Source: Callorhinchus milii (lineage: Eukaryota). Taken from it: 64,000 nt of DNA. The number at the start of each line of letters is the position of its first letter. Positions within the stretch are counted from its first letter, which is position 1. The notes beneath the pieces were generated by a model. It had not been told where the DNA came from. It saw only the letters and a program-made list of their open reading frames with translations, and did not search any database. The position numbers and the translations under genes are program-made. Positions 1-64,000 of this stretch are shown here, in pieces. Location of the stretch: assembly GCF_018977255.1 (NCBI RefSeq), contig NW_024704742.1, forward strand, positions 56,298,001-56,362,000, in the 5' to 3' direction.

Positions 1-128
1 AAAATAAGCACATGTTGGAAACTTTCACCCCTTTGTCCCTTTTGTTAGAATTGGTCATTCACTTCATGACTGGTCGGGGGGTTTTGCTACATCAAATGAT
101 AGGGGTATTATTATTTTATTGTCCTTAC

Positions 129-187
129 CTTTGTCCTACATTTCCATTTGTAAGGTCCTCCAACTGATTTATTGATGCTGGAATAAG
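129..187 (-). pseudogene. Exon, PGK-like repeat 5 (LIPASINQLEDLTNGNVGQ)
   Basis: Acceptor tatttttcattag, donor AG|gtaagg; phase 0 start fits preceding exon; resembles PGK RIKAAVPSIKFCLDNG. Confidence 0.7.
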
Positions 188-869
188 CTAATGAAAAATA
201 TATCACTTCACTTTTGGCAAATTGTGAATAGTAGGAGTACATTCTGCCAGGGATTTATCCTAATTTATGGGTGAGTGAGTGATCCAACCATTTGCTGAAG
301 TTTGGATGGAAGTTTGGTGAGGACATAATCTGAATCAAAGGTAGGTAAGATCACTTCACAATACTGTTTGAATTCACACAGTGGAATAGTCATTTGAGAG
401 ATAAGGTTTACAGAGGGTATATCGTTCCCATGGGACACTATTCCACAAAGAGTTAGAGATTGAAGAGGAAAAATTGATTCAAGTGATTCTGCTTTCACTA
501 TGCTGGGAGGCCTGTTCCAAAAGTCATAGCTCTAAATGTAAAACAGTTCATCTGCAAGTCAGATGTAGCTTTCTGTTTCCTTAGCTTATATTCATGTCGT
601 ATAGGTCTCCGTGCATAGTTTAAGACAGAAAATCTATCCTCTACTCTGCTGATGACCTTTGAGATTTAAAACTTTTGCATCATATTCCCCTTAGGTTACA
701 TATTTAAATAATATGCATTGGTCCTGATATCTATTCTTACTATTTCTAAGATGAATCATTCAAAGTACATTCATTTTTCTGCTCCCTTAGGTGAAATTGT
801 TTCTGTAATATTGCATTATGTCTGTTCCTGTTTCTTATGTTCACCAAAAGGGTCTCGGGAGAATGTTAC

Positions 870-1029
870 CTTGTTTTTGTCCAACTTATCTAACGTAAGT
901 AACCAGCTATGTGTTCAGAAAACTGGCCACTGTGATATGATTAACTCATCTTTGGTTTCTATAGTAATCTTTCTGAGCATTATGTTATGTGATGGCAAAG
1001 AGGCAAAAATAGGCAACGGAGTTTCAAAC
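870..1029 (-). pseudogene. Exon, junction of repeats 4 and 5 (FETPLPIFASLPSHNIMLRKITIETKDELIISQWPVF*THSWLLTLDKLDKNK)
   Basis: Acceptor cctttttttag, donor AAG|gtaac; one TGA at 915-917; LPIFASL ~ PGK C-terminal LPGVDAL, then gapless resemblance to N-terminal [23 protein letters not shown]. Confidence 0.75.
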
Positions 1030-1139
1030 CTAAAAAAAGGCCCTGCTTCTGACATCAGATTTATGCGATCAGAAATCAACACACTACGATTTGTTCTCAT
1101 GTAATCCGGAGGTGACAGCAGGGTAACTATTTTGTTCTC

Positions 1140-1290
1140 CCAGTGATTTCACATACCTATAAATGCAACAGTTCGTGATCACGTTTTTGTTCCACATGCC
1201 AGAATGTCCTGGGGATGTAGCTAGCCTCATCTGATCTTCTCTCTCTATTCACCAAGAATGTCAGAGACTTAAACCTGCCACCATTCATTG
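1140..1290 (+). mobile_element. Very degenerate PIF/Harbinger transposase fragment
   Basis: *FHIPINATVRDH...AR.PG resembles HARBI1-type GFHSINVQLVCDH...ARFPGS. Confidence 0.35.
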
Positions 1291-1360
1291 TTTTCATCCA
1301 ACAATGGAACACATGTAAATGACAAATATGCTTGCACGGAGAATCAAACAGGAAATGTAC

Positions 1361-1513
1361 CTACTGCATAATCGACACACAGTCTCTGAAATGATTCAGA
1401 ATGCTTTATTTAAGAAGCTCCCTTTCATCTGCTCAGAGACTGTGTCAACAAAGGGCACTATTTTGTGCTGGCTTGCTCATTTCCTGCTTTGGTGTGTGTG
1501 GAACCAGTTTATT
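1361..1513 (-). pseudogene. Exon, repeat 4 (INWFHTHQSRK*ASQHKIVPFVDTVSEQMKGSFLNKAF*IISETVCRLCS)
   Basis: Acceptor ttatcttgtgctgcag, donor AG|gtacat; phase 2 end matches next exon; TGA at 1477-1479 and 1396-1398; DTVSEQMK ~ DTATCCAK. Confidence 0.7.
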
Positions 1514-2244
1514 CTGCAGCACAAGATAACAAGCTTAGTTCAAGTGAAGAAAACCCTTCACCTGATGTAGCATTTGTGCAACGCAATATGAAAGTGTTCT
1601 GTGAAATCTTTTGATTGTTCACATGGGAAATAAAATTCAGTAGAGGGTCACTTGTGGTTCTTCATGTGTATGTGTTGTCTTCTGAAATCATTACTGAGGA
1701 TAGTTTTATTTTTCATCCTCTGAGAAGGCCACAATATATTCTATCATAGCTTCCACTAGGCTGGGGGAAGGGACATCCCCACTATCTACTGCTCCCTGCC
1801 ACTTGCTGTAAAGACCGATCACCTTGACCAGCCACTGGTGACTGGATACCACTTGCTTCTGCTTGTCTACCAATGTTGAGCTGCTTGATGCAGTACTTGA
1901 TGGCACAAGGCTGCTAAAGCTATTCCACACCAACAAGCCTTCTGAATGCTGTCCGGAATGCAGGGTCGGCAAAGATAAAGTGGCGCCCTGAGGGAAAGCT
2001 GACATTCCAGTGGCAGTATCTTGATTATCCTGAGCTGTTGGGGTACATTCAGACTCATGTCACAAGTTCAGCATATAACTAGTTATGGAGTCAAGGTGTT
2101 AAATCTATTTCCAACCAAATAATTCAAAACTTGTTAAAGATCAATCTGAAGTTACACTATAGATCTCAGCAACTAGTTTAATGCATTCAGTACAGCATTT
2201 AAAATAACTGAAACTTTGAACATACAACATTATGTCAGCCTAGA

Positions 2245-2813
2245 GTGGAGTCCTGTAGCTTAGTGGTTTGAGCACTCGCCTCGTAAGTGAAAGAACCTGG
2301 ATTTGATTCCTGGGCAGGGCAAAATATTAGGCAAGTTTCATTAATACACACACCTCTGTTTACCTAGCAGTAACTAGGAACCCGGGGTTGTTAGTAAATT
2401 GGCAGATCGCTTTCTATGGGCATAATAATCCCTTAAAAAATAATAATTTGGTCAATCAATCCACAACTGTTTGTAGAACACTGCTGTGCAGAATTGGCTG
2501 CTGCGTTTCACCCACAAAATATAATAAAATAAAAANTAATAATCCTTGCTTTTTGATATAGTGCTTTTCACGTCTTCGAAACTATTATTTGGGATTATTA
2601 TTATTATCAAGCATGTGGAGTAAGGAAACTTGCCCAAGGTTTCGCCCTGCCGGGAATTAAACCCAGGTCTCTTTCTTGTGAGGCAAGTGCTCTAACCACT
2701 GAGCTACAGGACTCCACAAATATACAGTAAATCCACTTTACAGTATATTCTTGAATGGCTTTGAGATATCTCGAACACGTGATAAGGCGCTTTCAAATGC
2801 AAGGATTATTATT
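2245..2813 (+). mobile_element. tRNA-derived DeuSINE-type SINE split by a nested opposite-strand SINE (about 2535-2716)
   Basis: GTGGAGTCCTGTAGCT head, Deu-like core, (ATT)n tail at about 2813; inner minus-strand copy flanked by duplicated aaatata. Confidence 0.85.
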
Positions 2814-3951
2814 ATGTAACATATCCACAGAAGGTTGCTGAATAATTGTTTTACCATCAATTTATAGAGAAACCATTTTCCGAATGACAACTTTCCTAAA
2901 ATTGACTTTATCAGTAATTTTCCAGTGTACATTTCAACCAGCCTTGATTGTCTTCTCAATGTCTCTTTTAGCTCTATCGTTGTCAGTGTTGCACATTAAT
3001 TAATTAAAGAACATTGCATTGTGTAGTTTCTTTATCAATTGCACTGCTTAGTTTCTAACCTCCAACAGGGTACGCATGTGTCAAAAAGTACACTCTTTGA
3101 TGAAATACACAATTGTAATGACAACACCACCAACGGTAAAAGCTTGTATTTATGTAGCACCCTTCAAGCAGGATAGAATCTCAGAGCCTGCAAGCCAATT
3201 GCAACAGGTCTCCTGCTGTCTGAGCATAGCAGAGATAGAAGCTCACTCAGAGAGGAATCCTAAAAGGTCCCCTCAATTAGAAAAGAGTCCGCCAAAGTCC
3301 CCTCACTCAGAAGAGACCCCCATGGCTCCCTCATAGAGAGTTTTGCCTGTTTTTGCACACTCTTTTCCCGGAATCTATCATTTACTTGTCAGTTCTCAAA
3401 TGACTTCATATGAAACAAATCATTACACGTAAATATGCAGCAAAGTGAGGACACAGAGCAAGTATAATTTCACTTGAATGATGAGTTTAGGATAGGAACA
3501 GTAATACATGTGCTGATCATCTCAAGAAATGTCTTATCTCAGGGTACTGCTGGTAAGAAAAATTCCGATGAGATTTAAATTGCACAGACACTCTGACAGC
3601 AGGCCAGTACATTAGAGATGACAAATGTCATATTTAAGATATCGCTTAGATCAGTTGTTGCATCTCCATAATACTTTGTGCAAATATAACATTTTACTGT
3701 AGGACTGGAATGTATCCAGCAAGCTGCCAAATTCACTGTGATGGTCATGGTAAACCTTGTATTTTCTACCTGAGTGCAGTTTTGTGTGTCAGCTGTGAAG
3801 TGCTTTGAGACGAATGGCAAAAAGTGTTATATCAAATGTGGGTATTACTATTAATAAAATTAAAATTATTATTGTCTGCTGAAGGTTAACATCCCTTATT
3901 TTCTAAATAGATTTTAAATCGGTTACCATGCAGTTGGATCTGGCTACTTAC

Positions 3952-4019
3952 ACCATGGTAATTGACAGTTCTGGGAATGCTCCTGAAGGCCGCTTCAGCA
4001 TGTTGTTCTTTTTCACTCC
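3952..4019 (-). pseudogene. Exon, repeat 4 (GSEKEQHAEAAFRSIPRTVNYHG)
   Basis: Acceptor gtgtcactttcag, donor |gtaagt; resembles PGK [22 protein letters not shown]. Confidence 0.7.
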
Positions 4020-4250
4020 CTGAAAGTGACACCAGAGATGATACATAACAATATAATTGGAGAAACAGAAAAATGGTAGACAGAAAGTAAGTTTGGTACA
4101 ATATAATGATTCATTTAACAGGACAGTGATCTCATCAAAGAACCACAATGAGGTAACGAAGAAAGGAAATCAATAATCTGTCTTGAAAAATACAATTAGA
4201 ACCATGCTAGGCAAAACTCATATCTAAATTGTACAAAGGCATATATTTAC

Positions 4251-4279
4251 CTTTACTGCTGTGTATTCTAAGGCCTAGC
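4251..4279 (-). pseudogene. Short exon, repeat 4 (LGLRIHSSK); 5' edge uncertain
   Basis: Donor AAG|gtaaat; phase 1 end matches next exon; LGLRI ~ MGLD(C/I). Confidence 0.45.
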
Positions 4280-4694
4280 CTGAATTAGTTATATTGAATC
4301 AGTATTAAAAATAACATATAATGATTATCTATGTACCTTTATGTAAGACACAGCATTCACTGTAACAAATAAGAGTGAGAAATTCATAAGAGACTTTCTC
4401 ACTTTTAACTTTAAGAATAAGTTATACATCCTAAATAAAGAAATGCACTCTTCATGCGACATGTCTTAATTTTGAATTATTAATCATGCTTTACATGTAT
4501 GATTTAAAAAAACAATAGCATGCCTCAGTGACATTTGAATTATGATAACTTCATAAATTTATTAGTATTTGCGTATCTGAACATAACTATTACTTAGTCT
4601 CTCGTGAGAGCATTGTGAGGAATAAGAGAATAGAGGGGTATGGGAGGCGAATACAGAGAGGCAATTAGGATGCTTGAAGGCTAATGCCGAGTAT

Positions 4695-5100
4695 AATAAT
4701 TATTATTATATTGGACATCGCATCTTTCACATCAGGTGGATATCTCAAAGCACCTCACAGGATACACTGTAAAGTGTAGTGACTGTGTATTTTGTAGATG
4801 AATACAGGGGCTGATTTGCATACAGGTTTGTTCCACAAACAATTATGAAGTGAATGACCAATTTTATTTGAGGGATTGTTGCCCAGAACACTGGGGCAAA
4901 CTTTCTTCTCTTTTCAAACAGTGGTATGGGATCTTTAACATCCATTTGAACAGACAGATGGGGCCTTGCTTTAGTATCACACAAAGCAAGGCACCTCTGA
5001 TAATACAGCACACCCTATCCCTGCAATGGAGTGTCAGTTTAGACTTATAAATTGTGAATTCTGAAGTGAGGCTTGAACCTTGATCTAGCAGCCTTCCTTC
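4695..5100 (-). mobile_element. Old SacSINE1-like DeuSINE
   Basis: Reverse complement contains GATGTTAAAGATCCCATACCACTGTTTGAA...TTCTGGGCAACAATCCCTC core and SINE tail. Confidence 0.7.
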
Positions 5101-5768
5101 CAAATACAAACTCCTTCAGATACCATAATGTATCTGTCTTTTAGATTAGGTGTTAAACGAAAACTCTATCTGCCTACGAAATGGATATAAAAGATCCAGT
5201 TTCGCGATTTGTGAAGTTTCTCCTGATCTTTTGGCTAAAAACTCTCCAGATTAATAGTCCATTAATCTCTATTAATCTGGATTAATAGATATTCTAAAAA
5301 ATAGAATTTTTTTAAGCAAGGAGATGGGATTCTGCCTGTGTGAGACCAGTATGAGCAAAAATAAATAAAGATTCCTCAAATAAAATTGGTCACTCACTTC
5401 ATGGCTGTTTGAGGAAGATTATTGTTATCGAGATGTCTCAAAACACTTCATAAGATACACTATAAAATGGCTTGAATGTGTATTTTGTGGATGAAAAGTG
5501 GTAGCAAATTCACACACAGCAGTTTCCCACAAACAGGCTGCATGCTTCACAAGTGGTACGTGTACTTGGAACTCTGTTTGGTTTGAGGTTTTTTTAAGCC
5601 AAGGAGATGGGATTCTGTCTGTTTAAGAACCAGTCCAAGCAAAAAAAATGTTTTAATTGTGTTAGAATATTGATTACTGTAACTTTTCACAAAAACAACA
5701 GGATAAACCACTTTACTGAAAGTGCATTTGCTGGATCACTGGAGCTAACTAATTTAGCCTGGGCATAC

Positions 5769-5904
5769 TGACTCTTTCTGACTGGTGCAGTTCATGCGAA
5801 TAATAGTTTCAAGTTATAACCATCTTTTTGCATAATGGGTTATAGAAAGTGCAGTATTTACATGCTGAGGTGCAATGATCAAATGATGAAGTCAACAATT
5901 TAGG
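5769..5904 (-). pseudogene. Exon, repeat 4 (LNC*LHHLIIAPQHVNTALSITHYAKRWL*LETIIRMNCTSQKES)
   Basis: Strong acceptor cagccttttcttag, donor |gtatgc; VNTALSITHYAK sits where the PGK helix before the LPVD motif is expected; two stops. Confidence 0.5.
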
Positions 5905-6279
5905 CTAAGAAAAGGCTGGAAGAATTGTATGCTGGAGTATAGAATAGAGATTTCATCAACAAAGGCAGTTTACATTTATATAGCACTTTCACACAAAGGT
6001 ATTTACACAGCTGACTAGGGACCAAGCTGGGAATGGGGATCTGGGATAGGGATGGTGGGGAGGGGAGAGGAGTAGCTGAAAGGCAAGTCAAAGGTCTCAA
6101 ATAGGGTTTTGAAGTGGGGAAGGAGGGAGCTGGGTAATGGGATTCTGGAATGGGATTCCAGAGAGTGGAAATAGAGTGGCTGAAAGTTTACTCCTCCAAT
6201 AGTGGGTTAGATCATTTGGGGATAGCAGCAGGTTGGTGTTTGCTGAGTGTGGAGAACATGGCTGGGGTAGAAGGGTTAT

Positions 6280-7580
6280 ACAACAACAACAACAAGATTA
6301 CATTTGTATAGCACCTTTTGCGTCGGGGGGGGGACGTCCCAAGGCACTGGACAGAGTACAGCATTTCAAACCCGAGCTGGGGTTGTGGGGGAGAAGGGAG
6401 GGGAGGGGAAGGGGGTGGCCGATGGCATGGTCGAACAGGAGGGTCTTGAGGCGGGACTTGAAAGAGGCTAAGGAGGGGGCGAGGCGGAGTGATTGAGGGA
6501 TGGGATTACAGAGATTGGGGGCAGAGTGGCTGAAGGCTCTCCCGCCAATGGTGGGGCGGCTGGGTCAGGGGACGTGGAGCAGGCCAGAGCTGGCCGAGCG
6601 GAGGGAGCGGGTGGGTTGATAGGGATTTAGGAGATTGCAGAGGTAGAGTGGGGCGAGGCCATGGGGGCTTTGTATGTGAGGACCAGTATCTTGATATGGA
6701 TCCTCTGAAGGGTAGCGAGCCACTGGACTTGGGCGAGAGTGGGGGAGATGGGGTCACGGAGTTTGGTGAGGGAGAGGACACGGGCTGCAGAGTTCTGAAT
6801 TATCTGCAGCCTGTGGAGGGAGGCGTTGGGAAGGCCGACAAGAGGGGCATTTGCATAGTCGAGCTTGGAGGTGATGAAGGCATGAACAAGAGTTTCAGTG
6901 GCCTGAGGGGTGAGGTAGTGGTGGAGTCGGGTGATGTTACGGAGGTGAGGGAAGGCAGAGCGGGTTATGGCTTGAAAGTGGGGAAGAAAAGACAGTTGAG
7001 GGTCGAACAAGACACCTCGGTTCCTGACTGGCTTGGTGAGTTGTAGTGAGCAACCATGGAGGTTGATGCTGTCAGGGCCTGAGGTGCTGAGGCTCTGGTG
7101 TGAGCCAATCAGGAAGGCCTCGGTCTTGTTCACATTCAACTATAGGAAATTTACCCTCATCCAGGACTTGATGTCCGACAGACAGTCTTTCAGGACAGCA
7201 GTGGTCCTGGAGTTGAGGGTGGAGGCAGAAAGATAGAGTTGGGAGTCATCCGCATACATATGGAAGTTGACCCCATGTCTGCGGATGATGTCACCAAGGG
7301 GGAGCATGTAGATATTAAAGAGGAAAGGGACAAGGACAGAGCCCTGGGGGACGCCAGATGTGACAGTGCAGGGGCTGGAGGAGAAACCGTTGGAGGCAAT
7401 GAAGTGGAGACAGAGAGAGAGATAGGAATCGAACCAGGCAAGGGCAGGTCTGTGAAGATTGAGTAAAGCGGAGAGGCGGTGTATGAGGATGGAGTGGTCG
7501 ACAGTTTCGAAGATAGCAGAGAGGTGGAGGAGGACAAGGAGGCAGAGGGAGCCCTGATCACAGATGTTCAGAATGTCATT
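6280..7580 (-). mobile_element. L2 LINE, 5'-truncated (RT C-terminal region and 3' tail); older L2 tail adjacent at about 5955-6270
   Basis: HMYADD codons near 7245-7262; ORF 6627-7139 with LVHAFITSKLDYAN...LQIIQNSAARVL; (GTT)n tail. Confidence 0.92.
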
Positions 7581-7624
7581 AGGAGGTCACAGAGCTAGAT
7601 TGGGGTGAAGATATGGAATGTTCT

Positions 7625-8040
7625 TTACATCAAAATAATTTTCATTTTGTAATGCCTTATGTCAAAACATCTCAAGCGCTGTGAGGTGTGATTTTTTTTA
7701 GCTAAACACAGATTTGCATCAACAAGGTCCCACAAGCAGCTGTGAGGTGAATAATCTATTAATCTGGAGAGTTCTTAGCCAATTAGGAGATCAGGAGAAA
7801 CTTTACAAGAGATCAGGAGAAACTTTACAAATCATGTCACTGGTTCTTTTATGTCAGTTTGATCAGGCAGATAGCATTTTGGTTTAACACCTAATCTAAA
7901 AGATAGGTTTTCCAACAATGCAGCTTTTCCCCAGTGCAATACCAAAGGGTAAACTCGACTATAAGATTGTGTCCTGATGTGGGTCTTGAACTCATAGATC
8001 TAACCCAAAGACATAAATTTCTGGTATCTTAACTAAGCTG
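7625..8040 (-). mobile_element. Old SacSINE1-like SINE with internal 22-bp tandem duplication
   Basis: Deu-like core on minus strand; gagatcaggagaaactttacaa twice at about 7787-7830. Confidence 0.65.
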
Positions 8041-8236
8041 CCATAATTATCACTGCATGTCCAACCTACAAAATATACAGTTAATTCACTTTATAGTATA
8101 TTCCGTGAAGCGCTTTGAGATGGCTTAAAGACGTGATAAAGTGCTATATCAATTGCACCAGGATTCAACCTAATTGGCCTGCAGAAAGGTAAGCATCTTC
8201 TGCTTAAACTCCACACCTCCAACTGGTAGAACAATT

Positions 8237-8239
<3 letters not shown>

Positions 8240-8269
<30 letters not shown>

Positions 8270-8573
8270 CCTTGCATTTGATATAGCGCTTTTCACGTCG
8301 GGAGGACGTCCCAAAGCGCTTCACAGAATAGACTGTAAAGTGAATTGACTGTATATTTGTGGGCGAACGCGGCAGCCAATTGCGCACAGCAATGTCTCAC
8401 AAACAGTCGTAGATTGAAAAATGACCAATTTATTATTGTTTTTTATTTTGGAGGGATTATTATTAGGCGTGTGGAGTAAGGAAACTTGCCCAAGGTTTCG
8501 CCCTGCCTGGAATTGAACTCAGGTCTCTCGCTTGCAAAGCGAGTGCTCTAACCACTGAGCTACAGGACTCCAC
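8240..8573 (-). mobile_element. Young full-length tRNA(Ala-like)-headed DeuSINE with L2-like tail
   Basis: Head GTGGAGTCCTGTAGCTCAGTGGTTAGAGCACTCGCTTTGCAAG...GAGTTCAATTCC (A and B boxes); near-identical to four other copies; (ATT)n tail; TSD aattgtt. Confidence 0.95.
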
Positions 8574-8939
8574 AAATTGTTCAATGGGAAGGGATGCGTT
8601 TTCAAGCTGCAGACATGAAGATGGTGTTAATGAGCTGTTTTGCCGACCAGGAAGCCTGCACGGAGTTCACAGGGAGTTCCCGGTATCTATCATCCACCTA
8701 GTGCAGGGGTCGAACCGCGCGGGGCCGTTTTGGAGCTGAACTGGCAGTACTCCAGGGCACTGCTGATGACAGCACAGGCTGGCTCATTGGCAGGACCTGG
8801 AGGGGCAGACCAGTCACTAGGTACAGGGAATCATCGCAGTCATCTCCTGTTAACAATGCAAGCCACGCCCTTAAGAGGAGGATAGTCCTTGCCGACAAAC
8901 AGCGGGAAAGCTTGCCAGATAGTGCTCTCAAAGGCAAGC

Positions 8940-9210
8940 AACACGGTTTTAGCTGGTTAGAATCCAGCAGTATCGAAACACACACTCTGGATTCCTCAAG
9001 CCTTGGCTCTTGCCAACCTGCAGCTGATACTTTCCAGAATGAGATAAGCAGGATACATCCCTTCGGAGGATAGCGCGCATTCCATTTCAACAAATATCTC
9101 TGGAATTTTCCATGTGTAGATGGGACGCATGAAACTCTCATTTTGGTTTGGATACTCTTAAGCATGGTGATGGGTTTCCACATGTGTCACATTCCTGGCT
9201 GACCAAAAAA
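8940..9210. repeat. Unclassified interspersed repeat, copy 1 (may extend left to about 8590)
   Basis: Colinear similarity to 39025-39275 and 24405-24610, including TTGGTTTGGATACTCTTAAGCA. Confidence 0.8.
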
Positions 9211-9504
9211 ACAAAAACACTTCTGTATCCCCCTTTCTCTGAGCCTGCTACAATGATGTACTTTTTACTGTGATGGATTTAAAGCCACAGTACAATTTGA
9301 GCTGAACAGAGTGGTCCAAACACAAATCTCATTGAAAGCTCCCTGCCGAGGGCACTTTCTGATGTAGTTTTTGCAGGGCATTGGCTTACAAATCTGCTGT
9401 ATCAGTTTAGTGCAAATCCAAAGAATGCCCAAGAATTTTTATATCTTATTTCAATGTTATTGAAGAGCAGAAGATTTGCAATTGGATAAATCAATTTTCT
9501 TATT

Positions 9505-9780
9505 TCTAATAATAATAATAATCCTTGCACTTAATAGTGCTTTTCATGTCTTCTAGAGGTCTCAAAGTGCTTCACAGAATAGACTGTAAAGTGAATTGAT
9601 TGTATATTTGTGGATAAAATGTGACAGCCAATTGGGCACAGCAGTGTCCAACAAACAGTCGTGGATTGAGTGACCAAATTATTATTGTTTCCCCAGAAAA
9701 GCAATCTGTCAATCAACTAACAATCAGGTTCCTATTTACTACTAGGTAAACAGAGGCGTGTGGAGTAAGAAACTTGCCCA
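9505..9780 (-). mobile_element. SINE, same superfamily, diverged and 5'-truncated
   Basis: (AAT)n, tail, Deu core and GTGTGGAGTAAG..AACTTGCCC. Confidence 0.85.
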
Positions 9781-9794
9781 ACATTAGATAAATG

Positions 9795-10180
9795 CCAGCT
9801 ACTTAGACACAACATATTGCATGCATTCTTAATCTACTAACCCCAATCGCTACTAAGAGATGATAGATGCAGAATGAATTCATGGTTGATGATTCAACTA
9901 TAATAAACAACTCATATTAAGAAAAAAGCATAGAAAAGACAACTTCATTATTGGAAGAACACTTAGGACGCTGAAAGTACCCTTCTGGAGGTGCTTTTCA
10001 AATGGTCAGCAAAATCTTAAATATATGCTGTATACCTTGCAATGCGGCTTTGCAGAGGAGTGGATCTGCCTGAGGAAAGAGTTCATGCCTCAGCCATAGA
10101 AGATGCTGAGCTCAACAGCCTGCTCATGCAGGTGATGCAATTGGAGTGGCAAGAGAATTAAGGGCAAACTTTACCCAGGC
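9795..10180 (+). mobile_element. Degenerate PIF/Harbinger transposase C-terminal fragment
   Basis: LLTP..., IIGRTLRTLKVPFWRC ~ IERTFGLLK.RFRC, LAMRLCRGVDLPEE ~ HN.A..RG..L.EE of HARBI1-type transposases. Confidence 0.55.
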
Positions 10181-10569
10181 ATATTCACAAATCCAAAAGA
10201 AAAATCATTGCTCGTTATAACAACAATAATAATGCATTTATATAACGGCTTTCTTTCAAATCATAAAAACAATCAGAGTGTTACAGAATAAAATGGCTAT
10301 GAAAAGTCAGTGAATAATAAATCAGTAGGACATCGTGCCTGCAGCATAAAATAAAAAATAATAATAATAATCCTGACATTCGCAACTGCTATGACCTGAA
10401 TCTCAGGAACTCCTGGTCTCAATACCTCTGTCTTGGCTCCCTCTTTGCCCTTCTTCAAATAACACTGAAGACTTTCCTCTTTAACCATTCTTTCGGTCAC
10501 CTCCCATCCCTCCTTGGCTTGGTGTCAAGCCATGCCACTGTTAAACACTCTGTGGCATTGTTGTTGTTG

Positions 10570-10970
10570 TGTTTGGTATAGGGCCTTTCATGTCAGGAGG
10601 ACTTCTCAAAATATTTCACAGGAGATACTGTAAAGTGCAGTGATTGTTGTAGGTAAACGTGGCAGCCACTTTATGCACAAACAGCCAACAAGCGAATGAA
10701 CAATTTTATTTTGGAGGAATTGTTGGTTAGGACAGTGCGAGAAACTCCTTTCGGTTTTCAAATAGTGCCCTGAAATCTTTAAACTGAACAGGCAGATGGG
10801 ATCTCGGTTGGTGTCTCATCCAAAAGATGGCACCTTCAATATTGCAAAGCTCTCTTAGCACCATATTGGTGCTAAACTCTGATCTTATAGTCCCAACTTC
10901 TGAACCCATACTTCCTGAAGCCTCGTCGCTGACCCAATGTGCTACTAATTGAGTCAGACTGGCACCCACT
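10570..10970 (-). mobile_element. Old SacSINE1-like SINE
   Basis: Reverse complement shows GGTGCCATCTTTTGGATGAGAC...GCACTATTTGAAA core. Confidence 0.7.
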
Positions 10971-11318
10971 AGTTATCTTGATGGAATATTTTCATATTTT
11001 CCTAATCAATGCTACTTGGCATGAAGAATTTTTTTAGATCCCATTACTTAAATCCAATGCAATTTTTCAGTATTTGTGGACTCAGATAATGGTTGAGATA
11101 GTCCATTTTATTTAACATTACACTTGGTTGCATCCAGCATACTAGATCTTATCTCTGGGGGAGTAAGTCTTGCACAATTCTGAGTCGTAATCAGAGAGCG
11201 TCTCAAAAGCGTTTGAATACAAACTCATTTTCAGAAAAAGAAGTGCTTAATGTATTGTTATCATTTCTCTAAATAGATTTTATAATTGCGAATTTTATGA
11301 CACTTCTATTATATTCAC

Positions 11319-11442
11319 CCAAACCATTTCTCCTTAATTTATTGTTCACTTTACACCCAGCAGAACCATGCACCAGTTTAATATTCCTTTTATCATCAGC
11401 TGTGACTTCACTAGGCTTAACAAAGAGAGCATGTTTGACCTC
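11319..11442 (-). pseudogene. Exon, repeat 4 (RSNMLSFVKPSEVTADDKRNIKLV...); 3' edge uncertain
   Basis: Acceptor ctatgatacag; open frame at the position expected for PGK FLAILGGAKVADK. Confidence 0.4.
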
Positions 11443-11548
11443 TGTATCATAGATTAAAAAGTTCCCCCACTGGTTGATGAGGAATCCTTTAAAAACATAA
11501 GCAATGAGAGATTTTTACTCATTTACAGTGATCTTCATTTCCTATTAC

Positions 11549-11691
11549 TCATCGACCTTTCTGATATAATCTCAAATTGGTGGCTTCTTCACTGATGAGC
11601 AGTGCAATCAACATTACAATAAGATTTTTAGCAAATGTATAGACTGAGGCACTTTGCCTCACAAATACAAACATTTTTAATATAACTGGAG
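11549..11691 (-). pseudogene. Exon, repeat 4 (PVILKMFVFVRQSASVYTFAKNLIVMLIALLISEEATNLRLYQKGR*)
   Basis: Acceptor tatcactttag; phase 1 start matches previous exon; gapless resemblance to bacterial PGK [29 protein letters not shown]. Confidence 0.6.
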
Positions 11692-14525
11692 CTAAAGTGA
11701 TATGGTTTTGGATTTTGATTTCAATCAGTGAAAGACAAAACAGGCCACAATATGAATGCAACATCATTACCTGTGTCAAAAATAACAATAATTGTATTTT
11801 CAAGAACCATTGCAAAGTTGCTGTATTTTTCAGATGAGATGTTAAGCCAAAGGTCCCATCTGTCTGATCAGGTAAATATTAAAGTTCCTGTGAGGCTGCT
11901 AGAAACGAGAAATGAGTTTCTCCCGCTGTTCTGTCCCAACAATCCCACAGATAAAATTGGTATTTGTGGGACACAGGTGGGTGCAAATTGGCTGCCACTT
12001 TCACCTACAAAATACAGTGACTACATATTGCATTAAATCTTGTGATGCATTTAGAAACATCCTTCCCACATGAAAATGCAAGAATGATTATTACTATTAT
12101 ATAATTTATCGCTTTTTTATTTAATAAAAAATCTGCTATGGTGTTATAACGTAAGATAAAAGCGGATTGTGTTGAAGACTGTGAAACAGATCAACGAAAT
12201 ACCAGATTTTTAAAAGGACCAAGACACTAAAACTTTACAGTATCTCCTGTGAAGCGCTTTGAGACATCACAAAGATGTCTTTATATTTCTATATTATATA
12301 TACATATAAATATTTATATTTATATCAAATGCAAGGATTATTATTATTAAATTCTTATTGAGATTGAACATTTCTGATGGAATAATTGTGTTTGTTTGTA
12401 TATTGACTTATACATTTTCTTCATTTCAGTGAATAAGTACAGCTTTGTAAACCTACTGAAATACTGGGAGTTTCAGAGACATTTGTAATGCATTCAGTTG
12501 TAAAATGAAAAATACTAAGCTTTTATTTTAAGGCTCAACAAATCAGAAGCAAATGTCAAAGGATTAGTTAAGCTAAATCTCTTAAGCACCGTACGTCTGT
12601 TTAACATTCCTTGTGTGATCAACTGTCATTTAATTAAAACCAGAGCTGAGAAAAATACAAATATGTTGAAGTATAAATGTCAGATAAATTAGTATCAAAG
12701 AAAATCTGAAAATGGGGTGAAATCCAAAAAGACACAATAATCCTTCAATCAGATTTGTGTTGGTTTGTGATTTTTATTTCCGGCTTGTAATTAAGAAACT
12801 AAGGTTAAGTCTTGCCTGCACGTATGACAGTATGGTTGAAAACCTATAATACCACATTGATATGTAACTACTAGTACTGTTCTTGGGCACAAAACAATAT
12901 TAAACCTACTTCAATGCAACCTCGTCATAGTTAATCCATTAAATCAAAATCAGCTGCAGAAAAATAACAATGTACCTTCACTTAACCTGTGGAAACATTT
13001 TAAAATACAAATATCAGTTATGCCTAATTGGTAGCACTCTCACTTCTTCATTAGGAGGTTCGGGGGTTTTCTCTGCAATATGTGAAATGTTAATATTGCC
13101 TGAATTATTTCATGGTTAAATTTCTAAAGAAAAGTTCGAAATTGCTGCTCAAAAGCAAATTTGTTGCATTTTTTGAATTGTCACAGTTTTTCATCTTGAT
13201 TGTTTGTGTTAAACTCTTCAATCCACAATAATAATAATCCTTGCATTTGATATAGCTCCTTATCGTGTCATTGAGACATCTCAAAGCGCTTCACAGAATA
13301 TACTGTAAAGTGAATTGACTGTATATTTTGTGGGTGATTAAAATTAACGATATTAGTACCATATCCAGTTTTTATAAAGTATGCTTTGAAAGGGTTTATA
13401 CTCTCTTGTTCTAGACTCATGCCTGTTCTAAAGTAATATTTAACGCTATGGCAGTCTTCATTGGTTAACTCATTTGACAAAGTTTCTCCTCAGGACCAAT
13501 GCACTCTGTATGAATTTCCCACCCTCCCATCCTTCCAGGGTCAGCTAAAGGGTACGAAATGTGCTCCCATGAAAAAACTGAACGGCTACATTTCTTTCAT
13601 GCATATACACAAATTGACAGTGACCGTGTATAGATGTTGCTCTGTGCCAGTCACTCTCTGCTTAACATTTAGCATCTTAACATTTAGACATTGCTTGGTT
13701 TTACACAAGAGAAGTTAAAAACAAACGAAAACCAAAAACCAATAATGTAGCTCATAGTAAAATTTGTCGCCTAGTTTCCTAGAACACGAAAAACAGTTTT
13801 CCAGTAGATCATTCTGAAGATTGCAACGTGGATCACAAAAGCCTGTCTGGTTGGATTACTGTCATTGTCTGAGAGAAGAGATAGTCTCTGCTGTTGCAAG
13901 AACTTATTCATAACTCAGACTGTATTAGAGTGACAATCTAAAAAGCCTGCGGGAGCAAGAAGCACCAGGGAATTGAACTAAGATTTGTTTCACTCTAACA
14001 AGCATTCACAAAAATAAAGGCATTGCAAATCTATCAAATAAAAGGTGAATGATGCCCCAGCCAGGCTTACAGGCAGCATTACCAGAGAATAAATTCAATG
14101 ACAGCCTATCACTTGGTCTTGTCACCTTCTTATTCATCCTGGCATTTGTTTCTTCTCATTATCATCAATTGGGGGCAAATATAACTAGGAACATGTTTCA
14201 AAATAATTCAGTGTCAGCTGGCAGTATTAGAAAATATTATTATCATGACACCTGTCAGTTGTTTCAGTTTCATTTCTTATAAAATAGTCTACAGTTATTT
14301 ATATCTATAGCTATTTCCTTCTCATAGGTTTATCACCTATTTAGGTTTTTCCTACCCTCTGATGTTCTAATTGTCTCCAGTTGGTTTGATAATCAGGGTG
14401 GCAGGTAAATAGTTAAATTTTGCAAATGAGTTGCAAGCAATTTCTTTTATTGTACAATTGAAATGCTACCATTTCACATTCTCTTCAGTCCAACCTAACA
14501 ATTAATTTCCCAACCTTGCCCTTAC

Positions 14526-14750
14526 AGTTTATATATGTAATGAACATTTGAGTGATATTTTCATGGAAAACACAACATAACTCATCTGTCTCTCTGTTTT
14601 TCGACATATTGCTCTGACTCTATGAGCTTTGGTTAATTATGTGCACTTCAACTTCTATTTGCAAATGCAAGTATTATTTGTTTCGCTTTCCACCATCTTG
14701 CACTGAAGAACAGTGAATGAGAATCTGCACCACATTTATGTCTTCATCAT
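14526..14750 (-). pseudogene. Exon, repeat 4 (DDEDINVVQILIHCSSVQDGGKRNK*YLHLQIEVEVHIINQSS*...ELCCVFHENITQMFITYIN)
   Basis: Acceptor tttgctttcatatcag, donor |gtaagg; phase 1 to 1; VVQILIH ~ VVLMSH and VFHENI ~ ILLENL; two stops. Confidence 0.7.
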
Positions 14751-14924
14751 CTGATATGAAAGCAAACCAATCCCTTAGGATTTTTTTTTATTTGACTAAC
14801 CATTACCGTTTTGCCTGAGGAATTATTGCACAGATGAGTATTGTAAAATTGAAAGGACTCACAAGATCACAAGACTGGTTCAGATGAAGAAGGCCCTTCA
14901 ATCCATTTGAATTTCAGCATATTA

Positions 14925-15335
14925 GTTAGAGCACTCGCCTCGCAAGCAAGAAGACCTGGGTTTGATTCCTGGGAAGGGCGAAATCTTAGGCAAGTTTCCT
15001 TACTCCACATGCCTCTGTTTACCTAGCAGTAAGTTGGAACCCTATTGTTCATCAATCAGTGAATCGCTTTCTGGGAGTAATAATCCTTCAAAACAAAATT
15101 GGTCATTCAATCCATGACTGTTTGTGGGACATTGCTGTGCGCAATTGGCTGCCATGTTTTGCCAATAAAATATACAATACAATACAAAATTACATTTGTA
15201 TAGTTCCTTTCACGTCGGGAGGATGTCTCATATACAGTCAATTCACTTTACAGTATATTCTGTGAAGCACTTTGAGATGTCTCAATGACCTGATAAGGTG
15301 CTATATCAAATGCAAGAATTAGTATTGTTATTATT
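14925..15335 (+). mobile_element. SINE, long subfamily, with a short minus-strand L2 tail inserted at about 15175-15228
   Basis: Head, CTCTGTTTACCTAGCAGTAAG segment, Deu core, tail. Confidence 0.85.
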
Positions 15336-15435
15336 ATCTCATCCTTCCAGAATACCCACCTGACTGTGTTCCCACCACAGCATCCAGTGATCTGGCCTCA
15401 TTATTCCTATTCCGGCCTCCTTGGGGTAGAGTTAC

Positions 15436-15525
15436 CGTTTTCTGTAATGAAAGCAAGCGTCAAACTGGTGAGATGAATGTGAAAATATTTGTTTTTATCA
15501 AATAGAGGAATGAAAAGTATAATAT
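15436..15525 (-). pseudogene. Exon, repeat 4 (DIILFIPLFDKNKYFHIHLTSLTLAFITEN)
   Basis: Donor ACG|gtaact; 90 nt open; phase 1 end matches next exon; TLAFITEN ~ SIKFCLDN; weak acceptor. Confidence 0.55.
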
Positions 15526-15594
15526 CTACTTCAATAATTATGATCAGCAATAATTATCACATCATCGAAAAGTTGGACCCACACAGGTTTAGAG

Positions 15595-15990
15595 GAACAT
15601 AGGAACAGGAGTGGGCCATTCAGCCTGTTCTGCTTGTTCTATTCTACTGTATCATGGTTCATATGTACTTCAACTTTATTTACCTGCCTTCACCCTTGAC
15701 ACTTTACCTAACAAAAATCTATTGACTGCAGTCTTCAAAATTTGAATTGATCAGTATCCACAGCCTTTTGAGGAAGAGAGTTCCAGATTTCCACTTCCCT
15801 TTGTGTGAAAAAAGAGCTTCCTGATTTTACTCCTAAATAGCCAAGGTTTAATTCTATGATTATGCCATCTCGTTCTGGATTCCCTCACCAAAGGAAATAG
15901 TTTCTCTGTATCTACTCAATTGAATTCCTTTATCATTTTAAATACCTCAGTCAGATCACCACTCAACCTTTCAAACTCAAGGGAATAAAA
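15595..15990 (-). mobile_element. CR1 LINE 3' end
   Basis: GGAACATAGGAACAGGAGT...GGCCATTCAGCC tail and CR1 C-terminal codons on minus strand. Confidence 0.75.
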
Positions 15991-16629
15991 GTCAATAATC
16001 CCTTCCTCATTAGCACCACCATTGTGCGATTTCTGAAATTGAATGTTTTTTTCATGGACTCACCATTTTCGTGTTACTGCCTACAGTTGCACACTTTTAG
16101 TTCAACTGCGTTGGATTACCAGTGTTACTCAATTATGCAATGCAGTCTCATTATAACCTCATATTTGGAGTCCATAAAACTTGTGCAATACCGTGATGCC
16201 ATCATATGTTAGCATTTCCACATCATGATAACAAGATCCATCTGGAAGAAGACCCTTTGGCCCATCGGATCTCTTCCTGCCAGAATACCCACCCTAGCAT
16301 TTCCCCCACCACTGCTCAAGTTGCTTTATAAATTAAGTGATTGATGATGTGACTGTTCATTTGCAGAAAGCCAGCTGGCTTCCCACACAAAGAATTGTCC
16401 ACAATCGGATCATCAGGTTGCCACTGACATCACTTCCGGCACACTGCACAAGGGTGCAAAACACTGTTAGTCTCACAAAGCACAACCTGCTTGTGATAGT
16501 TGGTCAGGTTGTAGATTGAAGCAAAGCACTATATCAAATGCAAGGATTATTATTATTATTATTAATGTGCAACCAAACTTACCACAAATATACCTAAAAA
16601 TACACAGTTACTGCATTTTGGAATTACTA

Positions 16630-16975
16630 CCCTTTCCCACACCAGATTCCGCGAGCCTATCACCCTCATCATCGCTCAGCTCCATTGACTCCCCATCCCC
16701 CAGTGGATCAATTTCAAGATCCTCATTCTTGCCTTTCTGGCCCCACTCTCTGGCACTTTGTTCAGGAGTCCCTCCAACTTGCTTTCTTCCTCACTTCACT
16801 TAAAGTCCTTTTCAGGATCTACCTCTTACCGAGCTTTCAGTCATCTTTCCCCTCCCCAATCCCCATCAACTCCCACCCCCAGCCCGGGTACCCAGTTAGT
16901 ACTGTTAAGCAATTTGAGATGTCCTCCTGATGTGAAAGGCAATATATAAATGTAAATATCTATGTGTTGTTATAT
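16630..16975 (+). mobile_element. Old L2 3' fragment
   Basis: CTCCCCATCCCCCAGTGGATCAATTTCAAGATCCTC and L2 tail. Confidence 0.7.
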
Positions 16976-17604
16976 TGTACTTCCAAATCTGTCAATAATT
17001 AAAGATAGGTTTGGACCCCAAGAGATTTTTCACTTAACAGTGATAGGTTGTTTAGGAATCGTTTCAAATCGTTTCAAATTACTGATACCCAAAGAGAATA
17101 ATTCACAAAACCAAATAGTATAAAAAGACTTAAGCAGTCTGGTTCCTGTATACAGCCATCCAACCTCTCATGTTTTTAATGGCACATTAGAAGAGATCAT
17201 TAATATTCAGTGATGGTAAGGCTAGTTTAAATACTCCTTCATAACTTTGTGGCCAGTTTTCACATCTGAGTAAATTCAAAAATTTTACATTTTGCTTTAA
17301 CATGCATTATTTAGAAACAAACTATTTTTAGCACACTAACAACTGTATAAATCAAGTCAACTCTAAAGGTTTGTGCAATCTAAAATCATCAAATTAGAAC
17401 ATATACAGCAGCATAACACCACAGCTTATCACAGCACCACAGGGGAGGTTTGGATGGTAAAGACCCTTCGGCTCATTTCGGAAAATATGAACATGATGTT
17501 GAGCCTTTTCTGCCACTTTATAATGATAATAATCCTTGTATTTCATATAGCACTTTATCACATCGTTGAGAAGTCTCAAAGCACTGTGCAGGATATACTT
17601 TAAA

Positions 17605-18965
17605 GATTATAAAGACTTTCTGACTGGAGGGAAGTGTACAGTGCTATCCCCCAGGGATCGGTATTAGGACCACTGCTCTTCTTAATATACATAAATGATC
17701 TGGACTTGGGTATAGCAAGTACCATTTCCAAGTTTGCGGACGACACAAAGTTAGGTAGGGTGGTAAACAGTGAGAAAGATAGTAGCCAACTGCAGGAAGA
17801 CATAGACAGAATGATAAAATGGGTAGACACATGGCAGATGAGTTTCAATGTGGAGAAATGTGAGGTAATGCATTCTGGTAGCAAGAATGAGGAGAGGCAA
17901 TACAGGCTGGTAATACAATCTTAAGGGGGGTTGAAAGAACAGAGAGACCTGGGGGTTCAGGTAAATGAATCCTTGAAGGTGGCAGGACAGGTAGATAAAG
18001 CTGTAAAAAGGGCATATGGGATACTAGGCTTTATAAATAGGGGCATAGAGTACAAGGGTCAGGAGGTCATGATTAACCTATATAAAACACTGGTTAGGCT
18101 TCAGTTAGATTACTTCGCCCAGTTCTGGGCACCACACTATAATAATAATAATAATCCTTGCATTTGATATAGCGCTTTTCACGTCGGGAGGATGTCCCAA
18201 AGCGCTTCACAGAACACACTGTAAAGTGAATTGACTGTATATTTGTGGGCGAACGCGGCAGCCAATTGCGGACAGCAATGTCCCACAAACAGTCGTAGAT
18301 TGAAAATGACCAATTTATTATTGTTTTTGGTTTTGGAGGGATTATTATTAGGCGTGTGGAGTAAGGAAACTTGCCCAAGGTTTCGCCCTGCCTGGAATTG
18401 AACTCAGGTCTCTCACTTGCAAAGCGAGTGCTCTAACCACTGAGCTATAGGAAGGATGTTAAGGCATTGGAAAGGGTGCAGAGGAGATTTACGAGGATGG
18501 TACCAGGAATGAGTGATCTTGATTATGAGGAAAGGCTAGAGAGGCTGGGATTATTCTCATTGGAGAAGAGAAGGTTACGAAGAGACCTAATAGAGGTTTT
18601 CAAAATCATGAGAGGATTTGTTAGGTTAGAAAGAGAAAAAATGTTTCCACTGGTGGGTGACTCGAGGTCACAGATTTAAAATAGTTTCTAAAAGAAGCAA
18701 AGGGGAGGTGAGAAGAAATGTTTTCATGCAGCGAGTTGTTCGAATCTGTAATGCATTGCCTGAAAAGGTGGTGGAGGCTGATTCGATAACTACTTTTAAA
18801 AACGTGGTGGATGGGTATTTGAGGAGGATGGGTTTGCAGGGTTATGGGGAAAGGGCTGGGGAGTAGGATTGACATTACATTGCTCTTTTCAAAGAGCCGG
18901 CACAGACTCGATGGACCGAACGGCCTCTTTTTGTGCTGTACGATTCTATGATTCTATAATTCTAT
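17605..18965 (+). mobile_element. CR1 LINE, 5'-truncated (RT to 3' tail), interrupted by a SINE
   Basis: [48 protein letters not shown]; (ATTCTATG)n tail. Confidence 0.95.
18140..18446 (-). mobile_element. Young SINE inserted within CR1
   Basis: Splits CR1 sequence CCACACTAT|AGGAAGGATG; ctata duplicated; near-identical to 8240-8573. Confidence 0.95.
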
Positions 18966-19408
18966 GAGTAGCAACTGTGTGTGTGTTTGTGGGTGATAAA
19001 TACATTTTAATAAATCATGTAAGATTTGTTAATCCAATTTTCCTGCCTTTCTCAATATTTATCTTCATGCATGTTTGTAGGACATTGTTGTGTATACATT
19101 GGCTACCAAGTTCACCTAAAATATAAAAATGCACTTTGCAGTAAATCCTGTGAAGCCCTTTCAGACGTAGAAATAATAATAATCCTTGCATTTGATGTAG
19201 TGCCTTATCACATCGTTAAGACATCACAAATTGCTTCACAGGATATATATTGCAAAATGGTGTGATTGTACTTGTGAGTGAACGTGGCAACCAATTTAGG
19301 CACAGCAATGTTCCACAAACAGCTATGGAGTGAAAAGCAATGTATCAAATGAAAAGAGTATTTTATTTTATTATTCCTTAATAATCGCACTTCCCATCTC
19401 CCTTTTAA

Positions 19409-19732
19409 GTGGAGTCCTGTAGCTCAGTGGTTAGAGCACTCGCTTTGCAAGTGAGAGACCTGAGTTCAATTCCAGGCAGGGCGAAACCTTGGGCAAGTTT
19501 CCTTACTCCACACGCCTAATAATAATCCCTCCAAAAAAAAAACAATAATAAATTGGTCATTTTCAATCTACGACTGTTTGTGGGACATTGCTGTGCGCAA
19601 TTGGCTGCCGCGTTCGCCCACAAGTATACAGTCAATTCACTTTACAATGTGATCTGTGAAGCGCTTTGGGACGTCCTCCCGACGTGAAAAGCGCTATATC
19701 AAATGCAAAGATTATTAAGGATTATTATTATT
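19409..19732 (+). mobile_element. Young full-length SINE
   Basis: Complete head, Deu core, L2-like tail and (ATT)n. Confidence 0.95.
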
Positions 19733-19734
19733 AA

Positions 19735-20070
19735 TTGTTTCAATTGATTCTGCCTCTTCAGCCTTCTGTGGCAGTGCATTCCACATTTTCATAACTGTTT
19801 ATGTCAAAAAATGTTCTATGAACTCACTTTATCGTTTCCCTTTAATTTTAACATTTTCTCTGTTTTGGATCTCTCCATTGGAGAAAAAAAAGTCATATTT
19901 CCTCTCAACTTGTCAATTTGCTTTATCGTTTTAAACATTTCAATCATATCACCCCTTAACCTCCCCAGCTCACGTTTCAAACCCACGACTACTCTCATCA
20001 TAGTTAAGCATCTTTAATCCAGGTATTAATTAAAGGATCCATCACTGTACTTCCTTCCTAAGCTTTAATT
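19735..20070 (-). mobile_element. Old CR1 3' fragment
   Basis: ORF 19816-20001 RLRGDMIEMFK. Confidence 0.65.
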
Positions 20071-20204
20071 TCATCCTTGCAGAATGTAAACCCTACCGTT
20101 TTCCAACTTCAGTTGGAAATTATTTGGTTTTGCTGAGGTTTTGCTGACCTCAATCATTCTTCCTGGTAACCCATTGGTAATTACCCTTTGAGAAAACCTT
20201 CAGT

Positions 20205-20385
20205 GTTGTCTTCCTGGCTCAGTTGGTAGCACTTTTGCCTCTGAGTCAGAAGGTTGTGAGTTCAGGCCCCATTTCAGGACTTTGAACTCACAGTCTAGAC
20301 CAATGCTCTTCTGCTGTGCTGGTGGTGTGCTGCAAGGTTGGATGAGATGTTGAACTGATGTCCTGTCTGTATGTTCAGGACACTG
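20205..20385 (+). mobile_element. SacSINE1-like SINE 5' part
   Basis: TGGCTCAGTTGGTAGCACTTTTGCCTCTGAGTCAGAAGGTTGTGAGTTCAGGCCCCA head. Confidence 0.8.
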
Positions 20386-20675
20386 CTGTGGGCCATGGCC
20401 TTCAGCAAATAGTAGGTCACACTTCCATTCTACACCAGTTGCCTTCTTTGGGTAAGATATACGCAGCATTTGCTCATCTGAAGGTCAAACAAAAAGGTTC
20501 TGATGAAAAAATCACTTGATCTCATTCACCCACAATATAACAACAATGTGAATTTATACAGTGCTCTTTACACAGGGTCTCAGAGTGCTTAATACCAAGC
20601 TTATTCTCTTTCTTTTAAATGATCAAACTCTCTGTTTAAAGGTCATTCAATGAATCCAGTGACAACCTCAGTTAC

Positions 20676-20723
20676 CTTCCAATTAACCCATTCCAGCTTC
20701 TTTAACACCTTTGGTACAAGAGG
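20676..20723 (-). pseudogene. Exon, junction of repeats 3 and 4 (PLVPKVLKKLEWVNWK)
   Basis: Acceptor ttttaattatttctcag, donor AAG|gtaact; 48 nt, phase 0 to 0, open. Confidence 0.75.
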
Positions 20724-20899
20724 CTGAGAAATAATTAAAACAATGCGTTAATTGAGAGAGCAAACACCGGCTGAATGTGAGATCGTTTAGAATTGTTACA
20801 GCTGCAACTGGCACCTATTGCTAAGAAGTTCAACAGAAAATCCACAGGATTGATCCAGTTGACAGATGAGGAATCAAATTGTGCTTGAAGCAAACAAGT

Positions 20900-21375
20900 T
20901 CTGGATTGTCAAACTATATTTCTCAAAGAGTATAGAGGTAGCAGATCAAATTCCATTCACTGTAAATATTTAAATTAAATTGACAGCATATTCGGGTGAA
21001 AGGATTCTGGAAACTAGAAAAAAATATCCTGCCAGTGGATTACAATGGACAGTCAGAATAATTACCATTAATTGCCCTTAAGGGGAGTAATCCTGCTCTC
21101 TTAGAAAGGAACTGTCTGGAGTTGATACGGCTTTGTCAGGAACAAATTTTTGCAAGCTGTGGAAATAGTTGATGAGATGCTCTAAAGTCAGGAACTGCTT
21201 TTTCAAGACGATCCAGGCACAATCTGTCATTTTAAGGCACATATAAAGAACTGTGGCCTGTTTTTTGTTCTTCAGAAAAGCTGATATATTATTCCTTGAA
21301 TGCAGCTGTTGGAAGCAAATAAATGAAAAGGATGAAATCAGGCCATATTCAGATTATAGCAAACAGGTTGCAAGC
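20900..21375 (+). mobile_element. Degenerate Ty3/Gypsy pol fragment (protease end to RT start)
   Basis: LIALKGSNPALLERNCLELIRL ~ LIVV.G.GP.LLGRNWL..I.L; VDEML*SQELLFQDDPGTICHFKAHI ~ ...VF.EELGTI.GFKA.I. Confidence 0.7.
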
Positions 21376-22119
21376 ATGGAAGTGGGGGAGGGGAGGTGGG
21401 AATGTAGTGTGTAATATGATAATTATGACAATGAAATCAAAGTTGTCCTTAAAATTCTGTTCTGAACAATAGGTTTGGGACCAAACATACACTGTCTTTG
21501 AGTGAATTTTTTTTCACCCCTTCCTGAAGATTTGATATTCCTAACGTGTTTGGTTTAGCGAGGATATGTTCAGACACTCAATTATTCCCTGGCTACCAGA
21601 GCAGTGAATTAACCTCTGCTTCATCAGGTAGCAGCTTATTCTTAAGCCATGGTCTGGTGAAGAAACATGGATCGCTGCTTTGGGACCTGTGAATGACAGT
21701 GCGCTACAATATTGTCGACAATATTGAATCTTCAGCAGGACTGATCAAAGCAACTCTACCGGAGTCACAGGGCAGTGACATAATTCGGATGACTCATCAA
21801 ACTGAGGTCCATTCAGCCGAATGTTAACGATCCCATGGGAAAGGAAGTTTTTCCTGGTGTCCTAGCCAACAATCCCCCAACTAAAATTAGTCATTTACTT
21901 CATGGCTATTTGTGGGACATTGCCTTTGAGATGTCTTTGTGATGTGATAAGACAATATATCACTATAAAAAATGCAAGGATTATTTACTGCTATGTTTTC
22001 TGTCCAATAATTGTCACTTCACGTCCTGTATTTTTCCTCTCCACGAATTGTTGTGTTTCCAAAATCAGATCAAAGTATTGAGTGATTGTGAGTGGTTGAG
22101 GAGCAATCTTGACAGTTAC

Positions 22120-22210
22120 CAAACTCAAATGGCATTTTAACAGTGCAAGGGATAGTTTTTCAGCAAGGTAGAATTATCAGAAGCCTAAATCCAGTCTGAA
22201 GATTTCTTCA
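22120..22210 (-). pseudogene. Exon, repeat 3 (EEIFRLDLGF**FYLAEKLSLALLKCHLSL)
   Basis: Acceptor atctatacag, donor TTG|gtaact; phase 0 end; joined to next exon gives SLALLKCHLSLPLV ~ SLELLEGKVLPGV; adjacent TGA TAA. Confidence 0.65.
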
Positions 22211-22456
22211 CTGTATAGATACTCATGAAAAGATAATAATAATAATAATCCTTGCATTCAGAAAGACATTCCAAAGCACTTCACATAACTAGTGAAAATA
22301 TTGAAATCTACACATTGTGTCATATTACTACTGAAAACTACCTAAACGAGTAAATAATCAGATAAATACGTGTTCCATTGCACTGTTCCTATTAGTTTGA
22401 TAATCTGATATTATCTTGCAGTTTTTTAAGGGAACATTGCTTAAACTCTTCAATAC

Positions 22457-22595
22457 CATTGCACCCAAGTTTAGGATCCACTTGATACACAGTAACAATT
22501 TGATTAGCCTTAACATAAGTGGACCGCAGTGTATCTCGAATGTGCAATGTTCCCAACTGGGTTTTAATTGAATTTGCGTAACACCATAGAACAAC
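22457..22595 (-). pseudogene. Exon, repeat 3 (VVLWCYANSIKTQLGTLHIRDTLRSTYVKANQIVTVYQVDPKLGCN)
   Basis: Open 46 codons; VVLW..GTLHIRDTL ~ IVWNG..GTKALMDEV; splice signals moderate; phase to next exon not clean. Confidence 0.55.
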
Positions 22596-22773
22596 CTAAT
22601 GTGCCTTAATACCCGACATTCCAAAAAGATATGAATTAAAAGCTTAGCATTCACGCAAACCTTCTTACATATTAAAGTGGCAAGAGTCATCAGTCAATAA
22701 ACAGCATTAGATGATTTACAATGAATTCCCTTGACTTCAGTCACAGCTTAATCCAAACCAAGGAATAATTAGC

Positions 22774-22891
22774 CTTGCCTTGACTTTTCAGAAATGCCTG
22801 CACTTTGAAGGACTTTGCTGGAAACATATTTAGTGTAAACTTGTTTGCGCATTTGAACTTGTTCAATTGTGCACTAAACATTATCCAGTAC
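22774..22891 (-). pseudogene. Exon, repeat 3 (...TLNMFPAKSFKVQAFLKSQGK); probable internal frameshift; GC-type or mutated donor
   Basis: Acceptor gtttcaatttactag; LNMFPAKSFKVQAFLKSQG aligns without gaps to LDCGPESSKKYAEAVTRAK. Confidence 0.55.
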
Positions 22892-24001
22892 CTAGTAAAT
22901 TGAAACTTCTACATTAGAATTTTGTGCTCTGCACTTAATTGTGAATTCAAACAGAAATCTTTTTTTCATAAGTAAATCCGAGAGGTCAAACAATGTAAAA
23001 TTGAAGGCTGAGCATATCCATACGCTGCCCATTTAAGCAATGTCAGATATAGTTAGCTCATTATGATCAAGCTCAATATTAAATTTGTCCTGGAAGTATT
23101 ATTTTTAAAAGGTAGATTTATTCAGTGAACAAAGTAAATCCTGACATCGAACAAAATCCTTACATAAAATGAAGAGAATGATGTGGTATGTGATGTGATA
23201 TTTATCACTAGTGATAATATTTCTAGAATTATTCTGTTATTCACAGCCATGGGAGCAGCAATTGAATACTTCTTCACTAAATACATTGTTTAAAACTACA
23301 ATCTAAAATTGGTTTTACATGTTAAAATTGAAAGCTAATAGATGTCATCGAGCCAGAAATACAGATTTTAACAATTCTCGCTAAGAAAAACAATCAGGGC
23401 AGCACTTTGAATTCTGATTAACTTAGAGAGAGAATCCATTATCCTGAAGTCAGGGAAATGTTCAATAACACCCTTATTACTTTAATAAAGTGTTAGGACA
23501 GAATGCCTGCATTTTCTATCCTTGTGATAATTATCATGTCACATATCACATTTTCCTACAAAGGATTTTTGGTATCTATTTTATATATGCACTATATAGC
23601 AATATGATGAGCCATACAGATCAGGAAAATTTGAGATTCAATCCCTTCTCTGTACTGGGTTAATCAATTTGAGTCTTGTCCATGTGAGTAGGTTGCTGGG
23701 CTTAACCAGCTCCTTGGGACGTCCTCCCGACATGAAAGGTGCTATAGAAAATTGACCAATATCTCACCTCATTAGTTTAGATTAAAGTTCGGGAAGACTA
23801 AAAAAATGCTGATGACGTTTTTATATATAAACCAGTGGGAAAGAGCATTCCAGTGATTGGGATTTGGTCGAGAGTTATCTCAGATACAGCAATAGTGAAA
23901 GAACAGCTCCAAATATTGGGTATTTGATAATGGGTAAACTTTGTTTCACCCGAATATCAATTGCTACCTTTTCCCCTGTGTAATTAACAGTGTTTAATTA
24001 C

Positions 24002-24043
24002 CTTGGTATCCTAAGCTTCAGAATGAAATGAGATTATTACTAA
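24002..24043 (-). pseudogene. Exon, repeat 3 (LVIISFHSEA*DTK)
   Basis: Acceptor ttctgtttttataatag, donor AAG|gtaatt; 42 nt; FHSEA*DT ~ FDENAKT. Confidence 0.55.
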
Positions 24044-24404
24044 CTATTATAAAAACAGAAGAAACTCTGTATCAATAAAGCACAATTTAGGCCTTCAGGT
24101 CGGAACCTTCTACAAGCCATATACACCTGCACCATCATGGATTGATTCCTCAGATCCTATCTTTCACACGTCCAACTTCAATTCTCATCAGTTGCTAATC
24201 ACGTCTCCTCAGTATGAACCGCAATGCCCATTCCAGATGTTGCCAATTTGGTTCATTAATTATTTCCAAGATGACAGTCTTGACAACCGAATGTCAGAGT
24301 TAAGTGAATCCTCTGTGGTGGTCTCAGTAGCCCTCTTCTTGAGTCAGGTGTGCAGCACTCCAGAGTTCTCTCAATGGCAACCTATGTAGTTTCAGTTATA
24401 CACC

Positions 24405-24610
24405 TTCACACAATCTGAAGTCCTCAATCCTTGGCTCTCACCAACCTGCACCCAATCCTCTCTGTAATTAGGTAAGCAGGCTGTATCCCTTCAGATATAG
24501 GGAAATTGCTATGTGTCGATGGCATACATACATGGAACCAGTTTGGTTTGGATACTCTTAAGCAATGGAGGCAGGTTTCGGAAAGTATCAGGCACCTACA
24601 ATACCAAAAA
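24405..24610. repeat. Unclassified interspersed repeat, copy 2 (most diverged)
   Basis: CCTTGGCTCT..CCAACCTGCA, TAAGCAGG and TTGGTTTGGATACTCTTAAGCA shared with copies 1 and 3. Confidence 0.7.
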
Positions 24611-24960
24611 AATTAATTATTACAACTATCCCAACTTGCATTTATATAACGCCCTTCACACGGGTAGTATCCTGGAGTGCTTGACCCCTCTAACCTTTGA
24701 GTCTTTCTACAGCAGATGTCTATCCAATGCTTCACATTAATCACTTTACCTTATAGTTTGTTCCATATACCCAATGCCCTATGGGGAAAAATCATTTCCT
24801 CTGATCTCTATTTTTTTCTGTAAATTTTGTTCTTTGCTCTCTGATTCCACAGACACAGATCAATGTAAACGACCTGCTTACGTCAACTTCACCAAACTTC
24901 AATAGAAGGCATTAGGCTTTGTCATAATTAATTGCAGCACAGATTCGAAAACTGGTTAAC

Positions 24961-25083
24961 CTTAGGGAAAAATAACAAAGGCAAGTTTGTATTTATCCTT
25001 TGAAATATTGCTTGGCAACAAAGGTTATTCCAGCACTAGGATTATTATTAGTACTGCCATCGAGAAAACACAATGAGCAGAAA
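24961..25083 (-). pseudogene. Possible exon, repeat 3 (FCSLCFLDG...; disrupted)
   Basis: Acceptor cttttgtattaatttag, donor AAG|gttaac; phase 2 start fits previous exon; similarity weak. Confidence 0.35.
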
Positions 25084-25520
25084 CTAAATTAATACAAAAG
25101 ATTGATTATCTGAGCCATAATGATAGACTGCACACACTGTGAATTATTATATTGAAAAATAGATCATCGATGGGTAACAATATTGAAATCATCCAGAATC
25201 CTAGATAGTATCAATGACTGAGGCTCCCAATAGTTTATTTTAATATAACTGAGTTCCAAAGCAAGAGGTTGTGGTCTTAAATTCAGAAGAGAGAGCATGA
25301 ATATTCAATTTTAATCAAATTATTTTGCACGAAATTACTGTTTGATTCACTTTACTTTAAAGGACAGTTAACATATATAACAGTTTGGTAAGAGAGGTGG
25401 TGAGTTTGATACTAAGGTAGTTTTTGGTAGGTATGTGGGACAGGAAGAGACGATGTGTTGAAAATGAATTTTATTGACTTTTTCTGCTCCCCCAAACATG
25501 CAGAACATTCCTATGTTCCG

Positions 25521-26280
25521 AACAACAACGACAACAAAATTACAGTTATAGAGCGCCTTTCATGTCGAGAGGACGTCCCAAAGCGCTGAACAGTCAGGGG
25601 TCAGGACCTGAGCATGGGTGAGAGGTGGTGTAGGGGTGAGCGAAGGCAGAGAGGTGGGAAGGCGACCATCAAAGAGAAGGGGCTTGAGACTGGCCTTGAA
25701 GGAGGTAAGGGAGGAAGCGAGGCGAATGGACTGAGGGATGGAGTTCCAGAGTGTGGGGGCAGAGAGGCTGAAAGCCCGGCCGCCGATGGTAGGGCGGGTC
25801 AGGCGGGAGACATGGAACGGGCTGGAGCCCGCTGAACGGAAGGAGCAGGCAGGTTGGTAGGGAGTCTATCCCCCAGTGCCTTCGCCGCCTCCTCCCTTTC
25901 CTCCTTCAAGGCCGTCTCAAGACCTTTCTCTTTGACCGTGCCTTCAGCTCCCCTCTCGACTCTCTACACCCTCCTCACTCCCTCCCTTCCCTCCCCTCAC
26001 CCTGACCATTTCCCCCTTGCTCGGGTCCTGACCCAACTGTACAGCGCCTTGGGACGTCTTCCTGACGTGAAAGGCGCTCAATAAATGCAATCTTGTTGTT
26101 GTTGTTGTTGAGTCAGCAGGTCAGAGAGGTAGGAGGGGGCAAGGCCATGGATGGATGGCCTTGAAAGTGAGGACGAGGATCTTGAATTCGATTCTCTGGG
26201 GATGGGGAGCAGTGATCTGCAGCTTGTGAGGGAAAGAGTTGGGAAGGCCGATGAGGAGGGAGTTTCCATGACAGAGGGTG
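25521..26280 (-). mobile_element. L2 3' fragment interrupted by a younger opposite-strand L2 3' end (about 25867-26110, +)
   Basis: Two L2 tails in opposite orientation; insert flanked by duplicated gagtc; insert near-identical to the tail of the 35.2-38.9 kb element. Confidence 0.9.
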
Positions 26281-26904
26281 ACTGATATTCCAATTATATA
26301 TCAATATGGACTAGAAGAGGACACCACAGCAGCAGATTCCCACATGACCAGTGTGTGGAACCTTTGCGTATTGGGGGATGTGACCATCAGAGCGTCTGAT
26401 GGTATTTGACAATCCAAGGTACTTTGTCCTCATTCTATTAAATTGTCATAAAAATATGAATTACATAACACAAAATGCTCTCGGGAGATTTGAAAGCAAA
26501 TTTCCCACTCATGTTACTAAATACAAATCAAGAAATACTGGTGCTATAAAATATTATATTAATTACGGTCTGACTCCTGGGGGAGGTTGTGTAATGAATA
26601 TTTTAATTAAATCTTTAGTAAAATGAGAAGACAGCTGACCAAATGCACATAGGAGAAATTAGTTGTGTCCTTCATTTAGCTCAGGCAAACTTTCTCACAT
26701 CACAAACCAAACTTCAGAATAAAGTTGTATGGAATATGTGGTCATCTTTTCCCTCCACACCCAATTGGCTCCCAACCCTAGCTCGAGTATCCAGATAGCA
26801 CTGCAAAGTGCTTTTATGCCCTTTCGATGTGAAGAGCACTATACAAATGAAAATTATATTGTATTGAATCACATCACAAGTAGCATTTTTCACCCATGTA
26901 ATAA

Positions 26905-27245
26905 TAATTCAATAATACTCTTGATATAGCACCTTTCATCTCGAGAGAGCAACTCAAAGAGCTTCACAAAATTTACTGACAAGTGAAGTGACTGTATATT
27001 TTCTATGCGAACTTTGCGCACAGTAACACCCCACAGTCTTGAAGTGAATGATCAATCTTATTTGTGGGGTTGTCGGCCTGGACATTTGGAGAAAATCCTC
27101 TTTTTGAATTGTACCCTTGGATCCTTAACATCTACTTGAACAGACAGAAAGGACTTTAGTTTAACATTTGATGTGAAGGACAACAGCTCCCACATCCAGT
27201 GCACCCCACACACTGCATTGTCAGTCTTAACTGTGAGTTCAAGGT
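26905..27245 (-). mobile_element. Old SacSINE1-like SINE
   Basis: Tail and GTAGATGTTAAGGATCC core on minus strand. Confidence 0.65.
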
Positions 27246-27549
27246 CATGGGGCGCATGCATGCACACATACACACACACACACAGACACATTATACGTAT
27301 CTTGGCGAATTTACTTTTTTATATGCAGAATGAAATATTTGGGAAGAGACAATACTACAGAGAAAAGTTGTGGACCATTGTCAAAGGATGTGAAAATGCA
27401 GTGAACAACTTCCTGTATAAGCAATACTTTTCATGCTCCATTTAATTTTGCTATTTTCACACTCAGAAGTTTTTTTGTGTGAAATTAAATGGGTCACACA
27501 AAAAATCCCTCTATTATTAACATCATTGTAAAGGAATATATACGTGCAC

Positions 27550-27655
27550 TGGGTTTCCAGCATTAAATGTGTTTCCAGTATAAAATTAGTTTGCAATATT
27601 AAATAGGTTCACAGTATTAAATGGGTTTGCATTATTAAATGGGTTTGCAGTATAC
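27550..27655. repeat. Degenerate 18-bp minisatellite, about 6 units
   Basis: Unit approximately GGGTTTGCAGTATTAAAT. Confidence 0.7.
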
Positions 27656-27826
27656 ATTGTTCCCTTAAGAAAATGAACAGGACAATCAAATTCAGAATGA
27701 ATTACCTCTCCTTATAAATCAATAAGATTCATGTTTATATAAAAATAATTATTGTGGCTCCATGTCAACACTTTCATCTGGAATGGGTGTCTCACAGTTT
27801 ACCTGCACACTTACATTTGGACTCAC

Positions 27827-28036
27827 ATTTTTAAAGCAACAATGCCCATGATTATCAACTGATTTGCATTGGAAAATGCTTCACCAAATTCTGTATTGTC
27901 ATGGTAACTGATTTTGTTTAGAAAAACTGTAGCAACCTTGATATTATCATCAGATCAGGTTATATCCCTGACAGCACTTCTCATCACACCCACATACAGC
28001 ACCCCCCTGAATGTATCAGCATGTCTGTTTACCAAT
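27827..28036 (-). pseudogene. Exon, repeat 3 (LVNRHADTFRGVLYVGVMRSAVRDIT*SDDNIKVATVFLNKISYHDNTEFGEAFSNANQLIIMGIVALK)
   Basis: Acceptor gcttcattacag, donor |gtgagt; 210 nt, phase 2 to 2; single TGA at 27955-27957; NANQLIIMGIVA ~ KVNEMIIGGGMA. Confidence 0.75.
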
Positions 28037-28539
28037 CTGTAATGAAGCTTACATTGTCACTGCAGGAAGGAGACCTCTAGATCTGCCTTACTCAAAGTTT
28101 AGATTCCATCCACTACAACATAAACAACAATTTGCACTTATATATTGCCTTTCTTGGCAATAGAATGTCTCAAAGTGTTTAACAAAGACAGAATGGGATT
28201 TAAAACTGAGAGGGAGTAGGGGCAGATGGTCAAAAATGTAGTCAAAGAGATAGATAATAAAAATAATAGTATTTGTTGCATTTAATACTGCATTTTTAAC
28301 ATTGGGAGGATGTCTCAAAGCTCTTCACAGTTTATCCTGTAAACTGTAGATCTTCAGATGGGTTTTAAAAGCAGAGAGAGGTGGTGGGGTAATACGGAAT
28401 AATACCGGAAGAGAGTTCCAGAGGGTGAGGCCAAGGAGCTGAAAGATCACCTGCCGATGGTAACGAGAATAGGCAGTAGGGTACATGGAAGGCATGTGGA
28501 GTTGGGGACAAGGAAACAGATGGAGGGTTAAATACAGTT

Positions 28540-29390
28540 CATAAAAACATAAGAATTTGCTAGGCGAAAGAAAACCAAGGTCCATCTAGTTCACCTTCCA
28601 CCAAGTTGGCAGTTGATTAACATGTCATGTCCAAAGTTATACACTGTATCCCGAGATGTTATTTTCTCGCAGAAATCTAATTTGTTCTAGAAACAAATGA
28701 CATTGTCTGCTTTTATTGTCTCCCTAGGGAGCCTGTTCCACAAGTTTACTAATCTCACACTGAAGTAGTGTTTCCACAGATTTGTTCTAAATCTGCCCCC
28801 TTCAGTCGTAGGCTGTGTCCTCTGGTTCTACTGTTCAGTATGGCCTTATCGAAATCCGGATATACAACATCCCCAGCCTTACCCTTGTTAAGCTCCTATG
28901 TCATACAGCCAATGAAAACCAGCAAATTAGTTTGGTAGGATCTCCCTTTCATAAACCCATATTGGCTCTCTTTTATCATTTTTTTACTGTCCAGATGCTC
29001 CATGATCTTATTTTTAACAAGAGTCTCCATAACATTACCCATAATGGACATCAAACACACTGGTCTGTAATTTCCTGGGCCACTTTTGGTACTTTTTTTA
29101 AAAATAGGAGGAGCATCTGCTTTTCTCCAGTCCCCAGGCAATTCTCCAGTATCCAGTGATTTCTGAAAGATTTGTTCCAGAGTTCTGCAATTTCCCCTTT
29201 TAGTTCCTTAAGGATCCTCGGATGCAATTTTTCTGGCCCTTGGGATTTGTTTACTCTAAGTTTGCACCGTTGTTCGGCAACCATGCTGATATATATAGTG
29301 TCACAACTTCTCTCTGCAATACCACTGAGTTCTCGTTCCAGATCCAATAAATTTCCGATCTTCTCTTTGCTAAAAACTGAGGCTAAAAAC
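28540..29390 (-). mobile_element. CR1 LINE fragment with internal deletion
   Basis: KSQGPEKLHPRILKELK; DWRKAD..PIFKK..GNYRPV; SQYGFMKGRS. Confidence 0.85.
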
Positions 29391-29567
29391 TTGAGGGAGG
29401 AGAGAGATGAGAGGGAGACAGATCAGAGGTATGTGTGGGATAAGGGAAGAAGTTGGGTGGAGGAGGAGAAGAGGCAACCTATTAGGATGCTTAGTTAAGG
29501 AAAGTTACCACCACTTCAATTAAGGCATTACACCTTAATACAGATAAATGTAAGGTACTACATATAC

Positions 29568-29720
29568 AACAACAACAACAAGATTCCATTTATAGAACGC
29601 CTTTCACGTCGGGAGGACGTCCCAAGGCGCTGTACAGTTGGGTCAGGACCTGAGCAGGGGGGAAATGGTCAGGGTGAGGGGAGGGAAGCGAGGGAGCGAG
29701 GAGGGGGTAGAGAGTCGATG
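29568..29720 (-). mobile_element. Young L2 3' tail
   Basis: Near-identical to 35249-35400. Confidence 0.9.
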
Positions 29721-30154
29721 CAAGCATAGAAAATGAAAGTCTTCCGTGGATATGATTGAACTTGCCAAGGGGGAAGCTGAAAGAGATCGAGGGGTCTCAT
29801 CACTCACTATGTCAAAACAGTAAAAGCCAGCAATAAAACAAGGCAAACAGGAAGCAGAGCTATGTTGCTAAATCAGGTGAGTTTAGATCATCAGAGTCAG
29901 GCTGTATCGTGCTCTTGTCAGGTTGTACAGTATTCTGGTCACTGTGACATAAGGGGGCTGCCCAGGTCCTAGAGGTAATGCAGAGGAGAGCAAAAAGGAT
30001 AATCCCAGTTTTAGAGGAACAAACTATGAGCAATGATTAGACACAATGGCTCTTCATTCTTGAGAAAAGATGACTCAGAGTGGACCTCATACAGGTTCAT
30101 AATGTATACCTTTTTAATGGGATTGAAAATGTAAACCCAGATCAATACTTTAGC

Positions 30155-30495
30155 ATAATAATAATCCCTGCATTTGATATAGTCTCAAAGCACTTCACAG
30201 AATTTTTTGGTAAAGCGAATTGACTATATATTTTGTGAGCAAAACTCAGCCAATTGCACACAGCAGTGTCCCACAAACCGTTGTGGATTGAGTGACCAAA
30301 TCATAATTTTTTTTGAAGGGATTATTTCACCCAGAAAAGCGATCCGCCATTTAGCTAACAATCATAGTTTCTATTTACTGCTAAGTAAACAGGCATGTGG
30401 AGTAAGGAAACTTGCCTAACGTTTCACCCTGCCTGGGAATTGAACTTAGGTCTTCTCTTTGCTAGGCGAGTGGTCTAACTCCTGAGCTACAGGAT
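30155..30495 (-). mobile_element. SINE, long subfamily, diverged
   Basis: Tail, Deu core and head on minus strand. Confidence 0.85.
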
Positions 30496-30999
30496 GTAGG
30501 GTGGGTGTTCTGGAGAGTTGAGCTCAGGTGGGCCAAAGAAACTTGTTCAAAAACACTAATCTTGTAATGTTGAGGAGGTATGGAATATTTAAACCTCTCT
30601 TTTTTGATGTGACCAATTTGTCTGTGACAAAGTTATCATCCCTTAGAGTTCTTTAAACTAATAATGAGACCTGAAAGTTTATACAGTATAATAATATATA
30701 ATAATATACATTAGAAATAGGAAGAAAGGTACATATTCCTATGAAGCAGAATGAGGAAAATAATTAGAGCATTTTGGGTATGCGTGCAGTGACGAGTCGA
30801 GTTCTGTATCTCTTATTATTTATACAAATCATAAATGTCTTCTGTAATATATAAAACCATGGCCATTGGAACTAAGATAGTACCAGGCAGGTGAATAACA
30901 TAAGGAAAAACACTGTACATATCTGAGCCAATTCAACAGAAGGGTCAAGAATGGCAGACGGATTTTGAACTGCATTTGTATTTGTACACCCAAGCTACC

Positions 31000-32480
31000 T
31001 GCATAACATATCCCCCCCACCACCATGCCCCCCTCAAATCCAATGGTGGTTTCTTATTATTATTCACAAGTGATTCTCGAGGTCAAAAACAATCCCAAAA
31101 TCCTAATCTCCATGACCCACCACCTCCTACACACCCCCTCTCAAGCACCTCGATCCTCACCTCAGATGCCAAGTGTGAAAAAGTTCTGCACTTTTACATC
31201 ATCAAGATCGACAACATCTACCTGACTGCCTCCTGCTCTTCCTGCTCCCCATGTCACTACCAACCCCTCATGCCTCCTTCACCATCCTCTCCTCCTACCA
31301 CTACAGGCTGATACAATCAACCAGCCCCTCTCCTCCAGCTCTATCCCATTCCCCCTCAAAACCGCTGTCATCACTCTTCTCCTCAAAAAAAATGACCCTC
31401 GATCCCTCCAAACCTCACAAATTTCAGAAGCATTTCAAATCTTCCCTTCCTGGCCAAAGATTGGGAACCCGTGAATGAAAATCAATTTCGCTCACACCTC
31501 TCCCTACTTCCTACTTGTACCCTACCAGTTCGGTTTTCGCCCTGCCAACACCACACAGGCAGCGCTTGTCAAAGCAATAAATAATTTCCTCTCTCTCTTT
31601 GACCAGGTTCTCCTCTGCCTCTTCATTCTCCTGGACCTCTTCACTGCGTTTGACACAGTCGATCACATCATCCTCCTCCACTGCCTCTCCACCTGCATCC
31701 ATTTTAGTGAGACTGCATTTGCATGGCTCGAGTCCTATTTGACTAAGCGCTAACAATATATCTCAGCAAACGGTTTCTCCTCCCGCCCCTGCCCGGTCAA
31801 TGCAGGGTACCCCAAGGCTCCATCCTTGGCCCCCTTCTTTTCAACTTCCACATGTATGTGGATGACACCCAAATCTACTTCTCCTCCTCCAGCTGTAATG
31901 ACCTGTCCGTTGATGTCCTGTAAGCTTATTTGATGGACATCAAGGTCTGGATGAATGCAAATTTCCTGCACCTGAACACAAGATGGAAGCCAAAATCTTT
32001 GGACGTCTTCTTTCCTGTGGGTCCGAACTCCTCAACCACCCTCAGACTTACCAAATCCATGCGCAATTTAGGTATCAGGTTTTATCCACAGCTTTCCTTT
32101 CTCCCCCAATCTGTTCCCTAACCAGGACCACTTTTTTCCACCAGCACCACATTGCCAGCATCCATCCATACCTCACACCCACAGCAGCCAAAACCTTTGT
32201 CCACGCCTTTGTCACTTCCTGCCTGCACTTTTCAAATGCACTCCTCGCTGGTCTCTTGAGTTCCACCATATACAAAATTCAATTCATTTAGAACTCTGCC
32301 ACCTGGATACTAATCTGCACAAAACTCCCATCACACCAGTCTTTGCGAGGCTCCACTGGCTCCCAATTACCAAAATGGATCGACTTCAAGATTCTCTCAC
32401 TCATTTTCAAATCCCTTCATGCACTTGCACCACCCTACGTATCCGAGTTGCTTACCCCCACTCCACCACTTGGTGCCTCT
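31000..32480 (+). mobile_element. Old L2 LINE fragment (RT region)
   Basis: QFGFRPAN...LLDLFTAFDTVDH; HMYVDD; FVHAFVTS. Confidence 0.9.
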
Positions 32481-32679
32481 GCCTGCATAATTAACCTAAG
32501 CTGATGGGTAGGATTATTTAAATGATATCCAAAGTGAAATCAAAACATCCCATATACAACTAGGGGCTGAGTGACCAATGCATCTGGTGGGGTTGTTGGC
32601 CAGGAGAAACTCTTTTCTATTGAATCATCTTTTTCTGTCCTATTGGAGTGTACAAGCACCTCCTTTTTCCAATCCGAAG

Positions 32680-33810
32680 CCGTTTGATGAAGTGCCACAT
32701 AATAGATTTGTTAGCAAAATTCAAGCCCATGGGATTCAAGGAGCAGTAGCAGTATGGATTCGAAATTGGCTGGGAGACAGAAAGCAGAAGGTTGTGGTGA
32801 TGCTTGTTTTGTAGACTGGAGGAAGATATACAGTAGTATCCCACAAGGGTCAGTATTAGGACCACTGCTCTTATTAATATATAGTAATGACCTGGACTTT
32901 GGCATAGAGAGCAAAATTTTTAAGTTTGCAGATGACACAAAATTTGGAAATGTAGCAAACAGTGAGGAGGATAGTAACAGACTGCAGGAGGATTTAGACA
33001 GAATGATGAAATGGGCAGACACGTGGCAGATGGAATTTAATGCAGAGAAGTATGAAGTGATGGATTTTGGGAAGAGGAATGAGGAGAGTCAATATACAAT
33101 AAATAGTACAATTTTAGAGGGGGTACAGGAACAAAGGGACCTGGGGATACACATACACAAATCTTTGAAGGTGGCAGGACAAGTTGACAAAGCGGTTAAA
33201 AAAGCATATGGGATCCTTGGTTTTAGAAATGGAGGCATAGAGTATAAGAGTAAGGAAGTTATGTTGAACCTTTACAAATTGCTGGTTAGGCCTCAGCTAG
33301 AGTATTGTGTCCAATTCTGGGCACCACACTTTAAGAAGGATGTCAGGGCCTTTGAGAGGGTGCAGAGAAGATGTACAAGAATGGTACCAGAGATGAGAGA
33401 CTACAATTATGTGGAGAGATTAGAGAGGCTGGGATATTCTCCTTAGACCACAGAAGGTTGAGGGGAGATTTAATAGAGATATTCAAAATTATGAGGGATT
33501 TTGATAGAGCGGATAGGGAGAAACTGTTTCCTTTGGCAGGTGGGTCGGTAACCAGAGAACACATATTTAAGAGGGGAGGTGAGCAGATTTTTTTTACGAG
33601 GTGAGTTGTTACAATCTGGAATGCATTGCCTGAAATGATGGTGGAAGCAGATTCAATAACAGGTTTCAAAAGGGAATTGGATAGGTTTTTAAAAATGAAG
33701 AATTTGCAGGGCTATGTGGGAAGAATGGGGGAGTGGAATAATTATTAGCTGTTCGAAAGAGCCAGCACAGGCATGATGGGACTTCTGTGCTGTAAAATTC
33801 TATGATTCTA
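32680..33810 (+). mobile_element. CR1 LINE, 5'-truncated
   Basis: ORF 32754-33446 [46 protein letters not shown] tail. Confidence 0.95.
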
Positions 33811-35248
33811 TATTGAACCATTTGGACAATATGATCTAACTAGGTCTAAGTGGAAGTGAAATTTTTTGGGCCTTTCATTATGAGCTTTCATTGTCCACAG
33901 AGAATATTACACTGGTCATGCAACAACACCACATTTAAAGAATTATTAATCTCACTCCCTAATACAGGACGAATGAAGTGTGGCTTACCTAGTGAAGCTT
34001 GCAAGTTGTTCAAATGAAGTGTCAGACCAGGACTTATGTGTTTATATTTGTACAATAAGTCACAAGATTGGTTTGGATGAAAAATAACTTTTAACCCATT
34101 TTATCTCAACTTTCCAGAACACCCATACTAGCATCTTTTTATCACAGTTGTTTTTTTATATGAATTCAGTTTACTGGCTTCAACCAGCCTTCCTGGGAAT
34201 CTGTTGCAGTTTTTAACTACCCTCTGAGTAAAAAAAAACTTCCAGGTGTCTGTCCTGATCAAAGTTGCCCTTTGCAACTCTAAACCTATGGGGAAGCTTT
34301 CAATTGGTCTGTCCCCAAGCTCTGGAACTCCATCCAACCTCCTTCCTCCCACCCTACTTTTAAAACCTTTATCAAGACTTACTTTTTTGACCATGCTTTT
34401 GGTCACCTTTCTCCCTCCCTTCTACCATCTTCAGCCCCCAGCTCAAGGTACCCAGCTGCTGCGTAAAGCACCTTGGGACAAATTCCCAACGTTAAAAGCA
34501 CTATATAAATGTAAATTGGACTATATATAATAGGTCCTCTTGTTCCAATGTTTTTGGTGCATTGTAAAGTATTCTTCTGGGTTTACTTTTCCAATCCTAT
34601 TTAAAATGTTATACACTTTGTGGGGTCTCCTCTGAGAGGCCTTCTCTCAGGACTGAAGAACCTTAGAGTGTCTAATCATCGCTTATTGCTCATCAAGTGC
34701 TTTAACTCTACAAGTCATTCATAATTGTGGTACTTGACATCATGGGCAGTGAATCTGAACATTCGACATTGAGTTAAGCCACAGTATTCAATTAAACACT
34801 GGAATCGACAGCCAAAAGTTCAATAATTCCAGCTTTTTTTGTGAAAGTACCTGTATTTAAATGAAGTTGGAGGAGGGAGGAACACTCCCACATGGGAGTT
34901 ATCTATGGGAAGTCCTCTAAGAACACAATGATCCATAATGTAATTATTACATACATACTGCATCTTTGGAACATTGCTGTTCACAACTGGCTGCCACATT
35001 TTGTCCATAAAACAGACTAAATAAACTTTACAATATATCCTGTGAAGCACTTTGAGACATCTCAAAAGCATGATATGGGGCCATATAAATGCAAGGATTA
35101 TTATTATTATAAAATCAGACTCATTCTGTTCAGAAGATCCATTACTCCTGTGTGAGTGTTGAATCAATAAAATATTTCACATTCCTGGCACCAATTCATT
35201 TTGAGAGAAAACCTTTGGGACAGAATGAGGTAACTTCACTCTACATCT

Positions 35249-38200
35249 ACAACAACAACAACAAGATTCCATTTACAGAGCGCCTTTCACGTCGGGAGGA
35301 TGTCCCAAGGCACTGTACAGTTGGGTCAGGACCCGAGCAGGGGGGAAATGGTCAGGGTGAGGGGAGGGAAGGGAGGGAGCGAGGAGGGGGTAGAGAGTCG
35401 AGAGGGGAGCTGAAGGCACAGTCAAAGAGAAAGGTCTTGAGACCGGCCTTGAAGGAGGAAAGGGAGGAGGCGGCGAAGGCACTGGGGGATAGAGTTCCAG
35501 AGCCTCGGGGCTGAGAGGCTGAAGGACCAGCCACCGATGGAAGGGCGGTTGGGGCGGGGGATGTGGAGCAGACCGGAGCCAGAGGAACGGAGGGTATGGG
35601 CAGGTAAGTAGGGGGATAGTAGGTCAGAGAGGTAGGAGGGAGCAAGGCCGTGAATGGCCTTGTAGGTGAGGATGAGGATCTTGAATTCGATCCTCTGGGG
35701 GATGGGGAGCCAGTGGGGGCGAGCGAGGGTGGGAGTGATGTGGTCGCGAAGCCTGGTGCGGGACAGTACACGAGCTGCAGAGTTCTGAATGACCTGCAGC
35801 TTGTGGAGGGAGGTGCCGGGAAGGCCGGCGAGGAGAGAGTTCCCATAGTCCAGCCTTGAGGTGATAAAGGCGTGGACCAGAGTTTCAGCAGCGTGAGGGG
35901 TGAGGTAGTGCCGTAGTCTGGCGATGTTTCGGAGGTGATGGAAGGCGGTGCCAGTTGTGGCACGGATATGAGGAAGAAAGGACAGCTCAGGGTCGAACAG
36001 AACCCCGAGGTTCCTGACGGCTTTGAGAGGTGGAGAGTGCAGCCTTGGATGCTGATGGTGTCAGCGCCTGAGGTGCGGAGGCGCTGACGTGAGCCAATCA
36101 GGAGGGCCTCGGTTTTTCGCACGTTGAGCTGAAGAAAGTTGTCTCTCGTCCAGGACTCGATGTCGGACAGGCAGCTGTCAGGACATCGGTGGTCGTGGAG
36201 TTGAGAGTAGAGGAGGAAAGGTAGAGTTGGGTGTCATCCGCATACATGTGGAAGTTAACCCCATGTCTGCGGATGATGTCACCAAGGGGGAGCATATAGA
36301 GGGTGAAGAGGAGGGGACCGAGGACAGAGCCCTGAGGGACACCGCACGAGACAGTGCGGGGGCCGGAGGAAAAGCCGTTTGTGGAAACAAAATGAAGACG
36401 GTGGGAGAGGTACGACCTAAACCACTCAAGGACAGGGCCTTGAAGGTTGAGGTGGGAGGACAAGCGGTGGAGGAGGATAGCATGGTCGACCGTATCGAAT
36501 GCTGCCGATAGGTCGAGGAGGACGAGGAGGCAGAGGGAGCCCTGGTCGCAGATGGTCAGGATGTCATTGGTGACCTTGACCAGGGCAGTTTCTGTGCTAT
36601 GGGCAGCACGGAAACCCGACTGAAGGGGTTCGAATAATGAATGGGTGGAGAGGAAAGAGCGCAGCTGGGAGGCGACAACTCTTTCAAGGACCTTGGACAG
36701 GAAGGGGAGGTTGGAGATGGGCCGGTAGCTTGATAGCTGCGACACATCAAGGGAGGGTTTTTTCAGAGTGGGAGTGATGGTGGCAGTTTTTAGAGGAATG
36801 GGAACAGAGCCAGAGGAGAGGGACAGGTTGATGATGTCTGTGATATGTGGGGCAAGGAGGTGGAGCTGAGAGATAAGGAGTAGAGTGGGGATGGGGTCAA
36901 GGGAGCAGGTGGTGGGTTTCAGGGATAGGATGAGTTTGGTGACAGAAGGTGGGGAAACGGGTATGAATGTGTGTAGGGGAGGATGGGTAGGAGTCGGAGT
37001 GTGGGATGGAGGGGGTGGGGTTGGGTGGAGTTTGGAGGGGAAGTAACCGCGGAGCGGATTCGCTTGATTTTGGATTCAAGGAAATCCAGCATCTCCTCGC
37101 AGTGAAGGTTGGAGGAGATGACCTGCGCGGGGTGGTGGGGGGACAGAGGAGTCGGGATGTGGTAGAAAACAGAAGCCTGGGGTTGCTCTTCGCCACCAGG
37201 ATTATCCTGGAGTAGAAGGACGACTTGGCCGAGGCTAGAGTGGAGCAGTAGATTTTGAGGAGGTCCAGCCAGATTTGTCGGTGGACCGTTAGGCCAGATT
37301 TGAGGCAGGTGTGTTCAGCGGCCCGCACCTGGCTCTTCAGTGAGCGGAGGTGGGTGGTGAACCAGGGGGAGGAGTGAGAGTAAGAAACAGTATGGGAGGT
37401 GATGGGGGCAAGAGTGTCGAGTGTGGAGGAGAGGGTGTTGTGGAAGAGGGTGAGAGGAGAAGAGGTCAGTGAGGGTTGAAGGTCAGAGGGAGAGGAGTTC
37501 AGAGGACTCCAAGGCAGCGGTTAGGGATTGTGGGGGTAACTTCTTCCAGGGCGGTAGAAGATGGTGGTGGGTCTGGTGGAGGTGGGGAGGGGGTGGAGGT
37601 GGTGAAGGAGATGAAGTGGTGATCGGAGACGGCCTTGTCGGTAATGGTGACATCCGAGACACTGAGGCCCCGGGTGATCACCAAGTCGAGTGGGTGGCCG
37701 TGACTGTGAGTGGGGGAGTTGATGTGGAGGGAGAGGTTGAGTGAGGAGAGCAGGGAAGAGAAGTCCGAGGAGATGGAGCAGGAGGGGGTGAAGTGCAGGT
37801 TGAAGTCGCCCAGGATGATGAGGAGATCAGAGCAGAGGCAGAGAGATGTAAGTAGTGTTGAAATATCGGAGATGAAGGAGGGAGAGGTTTTAGGGGGCCG
37901 GTAGAGGAGGAGGATTTTGAGTGAGAGGAAGGAGGGGTGGGAGAGGGTGAGCTGCTCGAAAGAGGGGAAAAAGCCAGAGGAGTAGGGGGATAGGGCAAGT
38001 GGTGTCCTTGAGATAAGGGCTACACCACCGCCACGGCGGTTGGGGCGAGGGATGTGGTGGGAGGTGTAGCCGGGTGGTGTGGCCTCCGTGAGGGGGAAGG
38101 TGTTGCCTGGGGTGAGCCAGGTTTCCGTTAAGGCCATGATGTCAACGCTCTCATCAAGGATGAGATCGTTTATGACCAGGGCCTTGTTACAGAGGGAGCG

Positions 38201-38908
38201 GACGTTTTGTAGTCCGATGTGGAGGGAACGGTTGACAGAAGGGTGTGTGAGGAGGGAGGGGTATCCAGGTTGTGAGGCAGGGGTGGGGGGAATGGGGATA
38301 AGGGAGGAGAAGTTGGCTCCCCGGGTTTGTATCCGGGGTGGCTGGCGAGTGTGGTGGGGAATGGGGCAGTCAGTGTGGCTGCTGCTGGACAGCCAACGCC
38401 GAGTGCCACGGTGAGCCCGGCGGAGGATTGGAACAGAGGGAGGTTGTGGGAGGGTCAAGTGGGGATAGAAGGCGAGAGGGACGGAGAGAGAGGAGGACAG
38501 AGCGGGAGAGATGGAGAGGGTGAAGGGTTTGGGGGGAGAGACAAGGGGGGAGGGAGGGAGGGGCTGAGGGGGCTCGGGTCAAAGCGGCAGCCATAGTGCG
38601 CACTCGGGGACCGGGAGCGAGCGGCCAGGTGGATGGCATTAGCCCATAGGCTGGGGCTGGGGCTGGGGCAGCCAACCCAACAGGACCATGGTGGGCCCTG
38701 ATGCGAGCCCCGGGGGGCGGAGGGAGGCGCAGAGGTTTTTTTTTGTTGCACGCACACACTCCTAAAAACTAAACTATGACGTCAGCGGTTCCCCCGCTCC
38801 CACACACACCCCCTACAGCCCCCCTTGCTGCACTTCTCCTGCCCCCTCGTGCTTTAATACCTGAGAAGGTAGGCACAGGCTCCTCCCCGCGCTGTCCTGC
38901 CGCCGCTG
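35249..38908 (-). mobile_element. Near full-length young L2 LINE (APE endonuclease and RT, frameshifted), GC-rich 5' region, (GTT)n tail
   Basis: LQNVRSL..LTETWL..GGGVA..LGDFN..LDL..SDH (37499-38458); [46 protein letters not shown] (36098-36745); CpGs retained. Confidence 0.97.
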
Positions 38909-39024
38909 TATTTGTAGTCACAAGGTGCTAATTAACTTTGATTTTGCCTTAAGACCTATTTTTTTCATAGCCCATCTGGAACTCTGGAGCTTGTGTCCTC
39001 TTCCGCACAATATCAATGGAAAGC

Positions 39025-39275
39025 TATGCGGTCTTAGCTGGTTAGACTCCTGCAGTACCCCAACGCACACTCTGGGGTCCCCAAACCTTGGCTCTTGGCA
39101 ACCTCTGCCTAATACTTTCTGAAATTAGATAAGCAGGATGCATCCCACCAGAGAGAGAGTGTGCATATCATTCCAACAATTTATCTCTGGGATTTTCATG
39201 GAAATCTCAGCTTGGTTTGGATACTCTTAAGCATGGTGATGGGTTTCCACATTTGTCGGATACCCGGCTGACAAA
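39025..39275. repeat. Unclassified interspersed repeat, copy 3
   Basis: Colinear with 8940-9210 over about 250 bp; ends CCCGGCTGACAAAAAAAA. Confidence 0.8.
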
Positions 39276-41866
39276 AAAAATTATTGATCATAATTTCATA
39301 ATCTTTCTTCCCAACATTTACATATATTTTGTTTGAACATTCCACATAAGCTTGAATATACAGTCTTCTGTGGCAGGGAATTCACAATCTTTGTGTGAAG
39401 AAACATTTTCTGATTTTGTTTCCAATTACCTTGATTTTAATTTTAAGACTATTACATAAAATTCCAATCTAACATGCTCATAGCATAAGCAGCACTTTAA
39501 AGAAGTGTGGTGGATAAAAACTGCACTGTACATGGTTACACAACTAGAATATTTGCAAAGTGGTTTAGTAATCACTCAGATAGAGAGAAAAAAAACATTA
39601 TGCAGATTGAGAGAGCTGTCCTGTGAATAAACAAAGGGGAGTTAGTGAGCAAAATCTACTGAAGGAAAACAGAGGGAGCTGTGACAATCAAGAATTTAAA
39701 TGATTGCAATCCACAGGAACTGTCAGTTCCAGCTCAGAGGGGTAGAAGCAATCTCAAAGGCATAGATAAAATATATAAGTAGATGTTTAATGTCGACTGT
39801 GATCACAAAGCTGGAAGCCGATGAATACTAAACAGGTGGGCCTCAAGTAAAACTGGAAATTCAAATATTTTCTCTCTTTGCTCCTCATTTAGTAGCAGCT
39901 ATCAGATCCATGAAAAGCCATTAACTTCTTTAAACTTAATTGGATGATTATCTGGTTAAGAAATACAGCTGGGGAGAAATTCAACCTGGATCTAGATTTC
40001 TTCCGTTGAAGTGGCATTTTGGAGCATCCAGAATTTGACAAATCTCAAATCTGTAAGAAAACGTGACTCTATTTGACAAGGGAAAGGAGTTTCTCCAAGT
40101 GTCCTGTTTACCTCATTGCTGTTTGTTGAATTCTGTTTTTTGCAAAATGGCTGCTCCTATTGCCTACATAGACAGTAATTATTCTTCACAGCAATTACTG
40201 TGAGGAGCTTTGAAACATCTTGAATTAATCAGATGCTATAAAATGGAAGTCAAAGATCAAATACTCAATACAACACTGATTTTTTGATGAATTTCTCAAA
40301 GGTAAGAAGTTCTTCACACCAGGAACACAATTTGGGGTAATATTTATGGAGAAATTTCATCTGGATCTAAATATACTCTATTTATGTTGCATTTTAGCAG
40401 ATCCGGAATTTGGCAAATTCATAAATATGGCTTTAATTTTGTTTTAGTTTACTATAAATGCATTTAAGAATTATAGAAAATCAACTTCAACAATTGGCAA
40501 AATTCAGAGTAAATATAAAACTAGGTGGAATTTTAGGACAGGCGCCAGGAAGTAGAATATTTATTTACCCGGAGGGTAATTAATGATTGGAATAGTTTGC
40601 CAGGACCCTGAACTAATTTTAAAAAAATTTAAGCTGTAATGGGAAGACGGTAATATGAGTATTCTGAAACAATGATGTGAAATGGGCCAGGGGGCCATTT
40701 TATCCCAATCTGTCTTGTGATCTTGTGATAAATAAGCAATAATAAATAATCCTTGCATTTGATATAGCACCTGATCACTTCATTAAGGCATCTCAAAGCG
40801 CTTCACTGAATATAATGTAAAATGTGATGTGTAGAAAGAGTGGGCTGAATGTGGAATATATCCTTGCCTTCTGAAAAATCAGCTTATGTTATAATTTCTC
40901 TTATTTAGGTTGTAGTTCAGGACAGATGAGTATGTTACAATGAAAAATAAAGACCAATTACTTAAACTCTGTGGAGAATTTTCTTGTGATTTCCCATTAA
41001 TAGAACCAATATGCTGAATGATATCAATATTTAATAGTGCAAAGAAACATAAAGAACAAACATCAGACTAATTTAGTAAGCTAACAATAACTTCATTATT
41101 TATCAAATCTACAGACATTCTTTCAGAGAGCCAGTATAACATCTTAATTAAAGCTTCATCAAGTTTGAAATCATGTATTTTTTATATATTGTTTAGTCCT
41201 GCCTTCTTCAATGTAGGTTCAACCAAATGAAAGAGCTATTGAACATCACCCATTTTCAGAATGTTGCAAGAGTTAATAGCACTTTATGACCCTGGGTTAA
41301 CAAGCACAACAACTGAACACCCCATGTGTGGCCATATCGGTTGTACATCATCGTTGATTTCAATGGAAAATGAAATTACAAACATGTCACTGGGATGAGG
41401 GTCTCCCGGCTTTAGACGTGTATACAATCGAAGATTAAACAGTTCTTCTAGATTGTACTTGTGAAGACTGTGATGAAATTTATGCTCTAATGTTTTGTGG
41501 CACTATACATTTGATCTTTAGGATCACAATGCTGAAAACAAACAAACCCATTCATGTATTTGCTTTGGGGGGTTTTTCTCCTTGAGAATGCTTAACACTT
41601 AAGAGGTGCCCACTCTTATCCGATGAGACTCTTGGGTTCTGGGCAATGAGCAGAATAAGACCAGCTTATTATTTATAGCCTTCCTTTAATTAAGGATCTG
41701 AGAACAGAGGAACCAAAAACACTCAGCAACTCATGCTTTGAAAATTCTTTTGTTAATAAAAAATATAAAATTTGTTAGTTCAGTTATCACAAATACAACA
41801 GGCAGGTCAATAGCATACACAAATGTCCGTATCAAAGTCAGTTGGTAAATTCACAAACAGCAGGCA

Positions 41867-42210
41867 CAACAACAACAACAACAAAATTACATTTGTGTAG
41901 TGCTTTTCATGTCGGGAGGACGTCCCAAGGCACTGGACAGACAGAGTTTCGGAGGGGGGAGGGCAGGGGGGGAAGCATGCTGATCGAAAGCACGGTCGAA
42001 GAGGAGGGTCTTGAGGTGGGTCTTGAAGGTGGTGAAGGAGGGGACGAAATGGAGGGACTGCGGGATGGAGTTCCAGAGGGCGGGTGCAGAGTGGCGGAAG
42101 GCCCGCCCACCGATAGTGGTGTGAGCAAGGCAGGGGACGTGAAGCAGGTCAGAGCCCACTGAGTGGAGGGAGTGAATAGGGTGGTAGGGGTTTAGGAGAT
42201 CGGAGAGGTA
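41867..42210 (-). mobile_element. L2 3' fragment
   Basis: TIGGRAFRHSAPALWNSIP; (GTT)n tail. Confidence 0.9.
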
Positions 42211-43324
42211 GAATATATTGACAATTCACTACTTCTAAATCAGCACTGAGTCATCTGCTGTGGAATATGCCATTGGAGAATGTGAATACCTAAGATGTTT
42301 TTCTTGGTGAAGAAAATTCAGTTTGGCTTTTAAGTGTATATTTCTAACTTGACAGTTCTTTGGACAGTTGCAGAACTTTGTAATTGAACTACCTGTTAGA
42401 TTTTTGGGCCTTATCGTGGTCTACCGATCTATCAGCTGTGCCTCATCAGTCTTGACACACTAACTTTGCTTTAAACAGGTCGTCTATATATAGACTGAGA
42501 TATATATCAGTCTTCGGAATGATCACAGCATCCATATGTTTGAATGGGTTTGCAATTTCTCTCACTCTTCTGACCACAAATCTCATTTCTTACATTTCTT
42601 TGCATTTGACAGATCTGTTTCAATAAGCATACATAAATGCAGCTCCTGTAAAAGAAACAGACTAGGATTATGTTTGTTCTTTCTGGGATCTGCCTTTCTT
42701 TGCTTGATAGTTTCTCTTGAAGGGCTAAATTTCCAATTAATTTTATTTGTTTTGGTGGACTTGAAGAAAACCTTTTGAAGCTTAATAGTTCATCCAGTTG
42801 GCCATTATTACTCTTCCATTCAAGTTTTGCAGTACATATTGACCTTCTATGTGAGCTTCCGAATTGTATCAATTCCCTGAGTCCCAGTGTTTTGCCAAAT
42901 GTACCTGATTATGTAACCCTAATGTGTGGAACATCAAACATGGCCATTCATTACTCTTACCAACATTCCTAACCTTTGAAATCAGCATAATGTTCCTTAG
43001 CAAAATTATACCAATGGGCCAATCTAGCTTGTTACCACAACAACAACAACAACAACTTGCATTTATATAGAACCCTTCATCCCAGTGCGCTTCACAGTAG
43101 TGGAGTATGGATCTGGGTTTGGAGGAAGTTATCCACATTGCACAGCTAAGAAAGCACATCAACATAGGAGTTACTTAGCATATGCCAAAGGTGTGAGTTA
43201 CAATAGGAAAAGTATGCATAACAGTGCAAACATCAATTGTATACAGGTAGTTTCTGCCCAAGAGTATGGTGGTAGCAAAACTTTCAATAGAGAAAAGATG
43301 GTCAGTGTATATTCTGTATCTGGA

Positions 43325-43680
43325 TTCTGTATCCTGTAGCATAGTGCGCTCGCTTTGCAAGCAAGGGGACCCAGATTCAATTCCTGGACGAAATCTTAGG
43401 CAATTTTCTTTTCTCAACATGCGTCTGCTTACCTAGCAGTAAGTAGGAACCCAGCTGTTAGTCGATTGGTGGATCGCTTTTGGGGGTAATAATCCCTCAA
43501 AAAAAAATTTGATCACTCAATCCACAACTGTTTGTGGGACACAGCTGTATGCAATTGGCTGCTATGTTTCGCCCACAAAACATACAATCACTACACTTTA
43601 TAGTATATTCTGTGAAGCGCTTTAAGACATCTCAACAATGTGATAAGGTGCTACATCAAATGCAAAGATTATTATTGTTA
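43325..43680 (+). mobile_element. SINE, long subfamily
   Basis: Head, TTACCTAGCAGTAAGTAGGAACCC, Deu core, tail. Confidence 0.88.
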
Positions 43681-43947
43681 TCTTTATCTAAGACTAGATC
43701 TCCACATAGTTGAGTTTCCCATGAAAACTTCCTCAATTAAAAGAAGCAGCACTAAACAAATTCACATGTGCACAATTTTGTTCAAAACATTTTTTTAATT
43801 TTGCTCTTTTTCTTTTGATATCACTCAGGATCAAATAATTCATTTGCAATCACTGAGATATTGTCCAGCTGTAGCTGTAGTGTATAATTTAAGAAGGAAG
43901 CCCTAAAACCTGTCTGCACTTGAGCTGTTCATTACAATTTCATTACA

Positions 43948-44252
43948 GGGAGTCCTGTGACTCAATGGTTAGAGCACTCGCCTCACAAGCGAGAGACCTG
44001 GGTTCGATTCCCGGCAGGGTGAAACATTGGGCAAGTTTCCTTATTCCACACGCCTGATAATAATTCTTAAAAAAAATAGGTCACTTCAATCCACAACTGT
44101 TCATGGGACAATTGGCAGTCAATTCACTTTACAGTCTATCCAGTCTATGCAGTCTATACAGTCAATTCACTTTATAGTCTATTCTGTGAAGCGCTTTGAA
44201 ATATCTAGAAGACATGAAAAAGCGCTATATCAAATGCAAGGATTATTATTAT
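43948..44252 (+). mobile_element. SINE, short subfamily with internal deletion and small tandem duplication
   Basis: GGAGTCCTGTGACTCAATGGTTAGAGCAC head and (ATT)n tail. Confidence 0.88.
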
Positions 44253-44859
44253 TTGCATTATTACTGTATGCAAGATTTTGGAAGGCTCCTCCTAAAATTG
44301 ACTTTAGAACTTTATAGTTTTTAAATATATATATATGGCTTTTATGGTGTTGGCATTGCACCATTATCTCTGAGAATTATGCACTCCACAACTGGGTTCA
44401 CTTATATTTCCCCTAACCCTCAACTGGACAATTAAACAGCTATTGCTGGTGCCTGCTCAGTGACTGTTGCAATTTTGTGGAGGTTGACAAGACCACATGT
44501 CTCAAATGGTATTAGGAGTGTGGGGTGCTTATGCAGTTTCCTTAGACAGACTTCAGAAAGATTGTAAAATGGCCTTTATTTCTATCATTTATAAGTTGCA
44601 AATTGGCTTCTCCCAGATGTTGTCATTTGGTTTGTTATGGAGAGAAAATAAACAAATACTTGCTTGAGTTACCTGTTTCCCTGTGTGTTACCTGTTTCTC
44701 CCTCTCCCCCCACCAATAAAGTTTGGTTAATGCTGAATACTTAACACTATAGTATTTAATATCGATCCCCAGCAAATTTACTCGACTTAACAATACAAAA
44801 CATAATACATCCAAATAATAAGATAAATGGTGTATAACAGTGTCTATAACATGAAATAT

Positions 44860-45100
44860 CTTAAAGTGCTTAACAGTAGCTGTCTTTGCATGTAACCACA
44901 GCAGGCAGTGTCATGCACAGCAATGACCTACAACAGCCAAAAGATGAATAACCAATTGATATCTTCTCTTCTCTTTTCGAACAGTGTTCTTTAATGTCAA
45001 CCTGGACAATCAAACAGGACATCAGTTTAACATCTCTTCTGAAGGTTGGTGCCTCTGACAATGCAGCATCTCCAACACTGTATTGGAGTGTCAGCCTAGA
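44860..45100 (-). mobile_element. Old SacSINE1-like SINE
   Basis: Reverse complement CTAGGCTGACACTCCAATACAGTGTTGGAGATGCTGCATTGTCAGAGG. Confidence 0.75.
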
Positions 45101-46274
45101 CTGTTTAAAAATATTTTTCAATATTCAAATAATTACCAAAGAGAGGGAAATCTATAAGTGACAAAACACTACAGTAAATATTCTTAACATTACAACAATA
45201 CAATAATCTGTGCATTTGATAGAGTACCAAATCATGCCATACAATATAATATCGTATAGCATTTCACATCGGGAGGAAAGGCGCTATACAAATGCCATGC
45301 ACAATGTTATTTCTAGTTTTATGTAATGGCATCTAATTTGTGAGTTGAGTTGAGCACTCATTTGCAAACTGCTAACTTGGTTAATCATGTACAGAGATGT
45401 TAAAGAACAACAGGGTTTACATTTCTAACATGTAATCAGTGAAAAGGATAACATATGTATCTGATTGTTTGTTACACAATTAAGGGCCTCTGGTTATACA
45501 TGGTTAACCCAACATGTAAACTAGAATCCTATGTTAAAACTAGGAGGACAGAAATGATTGCTAACTGGACTTTTTTGATACAACTATTCATGCTTTCATA
45601 CAATGAACAAAGTTAACAATCTGTACACTATCTTTCAATGAATCTAAAGCAATCGATTCTTTGTAAATTATACATTTTGTTGAAAATTCTTTAGCACCCT
45701 ATCATTAATGCAAAAAATTCAATCTAGTTGGTATTATATAATGAGATTCTGTATGTGTTTGAATTTATATTGCGTTCCAAGTGCTCCGGGATGCTAACCC
45801 GAGTGTAAAGCGCTATATAAATGCAAGTTGTTGTTGTTATTATTGAGGACACATCAGATTGACAAGAAAACTCCCACAGAGGTCAGATGAACTAGTTTAT
45901 ATACTGGATGGGAAAAACATTTCAAATAAAATGCAAAAATCTTGAAATCAGTAATGTTCTTAATTTGGTTCCTTTAGCAGTATTGATGTATTGTCTCTTT
46001 TTACACATACTTTGGAGATTACAGACTATTTTTATAAGATATTTATCAATATCTACAAGAAACCACACTACTGGCAGGCAGGCAGGCATATATTCATCTC
46101 AATGGATTTTTTTCTGCATTTAATCCTTTTTGATATGTACGGACATCTGTCCGAAAGTTTGGAAATTGGATACCATAAAATTAATTTATAAACCTATTTG
46201 CATGAGATTCTCTGATAAATCAGAATTTAAATTAAAAACAGGGGTATTAAAAGTGGGTTGAGATGTATAATAAT

Positions 46275-46985
46275 TCCCACGAGCTACTGAGATAGTGGAT
46301 GGCTTGTCTTTGATCTTCCAAAATTCTCTGGATTCTGGAACGGTTCCCATTGATTGGAAGATTGCAAATGTGACACCACTATTTAAGAAGGGTGGGAGAG
46401 AAAAGATGGGGAACTATAGACCAGTTAGTCTGACTTCAGTGGTAGGGAAAATTCTTGAGTTCTTAATTAAAGATGTCGTCATGGGATTCCTGGAAGACCA
46501 TAACAAGATTAGGCAGAGTCAACATGGCTTTACAGAAGAGAAATCATGCTTAACTAATCTTTTAGAGTTATTTGAAGATGTATCTAGCAGGTTAGATAGG
46601 GGGGAGCCAGTAGATGTATATTTAGATTTTAAAAAGGCATTTGACAAAGTGCCACGCAAAAGGTTAAGGCCCACGGGATTAATGGGAACATATTAGCATG
46701 GATTGAAGAGTGGCTAACGGGTAGAAAACAGAGAGTAGGGATAAATGGGTCATTCTCAAATTGGCAGGATGTGACTTGTGGAGTGCCACAAAGATCAGTG
46801 CTTGGGCCTCAGCTATTTACAATTTACATCAATGATCTAGACGAGGACATTGAATGTAACGTGTCTAAATTCGCGGATGACACTAAACTAGGTGGGAGAG
46901 GATGATGCAAAAAGATTGCAACGGGATATAGATAGGCTAGGGGAGTGGGCGAGTAGGTGGCAGATGGAATTTAATGTTGGAAAGT
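46275..46985 (+). mobile_element. CR1 RT fragment
   Basis: [49 protein letters not shown]. Confidence 0.93.
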
Positions 46986-46989
46986 GCTC

Positions 46990-47428
46990 AGTTTTACTGG
47001 CTCTCCATTCCTCAGAGAATCGAGTACAAAACCTTCATTTTTACCTTCAAGGCTCTCCACGGTTTTGCTGCCCCCTACCTCTCTGACCTCATAGCCTCAT
47101 ATCAGCCTGTTGGCTCCCTCTGCTCAGCAGACAGAGGCTTGCTTCAGGTCCCCCACACTTCCCGCCCCACCATTGACAGTCAGGCATTCAACATCTCTGG
47201 AACTCTATCCCACAATCCCTCTGCCTCACCCCTTCTCTTGCCTCCTTCAAATCCCATCTGAAGACCTTCCTCTTTGATCGTGCCTTCAGCCACCCTCCCA
47301 GCCCCATCCCCACTTGCTCTACCCCACTTCTGAGCCCAACTCCCAGTTTGGGTTCAAAACCCTGATTGTTCAGCGCCCTGGGATGTCTTTCCAAGTGTAA
47401 TTTATTGTTGTTGTTATTGTTGTTGTTT
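46990..47428 (+). mobile_element. L2 3' fragment directly abutting the CR1 piece
   Basis: YWLSIPQRIEYK..FKALHGFAAPYLSDL; (GTT)n tail. Confidence 0.88.
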
Positions 47429-48102
47429 GTACCTGGGGCCACCTTGGTCTAAATAGATATTTTGACCATGTTACACATATTATGTAGAACTGGTATAATA
47501 TTAAAGAGTTAACACAGTTACACATGGAATCAGAAAATGCATTAGATCCCAGAAGGTTGCAATTGGAGAATTCATTGAACTGTTTAAAAGGGAGTTAGAA
47601 AGATATCTGGAAAGTAAGGATATTAAGGAAAGTTTTTTTTCTCATTGCTTACTCCTTTTTCCTAATCTCATCACTCTCATATATTCACATTAAATGATAT
47701 TCACTACTTGCCAGCCCTACCCTACACTCTGTTCAGATCCTTCTGTATTTTGTCAGCATGATTCCCTTCCTTGCAACTCCCCCAGTGTGGTATCACATAA
47801 AACAAAGATAGCTTAGGTTTTCATCCCCACTTCCATTTCATTTATCTGCAGGGCTTTAGTTGTTTACCTCCCACTCCCCTCAACTAAGGATCCTATATGA
47901 AGCAGGGAATCATGAAAAACTGCAGAACTGGATCTAAGAAATGAATCAATGCTTGAGGCTTTGGAACTGCACAAGTTAATCATACTTTTTTAATAAATTA
48001 ACTATCCTTGGCAGCAAATTTGGCAGTATTACTTCTTGCTTGCCAGTAAACTTAATGACTTTGGTAATGAGAGCCTTCTATAATAGAAAAATCATTACAT
48101 AC

Positions 48103-48137
48103 CTCATGTCGAATAGACTAACATGGTAAGAATTATT
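48103..48137 (-). pseudogene. Micro-exon, repeat 3 (NNSYHVSLFDM)
   Basis: Acceptor ggttttattttag, donor GAG|gtatgt; phase 0 to 2 links exon 51055 to exon 28036; at the position of PGK NDAFG. Confidence 0.65.
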
Positions 48138-49102
48138 CTAAAATAAAACCACATGTCTAACCAGAACAATACTTTAGTAACAATATTTTAATTCAGACAG
48201 CAGGACAAGAGGAAATAGGTTAAGGTACAGAGAGGTGTATAGCATTTTAAATGGGATTGAAAAAGTAACCCAAACAATGCTTTCAGATGCACCAGGACAA
48301 TAGAACAGGAGAACATAGGTCCAGAGTTTCAAAGGGCAATTCCAGTACAGTTCATAGAATCATAGAGTTATACAGCACAGGAGGAGGTCATTCGGCTGAT
48401 CGTGTTTGTACTGTCTCTTTGAAAAGAGCTACCCAAATCAATCCCACTCCCTCGCTCTCTCCCCATAGCTCTTCAAACTTGTCCTCCCCAAATAATTATC
48501 TACTCTCTTAAAAGTTGTTATCAAATTGTTTTTCAGATAACAGAAAGTTTTTCTTCACCCAGAGATTATTTAACAACTAGAACAGGTTACCAGGAAGAGT
48601 GATTGGGGCCAGGACACTCGACTTGTTTAAGAAGCAGCTTGGTGCTGTGATGAAAGGATGGTTCTGAAAGAATGAGATCAGATGGGCTGAACAGCCTTCT
48701 TCCCTGAGCAAGTCTTATGATTCCATTGTAAATTTAAATACATGATTCTAGCCTTGTTTATAATAGTCCTGAGGGCAATTTGGACAATGAACATCTGATC
48801 CTCAAAACTACATTGAAGATATTGGAGGAGGTTAAGAGAAGGACAACAAATGATCTGACTGCTTTTCATGTTAATAATAATAATGATAATAAATAATTAT
48901 TTCATTTTTAATCTCACCATCGAGATTGAGAGGAGCCATAATTCTGTGTTGAAAATGTACAGAGGAATAGATGCCATATCTATAAACAGACCACTAGAGG
49001 GCAGGGATTAGGAGAAATTGGGTTTCCCATTCGACCGTGCACATATGGAGCAGACTCTCAGTCAGAGCAATGTTGTGTTGATTAATTCTTCAACAAAGAA
49101 AT

Positions 49103-49410
49103 TGAGTCCTGTAGCTCAGTGGTTAGAGCACTTGCCTCGCAAATGAGAGACCTGGGTTCAATTCGCGACAGGGCGAAACCTTGGGCAAGTTTCCTTATTC
49201 CATACGCCTGATAATAATTCCTCAAAAAAAATAATAAAATTGGTCACTTCAATCCACAACTGTGGGCCATTGCTGTGTGCAATTGGTTGCTGCATTTCAC
49301 CCACAAATATACACTTTATAGTATTATATTCACTTTATAATATATTCTGTGAAGCTCTTTGAGACGTCTAAAAGACATGAAAAGCGCTATACCAATTGCA
49401 AGGATTTTTT
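49103..49410 (+). mobile_element. SINE, short subfamily
   Basis: GAGTCCTGTAGCTCAGTGGTTAGAGCAC head to tail. Confidence 0.9.
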
Positions 49411-49780
49411 ATATATATATACATCTGACAAGGAATAGTATTGGAGATTATAAGGACACTAATGAACTAAATTGAGTAAATAAGCTGTTGGACACACCAG
49501 GATGGAAAAAAATGTTCATTAGGAAAGCAGCAACATAAGCAGCACATTGTCTGGAAAGAGAGCAGGAAAGCCCTATATATGTCATAAACATCCAGCTCTG
49601 ACCTGGGGACTCATTGAAGCTGAACTCACAATGTCACTGTGAGCTTTCCTGGAGGAGATAGGTGTTGAGGGAGAATGGTTGACTATGGAAATGCTTTCCC
49701 AGGAAAATAAGTGTGTGTGTATGGGGCGGGGATTTGTAGGGTAGGGGAATGCAGTCCACAATGGGACAAGTTTTGTTTGA

Positions 49781-50108
49781 AATAATAATAATAATAATAA
49801 TCCTTGCATTTGATATAACGCTTTTCACGTCGGGAGGACGTCCCAAAGCGCTTCACAGAACACACTGTAAAGTGAATTGACTGTATATTTGTGGGCGAAC
49901 GCGGCAGCCAATTGCGCACAGCAATGTCCCACAAACAGTCGTAGATTGAAAATGACCAATTTAATTATTGTTTTTGGTTTTTGGAGGGATTATTATTAGG
50001 CGTGTGGAGTAAGGAAACTTGCCCAAGGTTTCGCCCTGTGCCTGGAATTGAACTCAGGTCTCTCACTTGCAAAGCGAGTGCTCTAACCACTGAGCTACAG
50101 GACTCCAC
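49781..50108 (-). mobile_element. Young full-length SINE
   Basis: Near-identical to 8240-8573. Confidence 0.95.
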
Positions 50109-51054
50109 ATGTAAATGTATAAGCAGACAATTAGGAAGCCATTCATCTTATCCAACTTTGCTATCAGTTTATAAAATCATAGCGAATCTTTTAATTCCAT
50201 TTCCCTATCTTCAATTTGTGCTGCATTGTCAGAAGTGCCATTCCTAATATAAGACTTTAAATTGAGGTCCTTATCCAGATGAAAGGTCCGATAGCACTAT
50301 TCAAAAAGAGAATGGAGTTTCTCCCTCTATCCAACAATCCCCCTGATAAAATTGGTCTCCACGGCTGTTTGTTGGACATTGCTGAGTGCAATGTGGCCTC
50401 TCATGAATTACAGTCACACCACTTGCAGTATATCCTGTGAAGTACATCTCAACAATGTGATAGATCACTAGATCAATTGCAAGGATTATATTAGATTTTC
50501 TCCATACCCCATAATACCCTTAAATTCCCAAGTATCCACATATTTCCCTTTTAAACATTCATATTAATTCTGCTTGTACAACAATACAAGATTATACATA
50601 TCACATTTTCATAGCCTTCTAGCCCTGGTGTTTTCTGAAAGGAATAGGTTCATAGACCAAACGCTTTCACCCTTTTTATGTGTTCTTGTTTTTTAATGCA
50701 AGCTACCTTAATTGGGTTGCCCTTTAAAGATCATTTTGCTTTGTTTTTTAGTATATCCCAGATATGCTGATAATCATTAGCTGTATCTACTTTAATTTGA
50801 GAACTTATAACCCATTTATTTTTTTAATAAAGTATTAGGCCACTGTGGGTTTGGAATTCCGGGAGACAGAGTTAATAGAGGTTATTTTGAAGCTGGGTTG
50901 GTGGAGCATGCAAAAAGGTTAAAGAAGACTCTTATTGTGTCCTTAGCATTAGGTTCTTTCAGTGCTCGAAGCAACTAACAGGACACATTTTATGAACCAC
51001 TATCCTTGTTGCAGTTTATTGTTATACCATCTGATATGCTGAAACAGAAGTTAC

Positions 51055-51199
51055 GTGGAAATATAACAAAGGGAAATTTGATATTTGGAGTCTCACTAGC
51101 GCAAATATGTTTGATATTCCAATTCAGTTCCAGCACTAAACAGCAAGAAGTTCAGGAAGAGTCCAAATGAGTAACTTAACTAACACCAGACAGATTTTG
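51055..51199 (-). pseudogene. Exon, repeat 3 (QNLSGVS*..SCCLVLELNW / LVRLQISNFPLLYFH); probable frameshift
   Basis: Strong acceptor tctttctttctcag, donor CAC|gtaact; RLQISNFPLLYFH ~ RASLSKLGDVYVN. Confidence 0.55.
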
Positions 51200-51598
51200 C
51201 TGAGAAAGAAAGATATTCAGATGGGATAGACATGTAGAAGACAAAATTTACCGTGATTGTTGTTTACACTCACAAAGACCTACACTACACTGGTACAGTT
51301 GGGATCTTGTCATCAAAGCATTCACATGAAAATATTTGTCTGGTAACCCCATTGTAGGGGTTCAGGTTATATTGGGATATATGTAATGGTGAAGGCATAA
51401 GGGCAGGTTATGAATGAAAATAAATACAATAATGCACTGAGCTTGTGAAATTTTAAGTGAATATTGTGAACAGCAAAAATGTGGAGGGCAAAGGGAAATC
51501 CCTCAATGTATATCTATCCTAATAAAACGACAACATCTGTCTGTTTGCACTTTGAAAAGTATCTCAATAACCGATTGACACAGAGAGATGATTCATAC

Positions 51599-51824
51599 CT
51601 GATCAGAAAATTCTTGTACTGGGAGTGATATGGGCATATTTGTTTTCAGATATCTCCTATCGTTCATGAGTTATGATCTAAAATGTATTTCAGTTCTGTG
51701 TTTTTCGCTGCAGTTGCAACTGGTGGCCGCCAAGTCAAAGTGGTGTTGTGACACTGTGCGTCACAAAACACGGTCGAAGACAAGCGGCGGCGGGAACAAA
51801 ATGAAGAACATAGTCGAAGCTAAT
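51599..51824 (-). pseudogene. Exon, start of repeat 3 (ISFDYV / ..ATAAKNTELKYILDHNS / RRYLKTNMPISLPVQEFSDQ); frameshifted
   Basis: Acceptor ttgccacag, donor CAG|gtatga; LKYILDH ~ IK(F/Y)(C/L)LD; the PGK-like pieces lie in three different frames. Confidence 0.6.
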
Positions 51825-52280
51825 CTGTGGCAACAACAACAAAATGACATTTTTAAAGTGCCTTTCACATCCAGAGGACGTCCCAGTGATTATAAATTAT
51901 ACATTTATATTTATCATTATAAAGATGCCTAAGTGAAAATCAAACCTTTCAAGGATAAGTAAAAATGCTAGTCAGAAGAAACACAGCCCATTAAATGAAA
52001 CTTAAGAACAAAGAACAGCGTGGCTGCACTTCAATACTTAAAGGACGTAACAGTGCGCCAAAATGAGTTGTCCCTCAAAGAACAACACAGGAAAAATGAG
52101 TCCTCCCACAGAACTCCATCCAGCTGAGTATGGATAATGATTAAATGCCCGTCTGTGTGTCAATCTATGTTCTATATTGGATCCTTTGGTTACAAATGTA
52201 ACTGCATCAGGTATTATAATATAATATAAAAANTGCCAGACAAGGATCGTAGGACATGCAGTACATCAACAGGGTCTTAC

Positions 52281-52392
52281 CTGGAGGTTATCCTCTGGGA
52301 TATTGGCAACCACATTTATCTCCTGTTGTTTCTGAAATAGTTGTTCCCATTTATGTGCACCATATGTCAAGGAAGAAAGCCAATAAACAAAT
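52281..52392 (-). pseudogene. Exon, end of repeat 2 (FVYWLSSLTYGAHKWEQLFQKQQEINVVANIPEDNLQ)
   Basis: Donor CAG|gtaag; fully open; LSSLTYG..QLF..V ~ VSHVSTG..ELL..V. Confidence 0.75.
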
Positions 52393-52503
52393 CTAAATTC
52401 AAATCATTTGCTTTTAATTTAGTTATCTTAGTGACAGCACATAAGATCCTATTTTCAGGATCTAAGAACCACTAGGATTGTCTACAATCATTCAGTACAG
52501 CAC

Positions 52504-52606
52504 CTCGATAAAGAGATGAAAATTGCAACATATTGATTGACAATTATCACATTGTTGATAAATGTGGTTATTAAAGCCACACAATATGTTGAAACAGTGG
52601 AAAATT
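52504..52606 (-). pseudogene. Exon, repeat 2 (FSTVSTYCVALITTFINNVIIVNQYVAIFISLS)
   Basis: Open; GAG|gtgctg phase 2 end fits next exon; gapless spacing to PGK F..GT..I...IIGGGDTA. Confidence 0.5.
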
Positions 52607-52771
52607 CTTAAATTCAACTTTAAATTGGTAGACGCTTTCCCCTGTTATTAAAAATAAACCATCTACCAAATTAAGATTGAATTTAGTATGAGCTACCTCC
52701 ATGAAGTGTGCTATATAAATGCAACATGTTGTTGAATCTTAAGAATGTCCACATTTCTGCAAGTTTTTTAC

Positions 52772-52941
52772 ATTTTCAGACCAAATACAGCTGAGAAGGT
52801 GGATTGTTGTTCCAGCATAATTAAATAGATTTAATTATTCCAACTGTTAAAACAACTTTAATCTTTTCAGTAAGCAATGTACTAGTCTTTTATGATGGGA
52901 ACTGACGTCTTATATTTCCTTCTCTGCTAAATTGCCTCATT
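52772..52941 (-). pseudogene. Exon, repeat 2 (..PS*KTSTLLTEKIK..KSI*LCWNNNP..)
   Basis: Acceptor tgttctgttgctag; resembles PKT..L..E.I..AKTIVWNGP; stops present; 3' edge uncertain. Confidence 0.5.
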
Positions 52942-53399
52942 CTAGCAACAGAACATGCTTGAAGAAAGCTTAAGCCAACACAATGAACTTTGCTAGTGTT
53001 TCATGCTCAATTTCATATATCAACATTTTGCACAGCAATTAGTTCTTTATTCTGAACAGTGTGCTTTTTATTTAAATAAACTAAAATTGTTTGAATTTAT
53101 TAATAATAATTTGCATTTCTTATATTGCCTTTTACATCAGGAGGCTGTTTCTAGGAATTTCAGGGGATTCACTGTAAAATGTAGTGACTGTGTATTTTTG
53201 TAGGTGAAGATTATGCAAATTCTTCAACAGGCTATCTCCATGATATCTGCATGAGCCCGCAAACTGCTGATCAGTCTGCAGAGATGCACATTTGCATGGG
53301 CCACCTGGTTCTATATATTTCCAGTTCTTAAATGATGATGTGTTACTAAAAATACATTACTTATGGTAACCTAAGAGACAAAATTGTAAGGCTAAAGAT

Positions 53400-54552
53400 C
53401 ACCCATTCTATCCTCCTCCGCCACCTCTACTCTCAACTCAACCTCATGTTCCTATCCTTGACTAGTTTACCTTTAGCACCATCTCCACTTTGTCTCCATG
53501 AGCAGCTTCTCCTCTAGCCCCTGCATCGTCTTATGCAGCATTGCTCAGTACTCAGGAGTACTTGGTCCACTCCTCTTCAACATCTACATGCTCCATCTTG
53601 GTGACATCATCCGCAGACATGGAGTCAACTTCCAAATGTGTGCAGATGACACCCAACTCCATCTCTCTAAATGCACCCTCGACTCCAGGACCAATGCTGT
53701 CCTGACATAATGTCTTTCAGACATCAAGTGCTGGATGAGAACTAACTTTGTACAGTTGGACATCAGCAAGTCCGAGGCTCTCCTGATTGGCTCCCATCAG
53801 CGCCCCCACACCTCAGGCATTGACAGCATCACCATCTATGGTTGCACACTCCACCTCACTGAGCCAGACCGGAACCTTGGCATCATGTTTGACCCTCAAC
53901 TGTCCTTTCTATCCCACATCTGTGCCATGACCCACTCTGCCCTCCCCCACCTCCGCAATGTCGCCCGGCTTCACCACTCCATCTCCCCTCAGGTCAACAA
54001 GACCCTCATCCATGCATTTGTTACATCTAGGTTCGACTCCAAGTCCCTGCTTGTCGGCCTTTCCAACTCTTCCCTCCACAAGTTGCAGATCATCCAAAAC
54101 TCTGCAGCTCATGACCTCTCCCACACTAGACTCTGTGACCCTATCACCTCCACCCTATTCTACCGCTATGCCACTCCTCTCATCTCAACCTTCATGGTAA
54201 CAAATTGCCATATTGACTCATCCAGTCCCTTGATTCAGCTTTCTGTTCCACATCCCCCACTCAGCCTACCCCACCATCGGCAGTCGAGCCTTCAGCATCT
54301 CTTCCCTTACACTTTGGAACTTCATCTCACAGTCCCTTCATCTTGTTCCCTCACTCGCCTCCTTCAAGGCACGTATCAAGACCCTCTTCTTTGACTGCGC
54401 CTTCAGTCACCCTTCTACCCTTACCCTCTCTGCTCCCAACCCCTTGTAATCCCAACCCCCTGCTCGTGTCCAAATCCCTGACTGTCCAGCTCCTTGGGAT
54501 GTCTTCCAGACGTGAAAGTTCTTTTACAAATGTAATTTATGTTGTTGTTGTC
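53400..54552 (+). mobile_element. L2 LINE 3' fragment
   Basis: [30 protein letters not shown]; tail. Confidence 0.9.
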
Positions 54553-54984
54553 TTATAAATGAGTGCAGAATTTAACAGTGATCAAAATTCTGTCGAATTT
54601 ACAAGACTTAAGACAATAGTCTTAAAGAAATTAAAACATTTTAGCCTTCCTATTCACTTTCCGTCATTTTTTTAAATTTGAAATTACTTTTTCCTATTTT
54701 CTTCTTATTTTTCCTACTTTCGATTCATATAAATCTGTGTTGCCATATTAAATTCTGTTGTTCTTTTAGCTCCCACTGCCCATTTTGGTAAAAAAAATCC
54801 TTTAACAGTAATTTTCATTGGGTGAAGAATGTCATAACAGGTCTGGTTTGCCATTACTGAAAACCTAAAGATCGATGATTGACAAGGTCAGATCCATGAT
54901 ATGATCCGAGCAACCTCTGCCATGAGTCAATGAGGGAATAGTAACTGTCAAAGTACAAACATGGCTATCATGCTCTAATAGCTA

Positions 54985-55320
54985 AGAAAGGTTTTGATAA
55001 AGTTAACAGAAATAGGCTTTTCCCACTGGTTGGGGAGTTCGTAATGAGGAGATATAAACGTAAGTTAGCGACTAGGGGATTGAAAAGAGAATTTAGGAAT
55101 ATCAACTTCATGCAAAGGGTAGTGAGATTGTGGAATTCGCTGCATGAAGCGATGATTGAATCAGCATTCAAGAGGAAGACAAACCTTCACATGAGGGAGA
55201 TGGGAATAGGAGGATATGTGAGGCAGCAAGGAATGGGTGAGGACTTGTGTGGAGTATGAACTCCAGCATAAATTGGTTGGGGCAATTGGCCTATTTCCAA
55301 GCTGTACATAGTTTGTAAAT
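54985..55320 (+). mobile_element. CR1 3' end
   Basis: FMQRVVRLWNSL. Confidence 0.75.
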
Positions 55321-55789
55321 CTAGCTGTTCTACAGGAGGAGAACGACAGAAGTCATAGGCCCTCTATGTCACAGGGCAACACCATGCAGCCCTCTCCAAC
55401 TTACCCACAAGTATTGGAAGCATTTGGACCAGCTATTGTATGAAGTATATGGAGGAGTCTCAACTCTTCACTGTCAAATATTCACAGGGACACATGACAT
55501 GTATACCACTTGTTCTCTTGATCCTGTCACACCCACCTTCCTGCTCATCCATAAACCTAAATCAAGGGACAAGCTAACCCATCCAGTTAGTTATATCACT
55601 TAATGTACCCAGCTAAGTAAGACTTTCAATACTTGTCTCTATAACATCTTATATATAAAACAATCCTTGCATTTGATATAGATGTTTTTCATATCAAGAG
55701 GATGTCTCAAGGTGCTTCACAGAATTTATTGTAAAGGATTTACACGTAATCTGATTTGCAACATATCACCTTAATATTATTCAACCAGT

Positions 55790-56120
55790 TGCAATAACAA
55801 CAACAAATCACACTTGTATAGCGCCTTTCACATCAGGAGGAAATCCCAAGGCACTGGACAGTCAGGAATCTGCACCCGAGCTGGTAGTTGGGATCAAGAG
55901 GGGTGGAGGATGGGGTGGGTAGACGTAAGAGGGGGACCAAAGGCATGGTCAAAGAGGAGGGTCTTAAGCTGGGTCTTGAAGGAGGCAAGGAAGGGGAAGA
56001 GGTGAAGTGACTGTGGAATGGAATTCCAGAAGGTGATGGCAGAGAGGCTGAAGGCCCACCAGCCAATGGTGTGGCGGGCAAGCTGGGTGACATGAAGCAG
56101 GCTGAGATAAGAAGCGAGAG
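55790..56120 (-). mobile_element. L2 3' fragment
   Basis: FWNSIPQSL..SFKTQLKTLLF; tail. Confidence 0.85.
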
Positions 56121-56184
56121 ACACTTAGTCATCTCTCAAAAAGGTAGCATTCATACTTGGTTCACAAAATCTGCAATTAAATAC

Positions 56185-56355
56185 CTTGTATTCATTGATG
56201 CCTGTTGATTCTATTGTTATTGCTTTGTATAAATTCCCTGAAATAAATTTGATGATACAAAGCATTTGTAAGTACAGCATTAGTGGAACAGGAAACAAGC
56301 CAACAATCAGATTTGTTATGGTGATCTTTGCTGTGACATGTTCATACATGAGACA
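56185..56355 (-). pseudogene. Exon, repeat 2 (CLMYEHVTAKITITNLIVGLFPVPLMLYLQMLCIIKFISGNLYKAITIESTGINEYK)
   Basis: Acceptor cctacttttactag, donor AAG|gtattt; 171 nt fully open, phase 0 to 0; NLIVG ~ (N/E)(L/M)IIG and YLQML..LY ~ FLKVL..LF. Confidence 0.72.
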
Positions 56356-56530
56356 CTAGTAAAAGTAGGTACAAATCATACCTAATTGCAAGCCAAATAA
56401 CAGTGTGGGTATTCCTTATATAAATATACCTTGTTTCAGAATGTGATGAAATGCATTCTGTCAAGAGATAGAACCTTCATGTGCCAAAGTGTCCGAAAAA
56501 TCTTGGGTCTTATTGAAATAAATCTCTATT

Positions 56531-56851
56531 ATAATAATAATAATCCTTGCATTTGATATAGCGCTTTTCATGTCGAGAGGACATCCCAAAGCGCTTCACA
56601 GAACACACTGTAAAGTGAATTGACTGTATATTTGTGGGCGAACGCGGCAGCCAATTGCGCATAGCAATGTCCCACAAACAGTCGTAGATTGAAAATGACC
56701 AATTTTTATTATTGATTTTGGTTTTGGAGGGATTATTATTAGGCTCTGTGTGGAGTAAGGAAACTTGCCTAAGGTTTCGCCCTGCCTGGAATTGAACTCA
56801 GGTCTCTTGCTTGCAAAGCGAGTGCTCTAACCACCTAGCTACAGGACTCCA
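56531..56851 (-). mobile_element. Young full-length SINE
   Basis: Near-identical to the other young copies; TSD ctctatt (56524-56530 and 56852-56858). Confidence 0.95.
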
Positions 56852-57856
56852 CTCTATTCTAGTTGAATGAAATTGTTTTACTCTCCTGGCAACACCAAGT
56901 TATTCTTATCATTCCATTAGGCATAATGTTCTTGCTGATTGTTTAATACACCACACATCATTAGACAGTTCTGTCAGTGCTTGGACGTTCTTTTGTGCCT
57001 CAGGTCAGAAATCTAACCTTGTGTCGCCTGAATGGATTGAGTCGGTATATTGCTGCAGCAGTTATATCAAACCAGAAAGGACAGCACATATCTAAAGTGT
57101 AATGTCTCCTTTCTTTTTTAAGTGTAAAAACAGCTATTGTAAATGTTTTACAGTTTGTAACAAAGATTCTTGTGGGCTACTTGGGAGTTGACATGAATAT
57201 ACTCAACCCAACATATCCAATCTTACTCCATTTAAAAAAAGTTCAGAGAGTCTTCCCATTTCAGCATCATGTGTCTCTTAAACAAATCCAGCAACCTGAC
57301 ATCAATCACTCATTTTGGTATTTTGTTGATAAGCTTAGGTATAAAGAAACAATTCCCAGTGTCTGTGCTAAGCTTCTTCTTCACATCACTGAACCTGTGA
57401 TGTCTGGTGTTATTGCTTTGGCGTATCTGTAAGTATTTTTTCTGGGTTACTTTCTTTATAGTATCTACTATACCACAATAAAGTCCCAACAAGACCTAGA
57501 AATATAATGTCGATCCTTGACCAGGGCTACTTTTTCTTCAACTTTGCCACATTGCTCATGTTGTCTTACACCATCAAAATCCTCATTCACACCTTTCTTC
57601 TCTCAACTAGACTTTTCCAAATCACTCCTAATCAGTCTCCATAGTTTCATCATCCAAAAGTTCCAGCTGCAGAAAGAATGATTAACAACAACTTGCATTT
57701 ACATAGTGTCCTTCACATGTGATAGTATCTTGGAGAGCTGAAAAGATTTGCCAAGAACTCATAAACTGGAGGAACAAACTTGCTGACTGACCTATTCCTA
57801 TCTACCTTTGACCTGCGTTCATATAACTGGACATCATTGTAAAGAGAAGCTCTTAC

Positions 57857-58063
57857 TTGCCTTAACAGGGGAGTGAGAAACTTGGAAGAAGCAAACAAAT
57901 AACATATGTTTTCTGCACCAAAGAACTGAAAATAAAGAATCTTCTGGTTGCACCCTGAAGAAGTTGACAGTTGCGTAAAACCAATGCAAAATTATCCCTG
58001 TTACTAAGTGCATAAAGCTATCACCAAGCACCAAAAACAGACACACAAAACATCCCTGGTGTT
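57857..58063 (-). pseudogene. Exon, repeat 2 (..LVTGIILHWFYATVNFFRVQPEDSLFSVL / GAENICYLFASSKFLTPLLRQ); probable 1-nt frameshift at about 57920-57922
   Basis: Acceptor tttctgcatttag, donor CAA|gtaag; gapless match to GFLMKKE..SPERPFLAIL; removing one T restores SVLGA and phase 0. Confidence 0.68.
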
Positions 58064-58104
58064 CTAAATGCAGAAATGCAGCTTGGCATATCAAATTAAT
58101 TTAA

Positions 58105-58560
58105 GAGGGAAGCTGGCAGGGTTTAAGAAATGAAAGCCAGAAGTGAGATGTTGGCAGGAGCTGAGGAGGATGGCTATCATTTTGTCCTTGTTTAGCTGAA
58201 AAAATCTGTAGGTCATCCAGAACTTGATGTCTGACTGACAGCAATCTGAACATCAATGGACCTGGAATATGGAGTGGAAACAAAATTGTGTAAATTAACC
58301 CCATAGTTGCGAATTATGTCACCAAGAGGGAGCACGTAGATGAAGAAAAGCACCGAGTGTGAAGCCCTGGGGTGCCCCATGGTTGACTGTGTGAGAATGA
58401 GAGAAGTAGCCATTGGAAGAAGTGGAGCTGATGGGCTATGTAGGATGGGAGCCAGAAACTTTCAGTCCCATGTTGGTACATGACAGAGAGGAGAAGTGAT
58501 CATGGCGGGTAGAATGGTCAACAGTATAGAAAGCCACATTAATTGATCCAAGAAAAGTGA
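58105..58560 (-). mobile_element. Old L2 RT fragment
   Basis: [25 protein letters not shown]. Confidence 0.75.
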
Positions 58561-58647
58561 GTGCTGAGCTCTGGCACATGTGTTTTATCTCAACACTGTA
58601 GAATCCACTTTCAGTGGATTGTTTCAAGATCGAAACAATTGTAATAC

Positions 58648-59170
58648 ATTAGAATTGTATTGAACTTTCAAATGAGAATGTTTCAGTCACTTAGGTTAAT
58701 TTCAGGATTTGACTGGTGACTGGAGCATCGTTGCAAACTTTACAACCTATGTCATGGATATTATTTACAATACATAGATGAATCATTTACAATCTTTTAT
58801 AACAAAATAATTTGACATTAATGTCTTTTGTATAAGGATGAATAAATGTTTCAACAAGAGCTATCCGAAAAGTCAGCCAATAAAAGTTCTGCATGTTTTA
58901 TGCCAGAACACATTACGAATATAAGCCTGATTATGTGTCCATAAATTGCTTGAATCTTGAGTTAGAAGTTCCAACTCTACCAAATATTAAAACCATTACT
59001 TCAAATCCAATGCTGATAGATTTGATTTAAAATACTTTGTTACAAGATCCAAGGACAGCAGCATATACATATTACTTTACTATTCTAGCCTGCACTGACC
59101 CAAAACAAGTATGTTTTAATAATGATTTGATAAAAGCAGGATCTTTTACAACATGATGAGAAAGTTAATT
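58648..59170 (-). pseudogene. Heavily degraded exonic block, junction of repeats 1 and 2 and N-terminal part of repeat 2; boundaries unclear
   Basis: VVKDPAFIKSL.. and IQAIYGHIIRLIFVMCS pieces at the expected position; several frames and stops. Confidence 0.3.
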
Positions 59171-59462
59171 AAGGTTTAAGATTTAAATGATCAATTGCCT
59201 TATGAAAGATTACAAATGAATGAAGAACTCAGTGCAGAAGACTGTTAAACTGTGGAATGTTGTGAGATGCAAATGGCTATCGAGTTAAAAGGGAATTGGA
59301 TTATGTTATTGAGTATTTATGTTCTTGAAAAAAATAATCTTAAACGTTATGGAAAAGGAGCAAAGGAACAAGATGAAATAGTGGAGGAGTTAGCACCAGC
59401 ATAGAAGTCATGGACTGAATGACCTCCTTTGCTGTAAATGTTCTTTTGATCAGATATCAGAG

Positions 59463-59795
59463 ATACAACAACAACAAATCATCAGCAGGATGTCTCAAGG
59501 TGTAAATTAACCCCATATTTGCGAATTATGACACCAAGAGGGAGCACAGTGAGGGATCCACACCTGAGCTGGTGGATGGGATCAGGCGGGTTGGAAGGCG
59601 GGGAGGGTAGGGGTAGGAGATTGAACAAAGGCACAGTCGAAAAGGAGCGTCTTAAGATGGGTCTTGAATGAGGCAAGGGAGGGGATGAGCCAGAGGGACT
59701 ATGGGATGGAGTTCGAGAGGGAGTGGCAGAGAGGCTGAAGGCCTACCCACCAATGGTGGAGTGGGGAAGGCAGCGTGGAGCGGGGAGGTGGGGTA
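59463..59795 (-). mobile_element. L2 3' fragment containing a 48-bp templated insert
   Basis: L2 tail and LWNS-type region on minus strand. Confidence 0.8.
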
Positions 59796-59805
59796 AATTA
59801 GACAC

Positions 59806-59954
59806 TTCCCAAGAAACATGTACAGTGCAGGAGCAATAACAACCTTCATCTTCAATCTTAGTTTCTGCAATTTACTGCAAAACAGTTGTTGCACAGACAC
59901 AAGTCATTTCTGTTTGTCCTTTGTCCTTCATCAATATCAGAAAAAGATTGCCCC
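59806..59954 (-). pseudogene. Exon, repeat 1 (GGNLFLILMKDKGQTEMTCVCATTVLQ*IAETKIEDEGCYCSCTVHVSWE)
   Basis: Acceptor ctttgcatgctgtag; phase 1 start matches previous exon; AETKIEDEGCYCS....SWE gapless to AKWNTEDKVSHVS....SLE. Confidence 0.6.
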
Positions 59955-60328
59955 CTACAGCATGCAAAGTTTCTGAGTATAAAGTAGGACTTAGTTTAAT
60001 GCAGATTTTTCACACATCATATTTTGCATGAAGTTATAGATCCAATTGAACATTCATGGGAACCAACATTGATTTTTGGGCTCTTTACTTCCATATTATG
60101 GAAGACAAGAAATCAGTGCTTTCATCTGGGAAGAAGCAAAAATATTAAATGGAAGTAGGTAATTTCTTTACTATATGATAAAATAAACATGTTGTTTCAT
60201 TGTTTATTGTAGAAGAGGAACATGTTGTTTTTCTCGATTCACAGACGTTGTTTGTCACCACATCACACACTGCAGCCAGAACCAGTATGTAATCAAAAAG
60301 GACAAAAGCAATTAGAGTCGCCTGTTAC

Positions 60329-60506
60329 CTTTCAAACCTTTCTTAAAGGGTCTTAAAATAAAGATAACTACCATTGGATGTTGGAGTCCTTTCCAAAATA
60401 AAACCAGAAAAGGTTACTTGAGGTCACAATAAATTACACGTACATCTGCACGCCCTGCTATTAACTGGATAGGTAATAGTTTGATGGTGGTAACTACAAG
60501 GTGTCT
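60329..60506 (-). pseudogene. Exon, repeat 1 (..TTIKLL..K*PFLVLFWKGLQHPMVVIFILRPFKKGLK)
   Basis: Donor AAG|gtaaca; best PGK-like match in the window (I.WNGPMGVFE..PFAKGTK); alternative acceptor at 60493. Confidence 0.72.
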
Positions 60507-60596
60507 CTTTGCATAAAAGGCTTATATAATTGTGAGTTGTTATTGGTCATTCAAGCCAAATCCATAACGCAGCATGTTAGAATAATCATGACGTAC

Positions 60597-60712
60597 ATTG
60601 TTCTGTATGCAAACCACCAATTTGCTCCATTATGGAAGTCCATCTCTTTGTGTTCCTGGAAGCTATTTTCTGGTTGAATTTTTTTCCCTTTTCAGTTGCT
60701 GTGCAAAATTAT
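60597..60712 (-). pseudogene. Exon, repeat 1 (NFAQQLKREKNSTRK*LPGTQRDGLP*WSKLVVCIQNN)
   Basis: Acceptor tgtcacttaattag, donor |gtacgt; GLP*W ~ GIP..W. Confidence 0.5.
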
Positions 60713-60990
60713 CTAATTAAGTGACAAGGTCTTAGAATGGAAGGCTAAAAGACAAATGATAAGTGCTTTTATCATACATCAAGATAGGGAAAGCGCAATA
60801 ATCAACAACAAAATGGATGATGGAATTGTATGAAGTACAGGCAAGTCAACAGGAACAGAGAAAATCTCCCTTAATTGATAGTCATCTATTGTACAGCTCA
60901 TATGGGATATTATGATATGAACCACAAATTTCTCCAATTCTGATTAACAGGTGGGGCAGGCTAGAATCAATAGGGTTATGCTCCACTCAC

Positions 60991-61090
60991 TGTCATGTTT
61001 TTCAGTCTTTGTGATGCACGCTTATAATGTGTTCTTCAATGTTATGCTCTGGTAAATCTGCTGACATTTAAAGTGAAGTTTAGCACGAAA
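60991..61090 (-). pseudogene. Exon, repeat 1 (FRAKLHFKCQQIYQSITLKNTL*ACITKTEKHD)
   Basis: Donor |gtgagt; phase 0 to 1 fits both neighbours; KTEKHD ~ KAEKNG. Confidence 0.5.
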
Positions 61091-61167
61091 CTCATCGGAT
61101 AAAGTAACAAGTGAATAAAGTTGGATAAAGTATTAAACTAAATAAAGTATTAAAGTGAATTAATCAC

Positions 61168-61265
61168 TGGAGGAGAATAATATGAGCCAGCCACCAAAGG
61201 TCAATTAGATAACATCCAATGCTTTTGAAGGCATTTTGCTGCTTCTTAATCAGCTAATTTAATGG
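61168..61265 (-). pseudogene. Exon, repeat 1 (IKLAD*EAAKCLQKHWMLSN*PLVAGSYYSPP)
   Basis: Acceptor aattttatattgcag; IKLAD* ~ AKVADK (TAA is one change from AAA); N*PLVAG ~ NEMIIGG. Confidence 0.55.
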
Positions 61266-61599
61266 CTGCAATATAAAATTTTAAGTTTTACCACAGAATT
61301 GATATGAGGTGATTTGAATGAATGTATATAACATGACATGTTGTCACATTTAATGAGGATAAATAGAACATTGAGCAATGCGTGACAGTGCCTTTCACAC
61401 AAGGGAACCTTTACTTCAGAAGCCATTCAATTATTAACCAACATTCTGCAGTTTCGGATTTAATGAATACATTTAAAGGATTTTTTAAAAAAAAACATAT
61501 ATTACCATGATTACCAACAGAGATGTTTTATGCTCTTAGATGTGTATTTTGGTATGACATTTTTCTTAACTGTTGACATTACTATAAAGGATTAAAATG

Positions 61600-63991
61600 G
61601 CCTTGGCTATGGCCTTGACATTTTCGACCTCAGCATAGTGGACAAGGCCATCTCAGACCACTTTTTCATCTCCTTCTCCTCTCACATCACTCTCTCCTCC
61701 ACCAAGTCCTCAACCATCCTCTACCACCGTTGGAAAAGGCTACCCCCTGAGACCCTCACAAAGGCTCTCTCATCATCAAATATCCTATCCCTTTGGCCCT
61801 CCACCCGCAGAGATCCTGAAGCAGCCGTCCAGCTGCTCCATGATCACCTCTCCTCCACCTTTAACTCCCTCGTGCCCCTGAAATCCAGGACCATATCCAA
61901 ACCCACCCGATCTCCCTGGTACAACAATAATCTCCGCAGCCAAAAAAACCCAATCCGTCTGCTCGAGCGCAGATGGCGGAAAACTGGCCTGACAGTTCAC
62001 CGCCAATTGTGGCTCGAGCATCTCCACAGCTACCGCCGTTCTTTGACCTGTGCAAAAATGGCCTTCTACTCCAACATCATCTTGGAGGCTAAACACAACC
62101 CAAAAATCCTTTTTTCCACTGCCCACTACCTCCTCCGTGCCCCCACTCCGGCCTCCTCAATCTTCATATCAAATGCCAAGTGCAAGGAGGTCATGGACTT
62201 CTTTTCTTCTAAAATACCTAACATCCGCCAGGCAGCCTCATCCACCTGCACCTTGTCACCCATCACCAAGCCCTCTCTGTCCCCCTCACCTTCATCATCA
62301 TCTGCTCCTATCACCACCCCCTTTCTACATTCCTTCCTCCCCATCTCTCCCTCCTCCCTCTCACCCACCATCACCTACATGAAACCTACCACCTGCTGCC
62401 TCGACACCCTCCCCACCAACTTACTGGTCACCCAGCTCCCCCTCCACTACCCACTACTGGCTGACATCATCAACCAATCCCTCTCCTCCGGATCAGTCCC
62501 TGCCTCCCTCAAAACTGCTGTCATCACGCCCCTCCTGAAAAAACCCTCCCTAGATCCCTCAAACCCTAGCCACTACCACCCTATTTCTAACCTGCCCTTC
62601 CTCGCAAAAGTTCTAGAACGCGTCGTTGCCAACCAACTCCGCGCACACCTTTCCTCCCACTCCCTCTTCGAACCTCTCCAGTCCAGTTTCCGCCCTGTGC
62701 ACAGTACAGAGACTGCAATTGTGAAAGTCACAAACGACATCCTCTCTATCTGTGACCAGGGCTCCCTCTGCCTCCTTGTCCTCCTGGACCTCTCTGCCGC
62801 ATTCGACACAGTCGATCACGTCATCCTCCTCCACTGCCTTTCCTCCGTCATCCACCTCAATGGGGCCGCACTCCCCTGGTTCGAGTCCTACCTCATAAAC
62901 CGCCAGCAATACATCTGCACAAATGGCTTCTCCTCCTGCTCTCACCCGGTCACCTGCGGGTTACCCCAAACATCCATCCTTGGCTCCTCCTCTTTCTGAT
63001 CTACATGCTCCCTCTTGGGATGTCATCCGTAGACATGGGGTACATTTCCACATGTATGCAGATGACACCCAACTCTATTTTTCCACCTCTCTTTGCGACC
63101 CCCAGTCCGCTAATGTTCTGTCAGCCTGCCTGTCAGATCTCAGGGACTGGATGAGCGCAAACTTCCTTCAGCTGAATGTTGACATGACGGAAGCCATACT
63201 CTTTGGCTCTCGTCAACATCTAAAATCTCACGGCTCTCACCTCCTCCACCTACCCGACCTCCCCCTAAAACTCTCCGAACCCATACGCAACCTAGGAGTC
63301 AGGTTCGACCCCCAATTATTCTTCCTCCCCCACATCCGGTCCCTCACCAGGACCGCCTTTTACAACCTCCGACGCATCGCCCTTCTCCGCCAATATGTCT
63401 CCCCAAAAGCCGCTGAAACCCTGGCCCATGTCTTTATCACCTCTCGGCTGGACTACTCCAATGCCCTCCTCCCCAGTCTCCCATCCACTACCATCCATAA
63501 AATTCAAATCATTCAAAAGTCTGCGCCTGCATTCTCACCCGCACAAAACTCCACTCCCCGATCACCCCAGTTCTTGCCAGACTGCACTGGCTGCCTATCC
63601 CAGAGAGGGTCGATTTCAAGATCCTCACCCTTGTATTCAAGTCTCTGCACTCCTCTGCACTACCCTACCTCTCTGACCTCCTCTCTCCTCAAAACAGTAC
63701 CCGTTGCCTTCGTTCCTCCGAATCTGGCCTCCTCCTCATCCCCTCAGTCCTCTGCTCCACCCTCGGCAGCCGTGCCTTCAGCTACTATGCTCCGAGGTTC
63801 TGGAACTGCCTTCCTCACTTCTTTCGTCTTCCTCCCTCCCTTTCCATTTTCAGGTCTCTGCTTTCTTTTCGACCGCGCCTTTGGTTACCTTCCTCCCCCT
63901 CCCCCTGACTCGGTCCCGGGATCTGTAAAGCGCTCTGAGATGCCGTCCGGCATGGAGGACGCTATATAAATCCAAGTTGTTGTTGTTGTTG
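61600..63991 (+). mobile_element. L2 LINE, 5'-truncated (end of endonuclease through RT and tail); different subfamily from 35249-38908
   Basis: 453-aa ORF 61638-62999 ([32 protein letters not shown]); YADDTQL in the next frame; (GTT)n tail at about 63976-63991. Confidence 0.96.
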
Positions 63992-64000
63992 TAAAATAGT

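What the first reader, a model, noticed from the sequence alone, without database searches (positions are those of the whole stretch)
870..61265. Gene appears pseudogenised while splice architecture is still readable
Seen: in-frame stops in many exons (TGA 915-917, 1396-1398, 1477-1479, 27955-27957; TGA-TAA in 22120-22210; TAG in 24002-24043; more at 5.8, 14.6, 52.8 and 59.9-61.3 kb). Probable frameshifts occur at about 57921 and in 51599-51824, 51055-51199 and 22774-22891. Several exons remain fully open with good splice sites (129-187, 20676-20723, 52281-52392, 56185-56355). Inference: lineage-specific gene loss (possible unitary pseudogene). The stops are compatible with single changes from CGA/CAA/CAG/TGG/AAA.
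Basis: partly seen in the sequence, partly recalled or inferred. Interest (0 to 1): 0.7.

Follow-up and report, generated by a model that had tools for sequence, protein, structure and literature searches.

The report
Faint fossil of divergent dynein gene
Most of the supposed broken exons cannot be told from ordinary non-coding DNA, but two neighbouring pieces resemble a dynein motor protein, so this is probably the very old, dead remnant of an unusual dynein heavy-chain gene in a cartilaginous fish.

Summary
The named stops exist. Where two other DNA runs were laid (parts of 50-61 kb) they match the assembly without gaps, so assembly error is unlikely there. Its 18 pieces hold 36 stops in 1129 best-frame codons; random unique DNA gives 39 ± 5. 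The minus strand has no excess of strong splice donors or open frames. One 'frameshifted exon' (51599-51824) is a dispersed repeat. No database search found a homologue. A dynein heavy-chain profile does pick out two adjacent minus-strand pieces (1361-1598, 870-1029) that match the AAA4 small domain in order. They are the best of 3305 tile pairs in 264 kb (blind expectation 0.04-0.16), and 0 of 6652 random pairs reach them. The other pieces give only non-significant motif hints. A DNHD1-like gene and about 20 canonical dynein loci lie elsewhere in the genome. Best reading (0.55): an old intron-containing relic of a divergent dynein, possibly DNAHX/class 12 or class 13. No orthologue could be retrieved, so 'unitary' is unproven.

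The parts
1361..1598 (-).
   Evidence: Best ungapped minus-strand hit in 155 kb, 24.6 bits; controls reach the same level. Sub-model score 8.5 bits. 4 TGA. Single copy within 700-1560. Acceptor 72nd, donor 91st percentile.
1157..1208 (-). Piece C: possible 52-nt exon between A and B; if spliced in, it keeps A in frame with the dynein-matching frame of B
   Evidence: Acceptor 94th and donor 99th percentile. Phase worked out by hand (1 in 3 by chance). No profile match of its own. Inferred.
870..1029 (-).
   Evidence: Top hit of 3569 windows with the full model and with sub-models (E 2.7 and 0.049). Stops at 1024, 985, 946, 907, 886.
129..187 (-). Possible next exon (start of stalk); open in two frames
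   Evidence: Donor at the 100th percentile. Chains at profile 2557-2578 but adds only chance-level score.
14514..14750 (-). Candidate relic exon, AAA3-like motif (GGKRN...VHIINQ against GGGRN...VIAINE, profile 2040-2086); 2 stops
   Evidence: 4.5 bits, top hit of the piece; AAA3 subsets not significant. Lead only.
27827..28036 (-). Candidate relic exon with VLYVG (AAA3 P-loop-like by eye); TGA 27955-27957
   Evidence: Donor 98th percentile; no significant profile score. Lead only.
52740..52930 (-). Candidate relic piece with LLSCIWS (consensus LFSCIWS, profile 1817-1825); 3 stops in the best frames
   Evidence: 17.7 bits, top hit of the piece. Four-piece AAA2 set reached by 14 of 918 random sets, one of six sets tried; 37 of 544 with a mixed profile. 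Lead only.
59850..61265 (-).
   Evidence: Single copy; matches two other DNA runs. No hit in 1.84 billion proteins for 60560-61162, PDB or Pfam. 10 stops in 253 best-frame codons.
51512..51823 (.).
   Evidence: 1646 candidates genome-wide, 40 scored, about 80% identity; CpG o/e 0.99; depth about 4500 at 51650.
1560..2200 (.). Old dispersed repeat just 5' of piece A; by rounded coordinates it may overlap A's first codons
   Evidence: 27 other places at 64-86% identity.

Best explanation
The minus strand holds the long-dead, intron-containing remnant of a non-canonical dynein heavy-chain gene: DNAHX/class 12, class 13 or another orphan class. Shown: two adjacent single-copy pieces at 0.87-1.6 kb resemble the AAA4 small domain in the right order and spacing and carry 4 and 5 stops in the matching frames; lesions checked at 50-61 kb are genomic. 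Inferred: the gene ran from right to left, with AAA1-AAA3 further up the window and stalk, AAA5-6 and C-terminus to the left of it. An early inactivating change released selection; substitutions, small indels and LINE/SINE insertions then built up until stop density approached background, and only the most conserved motifs and some splice sites remain. It makes no motor protein today.
For: A+B chain 47.7 bits against 0 of 6652 random unique pairs (max 42.1; Gumbel p 3.7e-5; reversed order 36.9). Blind scan: best of 3305 tile pairs over 264 kb on both strands, 49.1 against next 43.7; expected 0.16 in all pairs, about 0.04 for the window's 916. Second profile, from 110 metagenomic dynein ORFs: 7 of 1247. 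All 18 reader pieces chained: 1 of 520, 1 of 242 and 0 of 146 random sets reach the score. Simulation: a DNHD1-like exon decayed by 0.2-0.35 changes per site leaves only 9% and 4% of 180-nt tiles at 23 bits or more, a canonical exon 100% and 96%; few detectable pieces is what a divergent class predicts. Kollmar 2016 (PMC5100056) says classes 11-13 show very low TBLASTN similarity to known heavy chains. The DNHD1-like gene and canonical dyneins lie elsewhere. No near-identical second copy.
Against: No single piece is significant alone: controls match A's 24.6 bits; B has E 0.049 with one of 40 sub-models. Window-permutation test of the pair: 6 of 300. Order permutation: p 0.26-0.31 for 26 loosely chained pieces; 14 of 551, 14 of 237 and 5 of 143 for spliced chains. 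AAA1-2 and AAA3 subsets fail. No convincing AAA5, AAA6 or C-terminal match in the 45 kb to the left. No hit in Pfam, PDB, phmmer on 1.84 billion proteins or the word search, although RefSeq/UniRef animal proteins are in that collection. The dynein idea came from recalled motifs, piece bounds were set after first hits, several scoring schemes were tried, and my first by-eye domain assignment of these pieces was wrong.
Confidence: 0.55

Rival explanations
1. There is no gene. The window is repeat-rich, gene-poor non-coding DNA; the reader assembled exons from chance AG/GT sites and chance frames, and the AAA4 match is a lucky pair.
For: Stop density, open frames and strong donors are at background. 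One exon is a repeat. All database searches were blank. The blind expectation for the best pair is 0.04-0.16. No consistent strand skew in unmasked DNA.
Confidence: 0.27
2. A real decayed multi-exon gene of another, fast-evolving family, with the dynein likeness accidental.
For: Several pieces have donors at the 98th-100th percentile. Further exon-like pieces with good sites continue to the left, at about 1.6 and 8.8 kb before the window start. Earlier notes report other decayed genes on this contig (unchecked).
Against: No family hit for any piece; the only similarity found is to dynein.
Confidence: 0.13
3. A decayed duplicate of a canonical dynein (classes 1-9) or of DNHD1, that is a duplicated rather than unitary pseudogene.
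For: The genome holds a broken-looking DNAH7-like stretch elsewhere (G000:C176), so dynein duplicates do decay here.
Against: That stretch scores 52-62 bits on Pfam AAA_6 while this locus does not ring with AAA_6 or AAA_8. A canonical exon needs about 0.7 changes per site to fade this far. The pieces are no closer to the DNHD1-like exon than chance.
Confidence: 0.03
4. A live gene whose stops and frameshifts are assembly errors.
For: Lesions at 0.1-28 kb and at 57921 were not checked against other runs.
Against: Contigs of two other DNA runs match 50-53, 56.0-56.5 and 59.7-61.3 kb with 0-3 other letters and no gaps; four runs hold 0.93-0.94 of the words of 56870-61640. Dozens of stops in all frames cannot be base-call errors.
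Confidence: 0.02

Closest known systems
DNAHX, a non-motile dynein heavy chain (Chai et al. 2025, PMC11785096; abstract, Results, Discussion, figure legends and supplement text read; figures not held). Probably Kollmar's class 12: my inference from the shared odd stalk and outer-arm-type origin, not stated in what I read.
   Same: Highly divergent heavy chain, reported from sponges to frogs and bony fish, absent in reptiles and mammals, so an ancestral jawed vertebrate should have had it. [quoted passage not shown]
   Different: DNAHX is intact and was isolated from sea-urchin sperm; this is a near-saturated relic. No DNAHX sequence could be compared. 'Shark' and 'Callorhinchus' do not occur in that paper's main text.
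Class-12 and class-13 dynein heavy chains (Kollmar 2016, PMC5100056; sections 8, 9, 14, passages and supplement passages read; figures not held)
   Same: Holozoan or metazoan classes of 4800-6000 residues with only weak similarity to canonical heavy chains. The paper also notes fragmented dynein pseudogenes in fish and bird genomes.
   Different: Class not determined here. 'Shark' has 0 hits in the main text and 'Callorhinchus' 0 in the supplement text.
DNHD1 (class 11)
   Same: Divergent orphan heavy chain with insertions (PMC11785096, Discussion).
   Different: A DNHD1-like gene with an open exon of over 1000 codons lies at G000:C1156 (the label DNHD1 rests on recalled motifs and its low profile scores). 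The window's pieces are not closer to it than chance.
Vertebrate unitary pseudogenes in general (recalled: GULO, UOX), and the WDR95-like relic noted earlier on this contig (e1-7811856, unchecked)
   Same: Intron-containing, single copy, many lesions.
   Different: Those align clearly to living orthologues; this one is far more eroded and its orthologue is not in hand.

Membership tests
Unitary pseudogene | Homology to a functional gene in other species | tested here: inconclusive
   Only profile-level similarity of two pieces to dynein; no orthologue retrieved.
Unitary pseudogene | Disabling lesions in the homologous reading frame | tested here: met
   4 TGA in piece A and 5 stops in piece B, provided the dynein frames are right.
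Unitary pseudogene | Lesions are genomic, not assembly errors | tested here: inconclusive
Unitary pseudogene | No intact copy elsewhere in the genome | tested here: inconclusive
   No near-identical copy for three stretches and no protein-level paralogue for two pieces (weak hits checked). A distant intact class-12/13 gene is not excluded.
Unitary pseudogene | Sits at the syntenic position of the orthologue | not testable with these tools
   No related genomes are held; no neighbouring gene was recognised in 100 kb on either side.
Dynein heavy chain | Six AAA+ modules in order | tested here: inconclusive
   AAA4 small domain supported; AAA1-3 sets not significant; AAA5-6 not found in 45 kb to the left.
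Dynein heavy chain | Linker, tail, and stalk with microtubule-binding domain | tested here: inconclusive
   No match above background from -45 kb to +110 kb; the simulation shows low power for a decayed divergent class.
DNAHX / class 12 | Reciprocal best hit and tree placement with XP_041462850 | not testable with these tools
   No DNAHX sequence could be fetched.
DNAHX / class 12 | Insertion between helices H6 and H7 of the AAA4 small domain | tested here: inconclusive
   Hand count: 74 or 93 residues between WF and N with piece C, 57 or 76 without, against 54; size and position depend on the exon model.
DNAHX / class 12 | Degenerate AAA1 motifs and stalk insertions | not testable with these tools
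   AAA1 and stalk exons were not identified.
Class 13 | Long AAA5 and low-complexity C-terminal extension | not testable with these tools
   These regions were not located.
DNHD1 / class 11 | Closer similarity to DNHD1 than background, and no other DNHD1 locus | tested here: not met
   DNHD1-like locus at G000:C1156; tblastn best E 2.5; the three chain tests with that sequence alone: 745 of 1029, 499 of 549, 508 of 679. Only its linker-AAA2 part was available.
Canonical dynein classes 1-9 | Exon-level hits to Pfam AAA_6 and AAA_8 | tested here: not met
   128 and 78 matches genome-wide, none at C1:56.3 Mb.

The most novel reading that the evidence does not exclude
The relic is the orthologue of DNAHX, the non-motile sperm dynein so far reported only in externally fertilising animals. 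It died long ago in the chimaera or whole cartilaginous-fish lineage, which fertilise internally (recalled). That would be a loss independent of the one in amniotes, and a natural test of the proposed link between DNAHX and external fertilisation. Shared lesions in sharks and rays would date the loss near the origin of claspers.
Probability: 0.25. Interest if true: 0.6.

Novelty: new member of a known kind. Interest (0 to 1): 0.33.

Why it matters
Dead genes are common, and a relic this eroded says little alone. It matters if it is DNAHX or its class-13 counterpart: the DNAHX paper ties the gene's patchy distribution to external fertilisation on presence and absence only, and a fossil copy in an internally fertilising fish would show real loss rather than a gap in annotation and allow dating. 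I found no mention in print (searches; most subscription journals and the papers' figures are not covered, and Kollmar's figure 4 or S10 may list this species). It is also a caution for the scan: stops, open short frames and AG/GT ends in AT-rich vertebrate DNA occur at these rates by chance.

Tried and rejected
Pfam on 24, 14 and 4 translations: nothing above cut-off. PDB sequence searches on six pieces: no dynein, best E about 1. Searches were run on the wrong frame of 60480-61160 and say nothing about the candidate frame. phmmer on 1.84 billion proteins for 60560-61162: 0 hits. Word search for the 41.0-41.6 kb piece among 1833-5833-residue proteins: 171 candidates, none scored. ESM Atlas on two open pieces: no usable hit.

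Expression: no RNA holder listed. Two runs guessed to be RNA were laid; joints were swamped by repeats and X9 showed low depth in exonic and intronic bins alike. No evidence either way.

My first by-eye mapping (5.8 kb as microtubule-binding domain, 0.9-1.5 kb as AAA5, 28 kb as AAA4) was rejected: an AAA4 model from this genome's own dyneins did not hit 28 or 14.6 kb, and the full profile placed 0.9-1.6 kb in AAA4. Pieces at 42.4-42.65 kb and 41.0-41.7 kb looked protein-like but are not significant (621 of 1418). The second-best pair (89-90 kb) lies in LINE-like frames. Weak genome hits at C1:98.46 Mb, C370 and C8:9.25 Mb showed no dynein exon.

No CpG island or recognisable neighbour gene in unmasked DNA within 100 kb; wider flanks were not obtained. 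The repeat check of 56880-58280 got no answer. Rfam gave nine tRNA-like hits only, read as SINE heads. Earlier findings by place, relatives, sequence and words gave nothing on this locus. dN/dS could not be estimated without an orthologue. Structure prediction was not run: no alignment, and pieces under 80 residues.


Full report
Setting. The window is G000:C1:56298001-56362000 in a 992-Mb assembly. Earlier notes on the same contig call the organism elephant shark (unchecked, consistent with genome size and repeats). About 109 of 264 kb around and in the window are repeats by self-comparison; the window has LINE reverse-transcriptase frames and nine tRNA-like hits that I read as SINE heads. 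No neighbouring gene was recognised within 100 kb on either side.

The observation. Two other DNA runs from one study match the assembly over 50.3-51.6, 52.0-53.2, 56.0-56.5 (one run) and 59.7-61.3 kb with 0-3 other letters and no gaps. Lesions at 0.1-28 kb and at 57921 were not covered by that test, and 43 difference rows were not shown.

Is it more than chance? Pieces as short as the open exons are open by chance with probability 0.12-0.81. Stop-poor segments are no denser on the window's minus strand (4.26 per 10 kb) than on its plus strand (4.52) or in the flanks (4.8-5.2). Strong donors number 13 minus against 16 plus, strong acceptors 34 against 27. Each stop codon is one change from 7-8 sense codons. 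The 'frameshifted exon' 51599-51824 is a CpG-rich dispersed repeat, and 22774-22891 lacks a GT donor.

Homology searches. Pfam, PDB, phmmer on 1.84 billion proteins, a word search and the Atlas found nothing for the pieces tried; searches used a wrong frame. Some translations recalled dynein heavy-chain motifs, so I fetched 120 proteins, nearly all class-7-type heavy chains, and built profiles. In 3569 six-frame windows the top hit was 862-1020 on the minus strand (NHITVASFL against NYVTPTSYL, profile 2496-2548). Close behind came 1486-1596 (HFHIAL...CCRINWF against LHVVL...CCTIDWF, 2436-2472). These are successive parts of AAA4 and lie in gene order, about 470 bases apart. Neither is significant alone.

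Tests of the pair. Chained, they score 47.7 bits; 0 of 6652 random unique pairs reach this (max 42.1, Gumbel p 3.7e-5), and the reversed order gives 36.9. A permutation of window positions gave 6 of 300. A blind scan of 3305 tile pairs on both strands of 264 kb ranks the pair first, 49.1 against 43.7; the extrapolated expectation is 0.16 for all pairs and about 0.04 for the window's 916. A second profile from 110 metagenomic dynein ORFs gave 7 of 1247 under a stricter linking model. All 18 reader pieces chained in order are reached by 1 of 520, 1 of 242 and 0 of 146 random sets, and by 14 of 551, 14 of 237 and 5 of 143 order permutations.

Results against. A looser order test on 26 pieces gave p 0.26-0.31. 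Without A, B and 129-187 the pieces are not significant (28 of 145). Of six subsets, two contain the pair (0 of 1201, 0 of 1357), one AAA2 set gave 14 of 918, and three failed (621 of 1418, 51 of 674, 932 of 1043). Four AAA3 tests failed, and the six tests with DNHD1-based profiles gave 37 of 544 at best. Motifs at 52.8 kb (LLSCIWS), 14.7 kb (GGKRN...VHIINQ) and 28 kb (VLYVG) fit the order but remain leads. No convincing AAA5, AAA6 or C-terminal match was seen in 45 kb to the left. Piece bounds were set after first hits and several scoring schemes were tried, so the blind figure is the fairest one.

Which dynein? Pfam AAA_8 and AAA_6 find 78 and 128 exon matches at about 20 canonical-looking loci and none here. 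A divergent, DNHD1-like gene with an open exon of over 1000 codons lies on C1156; the window's pieces are not closer to it than chance. In simulation a canonical AAA4 exon stays detectable to about 0.5 changes per site (84% of tiles at 23 bits or more), whereas the DNHD1-like exon falls to 9% and 4% at 0.2 and 0.35. Two detectable pieces among 26 therefore fits a decayed non-canonical class. Kollmar 2016 (PMC5100056) describes classes 12 and 13 as full-length but barely visible to TBLASTN. Chai et al. 2025 (PMC11785096) describe DNAHX as non-motile, present from sponges to frogs, absent in reptiles and mammals, with an AAA4 small-domain insertion and a proposed link to external fertilisation. 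A 52-nt candidate exon at 1157-1208 would keep A and B in frame and give 74 or 93 residues between the WF and N motifs against 54 in the consensus; without it the count is 57 or 76 (hand count). This is compatible with DNAHX but model-dependent. No DNAHX sequence could be compared.

How it works. It does nothing as a protein gene: pieces A and B carry 4 and 5 stops in the matching frames. The inferred history is loss of selection on a flagellar, probably non-motile or regulatory heavy chain, followed by long neutral decay and repeat insertion. No near-identical copy exists for three tested stretches, and protein searches with two pieces found no paralogue.

Verdict. Observation partly confirmed; interpretation partly supported. 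Divergent dynein relic 0.55, no gene 0.27, other dead gene 0.13, decayed canonical or DNHD1 duplicate 0.03, assembly error 0.02. It is a new member of a known kind, interest 0.33, rising to about 0.6 if it proves to be DNAHX (probability 0.25). Literature searches showed no report of this locus; figures of the two papers, which may list this species, were not visible.

Noticed in passing
L043 = G000:C176:41000-50999: Pieces of a DNAH7-like heavy chain (AAA1, AAA4 lid, stalk, AAA5) within 10 kb that look frameshifted; possibly a second, younger dynein pseudogene or a poorly assembled contig.
   Followed up: partly
L047:4064-7753 = G000:C1156: Open frame of 1229 codons, of which about 1075 encode linker-AAA1-AAA2 of a divergent, DNHD1-like heavy chain, on a small 20-kb contig.
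   Followed up: partly
L019, about 1.6 kb and 8.73-8.79 kb left of the window start, minus strand: Two short exon-like pieces; the second has strong acceptor and donor scores (7.9, 6.2). They may continue the relic.
   Followed up: partly
   Followed up: yes
L023:7701-8039, minus strand (about 42 kb left of the window): 113-codon open frame in unmasked DNA that reads like a protein C-terminus; no Pfam test was made in this frame (one search read another frame).
   Followed up: no
L022 end and L021 start, about 29.5-30.2 kb left of the window, minus strand: 236 codons with one stop, the most stop-poor unmasked segment listed near the window; unexplained.
   Followed up: no
L021, about 18.0-18.3 kb left of the window: Short CpG-containing unmasked stretch with a CCGGAAATGACGTC motif (ETS/CRE-like by recall); promoter-like or an unmasked repeat.
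   Followed up: no
G000:C370:5303-5398 and 54580-54675: Two matches with identical scores on opposite strands about 49 kb apart, suggesting an inverted duplication on that contig.
   Followed up: no
window 42377: Four-base deletion in run X1 but not X3, in single-copy DNA: an indel polymorphism.
   Followed up: no
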